IMG/VR virus record: IMGVR_UViG_3300032331_003609
Coordinates: 124,001-188,000 of that record
Direction: 5' to 3' (one strand)
Length of the DNA stretch: 64,000 nt
The notes below the pieces were generated by a model. It was not told the origin of the DNA. It saw only the letters and a program-made list of their open reading frames with translations, and did no database searches. Of this stretch, positions 1-64,000 are shown one piece after another (position 1 is the first letter of the stretch; every line of letters starts with the position of its first letter). The position numbers were made by a program, and so were the translations under genes.

Positions 1-1
1 A

Positions 2-400
2 GCAGTTGATCAAAACCCTGGTGAGATCACTCAACAGTATAAGAATGCTAAAAGATATTATGCAGGAGCAAGACCACAAAGAACCGGTCTTGATCTTACT
101 ATAAATTTTGAAGTTAACTTAGATGAAAACAATTCGATGTATGTTTTCAAAACTATGAGACAATGGGCAGATTTAATCTACAACCCATTAACAGGAGCAT
201 TGGGTCTTAAAAAAGACTATACTGGAAATATACTTATCAGTGTATTTAATAAAGCAGGCGACGTACACAGAAGAATAAGTTGCAAAGATTGCTTTATTAT
301 GACCCCATTATCACAAATGGATTTAAACTACACCAATACTAACTTGTTTGCTTTAAGAGTTACATGGGCAGTTGATTATTTCGATGACGTATTTATATAA
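2..400 (+). CDS. gp19: Tail tube protein, T4 gp19-like, paralog 1 (5'-truncated by window edge)
   Basis: The frame of track ORF 137..400 is open back to nt 2 (AVDQNPGEITQQYKNAKRYYAG...NFEVNLDENNSMYVFKTMRQWADLIYNPLTG). It aligns by eye along its length with 410..988. Confidence 0.75.
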   Translation, partial: AVDQNPGEITQQYKNAKRYYAGARPQRTGLDLTINFEVNLDENNSMYVFKTMRQWADLIYNPLTGALGLKKDYTGNILISVFNKAGDVHRRISCKDCFIMTPLSQMDLNYTNTNLFALRVTWAVDYFDDVFI

Positions 401-409
401 AAATAAAAA

Positions 410-988
410 ATGGCAGGATTACCACATTTTACTAGTGCAAAAGCGGCAGTAAGCCTTTACGAACCGGTATATTTAAACCAGTTCGAGGTTATTATTCAGC
501 CACCTGCTGCGGTTTCTAACCCAGCTGGTACTGCGGGAAGAACCTTAATGGTAGAGAATGTAACACAGATTGGCGGATTAGCAGTGGATAAAACTCCAGC
601 ACCAGTAATGCAAAACTATAAATTTGCAGGAAGAAGATACGCAGGTGCAGCAGTTGATGATACTGGTGTTAAGATCACAGTTAACTTTCAAACAAATTTA
701 GACGATAATAACTCTAACTATGTCCACAAGACACTTAGACAATGGAGTGATTTAGTTTATAACCCATTAACGGGTGCTATGGGAATTAAATCTAACTATG
801 CTGGCGGAACGTACATTCTAATTAGCATATTTAATAAACAAGGAGATGTTTTTAGAAGAATGAAATTCTTAAATTGCTTTCCGACTAAAGCTATAGATCC
901 TATGCCACTTACATATGACAATGGAGCAAATATGTACACGATTGCTGCTGAATTTAGAGCAGATTATTTTGAAGATGTGTTCAATTAA
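410..988 (+). CDS. gp19: Tail tube protein, T4 gp19-like, paralog 2
   Basis: 192 aa with typical gp19 pattern (N.FEV.I, ...LRQWSDLVYNP, FLNCFP, F..DYFE); lies upstream of baseplate hub genes. Confidence 0.8.
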   Translation: MAGLPHFTSAKAAVSLYEPVYLNQFEVIIQPPAAVSNPAGTAGRTLMVENVTQIGGLAVDKTPAPVMQNYKFAGRRYAGAAVDDTGVKITVNFQTNLDDNNSNYVHKTLRQWSDLVYNPLTGAMGIKSNYAGGTYILISIFNKQGDVFRRMKFLNCFPTKAIDPMPLTYDNGANMYTIAAEFRADYFEDVFN

Positions 989-1002
989 GAATTACTTAAA
1001 AT

Positions 1003-1010
1003 GATATATA
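1003..1010 (+). promoter_or_regulatory. Putative late promoter GATATATA abutting the terminator
   Basis: Exact copy of the motif recurring in front of structural genes. Confidence 0.45.
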
Positions 1011-1038
1011 AAAGGCTTATCCTACCGATAAGCCTTTT
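1011..1038 (+). terminator. Intrinsic terminator after the tail tube genes
   Basis: AAAGGCTTATC-ctacc-GATAAGCCTTT hairpin followed by T-run. Confidence 0.8.
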
Positions 1039-1041
1039 TAT

Positions 1042-1323
1042 TTGCACATCATTTTAAAAAGGAATAGAACTCCAACATGGACGACCCCGGTGATAGAAAA
1101 AACAATCAAAAAATACAAAGAAAAAGAAAAAAGACTAGTCTTTTACAAAGATACGTCCCTAATGTTAGCTATGTTCTTTCTCCCATTTGGCTACGACGCA
1201 TTGTTCAAGTTAATAATGGACATGAGTGGTTCATATTGGGTAGCAGATATTGTTTTTTATTCAATTTCAGGTTGCTTCTGGTTGTCGTATATCTTACTTA
1301 CGAAACGTTTAAGTAGAAAATAG
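1042..1323 (+). CDS. Small membrane protein with two predicted TM helices (start may be GTG 1090)
   Basis: Basic N-terminus, hydrophobic segments LMLAMFFLPFGY and WVADIVFYSISGCFWLSYILL, basic C-terminus. Confidence 0.55.
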   Translation: MHIILKRNRTPTWTTPVIEKTIKKYKEKEKRLVFYKDTSLMLAMFFLPFGYDALFKLIMDMSGSYWVADIVFYSISGCFWLSYILLTKRLSRK

Positions 1324-1362
1324 GATAAAACCCTTGCATTTTCTGAATTATATTTTGTCTTA

Positions 1363-1394
1363 GATACTAAAAGAGTATAGATAGATAAAATATA
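1363..1394 (+). promoter_or_regulatory. Variant ECF-type promoter GATACTA-N16-TAAAATATA
   Basis: Same spacing and -10 box as the 46165 copy; two differences from GAAACTT in the -35 box. Confidence 0.35.
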
Positions 1395-1404
1395 AAATAG
1401 CTTC

Positions 1405-2388
1405 ATGGAAGATAATTTAGACGAGATAGCTTTAAAGCATTTGTCACAAAAAGAAAGCGAAAGCGGATTAGAGTATGACAATATCCCAGAAATTCAAGAA
1501 CCCCCTAAATCTTTAGGTAAAGCTTCATTTGTCCAAGAGATCGAAGAAACAGCATTAGGAATGGAATCTCCATGGAAAAAGATTCCGTTTACAAATTTAC
1601 CCTCAGAAGGGTTTGGCTATCCTCCGGAAACTGAAATAACAATCAGATCAGCAGAGGTAGGAGAAATTCGTCATTTTTCAACAATAGATGAAAACGATCC
1701 TATTGATATAGATGATAAAATAAATCATATAATTTCTAAATGCTGTGTAATTAGATGGAAGGAAGGCGTTTTAAATTACATGGACATTTATCAAGAAGAT
1801 AGATTCTATATCTTTATGTCTGTCAGGGATTTGACATTTGTCAAAGGAGAGAACCGAATTTACATCCCTGTTCAAAAAACTTGCGATAAAGATGAGTGTC
1901 CTATTCCGAGCGATATAGAATTGACATCTGCTATACTTTCTAATTTTAAGCTGGATCTAAAATTAAAGAAATATTATGACCATGAAAATGGATTCTTTCA
2001 ATTGGTTCCAAAAAACGGGGATCCTGCAATTCAATTATTCATTCCTACAATAGGCGTTTCACAAAAAATTAGAAAAATCTTAAGAGATAAAGTGAATAGT
2101 GGAAAAAAGTATGACGAATCTTTTGCTAGCATGTCTCCCTTTATAATTCCAAATTGGAGGGATCTGTCAGAATCAGCATACGATGAATACGAAAGAATCT
2201 CCAAAGGATGGACATACACACAATTTGTATTAGCAGATACTATATCCAAACAAATAACTTTCGCAACTAAGAACACACTATCAGTTCAGTGTTCAAAATG
2301 CAGTGCTGAGGTCACTGCACCTATCCGATTTCGCGGCGGAATCAGATCCCTTTACATTGTTTCAGATATCTTTGGACAATTACTTTGA
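1405..2388 (+). CDS. gp26: Baseplate hub / tail assembly protein, T4 gp26-like
   Basis: I.IR...V.E motif, C-terminal C-x2-C (CSKC); position between tube and putative tape-measure genes. Confidence 0.6.
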   Translation: MEDNLDEIALKHLSQKESESGLEYDNIPEIQEPPKSLGKASFVQEIEETALGMESPWKKIPFTNLPSEGFGYPPETEITIRSAEVGEIRHFSTIDENDPIDIDDKINHIISKCCVIRWKEGVLNYMDIYQEDRFYIFMSVRDLTFVKGENRIYIPVQKTCDKDECPIPSDIELTSAILSNFKLDLKLKKYYDHENGFFQLVPKNGDPAIQLFIPTIGVSQKIRKILRDKVNSGKKYDESFASMSPFIIPNWRDLSESAYDEYERISKGWTYTQFVLADTISKQITFATKNTLSVQCSKCSAEVTAPIRFRGGIRSLYIVSDIFGQLL

Positions 2389-2563
2389 TATAAAGTATAA
2401 ATTTTCAAAGGACTTTAATATCAGCTTTAGTGAGCTTGAGAAGATGCCATATTTTGAATTTCAGATAATTCTAGATAAGATCAACGAGGCTATTGAAGAA
2501 AAGAATCAGAAAATAGTTCAGGAAAAAGACGGCATGGTACCTTTATTTAATTTAGGTAAGTAA
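2357..2563 (+). CDS. Small gp51-like hub assembly protein (no ATG; TTG 2357 or GTG 2303 start, or frameshift fusion to gp26)
   Basis: SLDNYF..KY....NISFSELEKMPYFE....LDKINEAIEE resembles the SLENYY...YSLTELENM.PWE pattern of T4-like phages; overlaps the gp26 3' end. Confidence 0.55.
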   Translation: MFQISLDNYFDIKYKFSKDFNISFSELEKMPYFEFQIILDKINEAIEEKNQKIVQEKDGMVPLFNLGK

Positions 2564-2599
2564 TAATCCTATCAATATATAGGGTAAATAAATTCCAAA

Positions 2600-4327
2600 T
2601 TGGCAGAAGAGCAATTACCAGATTTAAGCACAGACACTAAAAGGGTTGAACACTTCAATAAAAAGGTTGAAGAGTTTAGGAAAGAGAGCTCAGATGTTGC
2701 AGAGGCTCCTAAGCAAGCATTTGATATGGCAAGGCAGTATGCCCAACAACAGGTGTTTCCCCCGTTTGGGTTTATAGCATTTCCTGAAGATTCTAAGAAA
2801 CACACACCGGATGAGATGGGGATCGGTATAGCTGCGGGAAGAGTGTTATTTGGGGCTGCTAGATTCTTAGATGGTTTAAAAAAAGATTCCCCTGAAAATT
2901 TAGTACAAAAGGGGATAGACACTTATAAAGGATTTGATGATTCTACTGCAGTGAATGAATTAACAGGAGCCACCAGAATGTCTTTTGCAACAGTTAAAGA
3001 CGGTTTACAAGAAATAAAATCAGCAATTAGCGCTGATGATAAAGAAGCAGAAGATCCATTCGAAAAAAACCCGATCCTTAGCAAGTTAAACCCTGATGAT
3101 ATAGAAAATTTACTGGACTCTACGGTCCTTAAATTCATCAAAGAATTAGGTTTAAAAAGAGCAGATGAAGCTAGTGATAAACCAATATTAGATAAAGGTG
3201 AGGTATCATTCACAAAGGCAAAAGAACTTGCAGCTAAGACAAATCCGATTGCACCAACAAATATAGAGGCTTCAAAGTTAAACACAAAAGATGACCCTGA
3301 GTATATGGCTAGATTAGAAAAAGCCAAAAAGGAAGATGCTTTGATGGATTCTCTTGATACAAATAAAGCAGGAGCTAAAATTTCTCCCCGCGAGGGGAAA
3401 AAAACAGAGGCTAAGCCGGAGGGGATTAGAGCAACTGAAACCCCTGTTAATACACCTCCCGTAGCTCCAACAACCATAGAGAAAGCACAAAGTGAATTAG
3501 TAGCACTTAGCTCAAACGTAACTAGTAACGTAACTAATAATACAACTAGTAATGCAATCTCTGTTACACAAGATCCTGATGCAAAACCTAAACCTATATT
3601 AAAATCAGAAACACAGGTAAAACAGGAAGCACCAAAGCCAATAGTTACAAAACAAGATGCAACACCAGCGTCAACCAATCCTCCAATTGAAGCAAAGAGT
3701 GCGGGGACTGCTCCTGTTGGATTGGGAAATAAGAGCTCTGTTTCCGACGACGAAACCCCACTCCTAAAAATGCTAGGAGAAAGCATGGGAATGTCCGCAG
3801 ATGATATAGCTAAGATGTTTGCGGGTAAAGAAGACAACTTACAAAAGGGATTAGATCTTACATTTGGTTCTGAAGCAGAGGCAACAGGAATAAAATCAGA
3901 TCAGCCAGAAAATCCTGCTAAGTTTTTACCCGATGAACCTAAATCAACGATAGTTGAAAAAGCATCAAATGCTACAGTAGGACAAGCACAAAAAGTAGCT
4001 CAGCAAGCAACTGCTATTTCTACTGCCACAAAAACATCAGAACCTGTTAAGATTGCAGAGGCTACACCTACACCAAAACAAGAGCCTACACCAGAGCCTA
4101 CACCCGAACCAACACCTCCAGCCCCTGTTCAACCAGAGCAGACTAATACGGAATCTACGGGGACAGAATCTAAGGAATCCCCGGCACTTGAAACAAAAAC
4201 TCCAGAGGATAGTACAAATAAAGAGGCAGGTCCAAGTAATGATGATCTATTGAAAGTTATGAAGGAAATATTAAAAACTCTTCAAGGTCCGTTAATAGTT
4301 ACCGAGAGTACGCCTAAGTACTCATAG
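2600..4327 (+). CDS. 575-aa protein at the tape-measure/baseplate position with Pro/Thr/Glu/Lys-rich low-complexity C-half
   Basis: Long ORF with TTG start, PEPTPEPTP repeats near 4075-4120, AATATATA late-like box at 2574. Confidence 0.6.
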   Translation: MAEEQLPDLSTDTKRVEHFNKKVEEFRKESSDVAEAPKQAFDMARQYAQQQVFPPFGFIAFPEDSKKHTPDEMGIGIAAGRVLFGAARFLDGLKKDSPENLVQKGIDTYKGFDDSTAVNELTGATRMSFATVKDGLQEIKSAISADDKEAEDPFEKNPILSKLNPDDIENLLDSTVLKFIKELGLKRADEASDKPILDKGEVSFTKAKELAAKTNPIAPTNIEASKLNTKDDPEYMARLEKAKKEDALMDSLDTNKAGAKISPREGKKTEAKPEGIRATETPVNTPPVAPTTIEKAQSELVALSSNVTSNVTNNTTSNAISVTQDPDAKPKPILKSETQVKQEAPKPIVTKQDATPASTNPPIEAKSAGTAPVGLGNKSSVSDDETPLLKMLGESMGMSADDIAKMFAGKEDNLQKGLDLTFGSEAEATGIKSDQPENPAKFLPDEPKSTIVEKASNATVGQAQKVAQQATAISTATKTSEPVKIAEATPTPKQEPTPEPTPEPTPPAPVQPEQTNTESTGTESKESPALETKTPEDSTNKEAGPSNDDLLKVMKEILKTLQGPLIVTESTPKYS

Positions 4328-4343
4328 ATACATTTTTTATTAC

Positions 4344-4373
4344 GAAACTTTTTAACTATATTTGTATAGTATA
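4344..4373 (+). promoter_or_regulatory. Overlapping ECF-type (GAAACTT-N16-TAGTATA) and Bacteroidota -7 (TATATTTG, 4357-4364) promoters
   Basis: Both motifs are present 11-20 nt upstream of the 4385 start. Confidence 0.6.
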
Positions 4374-4384
4374 CTTAAAAAAAG

Positions 4385-4636
4385 ATGTCAGAGAGTAAAA
4401 AAACCTATATTGTATCAAAAGATCTTATTGAAAAGATCGTTGATTTTTTAGAAAACCCGTTCGATAACACAAAAGAATCTATAGAGATTCTTAAAAGCAA
4501 AGATTCTTTTACTGAAGATGAGATCAACAAAATAGTTGCTCTGTTAGGTAAATTTCCTGCTTATTCGGTATACCCAATAATTGATTTATTTAAAGGAAAT
4601 TTAAAAGTAGAAGAAATTGACCAGCAACAAGAATAA
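4385..4636 (+). CDS. Hypothetical protein
   Basis: 83-aa ORF, first gene after the promoter, overlaps the next gene. Confidence 0.7.
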   Translation: MSESKKTYIVSKDLIEKIVDFLENPFDNTKESIEILKSKDSFTEDEINKIVALLGKFPAYSVYPIIDLFKGNLKVEEIDQQQE

Positions 4637-5090
4637 CTACAAAGAACACACAGAAAAAGATTGTCAGGATCTAAAACAATTTAAATTAGATACTGTATAT
4701 CTAAAAATGGCTCAAGTGTGGGCATCTAACTCGCATTGCAAAAGAAGCCAGGTTGGATGTTTGGTGGTAAAAGATAAAACAATTATTTCCGATGGATATA
4801 ACGGAACTCCAACAGGATTTCCTAATATTTGCGAAGATGAAGATAATCAAACACTATCTTCTGTTCTTCATGCAGAAGCTAATGCTATAACAAAACTGGC
4901 AATGAATACAGTTACCTCAAACGGAAGTACAATGTACGTTACGCTATCTCCATGTTTTGATTGTTCGAAACTTATCATTCAATCCGGGATTAAAAGAATA
5001 GTCTTTTCTGAATTGTACAGAAAGATAGATTCTTTAGATTTGCTTAACCAGGCAGGTATTGAAATAATTTATATTAACTTACAACCCTAA
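4617..5090 (+). CDS. cd: dCMP deaminase (ComEB/Cd family)
   Basis: S.C.RSQVG, GYNG, HAEANAI and PC..C zinc motifs. Confidence 0.93.
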   Translation: MTSNKNNYKEHTEKDCQDLKQFKLDTVYLKMAQVWASNSHCKRSQVGCLVVKDKTIISDGYNGTPTGFPNICEDEDNQTLSSVLHAEANAITKLAMNTVTSNGSTMYVTLSPCFDCSKLIIQSGIKRIVFSELYRKIDSLDLLNQAGIEIIYINLQP

Positions 5091-5102
5091 ACCCAACACG
5101 AG

Positions 5103-5726
5103 ATGGCAAAAAGCATTCAAGACTTAGCAGAAAAATTTTTAGAAACAACTTTAGAGAAAGATTTTAAATATCTCTATGATCGAATTAAGCCTGGTTTATT
5201 AAATCATTGTAAATCTATTCTTATAGACGAAGAAATTGCTCAGGATGCAGTTTCAAAAACATTTGAAAAGATTTGGGTAAAGGTTGCTCAGTATGATCCA
5301 GCAAGGGGGAATTTTTCGACTTGGGCTTATAACATAGCTAGAAATGAATCCCTTCTTATAAAAAAGAATTCCAAAAAATTTACTCCTTTGGTTTATGAAT
5401 CAGTTGAACTGGAGGGGAGAGATTATGACGAATTCATTCCACTGTCAGACATTACGCCTGAAAGTATTTTTTCAGAGCCTGAATGGGAAATAAATAATAA
5501 AGAGGGTGGATTCGATGATTTATATGAAGTTGTATTGGAAAAGATGGAGCATTTACCAGCAATTTATAAAGATATCTTAATGGACAGAGAAATTCACAAA
5601 ATGAAGTATCAAGAAATTGCTGATAAATATAGTATGAAAAAAAGAGCAATAGCTACAAGGATCAGAAGAGCAAGAATTAAGATAAGAGAAATGTTCCCGG
5701 GTATTAAATTAAATTTTATTGACTAA
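5103..5726 (+). CDS. ECF-type (sigma70 group 4) RNA polymerase sigma factor
   Basis: Region 2 AQDAVSKTFEKIW...FSTWAYNIARN; region 4 LP..YKDIL..R.....KYQEIA......IATRIRRAR. Confidence 0.88.
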   Translation: MAKSIQDLAEKFLETTLEKDFKYLYDRIKPGLLNHCKSILIDEEIAQDAVSKTFEKIWVKVAQYDPARGNFSTWAYNIARNESLLIKKNSKKFTPLVYESVELEGRDYDEFIPLSDITPESIFSEPEWEINNKEGGFDDLYEVVLEKMEHLPAIYKDILMDREIHKMKYQEIADKYSMKKRAIATRIRRARIKIREMFPGIKLNFID

Positions 5727-6198
5727 TATGAAATCACTATTCTTTAGCATCTTTAAAATATTTGGCGTCATTAAGGACATCAAAAATTACATCTTTCTTA
5801 GAAAAATAATCAAGGACCAAATGATGGATTCTCCTCTTTGGGTTAAGAATAATCTAAGGGTTGATTGGATAGGAAGAATCTATACTGTAGTAAATCTTCC
5901 TCCTGAAGTAACAATGGCTCCTGATCTTCCAAAAGAACTCTGGCCTGCTTATTTAATAGATCAATCCAAAGGGTTGAACGAATATTTAACTTCATTAAAT
6001 TTACATGAGATTATAATTCCGGAATATAAAGAAATTCCGGATTCAACATCTTATCTTCTAGTTTACTATCCTTATTTTAGATCGTTTACAAAATGGTGGA
6101 TCTATACAAGGATAATTTTCTGGACATCCGTTGTATTAATACAACACTACACCCACTGGTTCTCTAACACGTATCAGTGGATAATATCACATTTTTAG
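5719..6198 (+). CDS. Hypothetical protein with C-terminal TM helix
   Basis: 159 aa; hydrophobic WWIYTRIIFWTSVVLI segment. Confidence 0.7.
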   Translation: MTNMKSLFFSIFKIFGVIKDIKNYIFLRKIIKDQMMDSPLWVKNNLRVDWIGRIYTVVNLPPEVTMAPDLPKELWPAYLIDQSKGLNEYLTSLNLHEIIIPEYKEIPDSTSYLLVYYPYFRSFTKWWIYTRIIFWTSVVLIQHYTHWFSNTYQWIISHF

Positions 6199-6201
6199 AA
6201 T

Positions 6202-6948
6202 TTGCAAAACTCAAAAATTGAAAGAAAAAGCTACTCGTGGGGAAGAGCTTACGAAGTTACGAGGGATAGTCATCCCAAGCTTATTTTACCTTCCGTTACA
6301 ACAGTTTTAAAGCTCGTCACTGAACCAAAATTCAAGCACTTAAGAGAAAAGTTTGGGGAAGCAAGATGGCAAAAAATACTTGACGATGCATCATATAGAG
6401 GAACTGTAATGCACAGTATGCTTGAAAACTTTCTGCTAGAATTTTCCACATCTAGGTCTATAGAAAAGTGCTTACAAATAGCACAAGCTACAGCAAAAGA
6501 CATAGAAGATAAAGAACCGCATAACTCAGGACTAATTAAAAAAGGCAGAGATTTATTTTGGAATTTCTATCACGAGAATTTCTGGGGGAATATTAAAACA
6601 GTGTTACATAATGAGCTTTTTCTTTGGAGTGATTTTAAAGGAGGCTGGGCAGGAGCAACCGATTTTATATTTGAAGACTATTTTGAAAATCACGTAGTTA
6701 TAGATTTTAAATCCTCATCATCACCAAAGGACGAAGATTCTGTTCTATCATATAAAATGCAAATATCTGCTTACATGTTTGCTTATGCGGAAAGATCCGG
6801 TGTTATACCCGATAGGGGAGAAATATGGATAGCAAATGAGAAAGATTCTAAGTTGCAAAGATTCATAGTAACAAAGGACGAGTTTAAAATATACCTCAGA
6901 CAATTTCTAGATTTACTTGCAGAATTTCAAAAAATACACGGGATTTAA
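6202..6948 (+). CDS. PD-(D/E)XK exonuclease (Cas4/RecB-like fold)
   Basis: LPSVTTVL, RGTVMH, GATD, IDFKSS, QISAY motifs. Confidence 0.85.
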   Translation: MQNSKIERKSYSWGRAYEVTRDSHPKLILPSVTTVLKLVTEPKFKHLREKFGEARWQKILDDASYRGTVMHSMLENFLLEFSTSRSIEKCLQIAQATAKDIEDKEPHNSGLIKKGRDLFWNFYHENFWGNIKTVLHNELFLWSDFKGGWAGATDFIFEDYFENHVVIDFKSSSSPKDEDSVLSYKMQISAYMFAYAERSGVIPDRGEIWIANEKDSKLQRFIVTKDEFKIYLRQFLDLLAEFQKIHGI

Positions 6949-6949
6949 C

Positions 6950-6980
6950 GAAACTTAACCCCCACAGAAACTAAAATATA
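6950..6980 (+). promoter_or_regulatory. ECF-type promoter GAAACTT-N15-TAAAATATA
   Basis: Seen directly upstream of the 6996 start. Confidence 0.5.
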
Positions 6981-6995
6981 AATAAAATTAAAAAC

Positions 6996-7448
6996 ATGTC
7001 AGAAGAAGTTTTACAAGAAGTAGTTATTGACGAAGCTAAAGTTGCTGCGTCCCAAAAAGCATTGGATGCTAAAATGGCAGAACTTTCTAATAAAGTTTAT
7101 GCAGTTTCGATGAACGCGGCATCATTGGAGGTATATTTCCAGGTAATTGAATCTATCAAATGGAAGGGTAAAGAAGGTTTAGGAATTTTAGAAATCACTA
7201 AGAAATTGAGCGAGGTAAAGGATAAGGGGATTTCAAATGATGCTATCTTTTTAAATGCTCTTACGATTGAAGCGAGTCATTATTTTTTAAACAGATACGA
7301 ATCGCAAGGAAGTAATACTGCAGAGGGATTTATTGATTTATTCAAAAAAATAGAGCAAGCGTTATCAGCAGTTTCGCAAGACAATAAAGATTTAGAGGAT
7401 CTTAATAAGGATTTAGCAGCTGCCCAACAAGGATTAGAAGCTGTATAA
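6996..7448 (+). CDS. Hypothetical alpha-helical/coiled-coil protein
   Basis: 150-aa ORF with A-rich leader and downstream terminator. Confidence 0.75.
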   Translation: MSEEVLQEVVIDEAKVAASQKALDAKMAELSNKVYAVSMNAASLEVYFQVIESIKWKGKEGLGILEITKKLSEVKDKGISNDAIFLNALTIEASHYFLNRYESQGSNTAEGFIDLFKKIEQALSAVSQDNKDLEDLNKDLAAAQQGLEAV

Positions 7449-7479
7449 TTAGACTTTTTTTACAGTTTTGCCCATATAT

Positions 7480-7507
7480 AGGCCTACTTTATTAAGTGGG
7501 CCTTTTT
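7480..7507 (+). terminator. Intrinsic terminator
   Basis: AGGCCTACTT-tatt-AAGTGGGCCT (one G-U pair) followed by TTTT. Confidence 0.7.
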
Positions 7508-7513
7508 CTTGTG

Positions 7514-7521
7514 GATATATA
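7514..7521 (+). promoter_or_regulatory. Late promoter GATATATA
   Basis: 23 nt upstream of the 7545 start. Confidence 0.65.
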
Positions 7522-7544
7522 AGGTTTAAGAATATAATAAAAGA

Positions 7545-9044
7545 ATGAAAGAGAATAAGATTTTTCCATGGTTAGTTGCAGTTGCTGCTGCTAGTATTTC
7601 TTTCTCTGCTGCTTTCTATTCAATTTTTGGTATAGGTAAGATGTTTGCAGGGGCTGCGACTAACGTTATGATAATGGCAACCAGTTTAGAATTTGCTAAA
7701 TTGGTGATTGCATCATTTCTATATAGATTTTGGAATGATGTAAATAGAGGTTTAAGAGCATATTTAACAATTGCTTGCTTTGTTTTAATACTTATAACAT
7801 CAGCAGGTATTTATGGATTTTTATCATCAGCTTATCAAGATACTGCAAATAAAGTAGAGAATTCAGACAAAAGCACCTTAGTAATAACCAAAAGGAAGGA
7901 CATGCTTCAGAAGCAGTTAGATCAGACAGAGAAGCAGTTGGAATTTAAGAGCACCAGACAGAATACGCTATCTGATATGAGAAGCAGACAGCAGTCAAAT
8001 GCTGATAATCTTATATCTAATAATAGATCCGTGTCTTCTGTTAGAACCCAGATGAATCAATTAGGTAAAGAGAGTAGCTTATTAGATAATGACATTAAGG
8101 TTTTACAGGACTCTATAACCTCAAAAACACAACAGATATCATCTTTAGATAATGAGATATTAGCAATATCGACAAATTCAGATTTAGCAAATGAGGTAGG
8201 ACCGTTAAAATACATAGCTAAATTAACGGGCAAAACTTTGGATCAGGTAGTAAACTGGTTTATAATTGCATTAATGCTCGTATTTGATCCATTAGCTATT
8301 GCCCTTGTTGTTGCAGCAAACTTTGTATTCTCCTATATAGGAGGAAAGAAAAAAGAAGCTGATGATTTTGAGGAATGGAAAAAAGAAAAAGCGGAAGAAG
8401 CTGCTAGACTGATAGCTGAAGAAGAAGCTAGATTAATAGCTGAAGAAGAGGCAAGAATAAAAGCTGAGGAAGAAGAAGCTGCTAGATTGATAGCTGAGGA
8501 AGAAGCAAGACTAATAGCTGAAGAGGAAGCAAGAATAAAAGCAGAGGAAGAAGAAGCTGCTAGATTGATAGCTGAGGAAGAAGCAAGACTAATAGCTGAA
8601 GAGGAAGCAAGATTATTAGCTGAAGAACAAGCAAGATTATTAGCTGACATAAAAGCTGCTAGATTACTTGCTGAAGAAGAAGCAAAAAGAGAAGCAGAAT
8701 GGGAGGAAATCATATCATTCTCTCCGGAAGAAGAGAATGCTTCTAAAAATTTCATTATTGGAGATACCCCGGTTAAACCTATAGAGGAATTTGTAGAAGA
8801 AACCGAATATTTCGTAGATTCTTACATAGAGAATGAATCTGAATATATTGCAGAGGATACATTCATCCCAGATGCTGAAACGGAGGCACCAGAAGAAGAA
8901 AAGGAAGAAGAAGATGGTGAATTTGGTGGTTATAAACTAGGAAACGTTTACGAAAAAAAATCGACCAACATAAAGGATTACGATAATATGAAAGATGTTC
9001 CTAGAGCCATCTTAGTAACTAAGGGTGATCCAACAAGATTATAA
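7545..9044 (+). CDS. Membrane protein: 3 N-terminal TMs, coiled coil, TM, charged E/A/R repeat helix, acidic tail
   Basis: Hydropathy pattern; EVGPLKYIA...FDPLAIALVVAA; EEEARLIA repeats. Confidence 0.8.
   Translation: MKENKIFPWLVAVAAASISFSAAFYSIFGIGKMFAGAATNVMIMATSLEFAKLVIASFLYRFWNDVNRGLRAYLTIACFVLILITSAGIYGFLSSAYQDTANKVENSDKSTLVITKRKDMLQKQLDQTEKQLEFKSTRQNTLSDMRSRQQSNADNLISNNRSVSSVRTQMNQLGKESSLLDNDIKVLQDSITSKTQQISSLDNEILAISTNSDLANEVGPLKYIAKLTGKTLDQVVNWFIIALMLVFDPLAIALVVAANFVFSYIGGKKKEADDFEEWKKEKAEEAARLIAEEEARLIAEEEARIKAEEEEAARLIAEEEARLIAEEEARIKAEEEEAARLIAEEEARLIAEEEARLLAEEQARLLADIKAARLLAEEEAKREAEWEEIISFSPEEENASKNFIIGDTPVKPIEEFVEETEYFVDSYIENESEYIAEDTFIPDAETEAPEEEKEEEDGEFGGYKLGNVYEKKSTNIKDYDNMKDVPRAILVTKGDPTRL
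8394..8690 (+). repeat. Tandem 78-bp (26-aa) repeat built from EEEARLIA units
   Basis: GAAGCTGCTAGAYTGATAGCT recurs at 8397, 8475 and 8553 (78-bp period). Confidence 0.85.
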
Positions 9045-9052
9045 GAAGAGAA

Positions 9053-9616
9053 ATGGCAAATATACTATCGACCGATCCAAGGAGTATTAAATATTTAGAT
9101 TGTAATCCGGAAAAGCAAAAGAAAATTGTTTTCGAAGGAGCATCGTTAAAGATTTTAATGGGATCTCAAGTTTTAGATACTGTCGATATGTCTTCTTTAT
9201 TCCATCCTGTTTCAATAAATGGCGGAAATTTTAAGAAGAGAATTTACATTCCATCTGACGGGTCCTATAATTTATATGGCGGAAATATAGCTCAGGATCA
9301 GGGTGAGGTTTCTTTGGTTGTTATAAGGGTTAGGTATGATAAAAGCATTCCTGAAGGAGATAGAGTAATATATTGGGAATATAAAGGAAATATATTTCCG
9401 TGTAAGAATCTAATGTTCTTAACGGGTAAAACACTGGATTCAATACCCCATAAAGGGTGGGATTTAGAACCGTATAATGCTGACGTTTCACCAGCTCCTG
9501 TTTTTTCCCCAGCATTAGATCCTCAACCAACATCTCCTGATTTATCTTTAGGAGGAATTAAAATAAATAACCCGACATTAAAAGAGGTTGAATTAGAAAT
9601 ATTAGTAATGAATTAA
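9053..9616 (+). CDS. Hypothetical, probably virion-associated protein
   Basis: 187-aa beta-rich ORF; GGI..NP....V.L.I end shared with the next gene's globular part. Confidence 0.7.
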   Translation: MANILSTDPRSIKYLDCNPEKQKKIVFEGASLKILMGSQVLDTVDMSSLFHPVSINGGNFKKRIYIPSDGSYNLYGGNIAQDQGEVSLVVIRVRYDKSIPEGDRVIYWEYKGNIFPCKNLMFLTGKTLDSIPHKGWDLEPYNADVSPAPVFSPALDPQPTSPDLSLGGIKINNPTLKEVELEILVMN

Positions 9617-10269
9617 TGGCAAAAGCACCACTTATATGTCAAGCAGACCTAGCAAATACACTTATTCAAGGAGGGCATTTTGACAGATGTACTTTTACTG
9701 TGACTAAGGATTCATCAGTGATGAATTCTTTTAGTTTTTGCGATTATTCATTGGATATAGATGACTTTTTTTCACAAAATGTAACACTGACTGGTGGAAG
9801 AGCATTTCTTCTTGATGATGCAGGTCTTGGTAATTCTTTTGGAGAGGTTAAATTCCTACTCATTAGTGCTAAGTATTCTTCATCATTCACAAGTGATAGC
9901 AACAAGTACATCCATTTAATTTATGAAGGAAAAACATACCCAATAGGAGCACTTCATATTTGGACAGGGCAACCAGGAGAAAGTGCAGGATCTGGTATAA
10001 CGCTAAATCCTAATGGATCCGGACTAACAAGTCCACAATTTAGTGAAGGCGGAATAGTTTTATATAATCCTCATGCAGGATCGGTAGATTTAAAAATAGT
10101 AATAGCATCAGGAGGACCAATTCTTTCCGCTGGTAGTGCATCATCAGGAACAAGCGGAACATCAGGAAGTACCTCCGGATCATCTGGATCAGCTGGATCA
10201 TCAGGATCATCAGGAGCTAACAGATTATATTACGGAACTAGCGGAACGATAATAACAATACAAACATAA
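9616..10269 (+). CDS. Hypothetical virion protein with short SGTSG repeat, distantly related to 9053..9616
   Basis: Both contain Y.GK.YP/Y.G.IFP..L....G and GGI...NP motifs; S/G/T repeat near 10140-10215. Confidence 0.7.
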   Translation: MAKAPLICQADLANTLIQGGHFDRCTFTVTKDSSVMNSFSFCDYSLDIDDFFSQNVTLTGGRAFLLDDAGLGNSFGEVKFLLISAKYSSSFTSDSNKYIHLIYEGKTYPIGALHIWTGQPGESAGSGITLNPNGSGLTSPQFSEGGIVLYNPHAGSVDLKIVIASGGPILSAGSASSGTSGTSGSTSGSSGSAGSSGSSGANRLYYGTSGTIITIQT

Positions 10270-10278
10270 GAAAGAATA

Positions 10279-10926
10279 ATGTCCTATCCTAATATAATAT
10301 TAACCACAGATCCTAATCTATCTTTTGCGCAATATGATTTTATTCAGATTGTTCATGATGAAAATAATTATATTGAAGCTAGGGTAGTAAGTTATAATTC
10401 TTCTACTGGTGAATTGATAGCAAGTCCTATTCATCATCACGGATCAGGAAGCTTTAATGACTGGAAAATTATGCTAGCGGGAGAACCAGGAACTGGAACT
10501 AGTGGTCAAGCAGGAGCATCGGGAACTTCTGGAACAAGTGGTACAGATGGTACTTCAGGAACTTCAGGCACAGATGGTACTTCTGGAACAAGTGGTACAG
10601 ACGGTACTTCAGGAACTTCAGGAACAAGTAATCTTCTTGCCTCTACAGAATGGAATATTGAAAGCGAATATCAAATCAGTAGCAACGAGCAACTTACATT
10701 CTCTGGGGACTATGTTCTTGATGATTCCTATTTATATATAGAAGGCAGTGACGAACAAGTAGAATATTCAGCGAATAAATTTTTTAAAAAAACTGGTAAA
10801 ATTTTCATCGGAGGTAATTTATTGCTCAAGAATTCACAGATAGAAAACGACGGAGAAATAAGTGTTGGAGGTGAAGTTATATTAACAGGTAATTCACAAA
10901 TAATAGGAACAGGAACAATAATATAA
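10279..10926 (+). CDS. Fibre-associated protein with Gly-X-Y (GTS/GTD) repeat
   Basis: [19 protein letters not shown] repeat at about 10490-10630. Confidence 0.75.
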
Positions 10927-10932
10927 AAAGAT

Positions 10933-13512
10933 ATGCAATACATTCAATTACAGGGACAGATAGCATCGGATCTGGATTTACCGATATCAGGAAGTTATAA
11001 TCTGTTTATAGATACTTCAGATAACTCTATTAAAGCGAAAGATTCTGATGGAGTTGTTCGTGGAGGGGGAATTTCATTAATAGAATTAACAAGATCTGAA
11101 ATTCAAACATTAGTGGACGAATCGGATCTTACCCCGGGTGCTTTTTACAAAATCACAGGCGTTGCAACTAAGGCATTTTATGATAGCATGGAATGGTCAT
11201 ACACTGGACCAGGTAATGAAATACAGGACGGTGGAACAACAATCATTCTACAAGCTACATCGTCCAAGACCCTATCTAAAAAAGGAATTGGCTTATTCTA
11301 TGTTCCAAACTATGAGGATCCTGACAACCCAACTAATGCTCCGGATTATAATTACTTAGTCTGGGATAATACACACAGATTAGATTTTACAAATCTGAGT
11401 GGTGTATTTGATCATGATGAATATGTTCAATTATATTCACAGGGAGAATCCACATCAACAGATGCATATTTGGTAGCAAACGTAGGAAATAATACCTTAA
11501 CCATTGTATATGATAGCTCCAGCGATACATTTTTAAATGACAGCAATAATTTTGGGGGATTAACAATAACAGGTGATTCCTCAGGGGCTACAGCAGATAT
11601 CACAGACAGCGAACGTATATCTTCATACAGTGCCAACGATAAAGTAATTTGGGGAGGTAGAGTTTGGAGAAATTTAAATGGAAATATCGGAAGCACGACT
11701 GGCGGATGGCCACTTGCTCAATTGACTTTAAATTCTGCTGATTGGGAGAAAGTTGCTTTCAACGAAACGGATTATACGATAGTTGCTGACCTAATTGAAT
11801 ATGAATTTGAATGGGATAATATTTCCTATAGAAAGAGCAAGAACAACAACGAGGTAACATGTATAGCAAAAGTAATGTTTGACAATTGGGGATATAACAC
11901 AATGAAGTATTTTCCTTGGGGACATTACCAAACACAAAATATAAGTATCAGCAATTCATATCTGGATGCATTTGTTAACTACCCTCACGATTCTTGGGCT
12001 AGTGAAATTAAGTTCGATGACTACGGTGGATTCAATGCACACTATTGGGGTCGTTCAACCGAAATATACAACATATCAGGAGACAAGGGTGCACACATGG
12101 TTAGTTTGAACCTAGGATACAACACAGAAATTAACAATATCAAATTGGGTATGGATGCTTATTTGTCTGACATCTATACTTATGATAACGACAACGGCAA
12201 TACTGCTATTTCGAATATTGTATTGGGTGATAATGCTTCTATTAACGATTGGGACGATACGATTTATATGTATAACGGATCATGGATGGAAAATTTAATC
12301 CTAGAAAATGATTCACACATTACTGATATTAACTTATATTCCAATGCATCAATCAGAGATTCTAAACTAGGAATTAATGCATATATCTCAGGAATTGGTA
12401 TGGACCCTTATGCAGCCTTTAGACAGGTTGAAATGGGAAATAGCAGTTACATTTCAAATATGAATATGAGTGTTAGTGCTTGTTTCAAAAGGGTTAAGAT
12501 GGGGATTGATAGTAATATCAATGCTATGTCTATTGGAGAAAACGGATATTTTAAACATATAGAAATGGGTGATGCCTCCTATATGTATTGCAACGGTATT
12601 GGAGATAATTCATATTTTCAATATGTCAATCTTGGAATAGATTCAGGAATTTATACAATAAATCAATCCAGCGGAAATTCCAATTTTGAATACGTAAATA
12701 CAGGAATTAACTCGGAAATATATAGTGTTTCTCTGGGTGAATATGGAGGATTTAGCAATATAGAATTGGGTATTAATAGCTCTATTAATGGCATTAACGC
12801 AACCGGGGATTACGCATATATTTCAAATATAAAGACATCAAATAATTCCTATATAAATTCTATCTATATGGGTGATAATTCCTATATAGCAAAGGTTGAT
12901 ATTGGAAGCGGATCTGGATTTAGCGGTATCGTATTGACTGCAAATTCACACATAGAGAATTTTCAAATTGGAAATGATTCTTCCTTCGGGGAATTCACAT
13001 TAACATCCGGTGCTGATCTTGTTGATTTTGAAATTGGCCAAGCTAGCGGATTTGGCGGATCTGCAATCTCATCAAATAAAAACTATGTAACAATCAGCAG
13101 GGGATTTACAAACATGTTGAATACACAGGTACAAAATGCTGAAAATACTAATGGGACTACTGGAAATCCTCTTATTGATTTTAGTAATAGAGGCATTGTA
13201 ACTATCGACATAACAGGATTAACAGCATCTCAGGGATTTGAATTACCGGATGGGGAATACGAGGGTCAAGAACTTACATTTGTATTAAAATCTGATGGAA
13301 CTCATACAATAGATTCTACTCAAATCAATATATGGACAACTAAATTGGTAACAAGTGGTGGAGGATATGGAGTATATGATAACACAGGTTCAACATATGC
13401 ATTTAGACCATTTGCAAGATGGTATAATAACGCTTGGGATTGGAGAAATGTAACCAAAGCAATTTGGACAGGTGGAGTATGGGTAACTGATGCAGAATCA
13501 TTCAACGATTAA
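10933..13512 (+). CDS. Putative tail spike / receptor-binding protein with parallel beta-helix
   Basis: Long run of ~11-aa units (NIVLGDNASIN, QVEMGNSSYIS, RVKMGIDSNIN, NIELGINSSIN) with Asn/Ile ladders. Confidence 0.7.
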   Translation: MQYIQLQGQIASDLDLPISGSYNLFIDTSDNSIKAKDSDGVVRGGGISLIELTRSEIQTLVDESDLTPGAFYKITGVATKAFYDSMEWSYTGPGNEIQDGGTTIILQATSSKTLSKKGIGLFYVPNYEDPDNPTNAPDYNYLVWDNTHRLDFTNLSGVFDHDEYVQLYSQGESTSTDAYLVANVGNNTLTIVYDSSSDTFLNDSNNFGGLTITGDSSGATADITDSERISSYSANDKVIWGGRVWRNLNGNIGSTTGGWPLAQLTLNSADWEKVAFNETDYTIVADLIEYEFEWDNISYRKSKNNNEVTCIAKVMFDNWGYNTMKYFPWGHYQTQNISISNSYLDAFVNYPHDSWASEIKFDDYGGFNAHYWGRSTEIYNISGDKGAHMVSLNLGYNTEINNIKLGMDAYLSDIYTYDNDNGNTAISNIVLGDNASINDWDDTIYMYNGSWMENLILENDSHITDINLYSNASIRDSKLGINAYISGIGMDPYAAFRQVEMGNSSYISNMNMSVSACFKRVKMGIDSNINAMSIGENGYFKHIEMGDASYMYCNGIGDNSYFQYVNLGIDSGIYTINQSSGNSNFEYVNTGINSEIYSVSLGEYGGFSNIELGINSSINGINATGDYAYISNIKTSNNSYINSIYMGDNSYIAKVDIGSGSGFSGIVLTANSHIENFQIGNDSSFGEFTLTSGADLVDFEIGQASGFGGSAISSNKNYVTISRGFTNMLNTQVQNAENTNGTTGNPLIDFSNRGIVTIDITGLTASQGFELPDGEYEGQELTFVLKSDGTHTIDSTQINIWTTKLVTSGGGYGVYDNTGSTYAFRPFARWYNNAWDWRNVTKAIWTGGVWVTDAESFND

Positions 13513-13541
13513 TAAAAACAAAATATAAATAAAAACAAATT

Positions 13542-13838
13542 ATGGCAAGATATACAACAAACCCAGATGCTAAAAGACCAGAGGGCGGTATTGAAGTAAC
13601 ACTTAGCAGCCCGATTGTAACACGTTCTTTTAGTGGATCAGAGATCAAAAGAGGAATTATCACAATCAAAAAATTCATGGACAATCCTGGTAGAAAAATA
13701 GTAGCAGCGATGACCGATGATAATAAATTATACGAATTATGGAAGGATGAAGCGTATGATGCTATTGGTGATTGGACAACTGAACAAGCAGTGGCAAGAC
13801 TTAAGGAATTAGCAGAAGCTGGAAATCCTGGAGCATAA
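13542..13838 (+). CDS. Small hypothetical virion protein
   Basis: 98-aa ORF in fibre cluster with A-rich leader; LWKDEAYDAIGDWT motif. Confidence 0.7.
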   Translation: MARYTTNPDAKRPEGGIEVTLSSPIVTRSFSGSEIKRGIITIKKFMDNPGRKIVAAMTDDNKLYELWKDEAYDAIGDWTTEQAVARLKELAEAGNPGA

Positions 13839-13853
13839 AAAACAAACAAAAAA

Positions 13854-15941
13854 ATGTTCGAAAGCAAATTAAATAGGGGTAAAGCGAATGGATATGCCCC
13901 GCTAGATTCAGAAGGGAAAGTTCCTGCTGATAGAATCCATGCGGGTGCTAGCGGAACATCTGGTGTATCCGGAACTTCAGGTACATCGGGATTGAATGGA
14001 TCACAAGGACTTAATGGTACATCAGGATCTGCAGGAACATCTGGTATATCAGGATCTGCAGGAACATCAGGAAGCGATGGAACTTCCGGTTCTAGCGGCA
14101 TAAATGGCACTAGCGGAACAAATGGCTCAAGCGGAACTTCAGGTTCTTCTGGAACATCAGGTTCTGGATTTGTTTGGAGAGGGGCGTGGCAACCAAGTCC
14201 AACAGTTTATGTAGGCGGTCAAGATGTAGTTTCATATACCGGAGGTTCATACATAAAGATTGGAGACGGTAATTCAGGTAGCGCACCGCCATTTGATTCA
14301 ATTCGTTGGAGCCCAATTGCAGAATCAGGAAGTTCTGGTGATAATGGGACAGATGGTAATGATTCTTCAAATAGCGGTAGATGGATTTATGCTGCCACTA
14401 TTACTCCTGGAAGTGGAAATTTTGGAACAGATGATCCTGTAATGAGTTTAATCGAATATGTCTACATAAATACAGATGAGGTAAACGGGGCAAATTATTC
14501 TACATGGCTTTCCGGAGTAGACAGTATACAGAACCTTGGTTACCCTGTCTATTTACAAATCACACAAGTAGGTTCTAACAATATTATTGGTATCTGGAGA
14601 GTTATATCCATTACTTCAACTGGTGGTGTTTACGAGTTTCAAGTTGATACGCCACTTGTGGCGAATGGTACTATAACTATATCAGATGTTTTTACAATAT
14701 CATGGGTATACAATGGGATAAGTGGTTCTTCAGGTTCAGCAGGAACTTCTGGCACTTCAGGTACGAGCGGTACATCAGGTACTACTGGAACTAGCGGTTC
14801 AAGCGGTTCAGCTGGCACCTCAGGTTCATCTGGTTCTGCTGGAACAAGTGGAACTTCAGGAACTTCTGGCACTTCAGGTACGAGTGGTACTTCCGGTTCT
14901 GCTGGAACTTCAGGTTCGAGTGGATCAGCTGGAACTAGCGGTACTTCGGGTTCTTCTGGATCTGCTGGAACGAGCGGTTCTTCAGGATCGAGTGGTTCAG
15001 CAGGTACAAGCGGTACTTCAGGATCAAGCGGTTCAGCAGGAACTTCAGGTACATCAACCCCCGGGCCACAGAATTATACACAAGTTTTAGGATCCCAAGT
15101 AAATAGTGTTAGCACAACAGGAATAACCATAATTTCAGGATCGATCACGACAACTGGCAATCCGGTCAAGATCCAAGTAACAGGTGATGCAAATCCACAA
15201 TCAGTATCAGGATGGGTGAGACTTCAAATATACAGAGAATCTACCCCTATAGGTAATATAATTCAATGCGAAACAGCAGGAAATAATGTAAATGTTCCTT
15301 ACTGTGTGGATTTTATAGATACCCCTGCAGCGGGTACCTACACATACTCAATGAGAACTGTTAGCGGTATTGCTGGAACATTCCAATTTGGAGAGGTAAA
15401 CGGGCCTACACTAAGTATGACTGAAATGGCGGGGGCAATTGGATCTTCAGGAACTTCCGGAGCTAATGGATTATCAGGTAGTTCTGGATCAAGCGGGGCA
15501 TCAGGAACGTCCGGAGCTAATGGATTGTCTGGTAGTTCTGGATCTTCCGGATCTACTGGAACATCAGGATCTACCGGTGCATCAGGAACATCGGGTACTT
15601 CATTCACCTCTCCATATTCCGGTAATCTAAATGGAACTGCAGGTCAATCCTGGATGTCGTCATTCGGAGCAACAACTTCAATAAACTGGAATAATGGAAA
15701 CGTACAAACACGTACACTTGCTGCTAGTGAGACGTTTACTTTTGCAAATCCACAAAACGGAGCAACTTATATTTTGGTAATAAAACAAGCAGCAGCTGGT
15801 AACTATACGATTACTTGGCCAACTATTAGTTGGATGGGGGGAGCACCTCCAACTATGACAACAACTGCTAATAAAACTGACATTTACACATTTGTATACG
15901 CTAATAGTACATATTTCGGATCTTACGCACAAAACTTCTAA
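13854..15941 (+). CDS. Modular tail fibre with three Gly-Thr/Ser-Ser repeat blocks separating globular domains
   Basis: N-terminal KANGYAPLDSEGKVP fibre motif; GTS/GSS blocks; C-terminal beta domain (GATYILVIKQ...YTITWP...W.GG..P). Confidence 0.8.
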   Translation: MFESKLNRGKANGYAPLDSEGKVPADRIHAGASGTSGVSGTSGTSGLNGSQGLNGTSGSAGTSGISGSAGTSGSDGTSGSSGINGTSGTNGSSGTSGSSGTSGSGFVWRGAWQPSPTVYVGGQDVVSYTGGSYIKIGDGNSGSAPPFDSIRWSPIAESGSSGDNGTDGNDSSNSGRWIYAATITPGSGNFGTDDPVMSLIEYVYINTDEVNGANYSTWLSGVDSIQNLGYPVYLQITQVGSNNIIGIWRVISITSTGGVYEFQVDTPLVANGTITISDVFTISWVYNGISGSSGSAGTSGTSGTSGTSGTTGTSGSSGSAGTSGSSGSAGTSGTSGTSGTSGTSGTSGSAGTSGSSGSAGTSGTSGSSGSAGTSGSSGSSGSAGTSGTSGSSGSAGTSGTSTPGPQNYTQVLGSQVNSVSTTGITIISGSITTTGNPVKIQVTGDANPQSVSGWVRLQIYRESTPIGNIIQCETAGNNVNVPYCVDFIDTPAAGTYTYSMRTVSGIAGTFQFGEVNGPTLSMTEMAGAIGSSGTSGANGLSGSSGSSGASGTSGANGLSGSSGSSGSTGTSGSTGASGTSGTSFTSPYSGNLNGTAGQSWMSSFGATTSINWNNGNVQTRTLAASETFTFANPQNGATYILVIKQAAAGNYTITWPTISWMGGAPPTMTTTANKTDIYTFVYANSTYFGSYAQNF
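14723..15057 (+). repeat. Uninterrupted G-(T/S/A)-(S/T/A) triplet repeat, about 110 aa
   Basis: [17 protein letters not shown]...; synonymous codons vary between units. Confidence 0.9.
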
Positions 15942-15947
15942 TTAAAT

Positions 15948-17297
15948 ATGATACTATATCCATTAGCATTTATATCAAGATCAACTTCTTTTGTAACGTC
16001 AGGAATGATTATGCAATTGGATGCTTATGATAGGGCAAGCTATTCCGGATCTGGCACCACAGTTAATGACCTAACAGGTTCGTATACTCACACTTTAACT
16101 GGTGCTTCATTCACAATTCTTGATGGAATTAGATGTTTTGCTTGCACGACAGGAAATAACAGGGTTGTTGTAAATGGAACCGGACCTACACTACCAACAA
16201 CAGGATATACATATATCACTTGGGCTAGATTAATGAGTAGTAATTCCGGATTTAGAACATTACTTTACACAAACTCCCCTAAATACACACCGATTACTAT
16301 CCCTAATGGGACAAGTACGTTGGGATATTGGGACAGCTCATTTAAGACTTCTGAATATGATGTCTCATCTTCCTCGGATACGTGGGTTCAATTTGCAGTA
16401 GTTGGAGATAGTTCATCCCAAACATTTTATATAAATGGTTCACAGGTAGGAAGTACAATTAATGCAGGTTCAGGCGGAAGAACACATTGGGGATGGGGCA
16501 ATAACGATACTGCAGGTCAACCCTGGGGGCATGTTGCTAATTTATTTCTTTATGATAGAAAATTATCTGTTGAAGAAATCATAGGAATGTATAACCACTT
16601 AGCACCAAGATTTGTAACACCGGTTACCTCTAATCTAGTTTTACATTATGATCCATATCAAAAACCTAGCTATGCTGGGTCGGGTGCAACCCTATATGAT
16701 TTAACAAGTAATGGTTTAAATGGAACACTTAGTAACACAACATATACAAGTCCATATTTAACTTATAATGGGTCAAGTTCACAAATTTCTGTTGCTGATA
16801 ATGCATTATTAGAGCCAGGAAGCGGGGATTGGACCATGGAGGTTTGGGTAAATCAATCAGTATCGGGTAACGATGTCGTGTTAGGAAAGTTTGATCCAGG
16901 TGGACTATCACAGGACGTAAGTTATAGTATTAGAACAACCAATACCACATATTACGCACAAATTGGTTCAGGCTCTGGTTCGGGGGCAACTCTATTTGTT
17001 AATAGTACTAACTATACGGGAACTATTGGTACGTGGTACCAGTTAGTTTATGTATTTACCAACGTAGCCGCTAATACACTCCAAACATTTGTCAATGGTG
17101 CAAGTATAGGCACGGTATCACACAGTTTAGCCAGTATATTAAATACCTCGGCTAACCTATACATAGGTTCATATAATAATGGTGAATTTGCACAGTGGTT
17201 CGACGGAAAAATTGGAATTGTAAGGATTTACAACAAGTCTCTTACTTCTACTGAGGTTCTAAACAACTATAATGCTGATAAATGGAAGTATCAGTAA
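15948..17297 (+). CDS. Tandem LamG / concanavalin A-like domain virion protein
   Basis: Two units starting L.LHYD/MQLDA..SY.GSG.T..DL; WYQLV, LYIG, G.IGIVRIYNKSLT..EV..NYNA. Confidence 0.85.
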   Translation: MILYPLAFISRSTSFVTSGMIMQLDAYDRASYSGSGTTVNDLTGSYTHTLTGASFTILDGIRCFACTTGNNRVVVNGTGPTLPTTGYTYITWARLMSSNSGFRTLLYTNSPKYTPITIPNGTSTLGYWDSSFKTSEYDVSSSSDTWVQFAVVGDSSSQTFYINGSQVGSTINAGSGGRTHWGWGNNDTAGQPWGHVANLFLYDRKLSVEEIIGMYNHLAPRFVTPVTSNLVLHYDPYQKPSYAGSGATLYDLTSNGLNGTLSNTTYTSPYLTYNGSSSQISVADNALLEPGSGDWTMEVWVNQSVSGNDVVLGKFDPGGLSQDVSYSIRTTNTTYYAQIGSGSGSGATLFVNSTNYTGTIGTWYQLVYVFTNVAANTLQTFVNGASIGTVSHSLASILNTSANLYIGSYNNGEFAQWFDGKIGIVRIYNKSLTSTEVLNNYNADKWKYQ

Positions 17298-17339
17298 ATA
17301 TTACATGGGATACAATTAATCGGATCCTTCTTAGTTTTT

Positions 17340-17408
17340 GATATATAATGGATATACTGACTTTAAACTCTGAATGCTTAAAAAATGGTTTTAGAACATA
17401 GATATATA
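17340..17408 (+). promoter_or_regulatory. Two GATATATA late promoters (17340-17347, 17401-17408)
   Basis: Exact motifs in the 132-bp intergenic region; the second is 21 nt before the 17430 start. Confidence 0.65.
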
Positions 17409-17429
17409 CAATAAAATAAATCCCTCAAA

Positions 17430-19679
17430 ATGGATAGAATTAATTTCGACGATAATCTGTCACAGATAAAAATGGAAAAGGCTAAAGCTGCTGCCACTCT
17501 TTTAAATGAGAGCTGGGGTGGTAACGGAGGTTTTATTCCAGGCGCTGCTGGCTCGTATACAGACGGTTTACAAAAAGAGATAGCTAATATGTCTACAGAA
17601 GACAGAAACCTAGCTAAACCTTCTTTTTCTGTTGGTGTGTTAGAAACAGCAATGGCTTTAAACAATACATCATTCACTGAATTGCCAGAAGCTAAGGTCC
17701 TGGTTGAGAAATACATCAATCATGCAGCGGTTAAAGGAATTTCTGAGGCTTACCTGATTGAATCAATGATCTCTGAATTGGAAAACTTTGCTTGGGAAAA
17801 GAATGTAAAATCTGCATTAAATACCCTAAAGAAAACATTTGAAAGCAATAGAAGAGAAATTGAAGTAGCAAAGGCTATTGAAGAAATTAATAGATCAGCA
17901 GGTAGAGATTTATTTTCTGGTATTGTTGAATCAATGAGAAATTGGTTAGCAGCAGATCAAAGAATTTCAGAAAGTCTTTTAAGAGACCTTAAGAAATGGG
18001 GATTTAACCCAACAGTTAGAAATCTAGTTGAGAAGGTATCTTATTTGGAGAATAACAGCTCAAGCAGATTTAGTATTAAAGTAGCATCTGATACATGCAG
18101 TGTCAGCCCTATTATTGCTCCAAGTTTAGTTACTGAAAGTTCTTCAATATTTGTAACATCTGATAGATTCTTCAGAGCTACAGAAGAAGGAGTATCTGTA
18201 ATGGAAAGAGCAGAAGCTTCAAAACTTCCTGGTAAATTCTTAAATGCAGTTTTAGCACTTTCTAATCCAAATGTTAAAGTTAACGAAAGTGGTTTAGATC
18301 TTTATATAGGTAAAAATAAAATCTCTGTTGTTTTTGAAAGTGAAACAGATACTAAAAATATTTTCTTCAACGGTAAAAGAGTAGCAGAAGATAAATTAGG
18401 ATTCACATTATCTTTTGAATTAAGAAATGGCTTCCAAGGATCTGCTAATGCAATTGAAAATGCAGTTCAAGTAGTAGAAGCTGCTAACTATCTTTCTGAA
18501 ATTGATTTTGGTAAAAAGATCTCTTCTAAAATCTACGAAGGAGTAGAAGCTAACGTATTTAAATTTGGCGAAAAGGTTTACGTTCATAAAGTAAACCCTG
18601 CTATGAGAAAGAACGAGCTTTTAGAAGGAAACGGCAATCAAGCAGTTAATATAGTAAAAGAATTCTTAGGATTTGATCTTTCTGAATCTATGACAGAAGT
18701 TTTAGAAAAAGAAGAAAGAATCTTAGCTATCATGAAGAATGACAAAGAATCTATCAAGAAAAACCTATCTATCGTAGAGAGCGAAATGAACAAGATTGCT
18801 AAAGCACTTGAATCAAATCCTTCTTTACAAAATTCTGATGAAATTAAAGAAGCTCAAGTAATGCTTAGCAATGAGTCTACTGCATTAAAATCTAAATGGA
18901 ATCAAATCTCAGTTGAGATTGAAAGATTCGAAAAAGGAGCTAAGAAGGTATCTAAAATCTCTGAAAACGAAGGATATGGTATTAACACCGATGTTAAAAT
19001 AAACAGAAACGGAGAAAAAGGTAGAGTTGTAGGTGTAAATGGTAATTCTAAAACATACACAGTTATGTTTGAGAATGGAAAAACCGGAGAATTTTTCTTC
19101 AATGATGTAACTGATATCTCAGATGAAATTAACAACATTGAATTACAACCAGTTAATGATTTACAAGAAGAGGAAACAAACGAATCAGCTGAAGCTAACT
19201 TAGCAGAAGCACCGGACACAACTGCAGCAGGATCAGCAAAAGATATTGACGATTTAAATGCTCACAATTTAGCAAATTTAGATGTTAAAGGTGGTAAGAA
19301 ATTAAAAGAAGATCCAAAAGGAACTTCTGGTAAACATGAATTAGCAACTGCTCCTGAGCACACAGCAAAGACAGGAAAGAAATTCGTTCAAAAAGAAAAG
19401 AATGCTAACTTAGCTGATGCACCACATAGCACATCTGCTGGATCAGCAAAAGATATTGAAGATTTAAAAGCTCACAATTTAGCAATTATCGAGTCTCAAA
19501 AGAATGCTAACTACGAAAAAGCACCTTCTGGCAAGAAAGAGAAAGTTAAAAAATTAGTTCTTGGTAAAAAAGGAACTTTGGCTAAAGCACCAGGTAATAG
19601 CAAGCATAACGGTAAAGGTGATCACGAGCCTCTTAATAGAGCAACCCTATCTAAAGCACCGTCTACAAAAAAAAAGTAA
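17430..19679 (+). CDS. Large head-associated protein (prohead core / internal head-like), 749 aa
   Basis: Late promoter; many L/I/V-x-E sites (LLNES, IVES, VTES, ISEN); coiled coil, SH3/KOW-like segment, C-terminal LA.AP repeats; lies in the head module. Confidence 0.7.
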   Translation: MDRINFDDNLSQIKMEKAKAAATLLNESWGGNGGFIPGAAGSYTDGLQKEIANMSTEDRNLAKPSFSVGVLETAMALNNTSFTELPEAKVLVEKYINHAAVKGISEAYLIESMISELENFAWEKNVKSALNTLKKTFESNRREIEVAKAIEEINRSAGRDLFSGIVESMRNWLAADQRISESLLRDLKKWGFNPTVRNLVEKVSYLENNSSSRFSIKVASDTCSVSPIIAPSLVTESSSIFVTSDRFFRATEEGVSVMERAEASKLPGKFLNAVLALSNPNVKVNESGLDLYIGKNKISVVFESETDTKNIFFNGKRVAEDKLGFTLSFELRNGFQGSANAIENAVQVVEAANYLSEIDFGKKISSKIYEGVEANVFKFGEKVYVHKVNPAMRKNELLEGNGNQAVNIVKEFLGFDLSESMTEVLEKEERILAIMKNDKESIKKNLSIVESEMNKIAKALESNPSLQNSDEIKEAQVMLSNESTALKSKWNQISVEIERFEKGAKKVSKISENEGYGINTDVKINRNGEKGRVVGVNGNSKTYTVMFENGKTGEFFFNDVTDISDEINNIELQPVNDLQEEETNESAEANLAEAPDTTAAGSAKDIDDLNAHNLANLDVKGGKKLKEDPKGTSGKHELATAPEHTAKTGKKFVQKEKNANLADAPHSTSAGSAKDIEDLKAHNLAIIESQKNANYEKAPSGKKEKVKKLVLGKKGTLAKAPGNSKHNGKGDHEPLNRATLSKAPSTKKK

Positions 19680-19930
19680 ACACAATTTCTGAACATAGAA
19701 AAGAGTTCGTTTCCGAAGGTATAGGAAGCGAACTCTCTTTTTTTGCAGAGGATCTGACAAAGACCATAGGTAAATTGAAGGAATTAGAAACAACCAGTCA
19801 CTCTAACAGTAAGATAGGATTGAAGACCATACAAGACAGCATAAAAAAACTTGTGGCTTTAGAGGAAGATGTAACTAGACAAATGGAAACATTAGAAGGT
19901 CATTTCTCTCAAGAAAATAATACAGACTAA
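19676..19930 (+). CDS. ATG-less 84-codon open frame, candidate -1 frameshift extension of 17430..19679
   Basis: VNTISEHRKEFVSEGIGSELSFFAEDLTKTIGKLKELETTSHSNSKIGLKTIQDSIKKLVALEEDVTRQMETLEGHFSQENNTD*; frame open from 19655; fills the whole gap before gp55. Confidence 0.55.
   Translation, partial: VNTISEHRKEFVSEGIGSELSFFAEDLTKTIGKLKELETTSHSNSKIGLKTIQDSIKKLVALEEDVTRQMETLEGHFSQENNTD
19702..19744 (+). terminator. 13-bp stem-loop plus T-run (terminator or attenuator) inside the candidate extension frame
   Basis: AGAGTTCGTTTCC-gaaggtata-GGAAGCGAACTCT (one G-U pair) then CTTTTTTT. Confidence 0.65.
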
Positions 19931-19935
19931 ACCAA

Positions 19936-20292
19936 ATGGAGTATGTTAAAAACAAAGATCTAAAAAGAGCGATATTAGAATCAAAAGAGAATGGAAAATT
20001 AACCGCAGAAACGGTTAAAATGTTTACTTTAATAGTAAATGGTCTTTCAAAAACAAAATCCTATCGGGATATTGAAGATAAAGAAGATTGCATAGCATTT
20101 GGAATGGAGGATTTAATTAAATATTGGGACAGATTTGATCCAGCTAAATCCGATAATCCATTTGCATTTATTTCACAAATTGCCAAAAACGGAATGCAAA
20201 AAGGTTGGAAAAAAATACATTCAACCAGGTCTATAAAAACCATCCCCTTTTCTAGACTTACAAGGGATGATAATCAAAATTATAATGTCTAA
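19936..20292 (+). CDS. gp55: Late-transcription sigma factor, T4 gp55-like
   Basis: YVKNKDL...LIVNGLS...SY...EDCI..G.E.LIKY...FDP.KSDNPFAFISQIA.NG matches the gp55 pattern (YVNNKEL...LIAEGLS...NFD..K..NPHAYITQ). Confidence 0.85.
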   Translation: MEYVKNKDLKRAILESKENGKLTAETVKMFTLIVNGLSKTKSYRDIEDKEDCIAFGMEDLIKYWDRFDPAKSDNPFAFISQIAKNGMQKGWKKIHSTRSIKTIPFSRLTRDDNQNYNV

Positions 20293-20779
20293 AACCAATA
20301 TAAAAAATGTCAAACCTAATGGCAGATTTAAATCGGGAAAATTCGTACCAAGAAATCCCGAGAAGTATATTGGCGATATTCACAACATAATCTATAGATC
20401 ATCATGGGAAGGGAGATTTTGTATGTATTGCGATCAGAATCCTAGCATCTTAAAATGGGCTTCAGAAGCGGTGCAAATAGAATATTGGAATCCCATTGAT
20501 AAAAAAACCCACATTTACCACCCCGATTATTACATAAAGGTTCAAAAAAGGGATATGTCAACTGAGGATTGGATTATTGAAATAAAACCATCTTCCCAAT
20601 ATCAGTTAGAAAAAAAACCAGTTTTAAAAGAACCGATGACGGAAAAGAGAATTAGATCTCATAACGATCAAATGCAAATATGGATCGTGAACAGAGCTAA
20701 ATTTGATGCTGCAATGAATTTTGCAAAGTTTAATGGATATAAGTTTGGAGCCATAGATGAAAATTTCATTTTTAGATAA
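20267..20779 (+). CDS. gp4: Head completion nuclease, T4 gp4-like (TnsA-type fold)
   Basis: GKF.P.NPEKYIGD...I.YRSSWE..F...CD.NP.ILKWASE; YHPDYY; IEIKP. Confidence 0.9.
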   Translation: MIIKIIMSKTNIKNVKPNGRFKSGKFVPRNPEKYIGDIHNIIYRSSWEGRFCMYCDQNPSILKWASEAVQIEYWNPIDKKTHIYHPDYYIKVQKRDMSTEDWIIEIKPSSQYQLEKKPVLKEPMTEKRIRSHNDQMQIWIVNRAKFDAAMNFAKFNGYKFGAIDENFIFR

Positions 20780-21351
20780 TGGATTTTAAAATAGAAATAA
20801 GAGATGCTATAGAGAAAGCTGGATCCCCTGCAAAATTAGCGGAGGAAAGTTTTTTGAATTATTCAAAGAACTATGCAGTACTTACTAGTTCAGAGTCGCT
20901 TAGGAGTTTAGTTCAGGGAAAGATCTACACATTTTATTATGATTCAGATATTAAGGCAGATAAGGGATTTGTTAATAGAAGACCCGTAGTGTTCTTTGAA
21001 TCAAAAGAGATAACCCCATCAAAAAGCATAATAAAAGGAATAGACATGATCTTGCTAAGTCCAAAAGACAGAAAGAATTTCTTCATCCGATTACATTCTA
21101 TTTATGGTAAAATCATGGATCAGAACGAAAAAAGAGATAGATCTGCGCACATGCCTTTAAGATTTGACCCCTCAGTATTAGAAACTTTAATGGGAGGTAT
21201 CAAGTATAATCATGCATACACCGGATACAAAATGGAAAAAATAAAAGGATTAAAGGAAATAGAAAGAGAGGAGTGGAGATATTTAGTCTATCTAAACACC
21301 AAATCTATTGAGGGGGCTGATTTGAACGATATATACAACAAATATCAATAA
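20779..21351 (+). CDS. gp2: DNA end protector, T4 gp2-like
   Basis: GKIYTFYYD...RPVV...G..M..L.PK.R pattern; synteny gp4-gp2-portal. Confidence 0.65.
   Translation: MDFKIEIRDAIEKAGSPAKLAEESFLNYSKNYAVLTSSESLRSLVQGKIYTFYYDSDIKADKGFVNRRPVVFFESKEITPSKSIIKGIDMILLSPKDRKNFFIRLHSIYGKIMDQNEKRDRSAHMPLRFDPSVLETLMGGIKYNHAYTGYKMEKIKGLKEIEREEWRYLVYLNTKSIEGADLNDIYNKYQ
21328..21335 (+). promoter_or_regulatory. Late promoter GATATATA inside the gp2 3' end
   Basis: 15 nt before the portal-1 ATG. Confidence 0.55.
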
Positions 21352-22943
21352 TGGCAGGATTTTTAGGAGATAATAGGAGCAATCCATTTTTTAGTAACGT
21401 TCTAAATAACCTTAGAAAAATAGGTTCTTTTGGAATGAGCTATGGTGACATGGTTGTTAAAAACTCCCAAGCGGTAGGTACTACCGAGGCAATGTTCTTA
21501 AAACAGGGCGGAATTCAGGATGAAAATTTCTTATATGCTTTAAGAAAGGCAGATACCACAGCTAAACAATACATAGCTTATTTTGATAGGGATTACATCA
21601 ATAAGAAAACATATCTTAGAAGCTTTGCACTTAATCCTGAAATAGAATTTATTTTAGATACCGTTTGCGACGAAGCTATTGTATATGATGATAAAAACTT
21701 CTTTTCATATTTTGTATCAACAGATATCAAGGGTATTGGCGAAGAGATGGAACAGCAAATACAAGACAGATATAAAGAAATTTATAGCTTATTTGGCTTT
21801 AATGAAGGAATCTCTGCATGGCACTTTTTTAGGAACTTTTTAATTGATGGGATATTAGCATTTGAAATCATATTTGACTCGAGGGGAAAGAATATTATAG
21901 GATTTAAAGAATTAGATCCTGCATCCTTATTGCCTTCCGTCGAAAAACAACTTGACGGTAATTTCGTAGAATGCTGGATTCAATACCCAGACAATCCCTC
22001 TTTATCTAGAAAATTGTACGATTCACAGATTATTTATATTTCATACGCTAAGGGAAATACAACAACAAGAGTAAGTTATGTAGAAAGATTGATTAGATCT
22101 TTTAATCTATTAAGAATTATGGAGCATACCAGAGTAATTTGGAATGTTATGAATTCATCATATAGAATGACAATGACTGTTCCAGTAGGAACAAAATCCC
22201 CGCAAAAAGCAAAACAATCATTAGCTGAGCTGATGAGCATCTATAAAGAAGATATTAGTCTTAATCAAGATAGCGGTGAGCTTTTTGTGAACGGAAAACC
22301 AAACATTCAGTTCTTTAAAAATTATCTGATGCCGTCTACTCCCAACGGAACACCTGATATAACACCATTAGCAGGAAGCGGAGATGCAACACCTTTTAGC
22401 GATTTAAAAGCTTTAGCATATTTTGCAGATAAGCTTAAATTAGATTCTAAAATTCCATATTCAAGATTTGATAGAGAGGATAGAGGTACACAGGGTACAT
22501 TCAGTGGTAACGCAGAAGGATTAGATCAAGAAGAGATAAGATTCTTTAAATTCATTACAAGATTAAGATCCATCTATCAAGATATACTTCTAAAACCTTT
22601 ATGGATACAATTTTGCTTGGATCATCCAGAGCATAAAAGGGATTTTATGGTTAAGAGCCAATTCGGTTTAGATTATGTTAAAGATAATTCTTTTGCTGAA
22701 ATAAAATATATGGAGATCCTCAATGCAAGAAAAGATCAAGTAACTAAAATTGCAGGTCTTTTAGATGCTGACGGAACACCGTATTTCTCGTTGAATTATG
22801 TACTAGACAAGTATCTTGGAATGACCGATGATGATAAGATAGCTAACGAGAAAGCAAAAGAGGCAGCAGAGAAGAAGAAAAAAGAGAAGGAGAAAGAAGC
22901 AGGAGAAGCAGGAGAAGCACCAGAAGGAGAATTTAAACTTTAA
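21351..22943 (+). CDS. gp20: Portal vertex protein, T4 gp20-like, paralog A
   Basis: PEIEFILD..CDEAIVYD, FR..LIDG.L.F, ELDP, SY.ERLIRSFNLLRIME...VIW, KA.Q....LM..YK, EEIRFFKFI.RLR. Confidence 0.9.
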   Translation: MAGFLGDNRSNPFFSNVLNNLRKIGSFGMSYGDMVVKNSQAVGTTEAMFLKQGGIQDENFLYALRKADTTAKQYIAYFDRDYINKKTYLRSFALNPEIEFILDTVCDEAIVYDDKNFFSYFVSTDIKGIGEEMEQQIQDRYKEIYSLFGFNEGISAWHFFRNFLIDGILAFEIIFDSRGKNIIGFKELDPASLLPSVEKQLDGNFVECWIQYPDNPSLSRKLYDSQIIYISYAKGNTTTRVSYVERLIRSFNLLRIMEHTRVIWNVMNSSYRMTMTVPVGTKSPQKAKQSLAELMSIYKEDISLNQDSGELFVNGKPNIQFFKNYLMPSTPNGTPDITPLAGSGDATPFSDLKALAYFADKLKLDSKIPYSRFDREDRGTQGTFSGNAEGLDQEEIRFFKFITRLRSIYQDILLKPLWIQFCLDHPEHKRDFMVKSQFGLDYVKDNSFAEIKYMEILNARKDQVTKIAGLLDADGTPYFSLNYVLDKYLGMTDDDKIANEKAKEAAEKKKKEKEKEAGEAGEAPEGEFKL

Positions 22944-22946
22944 TAA

Positions 22947-24680
22947 ATGGCAGGATTCATTGACAATTTTTCACAGAGTAACCCAAACATGGGGCGTATA
23001 CTCAAAGCCGTAAGTAAAATCGGAAGCTTCGGAATGGAGTATAAAGATCTTGTTGTGAAAAATTCTCAAGCAATTGGGGTTTCAGAAGCAATGATGAGAC
23101 AAAAATTAGCATTAACAGATTCTGATGAGGATTTTATTTTTAGCCTTGCAGCTGCAGATACCACTAGTAGAAAATACATTGCTTATTTTGATAAAGATTA
23201 TCCATACAAAAGAGATTTTTTAAGAAGCTTTGCACTTAATGCCGAGATAGAATGGATTTTAGACATCCTTGCTGATGAAGCTATAGTTTATGATGACAGA
23301 AATTTTTGCTGCAGTCTATCACTGGTTAATATGGATCTAAAGGATGAAATAGCAGACTCATTGAGGGAGAACTTTAGAAAGATCTATGTCTCCCATGGAT
23401 TTAACAACGGAATTTCAGCTTGGCAGTATTTTAGACAATTTTTAATAGATGGATTTTTATCTTTTGAAATAGTTTATTCAGATGATGGAAAACAAATAGT
23501 AGGATTTAAAGAATTAGATCCAGTTTCATTGACCCCATCTGTAGAGAGAAACCCTGGAGGACAAACTGTTCAAATATGGTATCAGTACTATGGAGACAGT
23601 GTTAGAGAAAGAAAGCTATATGATGCTCAGGTCATATATGTTTCTTTTGCAAATGGTAATGGCACAAGCAGAACAAGTTATGCTGAAAGATTAATTAGAT
23701 CCCATAATCTTCTAAAGATAATGGAGCATACCAGAATCATTTGGAATGTTATGAATGCTTCTTTCCGATTGAAGATGACTATCCCGGTTGGTTCTAGATC
23801 TCCTCAAAAAGCAAAAGAGACATTAGGGGAATTGATGAACATGTATAAGGAGGATATTAAACTTAATACTGATTCCGGAGAATTAAGTATTAACGGACGT
23901 CCAAATTTACAATTTTATAAGAACTATCTTTTCCCTGTCCAAGGAGGAGAATCACCTAAAATAGAGACTATTAATAATGCAGGGCCAAACTTAAATGTTA
24001 TAGATGCTGTGGTTTATTTCTTCAATAAATTAAAAGCAGATTCTAAGATACCATTTAATAGATTCGCTGCTAGATCTGGTGGAACCGTAGGAACATATAA
24101 GATAGGAGCAGAATCTGCAGAAAGGGATGAAATCAGATATAATAAATTCATTAATAGAATTAGATCAATCTATCAAGAGATCATACTAAAACCATTATGG
24201 ATTCAGATGACTTTGGATTATCCTGAACTTGATAAGGATTCTATATTTAGATCCCAATTAGGGCTTAAATTTAACTCCGATAATCAGTTTGGTGAATCTA
24301 AAGAGATAGAACAACTAATTAAGAAAATAGATTTTATAGCAGGACTTTCTGAAATTAAAGAAAAGAAAGGCGAAGAAGAACTTCCTTATTTTAGCCAGGA
24401 TTTTCTTATAGATAAATTTTTAGGATTGACCAACGAAGATAGAAGGGTTAATAATATTTACAAGAAAAAGGAGGAGGAGGAAGGCAAAGCAGCAGCTGCA
24501 ATTTCAGGATCTGCTACACCAGCACCAGCAGGTGGAGGTGACACAGCAACTCCAGCAGCAGAAACTGGAGGCGATGAAGCAGCACCAGCAGCTGAAGCCC
24601 CTGCGGAAGAAGCACCAGCAGCAGAAGCCACACCAGCACCAGCACCAGCAGCAGCAGCAACAGAGACTGAAGCACCTTAA
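22947..24680 (+). CDS. gp20: Portal vertex protein, T4 gp20-like, paralog B with Ala/Pro/Glu-rich tail
   Basis: Same motifs as paralog A along the full length (RDEIRYNKFI.RIR); C-terminal PAAEAPAEEAPAAEA tail. Confidence 0.9.
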   Translation: MAGFIDNFSQSNPNMGRILKAVSKIGSFGMEYKDLVVKNSQAIGVSEAMMRQKLALTDSDEDFIFSLAAADTTSRKYIAYFDKDYPYKRDFLRSFALNAEIEWILDILADEAIVYDDRNFCCSLSLVNMDLKDEIADSLRENFRKIYVSHGFNNGISAWQYFRQFLIDGFLSFEIVYSDDGKQIVGFKELDPVSLTPSVERNPGGQTVQIWYQYYGDSVRERKLYDAQVIYVSFANGNGTSRTSYAERLIRSHNLLKIMEHTRIIWNVMNASFRLKMTIPVGSRSPQKAKETLGELMNMYKEDIKLNTDSGELSINGRPNLQFYKNYLFPVQGGESPKIETINNAGPNLNVIDAVVYFFNKLKADSKIPFNRFAARSGGTVGTYKIGAESAERDEIRYNKFINRIRSIYQEIILKPLWIQMTLDYPELDKDSIFRSQLGLKFNSDNQFGESKEIEQLIKKIDFIAGLSEIKEKKGEEELPYFSQDFLIDKFLGLTNEDRRVNNIYKKKEEEEGKAAAAISGSATPAPAGGGDTATPAAETGGDEAAPAAEAPAEEAPAAEATPAPAPAAAATETEAP

Positions 24681-24712
24681 TTGAAACATTTTTTATAATC
24701 GGGTTTTTTATT

Positions 24713-24720
24713 TACATTTG
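24713..24720 (+). promoter_or_regulatory. Bacteroidota-type -7 promoter box TACATTTG
   Basis: TAnnTTTG 18 nt upstream of the ligase ATG. Confidence 0.6.
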
Positions 24721-24738
24721 ACCTGTAAATAAACAAAC

Positions 24739-26058
24739 ATGCATAAAGAATTAGAACTGTTATTAGAAATAGAAGGATCCACTGGTGAGGGATCCCAAAA
24801 AAGAAAACAGGAGCTTATCTCCTCTAATCTAACTCCAGAATTGGAGTATATCCTATCAATCTGTTTTGATCCATTTGTTACGACAAAGCTACACAAGCTT
24901 AATTACGGGGATACAGATTCTCAAGAAAATCCAAACCTTTTCAATGAATTCGTTTCATTATGCGAGGAGCTTAAGAAAGCACCAGCGATAAACGACAATC
25001 TAAGGACCAAGGCTGAACGTTTGATTGAATCTACTGGTTATCATACAGAATTAAATAAAGTACTCGCTAAGGTGCTTACAAAGCGAATGAATATAGGGGT
25101 GGGTGCTAAACTCATTAATAAAGCAGTCGGAAAAGAACTAATTCCTGATCCTAGCCTAATGCTAGCAGAAGATGATCATAAAGCCATCGATAAATGGAAT
25201 TCTATTGTTTGTGAAGAAAAATATGATGGCGTTAGGGTTATTTGTGTAATAGAAGACCGAATTCCTAAATTCTATACTAGAGCATTCAATGAACTGAATA
25301 GCAAATTTCTTTCTAAAATAGCAAACCAACTATTAATCATTTCAGAAGGAATAGATGGTATTTTTTTCGACGGGGAGCTTACAGATTTAGACAGGAAGGG
25401 GGTTAGTGGAAAAGTTAATCAAATGTTAAAGGGATCACCAAAAGAGTCCATAGGTGACGATCTTCTTTTTAACACATTCGATATAGATCCTATTACATCT
25501 ATTAGGAACGGCAAGGGAACTACCGCATACACAGAACGTAGAGATTTATTAGAAAAGCTTTTTCAAAATACAGAAACACCTAATATAGTTTTAGCAAGAA
25601 AATGGGAAGCAAAGACCAAGGAGGAATTAATGCCAATTTATGATCAAATAGTAGCTAATGGAGGTGAAGGAGTTATTATGAAAGATCCATCCCATGTATA
25701 TGAATGTAAAAGATCTAAATCTTGGATTAAATTTAAGGAAGTAGAAGATTGTGATTTAGAAGTTACTGGTTGGTATCCCGGTGAAGGAAAAAGGGAAGGA
25801 TTTATTGGAGGATTTAATTGTAAAGATGCATCAGGGGAATATCAGGTAAAAGTTGGATCTGGATTTACAGAAGCAGATCTTATTTCTCTATCTAAAAATC
25901 CTGATTCTTTGATTGGTAGAATTGTAACATTACAATATAACGTCCCTATAGAAGATAAGAACGGTAGTAAATCTTTATTCTTACCTAGATTTATAGAAGT
26001 TAGAAGTGATAAGACAGAACCAGAAAACCTAGTAACAAGATTTAACGAAAAGAAATAA
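24739..26058 (+). CDS. gp30: ATP-dependent DNA ligase (T4 gp30-like)
   Basis: EEKYDGVR (KxDG), FDGEL, GGEGVIMK, WIKFK, OB domain VGSGF...LFLPRF. Confidence 0.95.
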   Translation: MHKELELLLEIEGSTGEGSQKRKQELISSNLTPELEYILSICFDPFVTTKLHKLNYGDTDSQENPNLFNEFVSLCEELKKAPAINDNLRTKAERLIESTGYHTELNKVLAKVLTKRMNIGVGAKLINKAVGKELIPDPSLMLAEDDHKAIDKWNSIVCEEKYDGVRVICVIEDRIPKFYTRAFNELNSKFLSKIANQLLIISEGIDGIFFDGELTDLDRKGVSGKVNQMLKGSPKESIGDDLLFNTFDIDPITSIRNGKGTTAYTERRDLLEKLFQNTETPNIVLARKWEAKTKEELMPIYDQIVANGGEGVIMKDPSHVYECKRSKSWIKFKEVEDCDLEVTGWYPGEGKREGFIGGFNCKDASGEYQVKVGSGFTEADLISLSKNPDSLIGRIVTLQYNVPIEDKNGSKSLFLPRFIEVRSDKTEPENLVTRFNEKK

Positions 26059-27002
26059 TGATCAATATTCTATTAACAGAGAAATTAAGACCAAAAGAAC
26101 TAAAGCACATGATCCTTCCAGAAAGGATTAAAGATGCTTTTCAAAACGGGCTACAGCAAAATGTTCTATTGACAGGATCACCAGGATCTGGTAAAACATC
26201 TCTTGCTAAAATATTATCTGCGGATTCTCCACGGCTTTTTATTAACGTTTCTGACGAAAGCTCGGTTGATACAGTTAGGGAAAAAATAGTAGGATTTTGT
26301 TCTACTATCTCTATTATGAACGAAGAGAATGCTATGAAGGTTGTAGTACTGGATGAGTTTGATGGTGCATCTGATCAATTCTATAAAGCCCTCAGAGGAA
26401 CAATAGAAAAATTCGCTAAGACCACTAGATTTGTTGCAACGTGTAACTGGATCAATAAAGTTCCTGCTCCGATGCAAAGTAGATTTCAGGTTTTTATTTT
26501 TGATCCAGTAAATAAGGAAGAGGAAGAAGATCTAAGGAATCAATGGAGATCCAGAATTAGATTGATCCTAACAAAGATGAATATTTCTATAGACGATAAT
26601 GCATTAAATTCTTTTGTTAAGAAATATTATCCAGATATGAGATCTGGATTGAATTGTATTCAAAGATGGCAAATTCAAGGATTAGATTCCATAACAGAAG
26701 AAAAGGTTTCTGAATCATCTTGGGATTACGAAGAACTATATGAAATGATCTTTCAAAAATTGGATCCAGTAAAAAGCTATCAGGTTATAGTTGGACAGTA
26801 CTCTAATTCAGTTGGAGAAATTATGGAATCTTTAGGAAGAGAATTCATAGAATGGGTAAAAGAAAAAAAACCCGGAAAAGTTCAGATGATTCCAGCATCT
26901 ATGATCCTTATTGCGCAGCACCAGGCTCAAAGAAACCAGGTAATTGATCCAGTTGTTAGTCTTTTGTCCTTATTCTATTCTTTACAAAAATTAACACAGT
27001 AG
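26058..27002 (+). CDS. gp44: Clamp loader large subunit (gp44 / RFC AAA+)
   Basis: EKLRP, GSPGSGKTS, INVSDE..VD.VR.KI, LDEFD, SRF, YPDMR. Confidence 0.92.
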   Translation: MINILLTEKLRPKELKHMILPERIKDAFQNGLQQNVLLTGSPGSGKTSLAKILSADSPRLFINVSDESSVDTVREKIVGFCSTISIMNEENAMKVVVLDEFDGASDQFYKALRGTIEKFAKTTRFVATCNWINKVPAPMQSRFQVFIFDPVNKEEEEDLRNQWRSRIRLILTKMNISIDDNALNSFVKKYYPDMRSGLNCIQRWQIQGLDSITEEKVSESSWDYEELYEMIFQKLDPVKSYQVIVGQYSNSVGEIMESLGREFIEWVKEKKPGKVQMIPASMILIAQHQAQRNQVIDPVVSLLSLFYSLQKLTQ

Positions 27003-27473
27003 ATGAGAAGTAAAATAGTAATTGTTGGCAGAGGAGGTTCGGGTAAAGATTTTCTGAGAAAAAAATTCGAATCAAGAGGATTTAAATACTGTGTTTCGTG
27101 TACAAGCAGACCTATTAGGGAAAACGAAGAAGATGGAAAGGATTATAGATTTACAGACGTTCAATTTTTTGAGAATAACTTTCTTAAGTTCTATGAGATT
27201 GATGAGTTCAATGAATGGAAGTACGGAACTTTGATAGAGGATTTTGAGAATTCAAATTTATTTATTATGACCCCAAGAGGGGTTAATCACATAAAACCAG
27301 AAGACAGAGCAAATTGCTTTGTTATATTTATAGATCCGGATAAACAAACAATAAAGAAAAGACTTCTTGAAAGAAGAGACGCAGATTCAGCTGACAGAAG
27401 AATAGAAGCTGATGACAAGGATTTTTTCGAATTTTCCAACTATGATATGAGGGTAACAAATCACGATTTTTAA
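27003..27473 (+). CDS. gmk: Guanylate kinase
   Basis: GRGGSGKD, TSRPIRENEEDGKDY.F, YGT. Confidence 0.9.
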   Translation: MRSKIVIVGRGGSGKDFLRKKFESRGFKYCVSCTSRPIRENEEDGKDYRFTDVQFFENNFLKFYEIDEFNEWKYGTLIEDFENSNLFIMTPRGVNHIKPEDRANCFVIFIDPDKQTIKKRLLERRDADSADRRIEADDKDFFEFSNYDMRVTNHDF

Positions 27474-27474
27474 T

Positions 27475-28605
27475 ATGGTTAGTGTAATTATAGACGGCAA
27501 TTATCTTTTTCATAAGACCTTTGCTATATTTTCAGATTTTGGTGCTAAACAACCAGGTGAGGTTCTTTCTCAAGAAGCTGATCAGGGTATGTTTATGAGA
27601 AAGATAATGACAGATCTTTGTTATTCCCTAAATCAAATCCCGGTAAATGGACATGTAATATTTTGTAAGGATTCTAGATCTTGGAGAAAGGATTTGAAAA
27701 TAGAGAGAGCTGACTATAAAGGATCTAGGGTAAAGGACGAAAAAGTAGATTGGGGATCATTCTTTGATCTAATGGACGAATTTGGAAAATTCTTAGAATT
27801 AAGTGGATATATTTATTCTAAATCTAACGGAGCAGAAGGAGATGATTTACTTTGGTTTTGGAATCAAAAGTTGAGAGGACTAGGTCATAACGTTGTGGTA
27901 TATTCAGGAGACAAGGATAGTCATCAATTAGTTGGGTGTGAAGATACCTGGACTATATGTTGGAATGCTAATTCAAAAAATAATAAAATATTTTGCCCAA
28001 ATAATTGGAAAGAAGATTATCTTGATAAAGAAAGAGAAACGTCTATTTTTAATTTGGACTTTATAGCTGATAATGAAAAGGATAAAATAATGAATTTAAT
28101 ATCATCAGCTACATTAGAATATACTGATCCTATCAGATTGCTATTTGAAAAGATTCTAACCGGAGATAAGGGTGATGATGTTCCAAGCGTTTTTTCCTAT
28201 GAAAAAACACCAGGTAAGATTTTTAAATTGACAAAGGCAAAAGCAGAATCTATCTATGAAAGTTTTAAACAATCAGGATGGGGAAATTCTAGACTAGAAG
28301 ATGTATGGAAAGAAGTCGAGTTCCTAGATTGGATTTCTGGTTATGTTTTAAGATCTTTAAATTACACAGACAACGGAAATAATCGTAAAGAGGTATCTAA
28401 TAACTATCAAGAAAATGCACAGTTAGTTTGGTTATCAGACCAGGTAATTCCAGAGAAGGTTTTAGCTGATATGGAATTTACATACACTACTACAGATCTT
28501 GCGGTTAAACCCGTATTAATAGATAAGAAAAATTTAATTGGCAGATCGAGATGGGATCAATACGAAGCTCCTTCTGCATTTAATCCTTTTAAGAGTTTTA
28601 AATAA
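27475..28605 (+). CDS. rnh: 5'-3' exonuclease / RNase H (FEN family)
   Basis: IIDGN, D..SWRK, YKGSR, EGDD, SGDKD..QL, GDKGDDVP. Confidence 0.88.
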   Translation: MVSVIIDGNYLFHKTFAIFSDFGAKQPGEVLSQEADQGMFMRKIMTDLCYSLNQIPVNGHVIFCKDSRSWRKDLKIERADYKGSRVKDEKVDWGSFFDLMDEFGKFLELSGYIYSKSNGAEGDDLLWFWNQKLRGLGHNVVVYSGDKDSHQLVGCEDTWTICWNANSKNNKIFCPNNWKEDYLDKERETSIFNLDFIADNEKDKIMNLISSATLEYTDPIRLLFEKILTGDKGDDVPSVFSYEKTPGKIFKLTKAKAESIYESFKQSGWGNSRLEDVWKEVEFLDWISGYVLRSLNYTDNGNNRKEVSNNYQENAQLVWLSDQVIPEKVLADMEFTYTTTDLAVKPVLIDKKNLIGRSRWDQYEAPSAFNPFKSFK

Positions 28606-29003
28606 TGGAATTATTCGACATTTTAAAAGCATTTTTTGATGATGAAAAATGGAAAGAAGTATCTAGTTATGACAAATCTAGGAATTTCTTTATGATCAAC
28701 AGAATGATGGGAATTGCATTTCCTTTACAGTCCAATGCGTTTAATAACACTAAAATAGATCCAGTTTCAGTGGTAGATTACTGGAAAGAAGCATTAAGCA
28801 CCAAATATAAAGCGCCTCCAGGATGGTTTTTTACTTCAACTAAGAAGAAAGAAAAATCCGAATCATTTTCCCCAGAAGAAGAGGTTTCAGAATTTATTAG
28901 ATTTAGGTATGAAATTTCCAGTAGAGAAATCAAGGATCTAGGTAAATATTTTCCAAAGCAGTTTAAAGAATTTTCTAAATCGATTAAAGATCTACTAGGT
29001 TAG
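28605..29003 (+). CDS. gp62: Probable clamp loader small subunit (gp62-like)
   Basis: FFMINRMMG...N..N and FIRFRYEISSREI resemble the gp62 PF.INR.LS / V..YY.YS..KA motifs. Confidence 0.55.
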   Translation: MELFDILKAFFDDEKWKEVSSYDKSRNFFMINRMMGIAFPLQSNAFNNTKIDPVSVVDYWKEALSTKYKAPPGWFFTSTKKKEKSESFSPEEEVSEFIRFRYEISSREIKDLGKYFPKQFKEFSKSIKDLLG

Positions 29004-29021
29004 TACTGCTTATTTTCTGCG

Positions 29022-29029
29022 GATATATA
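29022..29029 (+). promoter_or_regulatory. Late promoter GATATATA
   Basis: 19 nt before the 29049 start. Confidence 0.65.
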
Positions 29030-29048
29030 AGTAAAGTATCAACCAGAA

Positions 29049-29975
29049 ATGACAGAACTAACAGAATTAAATCTACAATCCATTTTAAATTCGCCGGATT
29101 ATAGGTTATCAACAGAAAAGAATTTTAACCAAATACAGGAAGCTATAGATTTGCTTCAATCTGCATTTGGTATTCAATTCGAGCCCAATCCCGCTATAAA
29201 TTCACAAAATGCATCATTTGCAATAGGGGTGCTAAAGGGTAATTCAGTTAAACTTCCACTAACAGGAGCAACTAAGATTAGTCTAGATGGAACAAACGGG
29301 GGAATAACTGGATCTTCTATAAATGTTTCTAAAAATTCTTATGTTGGTGGAGATCTTTTGCTTTATAATGATTCTGGTAGTGACGGTAGAATTAAATTCT
29401 CGGTGGACAAAGTTAATGATGAGATTAAGGTACCAGAGGTTGGTCAAATAAGATTTACAGGTAGCGCATTTCAGGGATATGCAGTTCAAGATGAGGTTTC
29501 TTCTAAATTTTCTTTCACTATAGGATCTACAGGAAGTGGAAATTTCACATTATCTTATGCTGGGTCTGCGATTTTAACAATAGCTTGGCAAGGAACAGCG
29601 CATTCAACCGCTAATAAAATAGTTTCTGAAATAGCAGATCTCTCTGATATAGCAAATGCAAACGGACCGGCAATAAAGGCATCATCTTCAATAAATACAG
29701 TAACCATCGAATCGTTACCTGGATTTGCATCAGCAATGAATAGTGTTGCAGTTTCAGTATCTGCTTCGGGTATGACAATTACGCCTTCCTCAGGTAATAT
29801 GACGGGAGGTATAGATGGAACAGCGAGATGGGTAAATTTCTTTAACGGTGAAACTGTTCTTTACACACCGGGTACACCTAGTAGTTGGAATGGTACAGCA
29901 CCTACAACCTTACAAGGAGCTATAGACAGATTAGCGGCATTAGTTAAAACATTAAACAGCGGAACCGGGGCTTAA
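29049..29975 (+). CDS. Probable virion structural protein (beta-rich, fibre/vertex-like)
   Basis: Late promoter; G/S/T-rich; C-terminal WNGTAPTTLQGAIDRLAA helix. Confidence 0.65.
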   Translation: MTELTELNLQSILNSPDYRLSTEKNFNQIQEAIDLLQSAFGIQFEPNPAINSQNASFAIGVLKGNSVKLPLTGATKISLDGTNGGITGSSINVSKNSYVGGDLLLYNDSGSDGRIKFSVDKVNDEIKVPEVGQIRFTGSAFQGYAVQDEVSSKFSFTIGSTGSGNFTLSYAGSAILTIAWQGTAHSTANKIVSEIADLSDIANANGPAIKASSSINTVTIESLPGFASAMNSVAVSVSASGMTITPSSGNMTGGIDGTARWVNFFNGETVLYTPGTPSSWNGTAPTTLQGAIDRLAALVKTLNSGTGA

Positions 29976-30008
29976 TATTTAAATAGCAAAATAAACGACA
30001 GTACTAAT

Positions 30009-30539
30009 ATGTCTAAATTAACAGAGGTAGATAAAAAAATAATAGATGGTGTAATATCATCTATTGACTGGGGTCAAATAGTTAAATTCTATAAGATACT
30101 AGACAGAAGAATCGGATATGAGCAGGTTAGAATAAAAGGCATAGAAAGAAGTTCTAAAATAACAATAGATTCTGCAAAAGAAGAATTGTACAAGGTTTTA
30201 GAATATGTTATTGAAGGGGATATCCCCGAAATGTCATATGGACCTTGGGCAATTATTTGGGTTAATGGAGAATGGGAAATTATAGAGAGCATACAGGTGA
30301 ACGAAGACGAACCTGCTGAAGAAATTCAAATCCCTATTATGGAATCTAAACTTCAGGTTCATTTTGTACCACAGAGTGTAACAATGAAAGAAGAAGTTGA
30401 TTTTCCCCAAGAATTTTTTCAGATGGATGATATGATAGTTTTAGAAGGAAGACTTAAAGAATGCGTTGAAGAAGAAGATTATGTACTAGCTGGAAAGATA
30501 AGGGACGTTCTTGATGAACTTAATAAAAGAAAAAAATGA
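30009..30539 (+). CDS. Hypothetical protein with C-terminal UVR (UvrB/C) motif
   Basis: LEGRLKECVEEEDYVLAGKIRDVL matches L...L..A...E.YE.AA..RD. Confidence 0.7.
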   Translation: MSKLTEVDKKIIDGVISSIDWGQIVKFYKILDRRIGYEQVRIKGIERSSKITIDSAKEELYKVLEYVIEGDIPEMSYGPWAIIWVNGEWEIIESIQVNEDEPAEEIQIPIMESKLQVHFVPQSVTMKEEVDFPQEFFQMDDMIVLEGRLKECVEEEDYVLAGKIRDVLDELNKRKK

Positions 30540-31459
30540 GCATTAAAAAATTAAACGAGCAATTTGCTCAGACATTTAGCGGTGATGGATTTAATAGCTC
30601 TAATGGGGTTTTTAAAGTTAAGTATAAGGCTTTTGATGATTTATCAAAAGCTAAAGGAAGAGAAATAAATCCTTATGACCATATTAAAGGTGAAGAGTAT
30701 CAAATAGGTGATATAGTTTTAGCAAGGCTAAGTGGAAATAGCAAAAAGAAGAGGATAAAAGCTGAAGTTATATCATCAATAAGAACTGATGATGGTAAAG
30801 GAACTGAATTTAAAATCAGAAGTTTAGTATCAAAAAAGATTTACACTGTTCCTTCGTATGCCCTTGATTTTTATGAGGACAGAGGACATAGGGGCGGAAG
30901 TCATTCCGGAGCTAGTACTATTAGCAATAAAGAAAAATTCCTAAACTCGTTGAAATACAATAATGGTAATTTTATTTGGGGATCTTTAGAATCTAAAAAT
31001 AATAATATGAGAACTGATATGCTATTAAAAGAAGGTGATTCTGTTTCGGAAAGACCTAGCATCATAGATCCTTCTATAAATGTTGTACTAATAGATACCA
31101 ATCATCCGGACTATAATCTTCATATAGAGAATTTTAAAAAGCTTGGAGGTATTTACACTATCCCAGAGAATAAAAGTATTTATATACACAAAGAAGATCC
31201 TAATTTTTCTAAATTCAATGATAACCATTTAACTGTTATAGAAGCAGTAGAAATTGCAAAGATGCTATCTAAAGAATCATCTGTTGACGAAAAATATAGT
31301 GACGTCCTTGCTGCTCAAATTCTAAGAAACAAAGGACACAAGGATGCATATAAGATTATAGCTTCCAATTTTTTAAAGAAGCATGGAATTTCTTACGGGG
31401 AGGCAGTTGACGAATTAGCGCCCTCTATGAAAAACCATCTACCAGAAAAAGAAATGTAA
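30536..31459 (+). CDS. Hypothetical protein with SH3/KOW-like segment
   Basis: YQIGDIVLA...KAEVI...FKI; N-terminal IKKLNE. Confidence 0.7.
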   Translation: MSIKKLNEQFAQTFSGDGFNSSNGVFKVKYKAFDDLSKAKGREINPYDHIKGEEYQIGDIVLARLSGNSKKKRIKAEVISSIRTDDGKGTEFKIRSLVSKKIYTVPSYALDFYEDRGHRGGSHSGASTISNKEKFLNSLKYNNGNFIWGSLESKNNNMRTDMLLKEGDSVSERPSIIDPSINVVLIDTNHPDYNLHIENFKKLGGIYTIPENKSIYIHKEDPNFSKFNDNHLTVIEAVEIAKMLSKESSVDEKYSDVLAAQILRNKGHKDAYKIIASNFLKKHGISYGEAVDELAPSMKNHLPEKEM

Positions 31460-32163
31460 TGTCCATTGATAGAATAAGAAGAATACCATTCCCAGAAAAT
31501 ATAACTAATAATAATTCTCTCACTATTGATTCAGAAAAATTTAAAAACAGAGATATCGGGGAGTACAGTAAATTTGTCAATAAGCATTCTAATGAATCAT
31601 TTATAGTTTGTGCATGTGGCGTTTCTCTAAACGATTATGACAATTTTGATAACCACATAACTATTGGGGTAAATGATGCAGGTAAGAAAGTCTGGTGTAA
31701 ATATCTGGTTGTAGTTAACGAGCCAAGCACCTTTAAATTTAAAAGATGGCCAGACGTTCAAAGTAATAACTCAGAATTTGTTTTTACCCACATGAAAACT
31801 TTACCTATTGATAATCCGGAAGGAAGAATAATAAAGGTAAATCTCGGAAAATATGAAGGCGTAGATCTAGACAATTATGGATTTATAGATTACACTACCA
31901 ATTCACCATATATGGCTATAGTTATAGCATATCAAATGGGAGCTAGAAAAATAGCATTGGTTGGAGTCGATTTTACAATGAATCACTTCTTTGGTGAAAC
32001 AGGAAAACACCAGATAATGAGAGAAATAGAGAGGGTGAAGGAACAATATTCGGTTCTTGGAAAAGCATTAACGGAAAAAGGTATTAAAATAGCAAACCTG
32101 TCAAAAGACAGTCTTATTGAGTCGTGGCCCAAAATGACACTGCAAGAATTCGAAACTATATAG
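31459..32163 (+). CDS. GT29/Maf-type (DUF115-like) Rossmann sugar-transferase-like protein
   Basis: IVCACGVSL, TIGVND, TNSPYMAI.IAYQMGARKIALVGVDF. Confidence 0.7.
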   Translation: MSIDRIRRIPFPENITNNNSLTIDSEKFKNRDIGEYSKFVNKHSNESFIVCACGVSLNDYDNFDNHITIGVNDAGKKVWCKYLVVVNEPSTFKFKRWPDVQSNNSEFVFTHMKTLPIDNPEGRIIKVNLGKYEGVDLDNYGFIDYTTNSPYMAIVIAYQMGARKIALVGVDFTMNHFFGETGKHQIMREIERVKEQYSVLGKALTEKGIKIANLSKDSLIESWPKMTLQEFETI

Positions 32164-32180
32164 GGTTTAAAAATTATAAT
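32152..32180 (+). promoter_or_regulatory. ECF-type promoter GAAACTA-N16-TATAAT
   Basis: Ends 4 nt before the 32185 ATG, so the transcript may be leaderless. Confidence 0.45.
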
Positions 32181-32184
32181 ACTT

Positions 32185-32952
32185 ATGAGCGATCAAAAGA
32201 CGGGATTATTAATAAGATTTCCCCTAAGCCCAAAGAAAGGAAAAAAATCCACATACACAGTTTCTTTCTACGGCTTTATGGAAAGAAAAATAGCTGAGGG
32301 AATTAATCTGGGGTACAAATGTTTTATCTTCGAAGTATCTGACGATGATTTCGATGTCCTTGATTTTGAGGTACATGGGGATATTAGACAATCCTTAAAT
32401 TCTTACATACGGGAAGGAATAAGATTGGCAATCTATATAAAGGTAAAAAAATATCTAACATCCGATTCTATTGACGAAATAAATGAAGCACACAGTCAAA
32501 TAACTACGTGCTTGAATTTTGTTAAAAACTTTACTATATCAGATCCTCAAGAATTTCCTATCATTTTACATGTTGGAGGTGCTAAAGGGGATAGGAGAGG
32601 TACCATGGAAGATTTTTGTAAAAAAATAGAAAAATTATTTAATCCAGACGATATCCTGAGTCTTGCTGTTGTTAATGACGAGAAGCCAAGTCTTTTCTCG
32701 GTCAAAGATCTTCTTCCCGGCGTATTTTATAAAATAAGAATTCCTATAGTTTTTAGATCAACGTCATATCCAACTAATCAAGGGAACCTGACACTTAATG
32801 AATCACTATTCCTAGCAGCTTCCACGTGGAAGAGAACGATCAATCCTATTTTTGTTTACCTTCCAGGGAACACCCAAATCAACGGGGATCAAACTAAGCC
32901 ATTTGGTTTAGAATTAGATTTTGTCTTTGATAACAGATTACCCGAACCATAG
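32185..32952 (+). CDS. UV-damage endonuclease (UvsE/UVDE) homolog lacking several catalytic residues
   Basis: IILHVGGAKGD...F......LAVVNDEKPSLFSVKDL..GV...IRIPIVF aligns to UVDE, but ENDD is VNDE and DYHHH is RSTSY. Confidence 0.75.
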   Translation: MSDQKTGLLIRFPLSPKKGKKSTYTVSFYGFMERKIAEGINLGYKCFIFEVSDDDFDVLDFEVHGDIRQSLNSYIREGIRLAIYIKVKKYLTSDSIDEINEAHSQITTCLNFVKNFTISDPQEFPIILHVGGAKGDRRGTMEDFCKKIEKLFNPDDILSLAVVNDEKPSLFSVKDLLPGVFYKIRIPIVFRSTSYPTNQGNLTLNESLFLAASTWKRTINPIFVYLPGNTQINGDQTKPFGLELDFVFDNRLPEP

Positions 32953-32978
32953 CATTTTATTGTCTCGAGGATTTCTTT

Positions 32979-32986
32979 TATATTTG
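32979..32986 (+). promoter_or_regulatory. Bacteroidota-type -7 box TATATTTG
   Basis: 17 nt before ATG 33004. Confidence 0.6.
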
Positions 32987-33003
32987 TGAAAACAAATAAG
33001 GAT

Positions 33004-33825
33004 ATGCCTGAAATCAGCGAAGTAAGAATAATGTCAGACTTTATCAATAAAGTCTCTTCTAAGGTTGACTATTTTATTGGGATCTCTAAAAACCCAGAGC
33101 ACAAAAGCAAAACAATTCTAGTTATTCCGTTTGACCATTTTCAGATTAAAGCATATTCCAGGGGAAAGGAATTGATGATTCGGTTTATAAATCTGGATTT
33201 TTCATATTCTGACATAACCGATTCTAAGCCCCTAGTTTTTACCATGGGTATGAGTGGCAACTGGAATTATTCAAAGAATATGTTTGAAATACCTAAGCAC
33301 ACACATTTTATGATTATGGGTTCTGATGGTAGTGTATTAGGAATGAATGATGTCAGAAGATTTGCCCGTTGGGATTGGCGCAGCTGGAATTCTGAAAGGG
33401 GTCATGATCCTGTTCAGGAGACAGAACTTTTTAAAAAAAATATCTTAGAAAATTTAATGAAGGACAGGGTATTTCAAAAACCTATCTTTGAAGTCATGAT
33501 GAATCAAAAATATTTCAACGGGGTTGGAAATTATCTAAGAGCTGAGATTCTGGGTAGGATAGATTTAGATCCGAGAATATCTGCTAGTGATTATATTACT
33601 CGAGCGGGAGATAAATTTTTTAATATGACAGAAAAAATAATTGTTGAATCATATGAACTTGGGGGAGGTCAATTTAAGGACTGGTATAATCAAGCAGATT
33701 TAGAAAAAAAGAAAAGTAAAGAATTTCAAGCATGGATGCAATTCTATTTCAATAAAGATAGTTGCGTTCCTATCAAAGATAAAAACGATCGTAATTTTTG
33801 GATTGATAAAAAATGGCTAATATGA
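33004..33825 (+). CDS. nei: Fpg/Nei DNA glycosylase/AP lyase, NEIL1-like, zincless finger
   Basis: True start M-P-E (catalytic Pro2/Glu3) at 33004; RGKEL, MGMSG, D.RRF.RW, H2TH FNGVGNYLRAEIL; no Cys4 finger. Confidence 0.92.
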   Translation: MPEISEVRIMSDFINKVSSKVDYFIGISKNPEHKSKTILVIPFDHFQIKAYSRGKELMIRFINLDFSYSDITDSKPLVFTMGMSGNWNYSKNMFEIPKHTHFMIMGSDGSVLGMNDVRRFARWDWRSWNSERGHDPVQETELFKKNILENLMKDRVFQKPIFEVMMNQKYFNGVGNYLRAEILGRIDLDPRISASDYITRAGDKFFNMTEKIIVESYELGGGQFKDWYNQADLEKKKSKEFQAWMQFYFNKDSCVPIKDKNDRNFWIDKKWLI

Positions 33826-34517
33826 TAAGTAAAGACACACTTAAAAAAATTCTATATTTTGATATAGAAACTGCCGGAATTAAAGAAACGTTTTCCGATC
33901 TAAAAAATTCAGATCCTAGACTTGCAAAGATTTGGGAAAAAAGATGTGTCTGGCTAAGAAAGAATTCTGGGGATGAATACAAGGAAGCAACAGAAGATCA
34001 ATTATGGGCAGACAAATCATCATTACATCCAGAATTTGCTAAAGTTGTTTGTATTAGCTTTGGAGCATATAATGGCGATGATGTTAAAATCCAATCAGTT
34101 ATAGGAGAGGAGAATGAAATTCTTGCAAATGCTAATAAGATTTTTAATAATGCAGTATCAAAAGGCTGGAAACTCGGGGGTCACACAATTAAGAATTTTG
34201 ACATACCCTTTGTTGGAAAAAGAATGATCATAAACAGAATAGATCCCTCGCCTTTGATTGGCCAATTAAACAGAAAACCCTGGGATTCTCCAGTAATAGA
34301 TATTTCAGAGATTTTTGCTTTTGGTGGATATGGCCAAACTCATTCTTCTTTGGATCTCATGTGCTCAGTCTTTGGTCATGAATCACCTAAAGATGAAATG
34401 GACGGATCTCTTGTCCATTCATATTTTCACTCAGGAAGAATAGAAGAAATAAAGAAATATTGCGAAATGGACGTTAAGTATCTTATAAAATGCTACGAGT
34501 CATTCTCTTTCGAATAG
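33813..34517 (+). CDS. DEDD 3'-5' exonuclease (PolB-exo2-like)
   Basis: FDIET, LHPEF.K..CI, GH.IKNFDIPF, SLD.M, I..YC..DV. Confidence 0.85.
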   Translation: MANMISKDTLKKILYFDIETAGIKETFSDLKNSDPRLAKIWEKRCVWLRKNSGDEYKEATEDQLWADKSSLHPEFAKVVCISFGAYNGDDVKIQSVIGEENEILANANKIFNNAVSKGWKLGGHTIKNFDIPFVGKRMIINRIDPSPLIGQLNRKPWDSPVIDISEIFAFGGYGQTHSSLDLMCSVFGHESPKDEMDGSLVHSYFHSGRIEEIKKYCEMDVKYLIKCYESFSFE

Positions 34518-34533
34518 CATAGCACACACTATG

Positions 34534-34541
34534 GATATATA
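34534..34541 (+). promoter_or_regulatory. Late promoter GATATATA
   Basis: 15 nt before GTG 34557. Confidence 0.65.
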
Positions 34542-34556
34542 CAATAAAATATCCGG

Positions 34557-35303
34557 GTGGTCAATCGTATTAAAAATTTTAAACAGTGGATTTTAAATGA
34601 GGGTGAATTCTATCAGAATGAGCTTAATACCCTTTTTTGGACCAATTCTCAGTTTGATCCCTCTATAAGAGAAAAGCTACTTCAGATCGCTAATGAATTT
34701 TATCAAACGTTCAAATTAGAAATCCCAATCTCCGATATTCAATTAACTGGATCTTTAGCTAACTATAACTGGACACCTAAGTCAGATCTTGACGTTCACG
34801 TCCTAATAGATTTTTCTAAACTTAATCCAGATATTGCTTTAGTTAAAAAGGGAATAGACGGACAAAGATTTATCTGGAACTTAAGACATAATATAGTTAT
34901 GAGAGGACATGATGTTGAATTATATCTTCAAGACGTAAACGAGCCTCACATAGCTTCTGGTCTATTTTCTCTTTTAAATAACGAATGGATAAGAATCCCT
35001 AAGTATAATCCGCCCCAAATAGATGAAATGGATGTGCAAAAGAAGTTTGAGGGAATAGTAAATGATATAGATCAATTAAATGCTAATCTTGAAAGCGGAA
35101 GTTCAGCTATATCTCCGAGGGAGCTTTATGACCATTCAGAAAAGGTTAAATCTAGAATCATGAAAATGAGAAAAGAGGGTCTTGCAGAGAGGGGGGAATT
35201 CTCTGTAGAAAATTTAGTGTTTAAAAAGCTCAGAAACGAAGGATATATACAGAATCTTATCGACCTAATATCCAGGTCATACGAGAAAATTTATAACGAA
35301 TAA
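34557..35303 (+). CDS. Pol-beta superfamily nucleotidyltransferase with capsid-targeting-like N-terminus
   Basis: LTGSLANYNW...SDLDVH (GS..DxD) and DVELY; N-terminus IKNFKQWILNE. Confidence 0.8.
   Translation: MVNRIKNFKQWILNEGEFYQNELNTLFWTNSQFDPSIREKLLQIANEFYQTFKLEIPISDIQLTGSLANYNWTPKSDLDVHVLIDFSKLNPDIALVKKGIDGQRFIWNLRHNIVMRGHDVELYLQDVNEPHIASGLFSLLNNEWIRIPKYNPPQIDEMDVQKKFEGIVNDIDQLNANLESGSSAISPRELYDHSEKVKSRIMKMRKEGLAERGEFSVENLVFKKLRNEGYIQNLIDLISRSYEKIYNE
35242..35249 (+). promoter_or_regulatory. GATATATA inside the NTase 3' end, possible promoter of 35315..37840
   Basis: Exact motif 65 nt upstream of the next start. Confidence 0.4.
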
Positions 35304-35314
35304 AAACCAAAAAG

Positions 35315-37840
35315 ATGTCAGGAATTTACAAAGGATACAATCCTATTTTCGAATCAATGAAGCAAGAGCTTTTTGAGGAGGAAACTAAAATAGACGTAGA
35401 TGCACTTATTAGAGCTATCTACGACACTTTTGTTAACCTAATAGTTAATGGAACAGACGAGGCAGTTAAAACTCCTGATGGATTTAAAGCATACATGGAA
35501 AAGGCTTTACAAGCCAGCTCTTTAAATGGTATTCAGGCTGAATTTGAAAAAAGAATAGATTTAATGGCTGCTACTGATAAAAGTCAAGCAGAAGCATTAA
35601 ACCAATCTAGATCCTATATTGGACAATTATTCTCATCATTAAAATCTGCAGTAGGTGAAGATTCCAAAGGTCTACAAAAAGCTATAGATAAAATGACATC
35701 TTTAATGGGATCTACAATAACTAGTTTTCAATCAGTTCAGGTTGAACTTCAAAAGAACGAAAGCTTAGTTAGCAGATACTTAATGGAAGATAATGAGCAA
35801 TTAACAGGAGAGGAAGCAGATTCTGAAGATGGATTAGCAGATAAATGGTATACCCAATTATCTAAAAATCTTTTAGACAGCGCAACGTCTTTTAAAGGAG
35901 AAACAGCATCTGCCATGGCTAGCAAAAATTTAGCTGGCAATTCCGAGGTTCAGAATTTTTCTCAATCTTCTCAGCAATATCTGGAGCAAGCAAAGCAATT
36001 AGCAATATCAGGGGGTAGGAGAGGATTATTTCAAACAGGAAAACTCCAAACAGCTTCAGGTCCTATGAAAGCTAAAGATTATAGAGTAAAGGCTCAAAAT
36101 CTTGTCAATGAGATAATCAGACAAAGAGAAGAATTTAGAAAATTAAATTACAAACTATCTAATATTCCTGCACCAACAAATCCAATCGTGGTTTGCCCAA
36201 CAGGTATGGCGTTTGATGTAGCAAAAAATGCTTGCGTATTTGTTACCGTTCCTGTAGTTAATACAGGAGGAGGAGGCGGGGACACTAAACCACCAAGGCC
36301 AAAGCCAACACCAGTTACAACTGGATGTACTTTTCCAGTTGCTATAGGAGCATCTAAATGCTCGGAGGTAGCAGCACTTCAAGGTAAATTGATTAGTATG
36401 GGATCTTGTATGGCTGATATCTTAAATGCAGCAGGGGGAGCAGATGGAAGATATGGTAAAGTAACAGCTAAGTTAGCAAACATCACTTATGCTTATATGA
36501 TGAAGTCAAATTCATTTAATGCAGCAGGAGAATTAACCCAAGAAATGTATAATGCTATAATGGCAGGAGGCCAGGTAATATACCAACAGCCACCAACAGC
36601 AGTGAAAGATTCATTAGACGTTTCTAAAGTTTTAGAAAACAAAACATTTGAAAAAGAACATCAAACAGGGACACCAGTTTTATCATTTGGTGATTTCTCT
36701 AAGATCCTAACAGAAGCTGTCTATTTAACTGAAGATGCAGGTATTCCTAATACATCAAGAAGCATAGCATCTTGTATATGTTCAACATATCAATCTGGAA
36801 ATATAGATCCAAATTGCTTCTCAATTGTCCCAGTACCAGTTCCAAACCCTACAGGAGGAACAGGAGCAACAGGAGGAACAGAGCCAATACCGGGTCAAGC
36901 AGATTGGAAAGGACTTAAATATGTTAATAGTGGATCTTATCCGGTTTCATTCGACGAAAGTCTTTTAAGTTTCTGGACCAAAGAAATAATAATTGATGCT
37001 TTAACATTCTGGGCACCAGGAGGAACATACGCTCTAAAAGCAGGAGCAACGGGTCTTAAATCATTAGGTATCAAGGGAGCCTCTAAAGCTGGAATGACAA
37101 AATTAGCTACTAAATTGGCAGCTAGCGCATCAACTAAAGCAGCTACACTAGGAACTGAAAAAGTAGCTTCTAAATTAGCTAACGTTTCTGCAGGATATTT
37201 TGCTAAATATGGTAGAATTCCTATCGCAAAGAGAACAGCAGCTGGACTTCTTGGAGGAACGGTTGGTGGTGCATTCTTTGACTTCATAGCGGGAAGAGAC
37301 ACTTTTGTTATCACATCAGTAGAAGGATTTGTAGAAAGAAACATGATAATGGGAATAGCTAAGGGTCTGACAAATACACTTGATGGATACTGCAGTGATG
37401 ACGATTGGGCATGCATAACACAGGTTTTAGCTATTACTAAAGGCGGTTGGACAGTGGACGAGGATGATAAAGCAGTATCAATTTGGTCACAGCTTAAGAA
37501 ATTCTACATGGAATCAGAAGGCGAGGAATTAATAGACGATATAAAGAGTGTTAAAGCTAAATTTGGAGATGTTGAAGGATATCCTAATGTTAAATCACTT
37601 TCTCCGCTTGCAAGTGTATCTGATCTTGATTGGGATTTAGCAAAAGCTGAGACTAATAGATTTGTTGATGCTCTTGAAAGAAACGAATCTAAGCTAGCGG
37701 AAAACCTTGCTAAACTTCCTGAAAAGTACGTTCAAGCATTCGTAGAGGGTGCTTATGATGAGATTGATGAAGAAGGAGAAGCAACTTCTGCTGACGGAAA
37801 AGAAGCTCCGGAGGAAAAAGCAATAAACAAACCTCAATAA
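35315..37840 (+). CDS. 841-aa putative internal/ejection protein with peptidoglycan-binding-like motif and hydrophobic Gly/Ala segment
   Basis: YNPIFES N-terminus; EVAALQ.KL...GADG.YG..T motif; AAGLLGGTVGGAFF segment. Confidence 0.7.
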   Translation: MSGIYKGYNPIFESMKQELFEEETKIDVDALIRAIYDTFVNLIVNGTDEAVKTPDGFKAYMEKALQASSLNGIQAEFEKRIDLMAATDKSQAEALNQSRSYIGQLFSSLKSAVGEDSKGLQKAIDKMTSLMGSTITSFQSVQVELQKNESLVSRYLMEDNEQLTGEEADSEDGLADKWYTQLSKNLLDSATSFKGETASAMASKNLAGNSEVQNFSQSSQQYLEQAKQLAISGGRRGLFQTGKLQTASGPMKAKDYRVKAQNLVNEIIRQREEFRKLNYKLSNIPAPTNPIVVCPTGMAFDVAKNACVFVTVPVVNTGGGGGDTKPPRPKPTPVTTGCTFPVAIGASKCSEVAALQGKLISMGSCMADILNAAGGADGRYGKVTAKLANITYAYMMKSNSFNAAGELTQEMYNAIMAGGQVIYQQPPTAVKDSLDVSKVLENKTFEKEHQTGTPVLSFGDFSKILTEAVYLTEDAGIPNTSRSIASCICSTYQSGNIDPNCFSIVPVPVPNPTGGTGATGGTEPIPGQADWKGLKYVNSGSYPVSFDESLLSFWTKEIIIDALTFWAPGGTYALKAGATGLKSLGIKGASKAGMTKLATKLAASASTKAATLGTEKVASKLANVSAGYFAKYGRIPIAKRTAAGLLGGTVGGAFFDFIAGRDTFVITSVEGFVERNMIMGIAKGLTNTLDGYCSDDDWACITQVLAITKGGWTVDEDDKAVSIWSQLKKFYMESEGEELIDDIKSVKAKFGDVEGYPNVKSLSPLASVSDLDWDLAKAETNRFVDALERNESKLAENLAKLPEKYVQAFVEGAYDEIDEEGEATSADGKEAPEEKAINKPQ

Positions 37841-37844
37841 TAGA

Positions 37845-37852
37845 GATATATA
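37845..37852 (+). promoter_or_regulatory. Late promoter GATATATA of the protease-capsid operon
   Basis: 19 nt before ATG 37872. Confidence 0.7.
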
Positions 37853-37871
37853 GTAAAATAAATAAAATAGA

Positions 37872-39953
37872 ATGAGTCTTAACCCTGAATTCGTTTTGGT
37901 CTTGGAAAAATCTTCACATAACCTGAAGTCCGAGAAGAATGGTAACGAATATTATCTTGAAGGTATAGCAGCAGTGTTTGGTAAAGAGAATTCAAACCAA
38001 AGAATCTACGAGGAAAGAGAATATCTTCCCCATTTGCAATATTTAAAAGAAAAGATAGAACAAAAAAGATTAGTAGGTGAATTAGATCACCCTAAGGAAT
38101 TTGATGTGTCTTTAAAGAATATTTCACACCTAGTTGAAGAGCTTGCTTATGATCAAGAGAATAGAACTTTAAGAATTAAAGTTAGACTTTTAGATACACC
38201 AGCAGGTAAAATAGCTAAATCTTTAGTTGATGCTGGTATTCCAGTTTCTATCTCATCAAGAGCAGCAGGCAACGTGATGGAAAACAAAAAAGTACAAATT
38301 AAGAAGATTTTTACCTATGATCTAGTTGCTGATCCTGGATTTGAGAATGCTCAATTAGAAAGAGTTTACGAAAGCTATGGATACAATCTTAACGAAAAGT
38401 CAAAAAATGAATCCATTTTAAATGGTCTTCCTTTGATGAACGAAAGCTTAGGATTAGAAAATGATTCAAATTTTAAGATATATAGAATCAAAGATCAAGA
38501 TAAGATACAAAAGCTTCTAGATAAGGAGCCAAATAAGAGTTTAATCATGGAAAATAATTTCGTTACAGCGGAAGAAATGAATGGATATTCTAAACTAATC
38601 AAAAAAGAAATGGACACTATTAAAGGGTCTATTGAATCATTGAAAGGGATTAAAGAATCTTCCAAAATAACAGAATCATCTTCTCTTGAGGAAAGAGTTG
38701 GTAAGTTAGAAAAGTATGCTGATTATTTAGCAGAAAACCTAGAGGCATCTATTAAGTATGGTGAATACCTAGCTGAAAATTTAGAAGATTCAGTTTCTTA
38801 TTCTAAGTATCTTGCAGAGAACCTAGACAAATCTATTTCTTATGCAAAATATCTTGCTGAGCATTTAGATCACAATATCTCTTATTCTGAGTACATTGCA
38901 GAGAACGTTGACAACAACGTAACAGCAGTTAAAGGTCTAACAGAGAAAGTTGATCAATCTATTGCTTATGCAGAATATGTAGCAGAGAACGTAGACAAGA
39001 ACATTAAGTATAGCGAATACCTTGCTGAAAACTTAGATAAGAACATCTCTTATTCTGAGTATCTTGCTGAGAACGTAGATAAGAACATTTCTTATTCTGA
39101 GTACTTAGCAGAAAACCTAGATAAAGGTTTAGCTTATAGCGAATACTTAGCTGAGAAATTAGATAAGAACATTTCTTATTCTGAGTACTTAGCAGAAAAC
39201 CTAGATAAAGGTTTAGCTTATTCTGATTATCTTGGTGAGAACCTAGATAAGACAGTTCATTACAGTGAGTATATCGCTGAAAAATTAGCTAACAACATCA
39301 GCTATGCAGAATACATCGCTGAGTCTGTAAATGCAGCTTCAGGAACCGCAGAGGTAAAAGAAGCAGTAACAAAAGCAATTTCTGAAAACACAAGAACTTC
39401 AGGATATGCAGGAGATTACACAGAGATCTCTTCTAAAATTGACAATTTATTGAACACTGTCGGTAAACAAAAGACAGAAGAAATAGCAGAAAATAAGAAC
39501 TATCCTTTCTTAAAGCTTATGGGCGAACAAGGACAAAGAGAATTTTTATCACTGCACGAAGGCCAAAAACAAAAGGTCGCCAAATCCTTAAACGAAAACA
39601 ATTACTCATCCGAAAAAGAGGTAGTTGAAATTATGGGTAAAACTCTGAATGAGCAAAATCAATCCGGAGAAAAATTCCTAGATTTAATGCCAGAAAAATA
39701 CAAAACTACATGGGAGAATATGAATGAGTCTCAAAAGGCCTCTATATTAGCTCAAAGTAAGTTTCATAAATTGGATACTCCTTACCAAATCCAGAATTTC
39801 TGGGCTACAAGAGGTATTGCAGTTACCAAGGCAAATATCGAAAGAATAGACGAATCCCAAGAACAAATAACCGCAGCTCCTCAGCCAAAGGGAATATCTA
39901 GAGAATATTTAGATAATCTTTCTGAAGCTTTAGCTGTTAGGTTTAAAAAATAA
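37872..39953 (+). CDS. gp21: Prohead protease (gp21, U9 family) fused to gp22-like scaffold
   Basis: LEGIA...N.N.RIY, GELDHP, NISH, LDTPAGKIAK.L, ISSRA.G, TYDLVADPGF; then about 500 aa helical scaffold directly before gp23. Confidence 0.93.
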   Translation: MSLNPEFVLVLEKSSHNLKSEKNGNEYYLEGIAAVFGKENSNQRIYEEREYLPHLQYLKEKIEQKRLVGELDHPKEFDVSLKNISHLVEELAYDQENRTLRIKVRLLDTPAGKIAKSLVDAGIPVSISSRAAGNVMENKKVQIKKIFTYDLVADPGFENAQLERVYESYGYNLNEKSKNESILNGLPLMNESLGLENDSNFKIYRIKDQDKIQKLLDKEPNKSLIMENNFVTAEEMNGYSKLIKKEMDTIKGSIESLKGIKESSKITESSSLEERVGKLEKYADYLAENLEASIKYGEYLAENLEDSVSYSKYLAENLDKSISYAKYLAEHLDHNISYSEYIAENVDNNVTAVKGLTEKVDQSIAYAEYVAENVDKNIKYSEYLAENLDKNISYSEYLAENVDKNISYSEYLAENLDKGLAYSEYLAEKLDKNISYSEYLAENLDKGLAYSDYLGENLDKTVHYSEYIAEKLANNISYAEYIAESVNAASGTAEVKEAVTKAISENTRTSGYAGDYTEISSKIDNLLNTVGKQKTEEIAENKNYPFLKLMGEQGQREFLSLHEGQKQKVAKSLNENNYSSEKEVVEIMGKTLNEQNQSGEKFLDLMPEKYKTTWENMNESQKASILAQSKFHKLDTPYQIQNFWATRGIAVTKANIERIDESQEQITAAPQPKGISREYLDNLSEALAVRFKK
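38712..39341 (+). repeat. 15 tandem 42-bp (14-aa) repeats, consensus SYSEYLAENLDKNI
   Basis: Counted in translation from KYADYLAENLEASI to SYAEYIAESVNAAS; unit 6 is degenerate. Confidence 0.92.
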
Positions 39954-39968
39954 ACATTTTTATAGAAA

Positions 39969-41726
39969 ATGCAACTTATCAATCAACATGAAATCTATGA
40001 AACCTGGGCACCAATATTGGAAAGCAAAACAGGTATTCAAGAGAGAGGTAAATTAGACTGGTTAACTAAATACTGTCATTACCACTCATTAAACGAATCT
40101 GCCGGAGCGTATAACTCTTTAGGCGTATTAAACGGTATGGGCCAAGTATCTCCTGCTTCTAACGTAGGTTTATCTGGCGGTCCTGCTGGCTTTTATGCAG
40201 GCGGATCTTATTCTGGAACTGGTCTTGGTTCTGGCGATAAATTCCCTTCTCTTTTACCTTTAGCTATTCAAGTAGCTGCTAAAACAGTAGGTTTTGATAT
40301 CGTTCCAGTTATCCCAATGAGCGGTCCTACAGGCGTATTATCATACTTAGACTATGTTTACGCAGGTGGTAAATTATCTGGTACTGACTCTGTATCTCCA
40401 TACACAGCAAACACTCCAGATTTAATTAAAGTTCCAACAACAACAGCTTCTCCAGTTACTGGTTTAGCAGTAGGAACCACTTACCTTTTAGGTGCTTCTG
40501 GTCTTTCTTCAACAAAAGACTTAGACTCTGCAGGTGTAGGTGCTTTAGTAGCTGGTAAATTCGTCGGTAGTTCAAGAATCGATGGTTTCCCAATTTTCCA
40601 AGTGGTAGCATTAACTGTAGGTTTCTCTATTGCTGACGCAATCGGGGCAGACGCAGTTATTTACTCTGGTTCATATAATACAGGTACAAAGGTTTATACA
40701 ATCTCTGCAACAGTAGGATATGCAAACGGTGCTGCTCAATTAGTTAAAACTTTAGAAGATCACGTACAAGGATTTACTGGTTCTGGCGTTGCTAACGACG
40801 GTACATGGTCTGGTCCTTATGTAGACGGTACTAAAGCTTACGATCCAATGTCAAGAGGAACTGCAGAAGGCACTTACTTCAAGTCATTAGGTCTTTCTAC
40901 ATTCACTAAGTTTGTAGAGGCTGGTACATTCCAAGTTGCTGCTTCTGTTACAACTGAGCAAATCCAAGATTTGAACAAGCAATTCGGTATCGACGTAGTT
41001 TCTATGATCGAGAACGCACTTGTTAACGAGGTTTCTCAAGCGATCAACAAGCACATCTTATCTAGAGCATTTGCTTTAGGTTGGTCTAACCACTATGAAT
41101 TTGCAAACACCGAATTAGGTGGAGCATCTTCTGCTTCTCTAAACATCAATTTAAATATTGGTTCTGGTGGAGCTTCAACCGCATCTTTCATCGGTAAGGA
41201 CAATGGATCTTTAACAATCTATACTCCTGGCGATATTGCTACAGGCGGATACGAGAACCAATCAACTGTACAAAGAAGATTATTCTCAAGAATCTTGGCT
41301 GCTGCTAACGTAGTAGCAAACAGAGGAAGAAGAGGACCTGCTAACTTTATTGTTACTAACGCTCAGGTAGCTTCTGCTTTACAAGATATTTCACAATTCA
41401 CATTTGCTCCTTTTACAAACACGTTAACTCAAAATAACGGTACTTTATATCCAGTTGGTTCAATCGCTGGTATGACCGTTTATGTTGATCAAAACATGTC
41501 TTTTGGCGATACGAGAGTATTAGTTGGAAGAAAAGGTGCTGATGACGAACCAGGTATGAAATTTATGCCTTACATGATGGCTGAGTCAATTCAGACTATC
41601 TCTGAAGGTACAATGTCACCTAAAATTGCAGTTAAGTCTAGATACTCTTTAGTAGAGGCTGGACATCATCCTCAAACAATGTACTTATGCTTCAAAGCTA
41701 TAGTACCTGCAACTGGTATCGCTTAG
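39969..41726 (+). CDS. gp23: Major capsid protein, T4 gp23-like
   Basis: W.PIL, VGFDIVPV.PMSGPTG, Q.AA..T.EQIQDL...GID...., NF.V...VAS.L, G...G..VYVD, G.KF.PY, SRY.L; strong codon bias. Confidence 0.96.
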   Translation: MQLINQHEIYETWAPILESKTGIQERGKLDWLTKYCHYHSLNESAGAYNSLGVLNGMGQVSPASNVGLSGGPAGFYAGGSYSGTGLGSGDKFPSLLPLAIQVAAKTVGFDIVPVIPMSGPTGVLSYLDYVYAGGKLSGTDSVSPYTANTPDLIKVPTTTASPVTGLAVGTTYLLGASGLSSTKDLDSAGVGALVAGKFVGSSRIDGFPIFQVVALTVGFSIADAIGADAVIYSGSYNTGTKVYTISATVGYANGAAQLVKTLEDHVQGFTGSGVANDGTWSGPYVDGTKAYDPMSRGTAEGTYFKSLGLSTFTKFVEAGTFQVAASVTTEQIQDLNKQFGIDVVSMIENALVNEVSQAINKHILSRAFALGWSNHYEFANTELGGASSASLNINLNIGSGGASTASFIGKDNGSLTIYTPGDIATGGYENQSTVQRRLFSRILAAANVVANRGRRGPANFIVTNAQVASALQDISQFTFAPFTNTLTQNNGTLYPVGSIAGMTVYVDQNMSFGDTRVLVGRKGADDEPGMKFMPYMMAESIQTISEGTMSPKIAVKSRYSLVEAGHHPQTMYLCFKAIVPATGIA

Positions 41727-41750
41727 TATTAATTAAGTTAACCTTTAATA

Positions 41751-41780
41751 AAAAGCCTCTGAGAGATCAGAGGCTTTTTT
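41751..41780 (+). terminator. Intrinsic terminator after gp23
   Basis: AAAAGCCTCTGA-gaga-TCAGAGGCTTTT followed by further Ts. Confidence 0.9.
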
Positions 41781-41804
41781 TATTCTCTTTCGAATCTATT
41801 GTGG

Positions 41805-41812
41805 GATATATA
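41805..41812 (+). promoter_or_regulatory. Late promoter GATATATA
   Basis: 16 nt before ATG 41829. Confidence 0.7.
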
Positions 41813-41828
41813 AAGAAAAAGTTTACAT

Positions 41829-42941
41829 ATGAAGCTTATTGAAAATTTTAAATCATATAGTGATTGCAAAGAAGCATTAATAGAATCGTATGGTGATATT
41901 GATATTGCAAAAACCAAATTAATTAAAAAGGGATATTCATCGGATGATTTAGACGAAAGTTTAAATGCAATCAAAGAATCATTAGGCGATAAGATTATTA
42001 ACTTTTTTTCTAAAAATCTAGGGGGTGGTATTTCTAAAATAGACAGAATACTAAGAGATATAAAAGAAGAAGAAATTAGATTTATCAGGGACGAGCATGA
42101 AGCAGAATCTAAATTCTATAAATTAAGCACAGCACTAGGACAATTAAAAAGGGATAAAGCAGACAAGTCGGAAATGGATCAATATGTTATTAAATTGAAT
42201 AAGATTCAAAAATTAATAAGAGATTTAGTTTCTTCACACAGCTCTATTATGGATAGCCTAGAAAAACAAATAGATGTTCTAACTAATAAGAAGAATAGAA
42301 GAAGCGAGTACTATAACTTAAAAAGAGCAGAGGATGCTGTAGAGACTAAAAAACTAAGAGCAGAATTTAAAAAGAAGCTTATTAGTCAAGAAGATGATTC
42401 TGAGTACTTAAAAGATATTCAAAAGATTCTTGGAAATCCCAAAGATGCAGAGAAAGATTTAGAAAAAGCTAAGGAGAACCTAGCTAAAGAAAAAGGTGAA
42501 ATAGGAGCAAGCGACGAGGTTTCTAGAATGTCACCAGATAAGATAGAAAATATCTTGAGTGAATATCATAAAGAAATTATGGCTTCGCTCAAAGACGTTA
42601 AAGACTATACAGAAAAATCATTAGACAGGATTCAAGAGCTTTCTGATAATAAGAAAATGAATCAAGGAGCTTATAACAGTATGAAAAATACATTTGAATC
42701 TAAGATAAGTAAGATTTCTAAGTATGTTGAAGAAGCTAAGAGTAAAATATCACAAATAGGAACTTCCGATGAAGAGATAGGAGAAGATTCAAATAAAGCA
42801 ATAACTTATCTTTTGAACCTGGAAAAAGCAGTTACCAATATAAAGTATTATACTTGGCCAGCTGATGATCTTTCTAAAGAGAAAAAAGAGATTCAATCTG
42901 CTTTAGAAGTAGTAGAAGACGAAATACAAAAAGCAGCTTAA
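41829..42941 (+). CDS. Charged coiled-coil putative internal head protein
   Basis: MKLIENFKSY N-terminus; K/E-rich helical composition. Confidence 0.75.
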   Translation: MKLIENFKSYSDCKEALIESYGDIDIAKTKLIKKGYSSDDLDESLNAIKESLGDKIINFFSKNLGGGISKIDRILRDIKEEEIRFIRDEHEAESKFYKLSTALGQLKRDKADKSEMDQYVIKLNKIQKLIRDLVSSHSSIMDSLEKQIDVLTNKKNRRSEYYNLKRAEDAVETKKLRAEFKKKLISQEDDSEYLKDIQKILGNPKDAEKDLEKAKENLAKEKGEIGASDEVSRMSPDKIENILSEYHKEIMASLKDVKDYTEKSLDRIQELSDNKKMNQGAYNSMKNTFESKISKISKYVEEAKSKISQIGTSDEEIGEDSNKAITYLLNLEKAVTNIKYYTWPADDLSKEKKEIQSALEVVEDEIQKAA

Positions 42942-43768
42942 TGAAGAAGTACTCAGACTTCATATTGGACGATTCCCTTAATGAAGGTTTTCTAAAGAAC
43001 CTCTTTGGAAAAATAGGATCTTTCCTCAAGGGCAGTAAAAGATCTATTTTAGATAAGATTTCTAAAATGAAAGATGCCGAAAAGGAATTCATCAATAAAT
43101 CTGATGAATTAAATTATGATATCTTTTCTTCAGAACTAGGAAGAAACCAAGATCCAAATTCAAGACAAAGAGCATTGATGAGCAAAAGAGCACTTGAAGC
43201 TATAAGGCTTGCAAAAAATGGTGAAATAAATTTCATAGTAAAGGAAGTGAAAGAAATATGCGGTTCTGATCCTTCCCTTGCAAATTTTTACAATCAACAA
43301 AAAATGCTAGCAGACACAGAGCTTGCACAATATGCCTATGAGAAAGCCAAAAAATTTAAAGATAATGATTATGAGAGGGATTTTTATAATCAATGGAAAA
43401 CTTTAGACTCCGAGGTTCAAAAGGTTAAATTTGACAGTTTTGAAGATGAAGAAGACACTGTTGCTAATTTAGGAATGTTTGATCTTCCGTTAAAAGAATT
43501 TGTTAGTCAAATACAAGGATTACCTAAATCTGACATAGCTCAATTATTAAGCGATGCAAATGATTTAAAATGGAAAATTGCTGACGATTATAGAAAAAAA
43601 TCAATGAGCATTCGCGAATTAAAAAATAGATCATATAGATCCGGCGATATATCCTCTTTTAATTTTTCAAGAGAGAAGTTTGAAGAAATGAAAAATATAT
43701 ACAGAAAGGCTAATGTCTCTATAGACAATAAAATATCAATGCTAAAAAACAGATTAAAGAATATATAA
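42941..43768 (+). CDS. Charged coiled-coil putative internal head protein, related to 41829..42941
   Basis: MKKYSDFILDDSLNE|G; a FF/FL-...-I..I...E.EFI pattern is shared with the preceding gene. Confidence 0.75.
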   Translation: MKKYSDFILDDSLNEGFLKNLFGKIGSFLKGSKRSILDKISKMKDAEKEFINKSDELNYDIFSSELGRNQDPNSRQRALMSKRALEAIRLAKNGEINFIVKEVKEICGSDPSLANFYNQQKMLADTELAQYAYEKAKKFKDNDYERDFYNQWKTLDSEVQKVKFDSFEDEEDTVANLGMFDLPLKEFVSQIQGLPKSDIAQLLSDANDLKWKIADDYRKKSMSIRELKNRSYRSGDISSFNFSREKFEEMKNIYRKANVSIDNKISMLKNRLKNI

Positions 43769-43779
43769 TATAAAAAAAG

Positions 43780-46143
43780 ATGAAAAATAACATCTATAAC
43801 CCACTTTTTGAAAGCTTGCTTAAAAAAGTAAACGATTACGAAAATCCACAAGGCATCTCAGAACAAGATGGTGCGGTGAAAGGAACTATTTTTAGCGACT
43901 ATATGAAAGCTATGTCTCAATTAGGTTCTAAATTGGTTGCACAATATGCCAATGCTATTCAGACCTATCCTAAGACTGCTGTTAAGACTGAATACATGAA
44001 AACCTTTACTGATAAATTAAAGGCCATTGAAAGCTCTATAGATATTACAAAAACACCATCTATCCAATTGGATGCTTTATTTAACAATGTTAAAACTGAG
44101 GCAACAGCATTTTTTGGATTGGGTGCTAAAGAAGATAAAAATCTTGTTAAATACCTAGAGCCATGGAGAGATGCATTTAGAACAGGATTTCAACTTTATA
44201 CCCAAGCATTTAAAAGCTTAATGGAATATGTTAAAAAACAAGAAGAGAGTGGCCAAGCTAAAATTAGCGAAACTGAAAAGGGTATGATGAAAGCAGGTGT
44301 TAGTAAATTTATTGCATCACTTACTGCATCTTTTGAAAAAAACAAGACAATCACAGATACTAAATGGGGAGAACCCGTTGTTGGTGAGTCTTTAGTTAGA
44401 GATAACTCAGTTATAGAAAAACTAATTCAAAACAAAATATGCGTTGATTTTAACACCTTTAATACAGTAGTTAATGAAGCTAAAGAGGATAGAATTGCAA
44501 GAAGAGCAGCAAAATCAGCAAGGGTTAATATAGAAGTATTACAGGCAAACATTTCAAATGTTCTAAACCAAATAGGAGGGAGACTTGGAGATCCGGCTAA
44601 AGCTAATTTTAAATCTCTAGCAATGGCTCCTGAATTTAACAAGATTGCAAACACTCTAGTTTCTATCCAAGACGAATTGTCAATTGATAGGTCAGAATTA
44701 AAGAATGTTCAATTTGATGATTTAGATAAACAAATTGCCAATCTAACGGATCTATTCAAGACTAAAAAAGATTCTTATGATAAGACATATTCTGAAGAAG
44801 AAAAAACACTAAGAAGTTCTAAAACATTAGAAATTGCAACACCAGAGGTTGCCAAGTTTATTGCAGACGGAGATGCTCAATTCGATGCATTATCAGATCT
44901 GGCTCAAAACGGAGCTAATCTTTTCTCTGCAGATATTGAAAAAGCAAAACAAGATAAATCACAAGCAGATAAAATAAAGGGAGAATCTCAACCAAAGAAT
45001 CCAGGCAAGAAAGACGGAGAGGTACAAAAAGGTCAAGACGGAGCAGATTGGAAATGGGACGCTAAAGCAAAGGTTTGGAATAAAGTAGAAGTTGCTGATC
45101 CTGTTTCTACCTCAAATATTAAAATTGCATCACCGATTAAAAAAGGTGCTAAAGGTGATCAGGTTAAAGCAGTTCAGCAATTGATCATGGATAAAATGGG
45201 TACAAAATTGAAAGATGTACCTCAGTATAAGAAATTTGCTAAATACGGAGCAGATGGTATATTCGGAGGATCCACAGCATCTTTAGTTCCTGCGATGAAA
45301 GGGGCGTTAGGGTTAAAAGACACTTCTTCTGATATTACACAGGAATTGGTTGATAAATTATCAGCAGTTATTAAAGAATCATTTGTTTTCGAACAAGATT
45401 TCGATATGGACGTTTTTAATAAAATCATAGGAAGCGGAGGGGGAGGAGACACCAAACCAGCAAAGGGAAGTTCGGGTGCAGGATCACCTATAAATTCTGC
45501 AGCTTTTAAATGTATTAAAGCTAAGGAAACTACAGAATTTGCAATGAAGGGAGGAAAAGCAGTGGTAACAAGGGCAACTACTGGAAATATTCACGAATTT
45601 AAAGCAGACGGAAGTTATAGAATTTACATAAAAAGTGAGGATAAATGGAAAAGGGGTGTTTGGAGTTGTGCGGGTAATTCTTATCAAGCAACAATAGAAG
45701 GAGGCGAAGTCTATCTTGGTGATTATCAGAATTTTAAAAGTGAAATTGATAAATCGCAAAAAGTAGCAGCAGAAGCAGCAGCTAAAAAAGCAGCAGAACA
45801 GATTGCTAGTGCTAGAGTAATTTGTCAGATTCTCCTTCAAGCAATGGCAGGTGCTAGTGAAGATGAGGGAACAGTTTATAAAACATTCCAGGATAAAATC
45901 ACAACCAAGGAGATGTTTAATACTGTTGAGGCCCAGTGGAATTCGCTTTGGCCAAGTAAAGCTGATATGAACGGCACGATGATATCAGCTAAATCAAAAA
46001 GTTGGGAAGAACTTAAGAAAGCGTGTGCATTTACTGGAACAAAGAATGGATTTAGCTTTAGAAACATATTTACACAGTTTTTTAGTTCTTCTGAAATAGC
46101 TAGATTGAATCAATATTTACCAGCAGGGGTTAAAGCAATTTAA
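43780..46143 (+). CDS. 787-aa putative internal/ejection protein with peptidoglycan-binding-like motif
   Basis: YNPLFES N-terminus; IKKGAKGDQVKAVQQ...YGADGIFG..T motif. Confidence 0.72.
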   Translation: MKNNIYNPLFESLLKKVNDYENPQGISEQDGAVKGTIFSDYMKAMSQLGSKLVAQYANAIQTYPKTAVKTEYMKTFTDKLKAIESSIDITKTPSIQLDALFNNVKTEATAFFGLGAKEDKNLVKYLEPWRDAFRTGFQLYTQAFKSLMEYVKKQEESGQAKISETEKGMMKAGVSKFIASLTASFEKNKTITDTKWGEPVVGESLVRDNSVIEKLIQNKICVDFNTFNTVVNEAKEDRIARRAAKSARVNIEVLQANISNVLNQIGGRLGDPAKANFKSLAMAPEFNKIANTLVSIQDELSIDRSELKNVQFDDLDKQIANLTDLFKTKKDSYDKTYSEEEKTLRSSKTLEIATPEVAKFIADGDAQFDALSDLAQNGANLFSADIEKAKQDKSQADKIKGESQPKNPGKKDGEVQKGQDGADWKWDAKAKVWNKVEVADPVSTSNIKIASPIKKGAKGDQVKAVQQLIMDKMGTKLKDVPQYKKFAKYGADGIFGGSTASLVPAMKGALGLKDTSSDITQELVDKLSAVIKESFVFEQDFDMDVFNKIIGSGGGGDTKPAKGSSGAGSPINSAAFKCIKAKETTEFAMKGGKAVVTRATTGNIHEFKADGSYRIYIKSEDKWKRGVWSCAGNSYQATIEGGEVYLGDYQNFKSEIDKSQKVAAEAAAKKAAEQIASARVICQILLQAMAGASEDEGTVYKTFQDKITTKEMFNTVEAQWNSLWPSKADMNGTMISAKSKSWEELKKACAFTGTKNGFSFRNIFTQFFSSSEIARLNQYLPAGVKAI

Positions 46144-46164
46144 TTTTACATTTTTTATCTAGGG

Positions 46165-46196
46165 GAAACTTTAGTACATTTGGGATATAAAATATA
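46165..46196 (+). promoter_or_regulatory. Overlapping ECF-type (GAAACTT-N16-TAAAATATA) and Bacteroidota -7 (TACATTTG, 46175-46182) promoters
   Basis: Both motifs precede the 46203 ATG. Confidence 0.6.
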
Positions 46197-46202
46197 AATT
46201 TT

Positions 46203-46742
46203 ATGTCCCTTTTTGTTATTGAAGGAGCTAGAAAATCTGGTAAAACACATTTTGTTAGTTCCCAAAGTTGGATCCCCGTATTTAAATTTGATTTCAATGG
46301 ATTGTACACATCCTTGGATCTTCCTGCAGAGGGTGAAAAAACTCACCATATTGGACTGGGTAAGGAGCTAATGGTTCAGCAACTAAACAGGGATGGTTTT
46401 CTTTCAGATCTAATGATGGACCGGGGAATTATTACTAATTCAGTCTGGGGTATTCTAAATAAAAGGGTAAGCAAAAAATCTGTTTATAAAGAGCTAGATT
46501 ATATGCTTGAAAACAATCTTTTTAAAGACACCTTCTTTTTTTTAATCACTGGAACATCCCCAGAGAATAGAGAGAAAGATGTTTGGGATTATATGGACAA
46601 GAAGATTCCTGAAGAAAGTGCTCTTTTTATAGAACTTGGAAATTATCTTTCAGAAAGAGGGGTAAAGATTCAGACAATCGAAAATAAATTTGATGCTGAA
46701 TCACTCTCTGCATTCCAAACTATAATTAAAAACCTTAAATAA
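46203..46742 (+). CDS. P-loop (deoxy)nucleoside monophosphate kinase, thymidylate kinase-like
   Basis: VIEGARKSGKT Walker A; MDRG motif. Confidence 0.75.
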   Translation: MSLFVIEGARKSGKTHFVSSQSWIPVFKFDFNGLYTSLDLPAEGEKTHHIGLGKELMVQQLNRDGFLSDLMMDRGIITNSVWGILNKRVSKKSVYKELDYMLENNLFKDTFFFLITGTSPENREKDVWDYMDKKIPEESALFIELGNYLSERGVKIQTIENKFDAESLSAFQTIIKNLK

Positions 46743-46743
46743 T

Positions 46744-48177
46744 ATGTGTGGAATACTAATTGCTCATAATCCCTCCGAGGAAAGAATTAAGTCAATATCG
46801 CACAGGGGTATCGAATATTCCACACACTCAGATGCATCGGGATTAACCCTATGCCATCACAGATTGCCTATCCAAACAGCAATAGGTGACGGTTGGATTC
46901 AACCGGTCGAGATATCGAAAGACAAGTACCTTCTATTCAATGGCGAAATTTTTAATTATCCCACGGAGCTATATGATTCAGATACTGCGTATCTAGCTAG
47001 TCTTTTTTCTACCTGCCTAGACTTTTCATCACTTGAGATGTTTAGTGCTCTCTACGAGCCCCATATTAAGAGCTGGGATGGTTTCTGGGCTATTTGTCTG
47101 GTTGATATGAAGACAAAGAACGTTATTTGTTTTACAGACCCTCTAGGTAAGAAGTGCCTATACTATAATGATCTTGGAGAAATCTGCTCTGAAATGAAAG
47201 GACTTATTAATAGTGCTTCTTTCTTAGATAGATCCTTTATGGGCGGTGTAAGAAAATGGGGGTATGTTCCTAATGAATCTACCCCATTTGAAAACATCCA
47301 GAAGATCCGACCAAACTACTTTTATCAATGGAATTTTGCTGCTCCAGACTTCAAGAAGCTATATGGTCCCTATTTCTCATTTAAACCCCCCAAATTTGAG
47401 TTTAATTCTGAGGATGAGATGTTAGATTGGGTTTGGAACAAAGTTGAAGCAGCGACAAAGAATAGACTGTTAAGCTTGGACTATCCTATATCCATCCTGC
47501 TTTCAGGAGGTCTGGATTCATCTATCATTGGTGGGCTTCTTCTTAAGCTAGGTGCGGATGTTAGTTGGTATACCATAAACAACGGACCGGACAATGATTA
47601 TGTCAGAGAATGCGAGAATTATTGGGGTATTAAAGTAAACCAATTGGAATATACAATGAACGAAGATAGTATTAATCTGGATGAATTGTATTTTAAGTGG
47701 AATGAATCTCCTATAGATTTAGGCAGCGTGGTACCACAGTACCTGCTATTTGATGCGATTAAAAAAGGAACAGACACTAGAATAGTCCTATCAGGGGACG
47801 GAGCAGATGAAATGTTTGGAGGATATAGAAGGATAGATGAGTACGACTCACAAGGATCTGATGTTTTCCATGAATTAACATATTACCATTTACCAAGACT
47901 TGATAAAATGAGCATGGCACACACATTAGAGCTTAGAAATCCTTTTCTGAATTTAGAGCTTCTTCAAATGGCACTAAATCTTCCGATGGATTTAAGGAAA
48001 CATAAGACCATTCTTAAGAAAGCATTCAAAGGATTGGTTCCAGATTCTGTTATAGAAAGAAAAAAGCATCCATTAAAGAATGAAAGAATAGTGAAAGATC
48101 CTATGGAATATAGAATAGAAGCTATTGAAAGCTTTAAAAAGGGATACAGCGATTTTTTAGAAAGAGGAGAATATTAA
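46744..48177 (+). CDS. asnB: Asparagine synthase-like glutamine-dependent amidotransferase (AsnB family)
   Basis: N-terminal MCGI, HRG, H.RL.I, FNGEIFNY, LLSGGLDSS, LSGDGADEMFGGY, LELRNPFL. Confidence 0.93.
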   Translation: MCGILIAHNPSEERIKSISHRGIEYSTHSDASGLTLCHHRLPIQTAIGDGWIQPVEISKDKYLLFNGEIFNYPTELYDSDTAYLASLFSTCLDFSSLEMFSALYEPHIKSWDGFWAICLVDMKTKNVICFTDPLGKKCLYYNDLGEICSEMKGLINSASFLDRSFMGGVRKWGYVPNESTPFENIQKIRPNYFYQWNFAAPDFKKLYGPYFSFKPPKFEFNSEDEMLDWVWNKVEAATKNRLLSLDYPISILLSGGLDSSIIGGLLLKLGADVSWYTINNGPDNDYVRECENYWGIKVNQLEYTMNEDSINLDELYFKWNESPIDLGSVVPQYLLFDAIKKGTDTRIVLSGDGADEMFGGYRRIDEYDSQGSDVFHELTYYHLPRLDKMSMAHTLELRNPFLNLELLQMALNLPMDLRKHKTILKKAFKGLVPDSVIERKKHPLKNERIVKDPMEYRIEAIESFKKGYSDFLERGEY

Positions 48178-49661
48178 TAAAGCTCAATTCCTGCTAGAGA
48201 ATCACCTTTTGCATTAAGTGGTGAATAATCTTCTGGTTCATCCGTCAAAAGAAACGTCTTACTTGCATCGACAACTAAACCAGCTATTCCCATAAATCCC
48301 CTGTTAATTAGTATCGGAGTACTTTTGTTAGTTCTATCAACAATAGAAAATTTAACCTTCTTGTAAACCATTTCCCCGAATTCAATATCTAAAAGAATAA
48401 CTGGCCTTTTATCAGTTTGATCCCCAACTTCTGCATGGGAATATTCCATTATTCTGTTACTAAAGGATTTACCCCCAACTGTCCAATTTAAAAATCCATC
48501 AACCTCTTCTGAAAAATCTGCATGAAGAGAACACGCAATAGATCCGTTGCCAGTATCTAATTTACCTATAAATTTGCCAACCCCCTTGATATCAAAGCTC
48601 TCTCTAAATCCCACCATTTTTCGAGGATAATTCCAGTTCTTTTTATCAAGTATAAAATCTAAGATAATTCCTGTTACGTCAAGACCCGTTGCTTTTTCTA
48701 TGCCGTCAGTTCCTGGTGATGCGTTTACTTCTAAAACATATGGTATACCAGTATTTTTTCCAATAATAATATCAACACCACACCACGAGCATTCAGTTGC
48801 TTTAGCAGCTCCTATTGCTATTTTTTCTATCTCTTTAGATATTTCTACTGCCTCTGCTACCCCACCTAAAGACACGTTTGTTCTAAAGTCATTCTCTATT
48901 CTGTGTCTTTTCATAGAGGCTATAATTGTATAATCATCCCCGTCGCCTGTAGAATTTCTAGATCCAACTACGTGTATTCTTAAATCAAAGTCAGCTTCTA
49001 TTTTTTCTTGGACTATTAATTCAGTTTCTGGCGAAAGCTTCCATATTGTTTGTAAAGTTGAGAAAAGAGACGTTTTAGAATCTATCTGAAATACACCTAT
49101 TCCTTTGGTGCCGCTTAATGTTTTTACTACAATAGGGTATTTTCCCCCGATTTTACTCATAGCATTTTCTATATCATCCTCTGATGATATTAAAGCAGTT
49201 TTTGGTGTCGGTATTCCTTTTTCTTGGAGTTTTTGAACAGTGTCTAACTTATCTTCACAAAGAAGTACAGATCTTGGTGAATTCACTGATACAAATCCAA
49301 GAGATTCAAGTTTTTCAAAAAATTTAACAGCTGCTGTTGAGTTTATTGATGATCTTCTAGCAAGTATTGCTGTATTTTTAATATCAATCTCATACTTGTT
49401 GTTGCTTCCTTTATTTCTAATAAAGAAGCTTCCTGTTTCACTTTTTTCGATTTCCCCCTGCGATGTGTTAATTATGATGCATTTAAATCCTAAAGAAGTG
49501 GATTTCTCCATCATTTTTTTAACAGTTGGAGCAAGATAGTTTTTTCTTGATTCTAATTTGGTTGTAAGAATCACAAGGGAAATAGGCTTTTTTGAGCCTA
49601 TCTTTAGATTCTCAGCTCCCTGAAAAACAAAATCATCTTCTTTGGTCAATAAATTATCCAT
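48174..49661 (-). CDS. rimK: RimK-family ATP-grasp ligase fused to C-terminal retropepsin-like (RimB/ATP-dependent Zn-protease family) domain
   Basis: DKL.T...L...GIP.PKT, P.VVK...G..GIGV, DLR..V.G, FR.NVS.GG, GVDII, LEVN.SPG; then KLDTGNG...SLHA...RPVI.LD..F...FSIVDR...ILINR.FM. Confidence 0.9.
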   Translation of the reverse strand: MDNLLTKEDDFVFQGAENLKIGSKKPISLVILTTKLESRKNYLAPTVKKMMEKSTSLGFKCIIINTSQGEIEKSETGSFFIRNKGSNNKYEIDIKNTAILARRSSINSTAAVKFFEKLESLGFVSVNSPRSVLLCEDKLDTVQKLQEKGIPTPKTALISSEDDIENAMSKIGGKYPIVVKTLSGTKGIGVFQIDSKTSLFSTLQTIWKLSPETELIVQEKIEADFDLRIHVVGSRNSTGDGDDYTIIASMKRHRIENDFRTNVSLGGVAEAVEISKEIEKIAIGAAKATECSWCGVDIIIGKNTGIPYVLEVNASPGTDGIEKATGLDVTGIILDFILDKKNWNYPRKMVGFRESFDIKGVGKFIGKLDTGNGSIACSLHADFSEEVDGFLNWTVGGKSFSNRIMEYSHAEVGDQTDKRPVILLDIEFGEMVYKKVKFSIVDRTNKSTPILINRGFMGIAGLVVDASKTFLLTDEPEDYSPLNAKGDSLAGIELY

Positions 49662-49678
49662 CTAAAACTTAATTGATC

Positions 49679-49686
49679 TATATATC
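49679..49686 (-). promoter_or_regulatory. Late promoter GATATATA for the RimK fusion
   Basis: TATATATC on +, 17 nt before the minus-strand ATG. Confidence 0.65.
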
Positions 49687-49696
49687 CTTGGCAAAT

Positions 49697-49726
49697 AAAA
49701 AAGGAGATCTTTGAGGATCTCCTTTT
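49697..49726 (-). terminator. Intrinsic terminator between the Glu-rich gene and rimK
   Basis: AAAAGGAGATC-6 nt-GATCTCCTTTT perfect inverted repeat with T-run on the minus strand. Confidence 0.8.
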
Positions 49727-49749
49727 GTTTATTTTGTTTTAATTTATTG

Positions 49750-50331
49750 TTAATTGAAAAATCTATTAAAAGCAGGGTTTAAAATTTCTTCAGATTCTTC
49801 TTCTTCATGATCCATTTCCTCGCCTTCTTCCATTTCTTCGTGGGTCATTTCTTCTCCTTCCTCCATTTCTTCATCTTCTTCCATTTCTTCCTCATTGACA
49901 TCCGCTTCATCTTCTAGTTCTTCCTCCTCATTATACTCATCTAGGTCAATTTCTTCCTCTTCACCATCCTCTTCATCCTCATCTTCTTCGTTCATATTTT
50001 CTTCCATATCTTCCTCTTCTTCCATACTTTCTTCTTCTTCCTCTTCTTCCATACTTTCTTCTTCTTCCTCTTCTTCTTCCTCGTTATCTGTCATATCATC
50101 AGAAGTGGTATCATCGTCCATATCAAATGAGGAATCTACTCCATCAGTTTCTTCATCTTCTTCTTCTGTTTCATCGTCAGTAGGAATTGAATCTGCACCA
50201 CCATCGGTTTCAGTTTCTTCTTGATCTGCTGTATCTGCAGTGTCCATATCCATTTCTGTATTGTCTTGACCAAGTGTTCCTTCAGTGTATTGTTTAGAAA
50301 ACTCCTCAAAACTTAATATCTTTTTTTCCAT
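49750..50331 (-). CDS. Extremely acidic poly-Glu/Asp protein, putative internal head or core protein
   Basis: 193 aa with runs such as EEEEEEEESMEEEEEEESMEEEE; MEKKILSFEEF N-terminus; GATATATA 18 nt upstream. Confidence 0.8.
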   Translation of the reverse strand: MEKKILSFEEFSKQYTEGTLGQDNTEMDMDTADTADQEETETDGGADSIPTDDETEEEDEETDGVDSSFDMDDDTTSDDMTDNEEEEEEEEESMEEEEEEESMEEEEDMEENMNEEDEDEEDGEEEEIDLDEYNEEEELEDEADVNEEEMEEDEEMEEGEEMTHEEMEEGEEMDHEEEESEEILNPAFNRFFN

Positions 50332-50349
50332 TTTTGAATTATTTATATC

Positions 50350-50357
50350 TATATATC
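50350..50357 (-). promoter_or_regulatory. Late promoter GATATATA
   Basis: 18 nt upstream of the 50331 ATG. Confidence 0.65.
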
Positions 50358-50376
50358 TTTTTGCGTGATCGCATTC

Positions 50377-50610
50377 TTATTCTGCACCCCCTGATTCTAC
50401 TGCTCCGTTGCCTGGATAATCTATCTTAGATTGATTTTTAAAAATAGCGTCCCCATAACCAACATACTCGTAAGGTTTTTCTAATTTAATTTCATGAAAA
50501 GGGGATCTATCCTCTTTACTCATGTTCTTAGGATTCCATGGGTCTGCTATAACTTTTAAGAAGTCTTTAAACTCTAAGATCTCCCTCTTTTTTACGTTTT
50601 TCTGATGCAT
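50377..50610 (-). CDS. Small putative internal head protein
   Basis: 77 aa; ILEFKDFLK motif similar to neighbours. Confidence 0.6.
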   Translation of the reverse strand: MHQKNVKKREILEFKDFLKVIADPWNPKNMSKEDRSPFHEIKLEKPYEYVGYGDAIFKNQSKIDYPGNGAVESGGAE

Positions 50611-50624
50611 CTTTTCTTTTTTTA

Positions 50625-51323
50625 TTATCCTAGTCCTAAAAGACTTAATATTCCAGTATTAGTACTACCTGTTCCGTCGGTCGATTTGGCTGATGTTTTA
50701 GCTGCAGTAGCTAAATCTTTTTCTGAGAATTTTCCGCCTCCAAATATACTTTTGAATGATGTTCCTTCCCCACAAACTATTCCCTCTAATTTAGTTTCTA
50801 GCATAGTTGCAAAAGCGGTAGAGTTTATATAGGTAGTTAATGCCTCTCTTGTTGAAGCTACAAAAGTACCTCCTAAACCAGATTCAAAATTAATGTTTAT
50901 TCCTAATCCTCTAGAAAGTATAAGTGAGATAGCTTTTTCTTCTATTGTTTCTGTTAATCCTAATGTTATTGCTTTTGTCCAATATTTACAAGATCCTGCC
51001 CCGAAATAACTACCAATGTGCATAAATGAGATATTTTCCACTATATTCTTTGCAAATTCACTCATAAACCCACCGTCGTTTGGTAATCCGAATTTGTCCA
51101 AAAGCCATCCAGCAGCATAGTTTTTTAGTCTATCTTCAAATCCACCCATTAATTTACCGCCTAGACCGCTAATTAAATCCCAAAGGCCTTCATTTATTTG
51201 ATCTACTGATTCACCTTTGTGCAGCATATCATTATAATGAGCTTCTAAACCTTCCACTATTCTGAAATATTCTTCGTCTGTTACATTAACCTTTGTAAAT
51301 TCTGAATATTTGATGACTTTCAT
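50625..51323 (-). CDS. Putative internal head / membrane-active protein (true start MKVIKYSEF at 51323)
   Basis: GATATATA 17 nt upstream of this ATG; amphipathic Gly-rich helices (GLWDLISGLGGKLMGG; GILSLLGLG). Confidence 0.75.
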   Translation of the reverse strand: MKVIKYSEFTKVNVTDEEYFRIVEGLEAHYNDMLHKGESVDQINEGLWDLISGLGGKLMGGFEDRLKNYAAGWLLDKFGLPNDGGFMSEFAKNIVENISFMHIGSYFGAGSCKYWTKAITLGLTETIEEKAISLILSRGLGININFESGLGGTFVASTREALTTYINSTAFATMLETKLEGIVCGEGTSFKSIFGGGKFSEKDLATAAKTSAKSTDGTGSTNTGILSLLGLG

Positions 51324-51340
51324 TTCTACTTTATTTTTAT

Positions 51341-51379
51341 TATATATCTCTTCTATAATAATAAAACCAAAGATATATA
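51341..51379. promoter_or_regulatory. Divergent pair of GATATATA late promoters (51341-51348 minus, 51372-51379 plus)
   Basis: Back-to-back exact motifs between divergent genes. Confidence 0.7.
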
Positions 51380-51400
51380 ACCATATAATCAAGTCACCCA

Positions 51401-51973
51401 TTGAAACACCTTCTAAGTTATAGAGATTTATTTGAAAGTACCTCTGCTGGATCCCAGGATAGGGGATCTTCAGATGTGCCTCCGTTCAAGTTTGCTATAA
51501 ACTTCGACCCTAGACTAGGATACACTAAAAACGATTTTGTGCAGGATTTGACTGAGATCTATTTGGGATATCCATTAAAGGACCGTAGAGATCTTATGGA
51601 TGCTGTTTTTAAAAGCGCTGGTGTTTTTAAAATATCAGACATTCAGGATCTTCCGCAGGACAGGGTAGATAAATTAATCAAAAGCGTAGAAGAGTATATG
51701 GAAAGTAAATCCGAGTATAAATTAGAAATACTTCCAGACGGGTTTATTCTTTGCTTTGAGGGGCTTAAACACCGAAAAAGAACTTGTGATGTTTATTACT
51801 CCCCGACGGAAAGAAAAGTAAAAATATCATATACCGACGCCTATCCAGAAAATGAAGAGATAATAATTGGGATAGATGGATTTTCTCCTATATCAGTAGG
51901 AGTTGATAATAACGATTTTATGGCGACGGTTGAAAAGTGCGATGATTATGCTAAAAAGTCTAATCCCTTATAG
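51401..51973 (+). CDS. Hypothetical protein with capsid-targeting-like N-terminus (TTG start)
   Basis: MKHLLSYRDLFE|S; late promoter 21 nt upstream. Confidence 0.7.
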   Translation: MKHLLSYRDLFESTSAGSQDRGSSDVPPFKFAINFDPRLGYTKNDFVQDLTEIYLGYPLKDRRDLMDAVFKSAGVFKISDIQDLPQDRVDKLIKSVEEYMESKSEYKLEILPDGFILCFEGLKHRKRTCDVYYSPTERKVKISYTDAYPENEEIIIGIDGFSPISVGVDNNDFMATVEKCDDYAKKSNPL

Positions 51974-52696
51974 CATAGAAAGATAATCCCTATAATTATT
52001 AACTATAAATTCTATTGACTTGTCTTTCATAACCTCAAATGATATTTCATCTTCGCCCTTGGCCTTTTGCAAATCCACAATAATAAAACAATCGGTATAC
52101 TTAGAAAAGTTTTTGATCTCCTTTTCAAAAAAGTTATAGATTTTTCTGTCAGACTTTGTATACTCGGGTAACGGGTCCATCAATTCGCTTAACAAAAGAC
52201 CTACCTGCTCAACCTCATCAACTTTAATAATAGAAAACAACCAAGAGTAAATTTTCATTTTCTTGTTCTTGTTATTTCTCATAACAACATATCCGCGGTC
52301 TTTAGAGAAAAAATCCTCATTGTGTATTCTGAACTCTAAAGATTTTTCTATTTCTTCGAGGTAGGGATTTAACTTCTCCATAAAATTGTCTAACACCTCT
52401 AATGTTCCGTCTAATATAAGTGGAACTTCTTCATTCTCGTCGACAAGTGTTATTAGTTCATGGGTTTTCTCTATTTCGTCCTGGGTCATATTTTTAACAG
52501 TCTTATCACTAAGTCTATTAAACTTTTGAAAACTTTTTACATCATTGTAAACCCTGGTTATTTTTTGGATTTGCTCTGAGTATTTTTTCTTGCCAAGATC
52601 AGTTTCCACAGATTGCAGAAAATCCATCAGAATATAATACTTATGCTCTGCATCTATAGGATCTTGTAAAAACCAATATGGTTGTAAATTTTTCAT
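51968..52696 (-). CDS. Conserved hypothetical protein
   Basis: 242 aa; WF...PID.EHK.YIL..FLQ N-terminal motif. Confidence 0.75.
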   Translation of the reverse strand: MKNLQPYWFLQDPIDAEHKYYILMDFLQSVETDLGKKKYSEQIQKITRVYNDVKSFQKFNRLSDKTVKNMTQDEIEKTHELITLVDENEEVPLILDGTLEVLDNFMEKLNPYLEEIEKSLEFRIHNEDFFSKDRGYVVMRNNKNKKMKIYSWLFSIIKVDEVEQVGLLLSELMDPLPEYTKSDRKIYNFFEKEIKNFSKYTDCFIIVDLQKAKGEDEISFEVMKDKSIEFIVNNYRDYLSML

Positions 52697-52767
52697 TGCT
52701 TACTACTATAATATATAACCCAAAACGTGACGGATTCCTCTCATAAAAAAAATATTTCTCGTTTTTG

Positions 52768-52796
52768 GAAACTTTCCACTAAAACACAACTAAGAT
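52768..52796 (+). promoter_or_regulatory. ECF-type promoter GAAACTT-N16-TAAGAT
   Basis: Upstream of the first glycosyltransferase gene. Confidence 0.45.
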
Positions 52797-52842
52797 TGTT
52801 ATCTATTAACATCCTGGGTTATGAATATATCTATAGTCTCTT

Positions 52843-53430
52843 ATGAGCCCCTTTCTAGTAATAGCTTATTATACCTTAGGAAACCCTTACCAGCAACTCT
52901 CGGAAAATCTTACAAAATCTTGTAAAGAATTTAATCTACCCCATTTTTTAAAACCAATAGAAGACTTAGGGTCTTGGGAAAAGAACACACACTATAAAGC
53001 AAACTTTATCAGTGACTGTTTAGAAAGATTCTCAGAAAATCTAGTTTATGTAGACGTTGATGCAGAGTTTAAAAGATATCCAGATCTATTTGAATCTTTA
53101 GATTGCGATATAGCATACAGGACAGAGAATTTTAGATGGAGACAGAACGAAGCTTTAAGTGGAACAATCTTTATAAGAAATAATGATAAGGTAAGATCCC
53201 TAGTTAATCTTTGGAAATCGATCAATGAATTAACCCCAGCTATCAGAAATAAGCCAGACACATGGGAACAGGCTAATCTGCAAAGGGCAACCCAACAGAG
53301 CCCCGAAATAATCTATGAAAATCTGCCGCCGGAATATACCTATATTTTTGATCATACAAAAACAATGTATCCTAGTATTTCTCCAGTGATAGAACACTTT
53401 CAAGCATCTAGAAAATCTCGATCAAATTAA
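52843..53430 (+). CDS. GT-A fold glycosyltransferase
   Basis: W..N..YK..FI...L, YVDVDA (DxD), LSG.IF, WEQ..LQ, I.HFQASR. Confidence 0.8.
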   Translation: MSPFLVIAYYTLGNPYQQLSENLTKSCKEFNLPHFLKPIEDLGSWEKNTHYKANFISDCLERFSENLVYVDVDAEFKRYPDLFESLDCDIAYRTENFRWRQNEALSGTIFIRNNDKVRSLVNLWKSINELTPAIRNKPDTWEQANLQRATQQSPEIIYENLPPEYTYIFDHTKTMYPSISPVIEHFQASRKSRSN

Positions 53431-53463
53431 CAATAATGAGGATTTTGGATCATAAACATGAAT

Positions 53464-53471
53464 GATATATA
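53464..53471 (+). promoter_or_regulatory. Late promoter GATATATA at the head of the glycosylation operon
   Basis: 18 nt before ATG 53490; downstream genes overlap or abut through 62530. Confidence 0.65.
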
Positions 53472-53489
53472 AAAAGCGTAACCCATAGA

Positions 53490-54620
53490 ATGTTATCAGG
53501 AAAAATAAGTAAGATACGAAAAATTTGGAATCCTATTAAGGATTTTATTAAACCCGAATTGGATATAAATGATACCCCGAAGAATCCGGGTGTTACCGGC
53601 AATACATCAAACGTTACTGTTAAACATAAGATCATCAGCTATTATGCTGATTATGAAGAAAGAAAATATTATAAGGGATTTGCCAAAGCACTTATAGAGA
53701 GGTGCAAAGGATTTGGCTTGGACTATGATATTGCAGAAATTGAATCCAGAGGAAACTATGGAGATAATTGTCTAATGAAGCCTGAGTTTATCCTTGAAAA
53801 ATTAAAGCAGTATAAAAAACCTCTAATATGGATGGATTGCGACACCGACTTTAGAGAGCCGTTTGATCATTTCAATGAGGTTACAGAGGATATAGGAATG
53901 GCAACTCATAGCGGGAATATTGAGGGAATCAAAGCATCCCCCTTATATTTAAATTACACTAAAGGTGCTTTTAGAATAATAAGAGAGTGGGTGATTCATT
54001 GTAGAGAATGTTATGATAATGGTATAGTCGAATTAGATCATGACGCATTAAAGCACTACGTACTAGATACAATTAAAGGATCATATTCGATATACATACT
54101 AAATAAAAATTGGAACGACTTTGTACATGGGCGTTATATTTGGAATGGGAACTCAAAAGTCGAAGGCAAGGTACAGACCCATAGACAGGTAGGTGTTACA
54201 GATGATGTAAGAAGATCCTACTCACAAAATGCTAAGACATTTAAAATTATATTCAAATCGGAGACACCAGAGGATTTTAAATCTGGGTTGATCTTCTTAG
54301 ATCAATTTTCAGATAGATCCAGAATTAATTTTATTTTTAAAAAGAAGCTTTTAGCCGAATCTATAGATAATGATGATTTTGCTAGACTTAAAATAGAATC
54401 TGGCGGATTGATATACTTTGATCCCTCCGTTCTTGATTCTATTGAACCAGGAAAATCCGATATTATTATAGAAGCTACAAACGTCACAAGCATAGAGCAA
54501 GATTGGGATCTTAAAATTATATCGAGTATAGACACGGAACAAAATCCACTTGATGATTTATTTTTTGATTCAAAAGAAGGGGGAGTTAGAATAAAAACAT
54601 ATAAAAAACTATGGAGCTAA
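53490..54620 (+). CDS. GT-A glycosyltransferase (paralog of 52843..53430) with degenerate C-terminal domain
   Basis: NCLMKPEFIL..L, WMDCD, ASPLY, DHDAL. Confidence 0.75.
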   Translation: MLSGKISKIRKIWNPIKDFIKPELDINDTPKNPGVTGNTSNVTVKHKIISYYADYEERKYYKGFAKALIERCKGFGLDYDIAEIESRGNYGDNCLMKPEFILEKLKQYKKPLIWMDCDTDFREPFDHFNEVTEDIGMATHSGNIEGIKASPLYLNYTKGAFRIIREWVIHCRECYDNGIVELDHDALKHYVLDTIKGSYSIYILNKNWNDFVHGRYIWNGNSKVEGKVQTHRQVGVTDDVRRSYSQNAKTFKIIFKSETPEDFKSGLIFLDQFSDRSRINFIFKKKLLAESIDNDDFARLKIESGGLIYFDPSVLDSIEPGKSDIIIEATNVTSIEQDWDLKIISSIDTEQNPLDDLFFDSKEGGVRIKTYKKLWS

Positions 54621-55471
54621 TAAAAGGCATAGGAATGCCATTTCCTGAGAATTATTCTTCATGCTCTAATCTGCCGCCAAAAGAATTTTGCTGGACTAGT
54701 AAGGAGGGTATAGCAGATATCTATATTGATGATAAAATAATGGACGGGTTACAAACTCCTAAGAGTAATTCTAAATTTGGATGGCTTTGTGAATCTAGAG
54801 AGATCGCTATAGATATTTTTAATACTATATTACAAAATCCTAAAAAATTCAAAGAAAAATATGCAGGTATTTTTACGTGTGATGAGACTTTATTAGGGTG
54901 TGATTCTTTATTCATATATGCACCACCAGGATCTAATCTTCCGTGGACCAAGCCTGAAGAAATATCAATTTATGAAAAAAGTAAACTATGCTCTATGTTA
55001 TGCTCGCCTAAGGCAAGAACAGAAGGGCATAAACTCAGACTAGAAGTAGCAAAGACCCTAATGAATAGATTGGATTTATTCGGAGGTGCCCATGGATCCC
55101 CTAGAATAGGTGAGGGATTTGGACCAAAGCAGGATTGGTGGAGATCTAAATTACCAGCTTTAAAAGATTACATGTTTTCAATTGTTTTCGAAAATGCTGT
55201 TTATGACAAGTATTACACTGAAAAAATAACAGACTGTTTTGCAACAGGGACAATTCCAGTTTATTGGGGAACTAAAAAAGTGGTAGAGGATTTTAATTCT
55301 GATGGAATTATATTTTATGATGAACTGGGTTCAATAGAAGATCTAAATGAAGAATTATATCTTTCTAAATCAGATTCAATCAAAGATAATTTAGAAAGAG
55401 TCAGATCATTAAAGTCTGGAGATGATTGTGTTTATTCTGCTATAAAAACAATTCAAAATGCAGAAAAATAA
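54611..55471 (+). CDS. GT10-like (fucosyltransferase-type) glycosyltransferase
   Basis: K...LKDYMFSIVFEN....YYTEKITDCF.TGTIPVYWG. Confidence 0.82.
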   Translation: MELIKGIGMPFPENYSSCSNLPPKEFCWTSKEGIADIYIDDKIMDGLQTPKSNSKFGWLCESREIAIDIFNTILQNPKKFKEKYAGIFTCDETLLGCDSLFIYAPPGSNLPWTKPEEISIYEKSKLCSMLCSPKARTEGHKLRLEVAKTLMNRLDLFGGAHGSPRIGEGFGPKQDWWRSKLPALKDYMFSIVFENAVYDKYYTEKITDCFATGTIPVYWGTKKVVEDFNSDGIIFYDELGSIEDLNEELYLSKSDSIKDNLERVRSLKSGDDCVYSAIKTIQNAEK

Positions 55472-56096
55472 AACTATCTTAGTAACCCAATTTTACATTC
55501 CCGATGACGTTAAAAGATATCAGGAATTAAAGTATTGTGTGAAAGAGAATATTTCCAATACACTAATAGATCAAATTGTTTTGGTTGTTGAAAGGGGAAC
55601 TTCTGATAGACTGATCCCATTCCACGAGAAAATAAAAATTAATTGGATAGAAAATAGGCCAACATACCAAGATCTTTTTAAGATAGCAAAAAAAACACTC
55701 GGAAACAAAAAAGGATTAATGGTAATATCTAATAGTGATATTTTTTATGATGAAGATTGTATTTCTAAAATGTATGAAAAAATTTCCAATCAAGAACCCC
55801 TAGCCCTTTCAAGATGGGAATTCAAAATAGGAAGCAACCCGGTTCATCATGATACTTGGGACAGTCAAGATACGTGGGTGTTTAAGGATTATATTCTTCC
55901 TGGAAAATATGCTATAAATTTAGGAATACCTGGATGTGATAACAAAATAGCTTACGAGCTTCAAAAGGCTGGATATATGGTTAAGAATCCATCTAAGTCT
56001 ATAAAATCCTATCATTATCACACATCAGAGCATAGAACATATAATGAAGAAGATAGAATTTCTGGACCTTATCTTTTTATAAACACTGAAGAATGA
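55458..56096 (+). CDS. Putative GT-A-like glycosyltransferase
   Basis: R.QEL..C...N, RPTY, ISNSDI, LSRWE, SQDTW.F, G.PGCDN.IA. Confidence 0.65.
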   Translation: MQKNKTILVTQFYIPDDVKRYQELKYCVKENISNTLIDQIVLVVERGTSDRLIPFHEKIKINWIENRPTYQDLFKIAKKTLGNKKGLMVISNSDIFYDEDCISKMYEKISNQEPLALSRWEFKIGSNPVHHDTWDSQDTWVFKDYILPGKYAINLGIPGCDNKIAYELQKAGYMVKNPSKSIKSYHYHTSEHRTYNEEDRISGPYLFINTEE

Positions 56097-56743
56097 GTAA
56101 AATAGATTTAAAAAAAATAACTGCGGTTTGTATAGACGGAAGACCCTATGATAAAGAAAGGTATGAGAGGTATAGTGTTATTCTTAATTTCTTTCTAACA
56201 AACGCGGAATTTACATCTATACAAATGATATCCACACACGATCCAGAAATAGAAGGTGTTTCTCATACAAGAATAAAAGAATTTGGAATATCTGATTATT
56301 CAAGATTCTGCTTGCATCATTTATCAGATTGGGTTAATTCTGAGTTTTGCCTTATTTTTCAGGATGATGGATTTATACTCAACCCTAGTTTATGGAACGA
56401 TTCTTTTTATGAGTATGATTATATAGGATCTCCTTGGCCTCTTTATATAGGTTGGCCGGTAGAGGGACAACAAGTAGGAAATGGTGGATTTTCACTCAGA
56501 AGTAAAAGGCTTTTAGAATTTACTAAAACATTTACCGGGCACACCACTGAGAATGAAGACACCTATATAATTTCTGCTAAAAGAAAAGATATAGAAGATG
56601 AAGGATTAAAAATTGCTCCTTTAGAAATTGCTCGACTTTTTTCGATTGAGAATAGTTTAGACCCCGAGCATCGTTTAGATACATGCTTTGGATTTCACGC
56701 CAAGCATTTATTAGATGATGCAATAAAAATGATACAACAATGA
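56093..56743 (+). CDS. Putative glycosyltransferase (DUF5672-like)
   Basis: LIFQDDGF, YDYIGSPW, VGNGGFSLRSK, ED, FS.E, FGFH. Confidence 0.75.
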   Translation: MSKIDLKKITAVCIDGRPYDKERYERYSVILNFFLTNAEFTSIQMISTHDPEIEGVSHTRIKEFGISDYSRFCLHHLSDWVNSEFCLIFQDDGFILNPSLWNDSFYEYDYIGSPWPLYIGWPVEGQQVGNGGFSLRSKRLLEFTKTFTGHTTENEDTYIISAKRKDIEDEGLKIAPLEIARLFSIENSLDPEHRLDTCFGFHAKHLLDDAIKMIQQ

Positions 56744-57468
56744 AAGTAATGGCATATTATCCAGTTCACTATGGAGCTGAGTATTTTAATGCATCTATTA
56801 AATCAATAGATGAACAGGTTGAGAAAATCCTAATTCTTTATACGCCTAAACCTAGTTATGGCCACGGAACAGAAAAGCAATGCCCGGAAACAGAAGATGA
56901 ATTAAAAGAGATAGCATTTGGATCTTCCAACAAAATAGAATGGGTGACAGTAGATGCTGGTAATGAAGGAAATCACCGGGCATTAGCATTTACCAATGCA
57001 TCTGAATATGATATCATGCTAACTCTAGATACCGATGAGGTTTGGGAGTCTACTTCTTTAGAAAGATGTATTCAAGAAGCATATGACGGAGAAGCATGGA
57101 GAAGAAATATTTCCGGATTTATTCATTTTTGGAAATCTTTCAATTGGGCATGTCAAGATGGTTTTGAGCCTGCTAGAATTTTTAATCTAAAAAGAAAAAA
57201 TAATTTAGAGGTTCCAATTAACGGTACAATCTATCATTTTGGGTATGCTCAATCTAAAAAAATAATGGATTACAAGTTTGATATTCACGGACACAAGAAT
57301 GAACTTAAAGAAGGATGGTTAGAAAATACATACTATGGATGGGAACCTGGAAAACTAGATCTTCATCCAACATGTGGGGTTTGGCCAGAAGCTAAACTGT
57401 TTGATAAAAACACACTCCCTGATATTTTAAAATCACATCCAAATTTTGATAAAGAAATAATTTCATGA
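56740..57468 (+). CDS. GT2-like glycosyltransferase
   Basis: LTLDTDEVW DxD motif; IYHFGY. Confidence 0.75.
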   Translation: MKVMAYYPVHYGAEYFNASIKSIDEQVEKILILYTPKPSYGHGTEKQCPETEDELKEIAFGSSNKIEWVTVDAGNEGNHRALAFTNASEYDIMLTLDTDEVWESTSLERCIQEAYDGEAWRRNISGFIHFWKSFNWACQDGFEPARIFNLKRKNNLEVPINGTIYHFGYAQSKKIMDYKFDIHGHKNELKEGWLENTYYGWEPGKLDLHPTCGVWPEAKLFDKNTLPDILKSHPNFDKEIIS

Positions 57469-58400
57469 GAAAAAAGCTTTTATACATTCCTTTAGATTAT
57501 TGTAGACATGCTGAGAGTGATTCAATATTTAACTCCATGTTATCTGGATTTAATACCCAATTTGAAGCTCGTGTTTTTAAAAATATGGAGGAATCTATTT
57601 TATTTAATCCGGACCTTGTTTATATGCACGGTAATGCCATTTCGATTGAAGAATGTCATTTGCTTAAAAAATCAACTAATGCTTTTTTTACCATATGGGT
57701 AGGTGACGTTAGATATGCACCTTTACCCGAGGCAATGAGCATGATTGATGTTGCAAATCTCTATTTATTTCCATTTAAAGGAGAACAATTAAAATCTTTT
57801 TCCCGAATCCTTAATACACCTTGTGAATATCTTTTTGAGGTATTTGATGATAGGCAGATTAGAGATGTAAAGGAGATATCTTCTGGAAGAATAGTATTTG
57901 TTGGCAATGTTTATGAGCATTTTCCAGGGGGTGAAGAAAGAATATCTCTCGTAAAATTTATTGGGAAACATGCTCCTGAATTAGAGTATTATGGATCATT
58001 CCCATATGAGAGTAATTCAGCAAAAGGGGGAATAGATTTCTCAAATGTTCCAGACTTATATAATTCATCATATTTAACTATTGCACATAATAATAGAAAT
58101 GATATAGATGGGTATTTTACTCACCGTAACTTAATAGCGCTAGCATCAGGCTCATGTGTATTGATGAAATATTTTCCTGGTATAGAGGAATTCTTTATTA
58201 ATTGGGAGCATTGCGTTTATTATAAAACAAATTATGAATTATTGGATGTAATTGAATTTTTAAAAAGAAACCCAGACATAAGAAATAAAATTGCTAAAAG
58301 CGGAAATACATATGTTAGGGAAAATTATCTAAATGCTAATTTTGCCTATAAGTATAATGAAATTTTAAATAAAATAAAAAAGCTAAATCATGAAAGATAA
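57465..58400 (+). CDS. GT-B glycosyltransferase (CgeB/DUF3880-like)
   Basis: W.GD.R, IVFVGN, ER, R....LASG, G.EE.F....H.VYY, IAK.G..YV. Confidence 0.78.
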   Translation: MRKKLLYIPLDYCRHAESDSIFNSMLSGFNTQFEARVFKNMEESILFNPDLVYMHGNAISIEECHLLKKSTNAFFTIWVGDVRYAPLPEAMSMIDVANLYLFPFKGEQLKSFSRILNTPCEYLFEVFDDRQIRDVKEISSGRIVFVGNVYEHFPGGEERISLVKFIGKHAPELEYYGSFPYESNSAKGGIDFSNVPDLYNSSYLTIAHNNRNDIDGYFTHRNLIALASGSCVLMKYFPGIEEFFINWEHCVYYKTNYELLDVIEFLKRNPDIRNKIAKSGNTYVRENYLNANFAYKYNEILNKIKKLNHER

Positions 58401-58917
58401 AATAAAAAAATATTCTCTCCATTGGGCTTTAGGTGGAAATGATGCGAACGGAGGACTGGAACAAAATGCTTATGAACTTGAAAAGCTTTGTGAATTTATA
58501 AAGGAAAAAAATATTAAAACCTACACAGAGATAGGGTGTGCTGCTGGACAGCTCCTAAGATTTATGAGGGATGAATTTGAACTTGATACAACGGGAATTA
58601 CTTTAGAACCAAGGGATACTCATAAAGATCTACCCATAATACACGGAAGTTCCAGAGATCCTGAAATAATAAAAACTGCAAAGCCGTGTGATCTTTATTT
58701 CATAGACGGAGATCATTCTTATTTAGGAGTTAAATCTGATTATTTGAATTATAAAGGTCTTTGTAAATACATGGCATTTCACGACATATTAGGGCAAAGA
58801 GACTGTGAAGGGGTTTCCCAATTTTGGAATGAAATAAGAAATGAATATGAATTTATAGAATTTATAGATCCTAATAGGGATATAGCTAGTGGAATCGGAA
58901 TTATTAAAATAATATAA
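58390..58917 (+). CDS. Class I SAM-dependent methyltransferase (Methyltransf_24-like)
   Basis: EIGC..G, FIDGDHSY.GVK.D, AFHDI, V..FW. Confidence 0.82.
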   Translation: MKDKIKKYSLHWALGGNDANGGLEQNAYELEKLCEFIKEKNIKTYTEIGCAAGQLLRFMRDEFELDTTGITLEPRDTHKDLPIIHGSSRDPEIIKTAKPCDLYFIDGDHSYLGVKSDYLNYKGLCKYMAFHDILGQRDCEGVSQFWNEIRNEYEFIEFIDPNRDIASGIGIIKII

Positions 58918-58919
58918 AA

Positions 58920-59954
58920 ATGGAAACTGTAATTATAACCGGATCCTGTGGATTAATTGGAAGTGAAGCTGTTAAATTCTTTCATACACAAGGATTTAAA
59001 ATAATTGGAATTGATGATGATTCTCGAGCTAAATTTTTTGGAAAAGAAGCAAGTACAAATGGGATGCTTTCTCAATTAAAAGAACTTAAAAATTACCAGC
59101 ATCTTTCAATTAATATTTCATCTTATCAAGATCTACAGACTAGTTTATCCAGCATTAAAGATTTAAAGATGATTATTCATACAGCTGCTCAACCTTCTCA
59201 TGATTGGGCAGCAACAAATCCGTTTGCAGATTTTAATGCAAATGCACTTGGTACCTTAAACATGCTAGAAATAACAAGAAATTATTTTCCAGAGGTAGTT
59301 TTTATCTTTACTTCTACTAATAAAGTTTATGGAGATTTACCTAATACTATAACAGAATACACAGAATCTAATTCTAGATTTAATCCGGTTAATTCTGATT
59401 TTATAGAAAAAGGAATTAACGAAAACCTATCAATAGATCAATGTAAGCATTCTTTATTTGGTGTATCAAAAGCTTACGGGGATTTAATAACACAGGAATA
59501 TGGAAAATACTTTGGATTAAAAACTGGCACATTCAGAGGTGGATGCTTAACTGGACAAAATCATTCAGGTGTTAAGGCTCATGGATTTTTATCTTATCTA
59601 GTAAAATGTGCAATGACAGGAGAAAAATATTACATTAATGGATACAAAGGAAAACAAGTTAGAGATAACATACACTCTAGTGATGTTGTCTCCGCCTTTT
59701 ATGAATTTTATAAAAATCCTAATCCCGGTGAAGTCTATAATATAGGAGGAGGAAATCTTTCAAACTGCTCAATTCTAGAAGCTATTGAATTAATTCATGA
59801 AATATCAGGTAAAAGAGTAGACTATGAATTACTTGAAACACCAAGAGAAGGCGACCATATTTGGTATATTAGTGATATGACAAAATTTAGAAATGATTAT
59901 CCAAATTGGATTCAAAAATATGACCTAAGAAAAATAATAAAAGAAATGATATGA
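58920..59954 (+). CDS. NAD-dependent sugar epimerase, CDP-paratose 2-epimerase (RfbE)-like
   Basis: ITGSCGLIG, HTAAQPSH, STNKVYGD, S.FGVSK, FR.GC.TG, GKQVRD..H. Confidence 0.88.
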   Translation: METVIITGSCGLIGSEAVKFFHTQGFKIIGIDDDSRAKFFGKEASTNGMLSQLKELKNYQHLSINISSYQDLQTSLSSIKDLKMIIHTAAQPSHDWAATNPFADFNANALGTLNMLEITRNYFPEVVFIFTSTNKVYGDLPNTITEYTESNSRFNPVNSDFIEKGINENLSIDQCKHSLFGVSKAYGDLITQEYGKYFGLKTGTFRGGCLTGQNHSGVKAHGFLSYLVKCAMTGEKYYINGYKGKQVRDNIHSSDVVSAFYEFYKNPNPGEVYNIGGGNLSNCSILEAIELIHEISGKRVDYELLETPREGDHIWYISDMTKFRNDYPNWIQKYDLRKIIKEMI

Positions 59955-60580
59955 TTAGTATAGTTTTTCCCCACGCTATGAACAAAGAGAATGATGCGGT
60001 TCTCCAATTGAAATTAAAAATGTTAGAAGAGAATTCCACTTACCCCTATGAGGTTATGGTTTTATCCAACACAGGAAGACCTGATTTAGTTTATGAATCA
60101 TGGGATTGGATGATGAGAAGAGCTAAATATGACCTGGTTCTATGGGATAATTCAGATATAACATATGCTCCAAAATTCATGGATAATATTATCAAACACA
60201 AAGATGATGCAGATTGGTTAGGACTCGAATTAATTGAATGTGGAGCCATAGGAGTGGCTGCAACCAACATCCATCAAGATTTTGGAAGAACAGCAAATTC
60301 TTTCAATAGATCAGAATTTGAAAAATGGGTGGAAGAATATTCTAAAGATCGCCCATCAATAAGAGAAGGATTTTGCTGGTACTCTCCTTCAGTTTGGAAG
60401 AAAGAATGGTACATTAAAATAGGTGGTTTTAACTTCTCAAAGCCATTTCCTCACCCGAATGATTCTGAGTTTAGAGAGAAGTGTATAGCAGCAGGATCAA
60501 CATTTGCTGTTGTTAATTCTTTTGCATATCATTTTCAAAGAGCAGGAGAAAATAGGGGAGAAAAACCAGAAAGAGAATAA
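59951..60580 (+). CDS. GT2-like glycosyltransferase
   Basis: ISIVFP, LWDNSD, GGF...P....DSEF, YHF. Confidence 0.65.
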   Translation: MISIVFPHAMNKENDAVLQLKLKMLEENSTYPYEVMVLSNTGRPDLVYESWDWMMRRAKYDLVLWDNSDITYAPKFMDNIIKHKDDADWLGLELIECGAIGVAATNIHQDFGRTANSFNRSEFEKWVEEYSKDRPSIREGFCWYSPSVWKKEWYIKIGGFNFSKPFPHPNDSEFREKCIAAGSTFAVVNSFAYHFQRAGENRGEKPERE

Positions 60581-60590
60581 TCAATGATAT

Positions 60591-61526
60591 ATGAAAAAAA
60601 ATATTGCAATATTTGGATCAACAGGATTAGTTGGTTCTAACATTCTTAAAAAAATAGACACCGAAAAATATAAGGTTTATGCTCCTTCGAGAAAGGAGCT
60701 AGATCTTTTCGATCAGGAAAAGGTCCTAGATTGGTTCTTTGAAAATAAAATGGAATATGTAATCATTGCAGCTGCTAGGGTTGGAGGAATAGTTGCTAAT
60801 TCAACATACCCTACAGAATTCTTGCATGAGAATCTCACAATCCAAAATAATATTATAATGTCTGCTTTAAAGAGCGATGTCAAAAATCTTATATTTCTAG
60901 GATCTTCTTGCATTTATCCGAGAGAATGCCCACAACCAATTAAGGAAGAATATCTACTAACTGGTCCTTTAGAGAAGACAAATAAATCCTATGCCTTGGC
61001 AAAGATTGCTGGTATTCAATTATGTGATTCGATCAAAGAACAATACGGAAATAATTACTATTCTTTAATGCCGTGTAATCTTTATGGTCCGGGTGATAAT
61101 TTTGATCTAGAAGCTTCCCATGTTATTCCGGGAATGATTAGAAAAATTGAAAGCGCTAGAGACAACAATCAACCAACGCTTAAACTACTCGGAACAGGAA
61201 GACCCCTTAGAGAATTTCTTTATGTGGAAGATCTAGCAGAAGCTGTAATATTCATGTTAGAAAACTATAACGGAAAAGATGGTTTAATTAACGTTGGAAG
61301 CGGTTCTGAAATCACGATAAAAGATCTAGCAAATATAATTTCACGTGTCATAGGATATAAAGGTGAAATTCTTTTTGATACTGAGGGATTAGACGGAACA
61401 CCCAGAAAGGTAATGGACAATTCTAAAATAGAATCGCTTGGATGGAAACCCCAAATGACATTAGAAACAGGAATAACCGAAACAGTAAAATGGTATTGGG
61501 ACAATAAGGATAAAATTAGAAAATGA
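60591..61526 (+). CDS. fcl: GDP-L-fucose synthase
   Basis: G..GLVGS, AAARVGGI.AN, LGSSCIYP, YALAK, MPCNLYGP.DNF, SHVIPG, REFL.VEDLA, DG.PRK. Confidence 0.96.
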   Translation: MKKNIAIFGSTGLVGSNILKKIDTEKYKVYAPSRKELDLFDQEKVLDWFFENKMEYVIIAAARVGGIVANSTYPTEFLHENLTIQNNIIMSALKSDVKNLIFLGSSCIYPRECPQPIKEEYLLTGPLEKTNKSYALAKIAGIQLCDSIKEQYGNNYYSLMPCNLYGPGDNFDLEASHVIPGMIRKIESARDNNQPTLKLLGTGRPLREFLYVEDLAEAVIFMLENYNGKDGLINVGSGSEITIKDLANIISRVIGYKGEILFDTEGLDGTPRKVMDNSKIESLGWKPQMTLETGITETVKWYWDNKDKIRK

Positions 61527-62530
61527 AAATAGCATTAATAACAGGAGTAAATGGACAGGATGGGTCATATTTAGCAGAGTTGCTTCTTGACAAGGGATAT
61601 ATGGTTCATGGAACAATTAGAAGGTCTTCTTCTTTTAACTCGGGAAGAATAGAACACTTTAGAGAGCATTCAAATTTCAAGAGACACTATATGGATCTAA
61701 CTGATCCAGGAAGTGTATCCCACGTAATTTCTGAATTAAAGCCTGACGAGATTTATAATTTAGCTGCTCAGAGCCATGTAAAAATTTCTTTTGAAATTCC
61801 AAACTATACCGGACAGGTAGATGCTATGGGTACATTAAATGTTCTGGAAGCAATTCGTGTTCATTCACCAAATTCTAAATTATACCAAGCATCAACCTCC
61901 GAGCTTTATGGAAAAGTTCAGGAAACACCTCAGACTGAAACGACCCCATTCTATCCAAGATCTCCATACGGAGTTGCAAAACTATATGGATATTGGATTG
62001 TTAAAAACTACAGGGAGTCTTATAATCTATTTGCATGTAACGGAATTCTTTTTAATCACACCTCTCCGAGAAGAGGTGAAAACTTTGTTGAGAAGAAAAT
62101 TATAGATTCCCTATGTCAAATTAAAAAAGGAAAGACAGATATACTAACTCTTGGAAATCTTTCTGCTAGAAGGGATATAGGACACGCAAAAGAATACGTT
62201 GAAGGTATGTGGAGAATGCTTCAATTAGAATCCCCCGAAGATTTCGTACTAGCAACAGGCAAGACTCACTCTATTAAAGAAATGGTTGATATGGTTTGTC
62301 AAAAATTAGATATTGATATAGATTGGAAGGGCGGGGGTGAAAGAGAAATTGCAATTGATAAATCCTCTGGAGGAATTATTATAGGAATAGATCCTAAGTA
62401 TTATAGACCAGCTGAAGTAGAGCTTTTACAAGGTGATTCAGCTAAAGCTAAAAAAGTATTAGGATGGGAACCAAAACTATCTCTGTCAGAAATATTTGAT
62501 GAGATGATAGCAGAATCACTAAAGGATTAG
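61523..62530 (+). CDS. gmd: GDP-mannose 4,6-dehydratase
   Basis: ALITG.NGQDGSYLAE.LL, YNLAAQSHV, QASTSELYG, PRSPYGVAK, NGILFNH.SPRRG, RD.GHA.EYV, RP.EV..L.GD. Confidence 0.97.
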   Translation: MKIALITGVNGQDGSYLAELLLDKGYMVHGTIRRSSSFNSGRIEHFREHSNFKRHYMDLTDPGSVSHVISELKPDEIYNLAAQSHVKISFEIPNYTGQVDAMGTLNVLEAIRVHSPNSKLYQASTSELYGKVQETPQTETTPFYPRSPYGVAKLYGYWIVKNYRESYNLFACNGILFNHTSPRRGENFVEKKIIDSLCQIKKGKTDILTLGNLSARRDIGHAKEYVEGMWRMLQLESPEDFVLATGKTHSIKEMVDMVCQKLDIDIDWKGGGEREIAIDKSSGGIIIGIDPKYYRPAEVELLQGDSAKAKKVLGWEPKLSLSEIFDEMIAESLKD

Positions 62531-62760
62531 TGATTAGTGTTTGATACGATTTCATTGGCTTTCAAAAGATCTTCTACTGTTTTAACTGTGTATATTGTTT
62601 GGCCAGGTACACCCCAGTCTTTTTGTTCACCCCAATTGATAAATCCTTGATGTGTGATATGGTTTCCTGAATTATAAGAAAAATCGTGATGTCCTTCTTT
62701 CGAAGACGCCTGTTCAAACTCATCCCTAGATGAAATATTTTTATATCCGTATTTTTCCAT
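62527..62760 (-). CDS. Small hypothetical protein
   Basis: 77-aa ORF; ATG overlaps the stop of the upstream minus-strand gene. Confidence 0.6.
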   Translation of the reverse strand: MEKYGYKNISSRDEFEQASSKEGHHDFSYNSGNHITHQGFINWGEQKDWGVPGQTIYTVKTVEDLLKANEIVSNTNH

Positions 62761-63338
62761 TATTTCTTTTTCTTTCTTAAGTTAGCTTTTGCCTGCTTGT
62801 AAAGTGCCTTATCTCCCATTTTAGATGTCTTACCCCCTGTAACAAACGAGTTAACCCTAGCCATTGCCCATTGTTGAGGATTAGTTCCTGGTATATGTCC
62901 TATTTTCCAAGCAGCATATCCTCTTTTCCACACTTTTTTTAAAATACCTAATGGGAATCTAGTTTTTTCGGATTTCTTTTTAAGTGCTTTATTTACTGGG
63001 CTAGAAACAGAATCTACACCCTCATTAAGATTGTCCAGGTTATGCTCCTCTTTTAGTTCATTAAAAACCTCCCAGGTTGCAATCTCTACTGCTTCATTGA
63101 ATCCTTCAAAACCTAATATTTTGCTGTTTTTATTTTCTCCAAACATTTTCTTGTATTTATTTGTGTATTGGCTAGTTTTTGTGCCAACTTTTTTACCTTT
63201 GCCTGCCTTTCCTGATTTATAATCTGCATCCCATTCAGTGTATGCTGAGGGATCATTATCAGCCTTATCCTTATTATCTTTAATCTCCCTTTTCATTATT
63301 CGGGGATTTTTGGTGAGATATTTCTTAGGTACTTTCAT
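62760..63338 (-). CDS. Basic virion-type protein with C-terminal domain resembling DUF5824-like proteins (true start MKVPKK at 63338)
   Basis: PLGILKKVWKRGYAAWKIGH.PG..PQQWAMARVNSF..GGKT; GATATATA 9 nt upstream. Confidence 0.7.
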   Translation of the reverse strand: MKVPKKYLTKNPRIMKREIKDNKDKADNDPSAYTEWDADYKSGKAGKGKKVGTKTSQYTNKYKKMFGENKNSKILGFEGFNEAVEIATWEVFNELKEEHNLDNLNEGVDSVSSPVNKALKKKSEKTRFPLGILKKVWKRGYAAWKIGHIPGTNPQQWAMARVNSFVTGGKTSKMGDKALYKQAKANLRKKKK

Positions 63339-63347
63339 AATTGTTTT

Positions 63348-63355
63348 TATATATC
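63348..63355 (-). promoter_or_regulatory. Late promoter GATATATA
   Basis: TATATATC on +, just upstream of the 63338 ATG. Confidence 0.6.
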
Positions 63356-63455
63356 CTGAAATAAATGCTTTTAATCTTCTATAATAAACTGGAAGAAAGA
63401 AAATAAAAGCCTTCATGGCCGCATGTTCAAAAAACTCAAGAAAATAATACAAATT

Positions 63456-64000
63456 ATGACAGATAAGGATATTTCCGAATTGAGGGAAGAATATTCCGTT
63501 TTTTCGTATCAGTGGATAAAAGGGGATAATATTTCACAAACCCAACATTTTGAAGATTTAATAGAGGAAGGTGGAAGAAAATACATCTTATTTTCGGATA
63601 AATCTAGAATAGCATTAGATCTATTAGATGAGTATATGATTAAGGTTGAAAGGGGGTTTGAAGAAATAATTCCAACATCCGATGTTAAGCTAGTATCCCA
63701 AACAGATCTTTCCCAAAACAAGGGGGTAAAAAAGAGGGATGCTCAGGAAATTAAAACCCAAGCCGTAGAAGGAAATCCTATTTTTGCTCTTTTATCAAAG
63801 CAAAAAGAAAACTGGGTAGATGTTGATCTAAAGCTCAGTATTAATCTGCCTCCTAGAAGTTTATGGGACGTTTTAATGGGTTCGTTTGATGAAGCGGAAA
63901 AGGATATTTTAGAGTACGTTACTAAAGACCTTGATATAGAGGTAGTCCGCCAATCTCTGAGGGAATCTATAAAGGATATATATAAAAAGCAAAAAACAAT
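63456..64000 (+). CDS. Hypothetical protein, 3'-truncated (absent from the ORF track)
   Basis: Manual translation MTDKDISELREEYSVFSYQWIKGDN...NPIFALLSKQK...LSINLPPRSLWDVL..., open to the window end; alternative ATG at 63423. Confidence 0.75.
   Translation, partial: MTDKDISELREEYSVFSYQWIKGDNISQTQHFEDLIEEGGRKYILFSDKSRIALDLLDEYMIKVERGFEEIIPTSDVKLVSQTDLSQNKGVKKRDAQEIKTQAVEGNPIFALLSKQKENWVDVDLKLSINLPPRSLWDVLMGSFDEAEKDILEYVTKDLDIEVVRQSLRESIKDIYKKQKT

What the first reader, a model, noticed from the sequence alone, without database searches (positions are those of the whole stretch)
1003..63982. Non-canonical late promoter GATATATA paired with a gp55-like sigma
I found 17 exact GATATATA copies by eye (not an exhaustive scan). 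Plus strand: 1003, 7514, 17340, 17401, 21328, 29022, 34534, 35242, 37845, 41805, 51372, 53464, 63975. Minus strand: 49679, 50350, 51341, 63348. Thirteen lie 9-23 nt before a start codon, including portal and protease-capsid. T4 gp55 recognises TATAAATA, so the compact 118-aa gp55 homolog at 19936 appears to have a shifted specificity. The motif also predicts which unknown genes are late (NTase, RimK fusion, poly-Glu protein, glycosylation operon).
Basis: partly seen in the sequence, partly recalled or inferred. Interest (0 to 1): 0.65.

Follow-up and report, generated by a model that had tools for sequence, protein, structure and literature searches.

The report
Variant T4-type late promoter (G/A)ATATATA
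A 245-kb freshwater phage related to the huge Bacteroidota phages marks its virion genes and many unknown genes with a single 8-base promoter box, (G/A)ATATATA, one core base away from phage T4's late promoter, and the box tracks a shortened version of T4's late sigma factor gp55 across related phages.

Summary
The window belongs to a 244,850-bp phage record with 46 exact copies. Thirty-three of them lie in the 4% of the genome that is intergenic, and in co-directional gaps they point at the downstream gene 28:1.

The core is ATATATA with a purine before it, and there is no -35-like partner. It is the strongest intergenic word in the genome. It survives in 33 of 34 orthologous upstream regions of relatives whose flanks have diverged. 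It also sits before portal, protease, capsid, sheath and terminase orthologs in other huge phages.

Spacing to the ATG is bimodal (4-6 nt or about 16-23 nt). This fits a transcription start 5-7 nt after the box, with one class of leaderless mRNAs.

The 118-aa ORF is a genuine gp55 homolog, but it is only the sigma region-2 domain plus a short tail. Across 79 IMG/VR loci, compact gp55 goes with ATATATA and full-length gp55 with ATAAATA. Replication genes use a different, bipartite, host-type promoter.

No gp33 or gp45 was found, though the record is about 86% complete. A second, ECF-like sigma in the window remains a weaker rival. There are no RNA data, so timing and start sites are inferred.

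The parts
19936..20292 (+). Compact gp55 homolog (118 aa): a sigma region-2 domain of four helices (residues 6-94) plus a disordered tail of about 24 residues. It lacks about 70 C-terminal residues of T4 gp55.
   Evidence: phrog_234 'late sigma transcription factor', E 6.5e-16. Pfam Sigma70_r2, E 1.4e-5. T4 gp55 chain 7d7c_F by sequence, E 6e-5, residues 3-94 = gp55 10-113. AF2 model pLDDT 82.7. Best fold match 7d7c_F, TM 0.75. It is the only phrog_234 match in the genome.
7514..7521 (+). GATATATA box 23 nt before the ATG of 7545-9044 (499 aa, no family). It lies just after the terminator hairpin at 7480-7503.
17340..17347 (+). Upstream copy of a tandem pair of boxes 61 nt apart. The same tandem layout precedes the tail sheath gene outside the window.
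17401..17408 (+). GATATATA 21 nt before the ATG of 17430-19679 (749 aa). The ortholog in LR756500 carries an ATATATA box 20-22 nt before its ATG.
21328..21335 (+). GATATATA 15 nt before portal paralog 1 (21351-22943). It lies inside the 3' end of ORF 20779-21351. Portal paralog 2 follows 4 nt later and has no box of its own.
29022..29029 (+). GATATATA 19 nt before 29049-29975 (308 aa, no family). It is the first box after the ligase / clamp-loader / exonuclease block.
34534..34541 (+). GATATATA 15 nt before the GTG start of the nucleotidyltransferase-like gene 34557-35303.
   Evidence: An ATATATA box is present upstream of the ortholog in 6 of 6 distinct relatives, with diverged flanks.
35242..35249 (+). 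GATATATA inside the NTase-like gene, 65 nt before the ATG at 35315 (841 aa). Its function is uncertain: it may be an internal promoter or a chance or coding-constrained copy.
37845..37852 (+). GATATATA 19 nt before the prohead protease gene 37872-39953. The major capsid protein gene 39969-41726 follows 15 nt later without its own box.
   Evidence: Protease and capsid calls: 17, 18, 43. An ATATATA box is present upstream of the ortholog in 10 of 10 distinct relatives while flanks diverge. It is also found before the orthologs in LR756500, LR756504 and LR745206.
38477..38484 (+). GATATATA inside the protease gene with no start codon downstream. It is most likely non-functional.
41805..41812 (+). 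GATATATA 16 nt before 41829-42941 (370 aa). It follows a perfect 12-bp terminator stem.
   Evidence: An ATATATA box is present upstream of the ortholog in 7 of 7 relatives.
49679..49686 (-). GATATATA 17 nt before the RimK-type ATP-grasp gene (49661-48174). It follows a terminator hairpin.
   Evidence: An ATATATA box is present upstream of the ortholog in 5 of 5 relatives.
50350..50357 (-). GATATATA 18 nt before the 193-aa Glu/Asp-rich protein gene (50331-49750).
51341..51348 (-). GATATATA 17 nt before the ATG at 51323 (232 aa, 51323-50625). It is one half of a divergent pair.
51372..51379 (+). GATATATA, the divergent partner, 21 nt before the TTG start of 51401-51973 (190 aa).
53464..53471 (+). 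GATATATA 18 nt before 53490-54620, the first of 11 tightly packed genes running to 62530. These include glycosyltransferases, GDP-mannose 4,6-dehydratase and epimerases.
63348..63355 (-). GATATATA 9 nt before the ATG at 63338 (192 aa, DUF5824).
63975..63982 (+). GATATATA 32 nt before an ATG at window position 64015 (genome 188015, 172 aa), just past the window's end.
1003..1010 (+). GATATATA in intergenic DNA, directly abutting the terminator hairpin at 1011-1039. The next ATG is 66 nt away. Its function is uncertain. A start 5-7 nt downstream would fall inside the 5' arm of the hairpin.
   Evidence: hairpin -14.9 kcal/mol, z -4.6
2574..2581 (+). AATATATA variant, intergenic, 18 nt before the TTG start of 2600-4327 (575 aa).
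43760..43767 (+). AATATATA variant 12 nt before 43780-46143 (787 aa).
   Evidence: An ATATATA box is present upstream of the ortholog in 4 of 5 relatives.
24687..24720 (+). Contrast class: the bipartite promoter CATTTTTT-N19-TACATTTG, 18 nt before the DNA ligase gene. Clamp loader, guanylate kinase and 5'-3' exonuclease genes follow. The same class occurs at 4331-4364 and 46149-46182.
5103..5726 (+). Second phage sigma factor (207 aa, regions 2 and 4, ECF-like). It is the rival candidate reader of promoters. It sits in an operon with dCMP deaminase and a PD-(D/E)XK nuclease behind the bipartite promoter at 4331.

Best explanation
(G/A)ATATATA is the -10-like element of this phage's own promoter class. 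It is the counterpart of T4's late promoter TATAAATA.

Proposed mechanism: the host core RNA polymerase carries the 118-aa gp55 homolog, which consists only of a sigma region-2 domain. This domain recognises and melts the box without any -35 contact, and transcription starts 5-7 nt downstream.

This gives two kinds of mRNA. Some are leaderless, with the ATG 4-6 nt after the box. Others carry short leaders of about 10-20 nt. All clear window copies belong to the second kind.

The class drives the virion genes (portal, protease plus capsid, sheath, neck, fibres, baseplate) and many genes of unknown role (NTase-like, RimK-like ligase, acidic protein, sugar operon). Replication and nucleotide-metabolism genes use a separate bipartite promoter with a Bacteroidota-type TAnnTTTG box.

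What is shown: the motif's reality, orientation, position, conservation and clade distribution; the identity of the gp55 homolog; and the partition between promoter classes.
For: Motif statistics:
- The window holds 18 copies against 5.4 expected.
- Genome-wide, 33 of 46 copies lie in the 4.1% of DNA that is intergenic, and ATATATA is the top intergenic 7-mer (59 of 90, z = 29).
- Orientation in co-directional gaps is 28:1 sense.
- Only the first base is degenerate.
- No -35-like element appears at fixed or variable spacing.

Transcription start:
- Box-to-ATG spacing is bimodal. In this genome 14 sites fall at 4-6 nt and 20 at 16-23 nt.
- In relatives 66 of 285 fall at 4-6 nt, with almost none at 0-3 or 7-15 nt.
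- This is what a fixed start 5-7 nt after the box would give.

Conservation:
- The box is present in 33 of 34 orthologous upstream regions of IMG/VR relatives, while flanks are about 45% identical.
- It precedes orthologs of protease, capsid, portal, sheath and terminase in LR756500, LR756504 and LR745206.

The sigma:
- Searches identify the 118-aa ORF as a gp55 homolog.
- The T4 pocket residues that hold the flipped -12 and -8 adenines are kept or conservatively replaced (N13, F86, Y97 to F, T99 to S).
- The -12 and -8 adenines are also kept in the motif.

Covariation:
- 46 loci with compact gp55 give 220 ATATATA against 80 ATAAATA gene-upstream hits.
- 33 loci with long gp55 give 7 against 47 (p = 4e-17).
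- The dominant motif per locus is 36:6 against 2:18.

Functional partition:
- 7 of 13 recognisable virion genes have the box within 70 nt upstream, against 0 of 13 DNA, nucleotide or regulatory genes.
- The ligase / clamp-loader block has the bipartite promoter instead.
- The genome encodes no RNA polymerase beta-subunit homolog; a scan for a T7-like polymerase was also empty, but its positive control failed.
Against: - No transcript data exist. All 20 sequencing runs that hold this DNA are DNA metagenomes, so neither start sites nor timing were observed.
- The window encodes a second sigma (ECF-like, 5103-5726), and every relative examined also has at least one conventional sigma. Presence or absence therefore cannot assign the box to gp55.
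- No gp33, gp45, beta-clamp or gp55 C-terminal clamp epitope of the T4 type was detected.
- No single DNA-pocket residue explains the A-to-T change at -9. The -9 pocket substitution H95 to F is also present in ATAAATA-type cyanophage gp55, and this phage's subclade has the T4-like NPFA..Q signature yet uses ATATATA.
- The box also precedes a tmRNA and lies within the tRNA cluster, so it may be a general phage-specific class rather than a strictly late one.
- The covariation test is not corrected for phylogeny, and the gene calls are crude.
Confidence: 0.72

Rival explanations
1. The box is a real promoter, but it is read by the phage's ECF-like sigma (window 5103-5726) rather than by the gp55 homolog.
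For: A full sigma with regions 2 and 4 is encoded in the window behind a host-type promoter, a plausible early-to-later cascade. All relatives that use ATATATA also encode at least one conventional sigma.
Against: A sigma with region 4 normally needs a -35 element, and none accompanies the box. The box differs by one core base from the experimentally established gp55 promoter and sits before the same orthologous virion genes as in T4-type phages. The motif choice tracks the gp55 clade.
Confidence: 0.1
2. The box is read by the host primary sigma, as an unusual -10 or -7 element, and marks constitutive or early genes.
For: It is AT-rich and TATA-like. Nothing here measures timing.
Against: The genome has a separate bipartite class, CATTTTTT-N19-TAYATTTG. 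Its second element matches the Bacteroidota primary-sigma -7 consensus TAnnTTTG (from general knowledge), and it precedes replication genes. The box lacks any upstream element. E. coli-type sigma-70 promoters are not enriched (66 found against 74 expected).
Confidence: 0.07
3. The box acts at the RNA level, as a processing site or translation-initiation enhancer, rather than as a promoter.
For: It always lies within about 35 nt of a start codon, in genomes that show no Shine-Dalgarno-like purine-rich motif in the start-codon contexts printed. A-rich sequence follows it.
Against: Spacing is bimodal, with a gap at 7-15 nt, rather than a single peak. At 4-6 nt spacing the box would leave no room for ribosome contact upstream in the usual sense. 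In at least three window cases it is the only conserved element between a terminator hairpin and the next gene (7514, 41805, 49679). Its architecture matches T4 late promoters.
Confidence: 0.05

Closest known systems
Phage T4 late promoter TATAAATA with gp55, gp33 and the gp45 sliding clamp
   Same: Both use a single 8-bp -10-like box with no -35 element, an AT-rich stretch downstream, and either strand. The number of sites per genome is similar: T4 has 50, of which 32 are perfect and 9 carry A at -13 (PMC2988020); this phage has 46 perfect copies plus 28 with A at the first position. Both boxes precede portal, protease, capsid and sheath genes. The specificity subunit is a homolog of gp55's sigma region-2 domain, and the residues holding the -12 and -8 adenines are conserved (PMC7892883).
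   Different: The core has T instead of A at -9 and G/A instead of T at -13, and ATAAATA is not enriched here. The gp55 homolog lacks about 70 C-terminal residues, which in T4 include the clamp-binding end. No gp33 or gp45 was detected. The hosts are probably Bacteroidota, not Proteobacteria.
Late promoters of T4-like cyanophages, pelagiphages and Aeromonas phage Aeh1 (NATAAATA; Aeh1 has a/gC at -13/-12)
   Same: These show that the gp55 family tolerates drift in its promoter consensus (PMC2988020). In my scan of IMG/VR loci with full-length gp55, ATAAATA dominates.
   Different: Those variants change the 5' edge of the box. This one changes the central -9 position and is linked to a truncated gp55.
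Sinorhizobium phage PhiM9 (gp55 without gp33)
   Same: It is a T4-superfamily phage with a gp55 homolog and no detectable gp33 (PMC4621102).
   Different: PhiM9 keeps a sliding clamp and a full-length gp55, and its late promoter was not defined.
Huge Bacteroidota phages: Lak megaphages, the 462-735 kb LR7565xx and LR745206 genomes, and 'moraphages'
   Same: They are the closest relatives by portal and gp55. ATATATA is the top intergenic 7-mer around gp55 in LR756500, LR756504 and LR745206. The moraphage paper describes 200-307 kb freshwater phages of Flavobacteriia with T4-type core genes (PMC12619734).
   Different: The papers I read or searched on these phages do not describe their promoters: the moraphage paper mentions 'promoter' once and a search for papers on Lak megaphage promoters surfaced none. 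Searches for the motif as a phage promoter also found nothing. Lak-A1 itself gave no clear signal in its very AT-rich, recoded genome.

Membership tests
T4-type late transcription system (gp55-dependent promoters) | Specificity subunit homologous to gp55 (sigma region-2-like, no region 4) | tested here: met
   phrog_234, E 6.5e-16. T4 gp55 chain 7d7c_F by sequence, E 6e-5, and by fold, TM 0.75. No region-4 hit in this ORF.
T4-type late transcription system (gp55-dependent promoters) | Promoter is a single 8-bp -10-like TATA box with no conserved -35 element | tested here: met
   The logo of 46 sites shows no information upstream of the box. No enriched k-mer appears 8-42 nt upstream of the box among 74 sites.
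T4-type late transcription system (gp55-dependent promoters) | Consensus TATAAATA | tested here: not met
   The consensus here is (G/A)ATATATA. GATAAATA has 13 copies with none intergenic. TATAAATA has 7 of 39 intergenic and TATAAT 39 of 442 (9%).
T4-type late transcription system (gp55-dependent promoters) | Boxes precede virion (late) genes; expression is late and replication-coupled | tested here: inconclusive
   Position is met: 7 of 13 virion genes against 0 of 13 DNA, nucleotide or regulatory genes, and orthologous placement holds in relatives. Timing could not be tested because there are no RNA runs.
T4-type late transcription system (gp55-dependent promoters) | Co-activator gp33 that binds the beta flap | tested here: inconclusive
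   No phrog_254 match even at E <= 10. However, gp33 is small and fast-evolving, and the record is linear and about 86% complete.
T4-type late transcription system (gp55-dependent promoters) | Sliding clamp gp45 as activator, with a clamp-binding C-terminal epitope on gp55 | tested here: inconclusive
   No match to phrog_223, PF09116 or the beta-clamp family PF02768. A gp44-like clamp loader is present. The T4-type C-terminus is absent, but compact homologs share a different conserved tail, acidic residues followed by x-Y-x-(I/V) at the C-terminal end.
T4-type late transcription system (gp55-dependent promoters) | Transcription starts about 6 nt downstream of the box | not testable with these tools
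   Only indirect evidence is available: the sharp spacing peak of ATG at 4-6 nt after the box, and conservation of the positions 4-9 nt after the box.
ECF / group-4 sigma promoters | Bipartite -35 and -10 elements at fixed spacing, read by regions 4 and 2 | tested here: not met
   The box has no -35 partner. The separate bipartite class in this genome could belong to the ECF-like sigma or to the host sigma.

The most novel reading that the evidence does not exclude
A clade of compact-gp55 phages (of which the named relatives are huge Bacteroidota phages, including the largest phage genomes known) runs its virion genes with a minimal sigma. This sigma would be a roughly 95-residue region-2 domain with a short tail, working without gp33, without the helix-loop-helix part of T4 gp55 and perhaps without a sliding clamp. 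It would recognise ATATATA and produce a large class of truly leaderless late mRNAs.
Probability: 0.3. Interest if true: 0.75.

Novelty: new variant of a known kind. Interest (0 to 1): 0.6.

Why it matters
- **Annotation.** The finding gives a simple, testable sequence rule for annotating uncultured phages with compact gp55, including the huge Bacteroidota phages. The rule bears on real gene starts (many were mis-set by longest-ORF calling), on transcription units, and on which of the many unknown genes are expressed with the virion genes.
- **Evolution of specificity.** It extends the T4 late-transcription paradigm to a truncated gp55 whose promoter differs at the -9 base. This makes it a natural experiment on how a one-domain sigma sets its specificity.
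- **Leaderless mRNAs.** The sharp class of ATGs 4-6 nt after the box predicts abundant leaderless mRNAs in phages whose hosts (probably Bacteroidota, as predicted for related phages in PMC12619734) show no Shine-Dalgarno-like signal here.
- **Limits.** It is not a new kind of system, and none of it has been tested at the bench.

Tried and rejected
1. **Pocket residue H95 as the cause of the -9 change.** The idea was that H95 to F in the -9 pocket of gp55 explains the A-to-T change. I rejected it because cyanophage gp55 of the ATAAATA type also has F there.

2. **A single specificity residue.** Most ATATATA-type proteins read NAFAYFTE and ATAAATA-type proteins read NPFAYFTQ. This phage's own subclade reads NPFA(F/Y)..Q yet uses ATATATA, so no simple rule holds.

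3. **RNA evidence.** I did not use read laying, because contigs of DNA runs cannot show RNA starts.

4. **Missing partners.** Searches for gp33, gp45, beta-clamp and B-family DNA polymerase were empty. phmmer with cyanophage gp45 and DNA polymerase was also empty. Because the record is linear and about 86% complete, I treat these as inconclusive and not as absences.

5. **Phage-encoded RNA polymerase.** The scan for an RNA polymerase beta subunit was empty. The T7-like polymerase scan (PF00940) was also empty, but its positive control stayed silent, so it says little.

6. **Lak-A1.** There was no clear ATATATA enrichment in 40 kb (26% GC, TAG recoded) apart from one copy before the portal gene.

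7. **Chryseobacterium phage MA9V-1.** The top intergenic word is TAAATTTA. By eye its virion genes carry TATACATA, TATAAATA or ATATATA. This was not quantified.

8. **Terminators upstream of boxes.** Only 2 of 46 sites passed a strict perfect-stem rule (0.5% at random positions), so this is an anecdote for three window sites and not a statistic.

9. **E. coli-type sigma-70 promoters.** They are not enriched (66 found against 74 expected).

10. **The promoter of the gp55 gene itself.** No conserved element was seen in its upstream region among six relatives.

11. **Tools left unused.** I did not run complex prediction because no clamp partner was identified.

Full report
**1. The observation**

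An exact scan of the window finds 18 GATATATA. Dinucleotide-preserving shuffles give 5.4 +/- 2.6, with a maximum of 15.

The window is bases 124001-188000 of a single 244,850-bp virus record with 34.4% GC. IMG/VR classes the record as linear and CheckV estimates it as 86% complete.

Genome-wide there are 46 exact copies. With crude longest-ORF gene calling (280 genes, 95% coding), 33 copies lie wholly in intergenic DNA, which is 4.1% of positions. Most copies that seemed to lie inside a gene are in fact followed within 5-25 nt by an ATG that opens the rest of that ORF, so the crude start was wrong.

In gaps between co-directional genes the box points at the downstream gene 28 times and away once (p = 1e-7). 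For AATATATA the count is 11:0.

**2. What the element is**

A scan of all single-base variants shows that only the first base is free:
- G: 46 copies, 33 intergenic.
- A: 28 copies, 15 intergenic.
- T: 10 copies, 6 intergenic.
- C: 6 copies, 3 intergenic.

Every other change drops to background. For example, GATAAATA has 13 copies and none is intergenic.

In a de novo search, ATATATA is the most intergenic-enriched 7-mer of the genome (59 of 90, z = 29), and GATATATA is the top 8-mer.

The logo of the 46 sites shows no information upstream of the box, and no enriched k-mer appears 8-42 nt upstream of the box. There is a mild A preference just downstream.

The element is therefore a solitary, oriented 8-bp box. 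This is the architecture of T4 late promoters: an 8-bp TATA box, no -35 element and AT-rich DNA downstream. T4 has 50 sites, of which 32 are perfect and 9 carry A at -13 (PMC2988020).

**3. Where transcription probably starts**

The distance from the box to the first ATG that opens at least 60 codons is bimodal.
- In this genome, 14 of 47 (G/A)ATATATA sites have 4-6 nt, few have 10-15 nt, 20 have 16-23 nt and none has 0-3 nt.
- In relatives with compact gp55, 66 of 285 have 4-6 nt, almost none have 0-3 or 7-15 nt, and there is a broad second peak at 16-26 nt.

A fixed start 5-7 nt after the box explains both classes: leaderless mRNAs that begin at the A of the ATG, and mRNAs with leaders of about 10-20 nt. 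The geometry is that of T4, where the box occupies -13 to -6 (PMC7892883).

This is inference. No RNA run holds this DNA. All 20 runs are DNA metagenomes, mostly freshwater, from 14 studies.

**4. Conservation**

Thirteen IMG/VR relatives were fetched with the protease gene, at 33-100% identity over the protease N-terminus. Among them, ATATATA is present upstream of the orthologous gene in 33 of 34 distinct upstream regions:
- protease 10/10
- 41829 gene 7/7
- NTase-like gene 6/6
- RimK-like gene 5/5
- 43780 gene 4/5
- 29049 gene 1/1

The 12 nt upstream of the box are only about 45% identical to the window. The G before the box is kept in 85% of cases, and positions 4-9 nt after the box in 81-94%.

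In the distant huge phages LR756500, LR756504 and LR745206 (portal 32-45% identical), ATATATA is again the top intergenic 7-mer around gp55. It sits 16-31 nt before the ATG of orthologs of the protease, capsid, portal and 749-aa genes, and also of the sheath, the terminase and the TnsA-like gene.

The G at the first position is a preference of this phage's subclade (57-76% G). The wider clade prefers A (49%), then G (26%) and T (22%).

**5. Which genes carry the box**

Genes directly behind a box that have a recognisable function:
- tail sheath (two tandem boxes)
- a neck / head-closure protein
- portal paralog 1
- prohead protease, with the major capsid gene 15 nt behind it
- collagen-like fibre proteins
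- a unit with the baseplate wedge gene

Genes behind a box with non-virion or unknown roles:
- an NTase-like gene
- a RimK-type ATP-grasp gene
- a 193-aa Glu/Asp-rich protein
- a DUF5824 protein
- the first gene of an 11-gene GDP-sugar and glycosyltransferase block

. Most others have no family.

Seven of 13 recognisable virion genes have the box within 70 nt upstream, and the other six follow such a gene in the same direction. This compares with 0 of 13 DNA, nucleotide or regulatory genes (p = 0.005; small numbers, and neighbouring genes are not independent).

**6. A second promoter class**

Eight sites in the genome share CATTTTTT-N19-TA(C/T)ATTTG with an identical 34-nt span. The second element matches the Bacteroidota primary-sigma -7 consensus TAnnTTTG; that consensus comes from general knowledge and was not tested here.

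In the window this class precedes three units:
- at 24687: the DNA ligase / clamp-loader / guanylate kinase / 5'-3' exonuclease block
- at 4331: an operon with dCMP deaminase, an ECF-like sigma and a PD-(D/E)XK nuclease
- at 46149: the 46203 gene

Two promoter classes thus divide the genes along the early-or-replication versus virion line. This is the main support for calling the box 'late'.

**7. The sigma**

The 118-aa ORF matches the following:
- PHROG 234, 'late sigma transcription factor' (E 6.5e-16; residues 7-107 = profile positions 25-125 of 181)
- Pfam Sigma70_r2
- T4 gp55 in the open-complex structure 7D7C (E 6e-5; residues 3-94 = gp55 10-113)

An AlphaFold model built on 40 homologs (pLDDT 82.7) has four helices (residues 6-94) and a disordered tail. 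Its best structural match is 7d7c_F (TM 0.75), followed by region-2 domains of many sigmas. It is the only gp55-type gene in the record.

In T4, gp55 flips out the non-template bases at -12 (Y97), -9 (a shallow pocket formed by N13 and H95) and -8 (T99) (PMC7892883). In the alignment the residues here are N6 (=N13), L37 (=L54), T40 (=R57), F67 (=F86), F76 (=H95), F78 (=Y97) and S80 (=T99).

Placed against TATAAATA, the box keeps A at -12 and -8 and differs at -9 (T for A) and at -13.

I tested whether H95 to F explains the -9 change. It does not, because ATAAATA-type cyanophage gp55 also has F at that position.

**8. Covariation of sigma type and box**

A profile of compact gp55 proteins retrieved 80 IMG/VR loci, of which 79 were analysed (one with an anomalous 321-aa gp55 ORF was left out).
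- In 46 loci whose gp55 is 156 aa or shorter, 220 ATATATA and 80 ATAAATA copies sit just upstream of genes.
- In 33 loci with gp55 of 157 aa or longer (the T4 / cyanophage type), the counts are 7 and 47 (Fisher p = 4e-17).
- The dominant motif per locus is 36:6 against 2:18.

This is the best available evidence that the box belongs to gp55. It is not corrected for shared ancestry. A small intermediate group (132-139 aa) uses ATAAATA, so length alone is not the determinant.

**9. What is missing or open**

- No match was found to gp33, gp45, a beta-clamp or a B-family DNA polymerase, although a gp44-like clamp loader is present. With about 14% of the genome possibly missing, these are not proofs of absence.
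- The compact gp55 proteins lack T4's C-terminal region with its clamp-binding end. They share a different conserved tail, acidic residues followed by x-Y-x-(I/V) at the C-terminal end. Its role is unknown.
- The ECF-like sigma at 5103-5726 is a rival reader. I rate it low because a sigma with region 4 should need a -35 element, and because the box is one core base from the proven gp55 promoter at orthologous genes.
- The box also precedes a phage tmRNA and lies within the tRNA cluster outside the window. The class may therefore be 'phage-specific' rather than strictly late.
- Sites 1003, 35242 and 38477 are doubtful as promoters.

**10. Novelty**

Full-text searches found no paper that names GATATATA or ATATATA as a promoter of gp55-type phages. 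The paper on the similar 200-307 kb freshwater 'moraphages' mentions 'promoter' once and does not describe one.

Drift of the late consensus within the T4 family is known (Aeh1; PMC2988020), as is a gp55 without gp33 (PhiM9; PMC4621102). I therefore class this as a new variant of a known kind.

It is well supported as a sequence feature and useful for annotating compact-gp55 phages, including the huge Bacteroidota phages. Timing, transcription start and the sigma that reads the box remain inferred.

Noticed in passing
window 21351-22943 and 22947-24680: Two tandem T4-type portal (gp20, PF07230) genes, 51% identical over their full length. Only the first has a box. Two portal paralogs in one phage is unusual.
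   Followed up: partly
window 5103-5726 (operon 4385-6948): A second phage sigma factor with regions 2 and 4 (ECF-like). It appears to be co-transcribed with a dCMP deaminase (4617-5090) and a PD-(D/E)XK nuclease (6202-6948) from a host-type promoter at 4331.
   Followed up: partly
window 4331-4364, 24687-24720, 46149-46182; five more in the genome: A bipartite promoter class, aaaCATTTTTT-N19-TA(C/T)ATTTG, with an identical 34-nt span at eight sites. It often has GAAACT in the spacer. It precedes replication and nucleotide-metabolism genes.
   Followed up: partly
genome 80042-95637 (L011 42-15637), outside the window: A phage-encoded tmRNA (Rfam 80 bits) and 13 tRNA genes. An AATATATA box lies 25 nt before the tmRNA, and GATATATA boxes lie inside the tRNA cluster.
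   Followed up: partly
genome 24150 and 32265 (L008 4150, 12265), outside the window: Two GATATATA boxes are each followed by the same stretch of about 25 nt (GAAAAAATCCTCATTCCGT) and then a roughly 120-160 nt gap before the next gene (shown for the first site). There is no Rfam match. This may be a shared regulatory RNA or leader.
   Followed up: no
window 48174-50331, minus strand: A RimK-type ATP-grasp ligase with a C-terminal zinc-protease-like part lies next to a 193-aa protein that is mostly Glu and Asp. Each gene has its own box. This could be an enzyme-substrate pair for glutamylation.
   Followed up: no
window 20267-20779: A TnsA-like endonuclease gene overlaps the last 26 nt of the gp55 gene. 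Its orthologs sit next to gp55 in three huge phages and there carry their own ATATATA box.
   Followed up: partly
window 19746-19932: Between a terminator after the 749-aa gene and the gp55 start there is an open frame of about 60 codons. It is coiled-coil-like with an acidic end and has no ATG (a TTG is possible). Whether it is a small gene, for example a co-factor, is unknown.
   Followed up: no
window 1003-1039: A box directly abuts a strong terminator hairpin (-14.9 kcal/mol). A transcript started 5-7 nt after the box would begin inside the 5' arm and so escape that terminator.
   Followed up: partly

What the first reader, a model, noticed from the sequence alone, without database searches (positions are those of the whole stretch)
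4344..52796. Probable phage ECF-sigma regulon: GAAACTW-N15/16-TA(A/G/T) promoters
GAAACTT/A followed after 15-16 nt by TAAAATATA, TAGTATA, TATAAT or TAAGAT occurs at 4344, 6950, 32152, 46165 and 52768, with a variant GATACTA at 1363. Each copy lies just upstream of a gene start. This resembles ECF -35 boxes (GAAC/GGAACTT class). The 4344 copy heads the operon encoding the phage ECF sigma itself (5103..5726), consistent with autoregulation. This would be a middle-transcription tier distinct from T4 MotA/AsiA.
Basis: partly seen in the sequence, partly recalled or inferred. Interest (0 to 1): 0.6.

Follow-up and report, generated by a model that had tools for sequence, protein, structure and literature searches.

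The report
Phage ECF-sigma promoter set, conserved
A giant T4-like phage of probable Bacteroidota hosts carries its own ECF-type sigma factor, and a conserved two-part promoter (GAAACTT, 15-16 bases, TAnnAT) sits before that sigma's operon, the late-sigma gene and several DNA-metabolism genes, which points to a three-step sigma cascade in place of T4's MotA/AsiA.

Summary
The motif copies are at the stated coordinates. Stricter tests show a real signal.

- GAAACTT occurs 29 times in the 245-kb genome, and 14 copies lie 20-100 nt upstream of a same-strand gene start (1.3 expected).
- A TAnnnT box follows at spacer 15-17 in 11 of 23 upstream copies, against 5 of 50 elsewhere.
- Among 76 related phage contigs that carry the sigma gene, 73 of 73 have the bipartite motif upstream of the sigma operon.
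- 61 of 62 have it upstream of the next gene, the copy at window 6950. Both boxes and the spacing are kept while the spacer sequence varies.
- 18 of 19 distinct relatives have it upstream of a T4 gp55-type late-sigma gene (window 19936-20292).

ORF 5103-5726 is a genuine ECF-type sigma with sigma-2 and sigma-4 domains only. No MotA or AsiA was found.

Two listed copies (4344, 46165) overlap host-type promoters (CATTTTT-N19-TAyATTTG). The 46165 -35 box is not conserved, and the 1363 variant is degenerate.

The link between this sigma and the motif is inferred, not shown, because no RNA data were listed. I rate it a new variant of a known kind: a phage sigma with its own promoters.

The parts
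5103..5726 (+). Phage ECF-type sigma factor gene (207 aa, sigma-2 plus sigma-4 only)
   Evidence: Pfam Sigma70_r2 at 5e-13 and r4_2 at 2e-8. TIGR02937 at 70.3 bits against a cut-off of 42.9. phrog_1740. Closest solved structure is B. subtilis SigW, 5wuq, E 5.7e-6.
4344..4372 (+). ECF-type promoter heading the sigma operon: GAAACTT 4344-4350, 16-nt spacer, TAGTAT 4367-4372
   Evidence: Both blocks are conserved in 15 relatives while the spacers vary (A1). The motif lies inside the spacer of the host-type promoter at 4331-4364.
4331..4364 (+). Host sigma-A-type (Bacteroidota -33/-7) early promoter: CATTTTT, 19 nt, TATATTTG
   Evidence: The class has a fixed 19-nt spacing at about 11 genome sites. 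TAnnTTTG is the sigma-A -7 box in flavobacteria (PMC9723704).
4190..4218 (+). Possible second ECF-type promoter inside the 3' end of gene 2600-4327: GAAACAA, 16 nt, TACAAA
   Evidence: A motif at the same relative position (-913 to -1150 from the sigma start) is present in all clades. The GAA-ACT codons are invariant in the distant clade although ACT is only 35% of Thr codons.
6950..6977 (+). ECF-type promoter of the single-gene unit 6996-7448: GAAACTT 6950-6956, 15-nt spacer, TAAAAT 6972-6977
   Evidence: GAAAC and TAAAA are invariant in 9 phages with a free spacer (A2). 42 of 44 distinct upstream regions of orthologues have the motif, down to 36% protein identity. 61 of 62 loci have it.
6996..7448 (+). 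150-aa protein of unknown function, the most consistently motif-preceded gene of the family
   Evidence: No Pfam or PHROG family matched. The atlas search gave no lead. A terminator-like hairpin follows at 7480-7503.
19787..19815 (+). ECF-type promoter 149 nt upstream of the late-sigma gene: GAAACAA 19787-19793, 16 nt, TAAGAT 19810-19815
   Evidence: 18 of 19 distinct relatives have the motif 97-150 nt upstream of the gp55-like gene. In one clade it lies in a non-coding spacer after a terminator, as GGAAACTT-N15-TAAAAA.
19936..20292 (+). T4 gp55-type late sigma gene (118 aa, sigma-2 only)
   Evidence: phrog_234 'late sigma transcription factor' at 6.5e-16. Pfam Sigma70_r2 only.
32152..32180 (+). 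Probable ECF-type promoter before the UvdE-like gene 32185-32952: GAAACTA, 16 nt, TATAAT
   Evidence: The -35 box overlaps the last codons of the upstream gene. Relatives have GAAACAA-N16-TATAAT and GAAACAT-N15-TAGAAA. UvdE Pfam hit at 1.2e-8.
46165..46193 (+). Questionable ECF-type promoter: GAAACTT, 16 nt, TAAAAT, embedded in the sigma-A-type promoter 46149-46182
   Evidence: The -35 box is GGAATTTT in two relatives, while the -7 box and TATAAA are conserved. The downstream genes are a P-loop protein and an Asn-synthase-like amidotransferase.
52768..52796 (+). ECF-type promoter before gene 52843-53430: GAAACTT 52768-52774, 16 nt, TAAGAT 52791-52796
   Evidence: GAAACTTTCC and CTAAnATT are invariant in three genomes, including one whose sigma is 59% identical. 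The spacer varies and its length is kept (A4).
1363..1391 (+). Degenerate copy: GATACTA, 16 nt, TAAAAT, before the baseplate-hub-like gene 1405-2388
   Evidence: Spacing is 14-16 and the -35 box is variable in close relatives. The orthologous site in the distant clade is a canonical GAAACTA-N15/16-TAAAAT-type site (TAAAAT commonest). phrog_150 hit.

Best explanation
The GAAACTT-N15/16-TAnnAT sites are bipartite promoters read by host core RNA polymerase carrying the phage's own ECF-type sigma (5103-5726). Sigma-4 would bind GAAACTT at about -35, and sigma-2 would bind (c)TA(A/T)(A/G)AT at about -10.

The proposed order of events is as follows.
1. Host sigma-A reads early promoters of the Bacteroidota type (CATTTTT-N19-TAyATTTG). 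One of these heads the sigma operon.
2. The ECF sigma then reads its own set of promoters. These include its own operon (positive feedback), the 150-aa gene at 6996, the UvdE-like repair gene, and gene 52843. Elsewhere in the genome they include the gp32 SSB gene, the tRNA cluster and the S21 gene. The set also includes the gene of the gp55-type late sigma.
3. The gp55-type sigma reads the roughly 60 (G/A)ATATATA(A/G) late promoters in front of structural genes.

Shown here: the sigma's family, the motif's enrichment, its orientation bias, its fixed spacing and its deep conservation.
Inferred: that this sigma reads this motif, the timing of each step, and where transcription starts.
For: - Sigma identity.
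- Enrichment and orientation.
- Spacing preference: TA...T at spacer 15-17 in 11 of 23 upstream copies, against 5 of 50 elsewhere and 15% of random intergenic anchors.
- Conservation of both boxes with a variable spacer.
- Distribution in 76 sigma-bearing contigs: 181 + strand hits at four fixed places, 5 - strand hits, and a 2.1% hit rate in random 160-nt windows.
- 73 of 73 loci have the motif upstream of the sigma operon, and 61 of 62 upstream of the next gene.
- 18 of 19 distinct relatives have it upstream of the late-sigma gene.
- The sigma-4 recognition helix and sigma-2 core are invariant between sigmas 59% identical, matching the conserved boxes (A5).
- At the three sites where both promoter types overlap, the GAAACTW-to-TAnnAT spacing stays 15-16 while its register relative to TAyATTTG shifts by 3 nt. 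This indicates two independent pairs of boxes.
- The other two candidate readers fit other motifs: host sigma-A fits TAnnTTTG, and the gp55-like sigma has no sigma-4 domain and fits -10-only promoters.
- An AAC-containing -35 box is typical of ECF sigmas, for example B. subtilis SigW with TGAAAC (my own knowledge).
- Precedent: the sigma gene of phiEco32 and 7-11 is read from both host and phage-sigma promoters (PMC4331800).
Against: - There are no transcript data; none was listed.
- The -10 box lacks the CGT element regarded as the ECF signature (PMC9723704).
- Every comparison locus was chosen because it carries the sigma, so no phage lacking the sigma served as a negative control.
- In the distant clade the copy upstream of the sigma operon lies in coding sequence. 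So do the window copies at 4190 and 19787, where GAAAC encodes Glu-Thr. Protein-level constraint may explain part of that conservation.
- GAAACTT enrichment is weaker in relative G1 (7 of 40, p 0.0015) and not significant in the partial genome G2 (2 of 14).
- The -35 box at 46165 is not conserved.
Confidence: 0.7

Rival explanations
1. The sites are real bipartite promoters, but they are read by a host factor rather than the phage ECF sigma. Candidates are one of the many host ECF sigmas, or host sigma-A redirected by an unidentified phage protein.
For: Nothing links the motif to the phage sigma except co-occurrence and elimination. Bacteroidota carry several ECF sigmas, for example 7 in F. 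psychrophilum. The -10 box resembles a general TATAAT-type box.
Against: The phage encodes a two-domain sigma whose DNA-reading helices are invariant across the family. The motif flanks that gene in every relative. Host sigma-A in this phylum reads TAnnTTTG, which is absent at 6950 and 52768. Dependence on a stress-induced host ECF would be fragile for a conserved step that drives the late-sigma gene.
Confidence: 0.15
2. GAAACTT is the binding site of a non-sigma DNA-binding regulator (an activator or repressor box, MotA-like in logic), and the TAnnAT box is a separate -10 element.
For: In three host-type promoters GAAACTW lies in the spacer at about -25 relative to the -7 box, next to a recurrent CGrr spacer element. 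An operator could sit in that position.
Against: There are no MotA or AsiA domains. The spacing to TAnnAT is rigid at 15-16 nt, which matches a -35/-10 pair; T4 MotA boxes sit about 12 nt from the -10 box (my own knowledge). The motif occurs without any host-type boxes at 6950, 52768, genome 89473 and genome 215188. It is strictly oriented: 181 + strand against 5 - strand hits.
Confidence: 0.1
3. The motif is a by-product of AT-rich intergenic composition and of Glu-Thr codons, with no function.
For: The loose pattern is at chance level in the window. GAAAC[AT] is the commonest coding of Glu-Thr.
Against: The motif is enriched over composition-matched shuffles. It has strand and position bias. 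Both boxes and the spacer length are conserved while the spacer sequence varies in non-coding DNA, across orthologues as low as 36% protein identity.
Confidence: 0.03

Closest known systems
Phage phiEco32 gp36 (and phage 7-11): a phage-encoded two-domain sigma with its own middle/late promoters
   Same: A phage sigma with a sigma-2-like and a sigma-4-like domain joined by a long linker redirects host core RNAP. The sigma gene itself is reached from both a host-type and a phage-sigma-type promoter (PMC12276001; PMC4331800).
   Different: The gp36 promoters centre on AATGTA at about -11.5 and serve both middle and late genes. Here the motif is GAAACTT/TAnnAT, late genes use a separate gp55-type sigma, the phage is a 245-kb T4-like myovirus type, and the host is probably in the Bacteroidota. 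No gp79-like partner was looked for.
Cellular ECF sigma regulons, e.g. B. subtilis SigW (TGAAAC-N16-CGTA) and E. coli RpoE (GGAACTT-N16-TCAAA); consensus sequences from my own knowledge
   Same: The domain make-up is the same, SigW is the best solved-structure match, the -35 box contains AAC, the spacer is about 16 nt, and a copy lies in front of the sigma's own operon.
   Different: The -10 box is TAnnAT with no CGT. No recognisable anti-sigma was found: the downstream 159-aa protein has no family match. The sigma is encoded by a virus and appears to act as a timing device rather than an envelope-stress sensor.
T4 middle transcription (MotA/AsiA sigma appropriation)
   Same: It holds the same place in the programme. 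It lies between host-type early promoters and gp55-type late promoters, and it serves DNA-metabolism genes, the gp32 gene and tRNA genes.
   Different: No MotA or AsiA domains are present. There is no TGCTT box. The upstream box sits at -35 spacing, and a complete alternative sigma is encoded instead.
Bacillus phage SPO1 sigma cascade (gp28, then gp33/34)
   Same: Host sigma-A reads early genes and phage sigmas then take over in sequence (PMC13401047 abstract).
   Different: The sigma families and promoters are unrelated. Here the last step uses a T4 gp55-type minimal sigma.

Membership tests
ECF (group 4) sigma-70 family protein | Only sigma-2 and sigma-4 domains, about 200 aa, no region 1.1 or region 3 | tested here: met
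   207 aa. Pfam hits are r2 (residues 24-83) and r4_2 (residues 143-193) only. TIGR02937 scores 70.3 bits against a cut-off of 42.9.
ECF (group 4) sigma-70 family protein | Membership of a named ECF subgroup (an equivalog or subfamily model above its cut-off) | tested here: not met
   All specific NCBIfam models score below cut-off, for example Sig70_bacteroi1 at 69.5 against 126.4 and SigW at 54.5 against 209.
ECF (group 4) sigma-70 family protein | Co-transcribed cognate anti-sigma factor | tested here: inconclusive
   The overlapping downstream ORF 5719-6198 (159 aa, hydrophobic C-terminus) has no Pfam or PHROG match and gave no atlas lead.
ECF-type promoter | -35 box containing AAC, with a rigid spacer of about 16-17 nt to the -10 box | tested here: met
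   GAAACTT followed by 15-16 nt.
ECF-type promoter | CGT-containing -10 box | tested here: not met
   The -10 boxes are TAAAAT, TAAGAT, TATAAT, TAGTAT and TATAAA. The CGT box is cited as the ECF hallmark in PMC9723704.
ECF-type promoter | Autoregulation: a copy upstream of the sigma's own operon | tested here: met
   Window 4344 (and 4190). 73 of 73 relatives have a copy at -1300 to -700 from the sigma start. This shows sequence presence only; expression was not tested.
ECF-type promoter | Transcription start 5-9 nt downstream of the -10 box that depends on the sigma | not testable with these tools
   No RNA run was listed for the region.
T4 MotA/AsiA middle promoters | MotA and AsiA genes present, with a TGCTT box at about -30 | tested here: not met
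   PF09010, PF09158 and PF09114 gave no match in the record, which is about 86% complete. The motif differs from the MotA box.
T4 gp55-type late promoters | A -10-only AT-rich box with no -35 element, read by a sigma-2-only protein | tested here: not met
   The GAAACTT class has a conserved upstream box. The separate ATATATA class (61 of 90 copies in upstream windows) does fit this family and has a gp55-type sigma available.
Bacteroidota sigma-A promoters (-33 TTTG / -7 TAnnTTTG) | TAnnTTTG box about 19 nt downstream of a T-rich -33 box | tested here: not met
   The box is absent at 6950, 52768 and 32152. It is present as a second, superimposed promoter at 4331-4364 and 46149-46182.

The most novel reading that the evidence does not exclude
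A large family of uncultured freshwater T4-like jumbo phages, probably of Bacteroidota hosts, runs a three-sigma cascade. Host sigma-A drives the phage ECF sigma. The ECF sigma then drives itself, replication and repair genes, tRNA genes and the gene of a gp55-type sigma. The gp55-type sigma drives late genes. An acquired ECF sigma would thus fill the role that MotA/AsiA sigma appropriation plays in T4, using a -10 box (TAnnAT) that is atypical for ECF sigmas.
Probability: 0.55. Interest if true: 0.6.

Novelty: new variant of a known kind. Interest (0 to 1): 0.55.

Why it matters
Phage-encoded sigma factors with their own promoters are well known from SPO1 and phiEco32. Jumbo T4-like phages are also known to carry both minimal and fuller sigmas (PMC7824862). 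What the fuller sigmas read, and how they fit into the T4-type programme, has mostly not been worked out.

This work gives a concrete, testable promoter consensus: sGAAACTTw, 15-16 nt, (c)TA(A/T)(A/G)AT. It also gives a conserved wiring diagram, with the motif in front of the ECF sigma operon and in front of the late-sigma gene, across more than 70 environmental phage contigs.

If confirmed, three things would follow.
- It would show how T4-like phages that lack MotA/AsiA organise middle transcription in a phylum whose housekeeping promoters are unusual.
- It would provide an ECF sigma with a non-CGT -10 box for specificity studies.
- It would supply an orthogonal sigma/promoter pair for Bacteroidota genetics.

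Tried and rejected
- A search for RNA sequencing runs listed none. Read laying was therefore not used, and no transcription start could be checked.
- I considered Flavobacterium phage immuto (MW353175) as a sigma-less negative control. It has no Sigma70_r2 domain at all and is not a T4-type relative, so I dropped it.
- Atlas look-ups for the protein downstream of the sigma (a possible anti-sigma) and for the 150-aa target protein gave only unnamed clusters scoring below 0.85.
- PHROG and Pfam scans left most motif-preceded genes unnamed.
- Several genome copies in the first 100 kb (5984, 18911, 40531, 40914, 46757, 62448) have no DNA-level orthologue in the two long relatives, so conservation could not be judged.
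- Copies at genome 49776, 77909, 232205 and 120340 are not conserved or are explained by coding, and were set aside.
- My first alignment of the 52768 site used wrong coordinates for the third genome (A3). It was redone as A4.
- The costly protein searches, structure prediction and complex prediction were not needed and were not run.

Full report
**Setting.** The window is bases 124001-188000 of a single 244,850-bp virus record with 34% G+C, estimated about 86% complete. Its genes mark it as a T4-type myovirus. They include:
- portal, head-closure and DNA-end-protector homologues;
- a prohead protease and a major head protein;
- a clamp loader and tail fibres;
- a DNA ligase;
- a gp32-like SSB outside the window.

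Several things point to a Bacteroidota host:
- weak DNA similarity to Flavobacterium and Prevotella phages;
- sigma homologues in Prevotella Lak phages;
- A-rich leaders without Shine-Dalgarno boxes;
- host-type promoters carrying the TAnnTTTG box that flavobacterial sigma-A reads (PMC9723704).

**The observation.** The pattern as written is at chance level in the window: 6 found against 5.6 expected. Using position and orientation changes the picture.
- Genome-wide, 14 of 29 GAAACTT copies lie 20-100 nt upstream of a same-strand start. The expectation is 1.3 by position (p about 1e-11) and 3.2 +/- 1.9 by composition. The reverse complement occurs 5 times in the same upstream windows.
- In an unbiased k-mer ranking of upstream regions, GAAACTTT is the top 8-mer. 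GAAACTT is the only 7-mer among the top hits that is not made of A and T alone.
- A TAnnnT box starts 15-17 nt after the 7-mer in 11 of 23 upstream copies. The figures are 5 of 50 for other copies and 15% for random intergenic anchors.
- The composite regex gives 24 hits against 7.0 +/- 2.5 in dinucleotide shuffles. Two relatives give 18 against 6.2 and 10 against 3.2.
- In the window, a version of that regex with looser -10 positions gives nine hits on the + strand and none on the - strand.

**Three promoter classes.** The genome carries three distinct upstream motifs.
- Class 1 is CATTTTT, exactly 19 nt, TAyATTTG, often with a CGrr element in the spacer. There are about 11 sites, four of them in the window at 4331, 24687, 32953 and 46149. 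They precede the sigma operon, the ligase/clamp-loader block and other non-structural genes. This matches the Bacteroidota sigma-A -33/-7 architecture.
- Class 2 is (G/A)ATATATA(A/G) with no upstream box. 61 of its 90 genome copies lie in upstream windows. It precedes the portal, protease, tail-fibre and other structural genes, and it is equally enriched in both relatives. It resembles T4 late promoters, and the phage encodes a fitting reader: ORF 19936-20292 is a sigma-2-only protein of the T4 gp55 family.

**The sigma.** ORF 5103-5726 has Sigma70_r2 and r4_2 domains only, and passes the ECF superfamily model. Its best solved relative is B. subtilis SigW. It is the only protein in the record with a sigma-4 domain. 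AsiA and MotA domains are absent.

**Comparative evidence within close relatives.** IMG/VR holds many relatives, with sigmas 56-100% identical.
- At the sigma-operon promoter, 15 relatives keep GAAACTTT, TATATTTGT and TAGTATA while the bases between them vary (A1).
- At 6950, nine phages keep GAAAC and cTAAAA with a free 15-16 nt spacer (A2).
- At 52768, three genomes keep GAAACTTTCC and CTAAnATT with the same spacer length but different spacer sequence. One of them has a sigma only 59% identical (A4).

**Comparative evidence across the whole family.**
- 42 of 44 distinct upstream regions of orthologues of the 6996 gene have the bipartite motif, down to 36% protein identity. In the distant clade the -10 box is mostly TATAAA.
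- In 76 distinct sigma-bearing loci (567 kb), the motif hits the + strand 181 times at only four places relative to the sigma gene. It hits the - strand 5 times. Random 160-nt windows match 2.1% of the time.
- 73 of 73 loci have a copy 700-1300 nt upstream of the sigma start, and 61 of 62 have one before the next gene.
- The sigma-2 core and the sigma-4 recognition helix are invariant among sigmas 59-100% identical (A5). This agrees with the unchanged boxes.

**Overlapping promoters.** At three sites (window 4331/4344, window 46149/46165, genome 46741/46757) a class 3 motif sits inside the spacer of a class 1 promoter. CATTTTT-to-TAyATTTG is always 19 nt, and GAAACTW-to-TAnnAT is always 15-16 nt, but the two pairs are offset differently (3 or 6 nt between GAAACTW and TAyATTTG). 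They therefore behave as two independent promoters laid over each other. A sigma gene read first by the host sigma and then by its own product is the arrangement described for phiEco32 and 7-11 (PMC4331800).

In the distant clade the intergenic promoter of the sigma operon is purely host-type. The class 3 copy there lies about 400 nt further upstream, inside the preceding gene. Its GAA-ACT codons are invariant although ACT makes up only 35% of Thr codons. The window has a matching copy at 4190.

**A cascade.** The gp55-type sigma gene is preceded, 97-150 nt upstream, by a class 3 motif in 18 of 19 distinct relatives. The window copy is GAAACAA at 19787-19793, 16 nt, then TAAGAT at 19810-19815. 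In the window's clade this lies in translated-looking sequence. In another clade it lies in a non-coding spacer after a terminator, as GGAAACTT-N15-TAAAAA. That argues for selection on the DNA motif itself.

Other class 3 copies precede:
- the gp32-like SSB gene (genome 236660);
- a UvdE-like repair gene (window 32152);
- a cluster of 11 tRNA genes at genome 89569-91309 (motif at genome 89473, conserved in a relative);
- a ribosomal protein S21 gene (genome 18911).

This gene content is what one expects of a middle class. The simplest model is host sigma-A, then the ECF sigma, then the gp55-type sigma.

**Limits.**
- No transcript data were available; none was listed. Start sites, timing and the sigma-motif link are therefore inferred.
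- The -10 box is TAnnAT, not the CGT box typical of ECF promoters.
- All comparison loci contain the sigma, so there is no sigma-less control.
- The 46165 -35 box is GGAATTTT in two relatives, so that site may be only a host-type promoter.
- At 32152 the -35 box overlaps the last codons of the upstream gene.
- The 1363 variant has a drifting -35 box and spacing in close relatives. Its orthologue in the distant clade is canonical, so it may be a decayed copy.
- GAAACTT enrichment is weaker in relative G1 and not significant in the partial genome G2.

**Comparison with known systems.**
- In mechanism it is closest to phiEco32 gp36, a two-domain phage sigma with its own promoters (PMC12276001), and to autoregulated cellular ECF regulons.
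- In position within the programme it parallels T4 MotA/AsiA middle transcription, whose components are absent here.
- Jumbo T4-like phages are already known to encode both minimal and fuller sigmas (PMC7824862).
- I found no paper describing an ECF sigma with its promoters in a T4-like Bacteroidota phage. That search covers only the held library.

**Verdict.** The motif is a real, deeply conserved bipartite promoter class. Its assignment to the phage ECF sigma is the best-supported reading, at about 0.7 confidence. It is a new variant of a known kind and of moderate interest.

Noticed in passing
window 1003, 2574, 7514, 17340, 17401, 21328, 29022, 34534, 37845, 41805, 43760, 51372, 53464, 63975 (+); 49686, 50357 (-): (G/A)ATATATA(A/G) boxes lie 11-40 nt before ATGs of structural and other genes, with no -35 box. 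Genome-wide, 61 of 90 ATATATA copies are in upstream windows, and the motif is equally enriched in two relatives. These are probably T4-late-type promoters read by the gp55-like sigma.
   Followed up: partly
window 19936-20292: A 118-aa sigma-2-only protein of the T4 gp55 late-sigma family (phrog_234), about 14 kb from the ECF sigma gene.
   Followed up: yes
window 4331-4364, 24687-24720, 32953-32986, 46149-46182: Host-type promoters CATTTTT-N19-TAyATTTG with a recurrent CGrr element about 13 nt upstream of the -7 box. The spacing is fixed at 19 nt at about 11 genome sites.
   Followed up: partly
window 19662-19930: Gene 17430-19679 ends ACA AAA AAA AAG TAA, which contains the A AAA AAG slippery heptamer at 19670-19676. 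The -1 frame stays open for 85 codons (19676-19930) and encodes a conserved EFVxExxGxEL peptide across a hairpin at about 19704-19745. The A-run and the open -1 frame are kept in relatives, except in the clade with a terminator there. This is a candidate -1 frameshift extension, although the hairpin is 27 nt from the slip site.
   Followed up: partly
window 21351-22943 and 22947-24680: Two adjacent genes both match the portal protein family phrog_213 (6e-65 and 5e-59). This looks like a tandem portal duplication.
   Followed up: no
window 52797-52811: An imperfect palindrome TGTTATCTATTAACA lies directly after the -10 box of the 52768 promoter. It is a perfect palindrome in relative G1 and a different palindrome (TTTAC-GAA-GTAAA) in G2. 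It could be an operator or a 5' RNA hairpin kept by compensatory change.
   Followed up: no
L005 42-466 and 473-15637 (genome 80042-95637): The phage carries a tmRNA gene and 13 tRNA genes. A GAAACTT-N15-TAAAAA motif at genome 89473 sits 96 nt before the main tRNA cluster and is conserved in relative G1.
   Followed up: partly
window 7480-7503: A terminator-like hairpin with a T-run closes the single-gene unit 6996-7448. It is flanked by two ATATATA boxes (7474 and 7515).
   Followed up: no
window 46744-48177 and 48174-49661 (-): An asparagine-synthase-like amidotransferase and an RimK-like 'ribosomal protein S6 glutaminyl transferase' homologue. A ribosomal protein S21 gene lies at genome 18947-19141. 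Together these are translation-related auxiliary genes.
   Followed up: no
window 5719-6198: A 159-aa ORF overlaps the end of the sigma gene and has a hydrophobic, Trp-rich C-terminus and no family match. By position it is a possible anti-sigma or membrane partner.
   Followed up: partly

What the first reader, a model, noticed from the sequence alone, without database searches (positions are those of the whole stretch)
19655..19930. Candidate -1 programmed frameshift (A-AAA-AAG) extending a major head protein
The 749-aa gene ends TCT ACA AAA AAA AAG TAA, placing the dnaX/IS-type heptamer A-AAA-AAG (19670-19676) in the correct phase just before the stop. The -1 frame has no ATG until its last 15 codons. 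It stays open for 84 codons of protein-like helical sequence with I/V-S-E protease-type sites, ending 5 nt before gp55 and filling an otherwise empty 256-bp gap. A 13-bp hairpin with a T-run (19702-19744) lies 25 nt downstream. That is too far for a classic stimulator but could terminate most transcripts, adding a second control on the long ~830-aa isoform. A head-module frameshift combined with attenuation is not something I know from T4-like phages.
Basis: partly seen in the sequence, partly recalled or inferred. Interest (0 to 1): 0.8.

Follow-up and report, generated by a model that had tools for sequence, protein, structure and literature searches.

The report
Conserved A9 recoding site extends phage protein
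In a large family of uncultured T4-like phages, a run of nine A's followed by a stop codon ends a 749-residue gene of unknown function (not the major head protein). It very probably lets part of the product continue in the -1 frame into a conserved 84-residue helical tail whose coding sequence runs through a terminator-like hairpin and ends at the late sigma factor gene.

Summary
ORF 17430-19679 ends ACA AAA AAA AAG TAA. The -1 frame is open for 84 codons (19676-19927), and a 13-bp hairpin plus T7 sits at 19702-19744.

The extension is real coding sequence reached by recoding:
- 45 distinct junctions from relatives (30-99% protein identity) all keep at least nine A's, then G, C or A, then a stop.
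- All keep a -1 ORF (80-86 aa, or 53-60 aa in the deepest clade). It is under purifying selection (dN/dS about 0.26) and has no conserved start codon.
- It is never fused in frame.
- Two lineages lost the run and the extension together.

The gene is not the major head protein, which lies at 39969-41726. Its function is unknown.

The hairpin covaries and sits 20-29 nt from the shift site. It is placed like the window's other intrinsic terminators, not like a frameshift stimulator.

Nine A's is the length at which bacterial RNA polymerase slips efficiently. RNA polymerase slippage (about 0.5) and ribosomal -1 frameshifting (about 0.4) give the same protein and cannot be separated here.

In 35 of 40 relatives the extension's stop overlaps the gp55 start codon.

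The parts
17430..19679 (+). 0-frame ORF, 749 aa, function unknown. Folded part is about residues 70-570: helical N-domain, beta domains, coiled coil 427-504 and a small SH3/Tudor-like barrel 520-562. Residues 571-749 form a disordered Lys-rich tail with repeated N-L-A-x-A-P motifs.
   Evidence: No Pfam or PHROG family. Foldseek matches only uncharacterised phage proteins.
19667..19675 (+). Run of nine A's: the shift-prone site. It contains two overlapping in-phase heptamers, A_AAA_AAA and A_AAA_AAG.
   Evidence: Conserved as 9 A's (43) or 10 A's (2) in 45 of 45 distinct junctions. It is the only A/T run of 9 or more in the window.
19670..19676 (+). Heptamer A_AAA_AAG in 0-frame phase.
   Evidence: The last sense codon is AAG 38, AAC 6, AAA 1 among relatives, with at least 4 changes on the tree.
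19677..19679 (+). 0-frame stop TAA immediately after the run.
   Evidence: The stop is adjacent in 45 of 45 junctions (TAA 42, TAG 2, TGA 1).
19676..19930 (+). -1 frame extension ORF: 84 codons plus stop. Predicted antiparallel helical hairpin (helices 16-44 and 49-81).
   Evidence: dN/dS 0.26; synonymous variation at invariant residues. (no in-frame fusion or full-length standalone copy among 1.84 billion representatives). (pLDDT 78.8, pTM 0.63).
19702..19736 (+). Conserved RNA hairpin (13 bp, 9-nt loop) inside the extension ORF; the stem of a terminator-like element.
   Evidence: Covariation (94.7% of cells paired against 31-42% in slid controls; 6 of 12 pairs with double changes; 0 of 500 shuffles)..
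19737..19744 (+). C + T7 tract after the hairpin (encodes part of L-S-F-F).
   Evidence: A T-rich tract follows the stem in all 39 relatives. The Phe codon there is TTT in 34 of 34.
19936..20292 (+). gp55-type late sigma factor gene, 5 nt after the extension's stop.
   Evidence: In 35 of 40 distinct relatives the extension's stop overlaps this ATG (ATGA 24; TAATG or TGATG 11).

Best explanation
Programmed -1 recoding at the conserved A9 run makes two proteins from one gene: a major 749-aa form that stops at TAA 19677, and a minor roughly 833-aa form carrying an 84-residue helical-hairpin tail.

The route I consider most likely is transcriptional. When the nine A's fill the RNA-DNA hybrid, the host RNA polymerase realigns and adds one A. 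Ordinary translation of the A10 mRNA then reads K-K-K-V-N-T-I-S-E... Ribosomal -1 slippage on A_AAA_AAG next to the stop probably adds to this, because the run is also a correct heptamer.

The hairpin plus T-tract 23 nt after the 0-frame stop is the gene's intrinsic terminator. Only transcripts that read through it can encode the whole tail. It therefore limits the long form as a second gate.

Shown: conservation of the run, the stop, the -1 ORF and the hairpin; coding selection on the tail; joint loss of run and tail. Inferred: that the shift happens, by which route, how often, and that the hairpin terminates transcription.

Confidence that recoding of either kind occurs is about 0.9. The 0.5 given here is for slippage being the main route.
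For: - All 45 distinct junctions from relatives at 30-99% protein identity have at least 9 A's, then G, C or A, then a stop. All have a -1 ORF of 53-86 codons. The +1 frame stops within 1-7 codons.
- The codon before the run changes amino acid (ACA, TCA, GCA, AGA, CAA) but always ends in A. The first Lys codon is always AAA, although AAA is only 72% of Lys codons and TCA only 29% of TCN codons in this gene. The constraint therefore covers nine nucleotides.
- The base after the run changed at least 4 times on the tree.
- Nine A's or T's is the length at which bacterial RNA polymerase slips efficiently, and it matches the 9-10 bp hybrid. Thermus dnaX uses such a run (PMC5009743, PMC1088944).
- Consensus folding shows no structure 5-9 nt after the site, and by eye I saw no Shine-Dalgarno-like element upstream. 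The only conserved structure starts 20-29 nt away at a variable distance.
- The tail is coding. Median dN/dS is 0.26. The other two frames carry 248-334 stops. Invariant residues use several synonymous codons, including Ser TCN and AGY. The fold prediction is confident.
- There is no conserved start codon. Gene callers begin fragments at five different positions.
- No in-frame fusion appears among the 103 homologues returned, about 90 listed cluster members, or 1.84 billion representatives.
- The run and the tail were lost together in two separate clades.
- This is the only A/T run of 9 or more in the window.
- The hairpin covaries. It lies 23 nt after the stop, like the other three strong hairpin + T-tract elements on the + strand (two lie 24 and 32 nt after a stop).
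Against:
- The heptamer phase and the adjacent stop are invariant. Both are classic features of ribosomal frameshifting, and a stop in the A site can stimulate a P-site slip.
- Nine A's also make two overlapping in-phase heptamers, so run length alone does not exclude a purely ribosomal route.
- A_AAA_AAC works without a known stimulator in IS1 (PMC4066793).
- Some AT-rich bacteria appear to tolerate A9 runs without slippage (PMC1088944). The host is unknown.
- Judged by the empirical decay of run lengths (82, 27, 8, 1), the depletion of runs of 9 or more is not significant.
Confidence: 0.5

Rival explanations
1. Purely or mainly ribosomal -1 programmed frameshifting. tRNA-Lys slips on A_AAA_AAG, or on the overlapping A_AAA_AAA, stimulated by the slowly decoded adjacent stop codon. 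The mRNA carries A9.
For: - The heptamer is in the correct phase in 45 of 45 junctions, and the stop is immediately 3' in 45 of 45.
- The AAG, AAC and AAA variants are all known shift-prone heptamers in bacteria (PMC4066793).
- Two tandem heptamers would also explain a nine-A requirement.
- Low-efficiency shifting without a stimulator is enough in phage lambda G-T and in IS1 (PMC5009743, PMC4066793).
- A distant terminator is reported to influence T7 gene 10 frameshifting (PMC5009743).
Against: - There is no conserved stimulatory structure at 5-9 nt, and I saw no upstream Shine-Dalgarno-like element. The spacer to the hairpin is 20-29 nt and variable.
- In the bacteria tested, an A9 run gives RNA polymerase slippage at tens of percent (PMC5009743), which would outweigh an unstimulated ribosomal shift.
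- The third base of the heptamer is free to change.
Confidence: 0.38
2. The 84-codon ORF is a separate small gene, translated from its own (possibly non-canonical) start or by reinitiation after the TAA. It is not a C-terminal extension.
For: Gene callers do-74-aa fragments of it. The window has TTG at 19775.
Against: - No start codon is conserved. TTG 19775 is TTA or CTA in relatives.
- Called fragments start at five different profile positions, and none covers the first 10 residues, yet conservation and the open frame begin at the run itself.
- In the deepest clade the -1 ORF continues the x-A-P repeat motif of the 0-frame tail.
- The run and the ORF are always present or absent together.
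Confidence: 0.04
3. The gap is non-coding regulatory DNA (a terminator plus a gp55 promoter), and the open -1 frame is incidental.
For: - A terminator-like hairpin is present.
- Lineages without the extension still conserve a block that corresponds to the LETS..GKI part of the tail. This could be a gp55 promoter.
Against: - The frame is open in 40 distinct long sequences while the other frames carry 248-334 stops. dN/dS is 0.26, and invariant residues switch between synonymous codons.
- The fold prediction is confident.
- The stop overlaps the gp55 ATG in 35 of 40 relatives.
Confidence: 0.03
4. Assembly or sequencing error in a homopolymer, or a recent frameshift mutation (pseudogene): the true gene is one 833-aa ORF.
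For: - Homopolymers are error-prone.
- Two database proteins look like A8 variants (P0033 ...KKSK, P0073 ...KKSN).
- Reads could not be checked.
Against: - The interrupted form recurs in 45 distinct junctions and in all about 90 listed members of six clusters, from JGI, ENA, NCBI and Logan assemblies. No fused form appears anywhere.
- The arrangement persists across branches of 0.5-1.1 substitutions per site.
Confidence: 0.02

Closest known systems
Thermus thermophilus dnaX (tau/gamma) and IS-element or Shigella mxiE/spa13 transcriptional slippage at 9-nt A or T runs
   Same: A conserved run of nine A's in the sense strand. Two protein isoforms from one gene. Short dead-end ORFs in the unused frame. 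In spa13 the slippage-derived extension also overlaps the start of the next gene and affects its expression (PMC5009743, PMC1088944).
   Different: Here the standard product is the short one and slippage gives the longer one; in dnaX it is the reverse. The gene is a phage gene of unknown function. A terminator-like hairpin lies inside the trans-frame ORF. Slippage has not been demonstrated.
E. coli dnaX and IS1/IS3-type -1 ribosomal frameshifting on A_AAA_AAG or A_AAA_AAC
   Same: The same heptamers in the same phase. In some bacteria the 0-frame stop follows the site directly and the long product comes from the shift (PMC5009743).
   Different: dnaX and IS3-family sites have a stem-loop or pseudoknot 5-9 nt downstream and often an upstream Shine-Dalgarno-like element. 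Neither is present here. The run is nine A's rather than six.
Phage C-terminal extensions made by frameshifting: T7/T3 gene 10A/10B, Lactobacillus A2, Listeria A118/A500/PSA capsid and tail proteins, lambda G/GT
   Same: A shift near the end of a phage gene adds a C-terminal domain to a minority of the product. For T7 gene 10, a distant transcription terminator is reported to influence the shift (PMC5009743).
   Different: Those proteins are known capsid, tail or chaperone proteins, and many extensions are Ig-like. Here the protein is uncharacterised and the extension is a helical hairpin. The phage is T4-like. In T7 the terminator lies after the extended ORF, whereas here it lies inside it.
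Rho-independent (intrinsic) terminators
   Same: A G+C-containing 12-13-bp stem followed by a T-tract, placed 23 nt after a stop codon. Two of the three other strong examples on the + strand sit 24 and 32 nt after a stop, including the one after the major head gene.
   Different: It is translated in the -1 frame, and its arms encode conserved residues (E-F ... S-E-L, or E-S ... N-R-L). Termination has not been measured.

Membership tests
-1 programmed ribosomal frameshift site (X_XXY_YYZ type) | Slippery heptamer in the 0-frame phase | tested here: met
   A_AAA_AAG at 19670-19676. In phase in 45 of 45 relatives, as AAG, AAC or AAA.
-1 programmed ribosomal frameshift site (X_XXY_YYZ type) | Stimulatory stem-loop or pseudoknot about 5-9 nt downstream, or a Shine-Dalgarno-like element upstream | tested here: not met
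   The consensus folds of two clades show only a hairpin that starts 20-29 nt after the heptamer, at a variable distance. I saw no GGAG-like element in the 30 nt upstream. An adjacent stop codon, a weaker known stimulator, is present.
-1 programmed ribosomal frameshift site (X_XXY_YYZ type) | Trans-frame ORF conserved as coding sequence | tested here: met
   dN/dS 0.26, no stops in 40 distinct sequences, and synonymous codon switching at invariant residues.
-1 programmed ribosomal frameshift site (X_XXY_YYZ type) | Trans-frame protein made from unaltered mRNA | not testable with these tools
   Needs RNA sequencing plus mass spectrometry.
Programmed transcriptional slippage | Homopolymeric A or T run of about 9 or more, conserved among homologues with split ORFs | tested here: met
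   9 A's (43) or 10 A's (2) in 45 of 45 junctions. The synonymous third base of the preceding codon is always A. The run is absent exactly where the extension is absent.
Programmed transcriptional slippage | Heterogeneous run length in mRNA but not in DNA | not testable with these tools
Intrinsic terminator | Stable stem followed directly by a T-tract, downstream of a stop codon | tested here: met
   -18 to -28 kcal/mol in 39 relatives with a T-rich tail. Covariation. Same placement as the window's other such elements. My own scan found it; the standard scan missed it, probably because its loop limit is 8 nt.
Intrinsic terminator | Transcripts end at the T-tract in vivo | not testable with these tools
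   Needs 3'-end mapping.
T4-type major head protein (gp23) | Sequence or fold match to the major capsid protein family | tested here: not met
   No Pfam or PHROG hit. No capsid protein among the Foldseek matches. The phrog_138 major head protein is at 39969-41726.
Frameshift-added Ig-like decoration domains of phage structural proteins | The extension is an Ig-like beta domain | tested here: not met
   The extension is predicted as two long antiparallel helices. There is no significant PDB match.

The most novel reading that the evidence does not exclude
The recoding event and the embedded terminator form one switch. On standard transcripts the leading ribosome stops at TAA, 23 nt before the hairpin. 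The hairpin forms and transcription ends, giving a short mRNA and the short protein. On A10 transcripts, or after a ribosomal shift, the ribosome follows the polymerase into the hairpin arms and suppresses termination. Those transcripts then extend into gp55, gp4, gp2 and the portal genes. The stop-start overlap (ATGA or TAATG in 35 of 40 relatives) passes ribosomes on to gp55. Polymerase slippage or frameshifting would then set both the ratio of two protein isoforms and the read-through expression of the late sigma factor. This would be an attenuator driven by recoding.
Probability: 0.2. Interest if true: 0.85.

Novelty: new variant of a known kind. Interest (0 to 1): 0.64.

Why it matters
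It is a very well conserved recoding site in T4-like phages. My two literature searches found no description of it, and one paper notes that some T4-like phages make their two tail-chaperone forms without frameshifting (PMC10885494).

Automatic annotation leaves a roughly 250-nt 'gap', or calls meaningless fragments, in more than a hundred public contigs. An 80-86-residue domain is therefore missing from the protein databases.

The site is both a nine-A slippage run and an in-phase heptamer. That makes it a clean natural case for separating polymerase slippage from ribosomal slippage.

A covarying terminator hairpin inside the trans-frame ORF, together with a stop-start overlap with the late sigma factor gene, suggests that recoding may be linked to transcription termination and late-gene control. 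I found no described example of such a link.

Tried and rejected
- **Read-level check of the A-run:** I substituted many independent assemblies.
- **Naming the 749-aa protein:**
  - Pfam, PHROGs, PDB sequences with a 27-sequence profile, Foldseek against PDB and BFVD, and the ESM Atlas gave only uncharacterised phage proteins.
  - They also gave a weak SH3/Tudor-like barrel (MSSS, 9 of 27 members, best E 1.3e-4).
- **Naming the extension:** no family match and no significant PDB fold match; it is a generic helical hairpin.
- **Cultured-phage relatives:**
  - The searches found only an 86-nt gp4 match and one 26%-identical hit in an unannotated 462-kb uncultured phage.
  - Its homologue lacks the tail and the run but is also followed by gp55.
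- **Rfam:** only a chance-level PyrG_leader hit (E 0.59, 25 bits against a gathering score of 65).
- **T4 late promoter TATAAATA:** not enriched, and none lies near the site.
- **TTG 19775 as a start:** rejected because it is not conserved.
- **Hairpin as a classic frameshift stimulator:** rejected on spacing.
- **A-run pairing with the T-tract in the single-sequence fold:** not pursued. Any A-run pairs with any U-tract, and the U-tract is inside the polymerase at the moment of termination.
- **Depletion of runs of 9 or more:** 1 observed against about 8 expected under a Markov model. This is not significant against the empirical decay of run lengths, so I use it only as weak support.
Full report
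**1. The observation**

- The 749-codon ORF 17430-19679 ends TCT ACA AAA AAA AAG TAA.
- The A-run is 19667-19675 (nine A's), and the heptamer A_AAA_AAG (19670-19676) is in phase.
- From 19676 the -1 frame stays open for 84 codons (VNTISEHRKEF...), with its stop at 19928-19930.
- That stop lies 5 nt before the ATG of the next gene, a gp55-type late sigma factor (PHROG 234, E 6.5e-16; Pfam Sigma70_r2).
- The hairpin is 19702-19714 / 19724-19736 (13 bp, 9-nt loop, -20.3 kcal/mol, z = -4.0). It is followed by C and seven T's.

**2. What the gene is**

It is not the major head protein.
- It matches no Pfam or PHROG family and no PDB sequence, even when searched with a 27-sequence profile.
- An AlphaFold model (pLDDT about 75-85 over residues 70-570) resembles only uncharacterised phage proteins. 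These include one from Tenacibaculum phage PTm1.
- Residues 571-749 are predicted disordered and Lys-rich, and they carry repeated N-L-A-x-A-P motifs.
- The real major head protein homologue is at 39969-41726 (phrog_138).

The neighbourhood is T4-like:
- collagen-like and laminin-G proteins lie upstream;
- gp55, gp4 (head closure), gp2 (DNA end protector) and two tandem portal genes lie downstream.

The window is part of IMGVR_UViG_3300032331_003609, a 244,850-bp contig.

**3. Relatives**

The protein has 103 homologues in the protein collection, and about 100 loci were fetched from IMG/VR and ENA. Among 45 distinct junction sequences:
- The run is 9 A's in 43 and 10 A's in 2.
- The two codons inside the run are AAA AAA in all 45.
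- The last sense codon is AAG (38), AAC (6) or AAA (1).
- A stop follows at once in all 45 (TAA 42, TAG 2, TGA 1).
- The codon before the run is ACA, TCA, GCA, AGA or CAA. That is five different amino acids, and it always ends in A. In this gene TCA is only 29% of TCN codons and AAA 72% of Lys codons.
- The -1 frame is open for 80-86 codons in the clades at 40-99% identity, and for 53-60 codons in the deepest clade at about 30% identity.
- In that deepest clade the extension has a different sequence but continues the x-A-P repeat of the 0-frame tail.
- The +1 frame closes after 1-7 codons.

A tree of the folded part of the protein needs only two changes for presence or absence of the extension (53 sequences, tail left out). 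In both clades that lack the extension the A-run is gone as well, and the proteins end KVKKGK or KKKSK/KNSK. One of these clades still shows a decayed remnant of the extension sequence. The last sense codon changed at least four times while the run stayed.

**4. Is the extension translated?**

- Pairwise dN/dS for the part after the hairpin has a median of 0.26 over 499 pairs. The other two frames of the same DNA carry 334 and 248 stops.
- Invariant residues (L41, T43, S44, S45, I51, G52, L63, L66 of the alignment) use several synonymous codons. Ser switches between TCN and AGY.
- A 22-sequence alignment folds as two long antiparallel helices with pLDDT above 90 in the core.
- There is no conserved start. 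TTG 19775 is TTA or CTA elsewhere.
- A profile of the extension was searched against 1.84 billion representative proteins. It found only eight short gene-caller fragments that begin at five different positions. None covers the first ten residues. No long protein carries the domain in frame.
- None of about 90 listed members of six clusters from JGI, ENA, NCBI and Logan assemblies is a fused form. This answers the homopolymer-error worry as far as is possible without reads.
- In 35 of 40 distinct relatives the extension's stop overlaps the gp55 start codon (ATGA in 24, TAATG or TGATG in 11). This is the usual signature of ribosomes reaching the end of an ORF. The window itself has a 5-nt gap.

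I put the probability of programmed recoding at about 0.9.

**5. The hairpin**

- It is present in all 39 aligned distinct long-extension sequences (-16 to -28 kcal/mol) and is always followed by a T-rich tract.
- On the alignment, 94.7% of cells pair, against 31-42% when the partner column is slid by 1-3 positions.
- Six of twelve pairs show changes on both sides (for example C-G/U-A/A-U against U-A/C-G/G-C between the two large clades). None of 500 shuffles reaches the observed covariation score.
- The amino acids change with the stem (E-F...S-E-L against E-S...N-R-L). Codons in the stem and T-tract are synonymously frozen (Phe TTT 34 of 34; Leu CTC 38 of 40). Selection therefore acts on the RNA as well as on the protein.
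- The stem starts 17-26 nt after the stop, which is 20-29 nt after the heptamer, and the distance varies.
- Consensus folds of both clades show no other structure between the site and the hairpin. It is therefore not a classic frameshift stimulator.
- On the + strand of the window there are only four strong hairpin + T-tract elements. Three of them lie 23-32 nt after a stop codon, including this one and the one after the major head gene. The fourth lies between convergent genes.
- The clades without an extension also have a terminator about 25 nt after the stop.

I conclude that this is the gene's intrinsic terminator, placed for the 0-frame stop, and that the extension is translated through it. 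Termination itself has not been shown.

**6. Which kind of recoding?**

Both routes give the same protein (...S-T-K-K-K-V-N-T...).

For RNA polymerase slippage:
- The constraint covers nine nucleotides, not seven.
- Nine A's or T's is the length at which bacterial polymerase slips efficiently, and it matches the 9-10-bp hybrid. Thermus dnaX and several IS elements use exactly this (PMC5009743, PMC1088944).
- The base after the run is free to change.
- There is no properly spaced stimulator.
- This is the only A/T run of 9 or more in 64 kb, against eight A8 and 27 A7 runs. This is weak support only.

For ribosomal frameshifting:
- The phase and the adjacent stop are invariant.
- Nine A's also form two overlapping in-phase heptamers.
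- A_AAA_AAC works without a stimulator in IS1 (PMC4066793).
- A distant terminator is reported to affect T7 gene 10 frameshifting (PMC5009743).
- Some AT-rich bacteria may resist slippage (PMC1088944), and the host is unknown.

I give slippage as the main route about 0.5 and ribosomal frameshifting about 0.4. Both may contribute.

**7. How it probably works**

Most transcripts encode the 749-aa form and, by inference, end at the terminator. A minority of product comes from A10 transcripts or shifted ribosomes on read-through transcripts. It carries a helical hairpin at the end of the long disordered tail. The two gates together would keep the long form rare, as with lambda G/GT or T7 10A/10B. 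What the tail binds is unknown.

A more speculative reading treats the terminator as an attenuator driven by recoding. A ribosome that continues in the -1 frame prevents the hairpin from forming. The stop-start overlap then hands ribosomes on to gp55. Shigella spa13/spa32 is a partial precedent for slippage controlling the next gene (PMC5009743). I give this about 0.2.

**8. Novelty**

Programmed recoding that adds a C-terminal extension is well known in phages and bacteria. What appears to be new:
- the gene family and the phage group (T4-like);
- the depth and strictness of conservation of an A9-plus-stop site;
- a covarying terminator hairpin inside the trans-frame ORF;
- the overlap of that ORF's stop with the late sigma factor gene.

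Two literature searches found nothing describing this.

Noticed in passing
window 21351-22943 and 22947-24680: Two tandem gp20-type portal genes (530 and 577 aa) that are 51% identical to each other. Both match Portal_T4 / phrog_213.
   Followed up: partly
L048 4890-4960; L053 4890-4950: In lineages that lost the run and the extension, a block corresponding to the LETS...GKI part of the extension is still conserved between two diverged contigs (TTGGAAACTTCTAT...GTGGTAAAAAGAT). It may hold a gp55 promoter embedded in the extension ORF.
   Followed up: no
window 37872-39953 and 39969-41779: A 693-aa protein has only its first ~220 residues matching the head maturation protease. It is followed by the 585-aa major head protein homologue and a strong terminator at 41750-41779, 24 nt after that gene's stop.
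   Followed up: partly
proteins P0033 and P0073: Two database homologues end ...KKSK or ...KKSN, as expected if their contigs carry A8 instead of A9. This is either a homopolymer error or a real length polymorphism at the run.
   Followed up: no
L104 3015-5264 (LR756500.1, 462-kb uncultured phage): A 617-aa distant homologue (26% identity) lacks the disordered tail, the A-run and the extension. It is nevertheless followed directly by a gp55 homologue, so the gene-X/gp55 adjacency is much older than the recoding site.
   Followed up: partly
L094 5036-5056: In the deepest clade the A9-C-TAA site is followed at once by a second run of seven A's (CTAAAAAAAATCC) in the extension.
   Followed up: no
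window 19140-19676 and relatives: The C-terminal tail of the family is built from repeats of N-L-A-x-A-P(G) spaced about 25-30 residues apart in Lys-rich disordered sequence. The repeat number varies (proteins of 728-785 aa, and 843-954 aa in other clades).
   Followed up: no
window 19685-19693 (extension residues 4-6) and alignment columns 7-9: An [ILV]-x-E motif sits 4-9 residues after the junction in all 40 long extensions. It resembles the T4 prohead protease site L/I-x-E. In one clade it overlaps the hairpin's 5' arm, so it may be an RNA constraint.
   Followed up: partly
window 19656-19744: Rfam gives a chance-level match to the PyrG leader (25 bits, E 0.59). That family is an attenuator that works by reiterative transcription. 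The match is not significant and is recorded only as a curiosity.
   Followed up: yes
window 19936-20292 / 20267-20779: The gp55 homologue is short (118 aa against a 181-position PHROG profile). Its end overlaps the start of the gp4-like gene by 26 nt.
   Followed up: no
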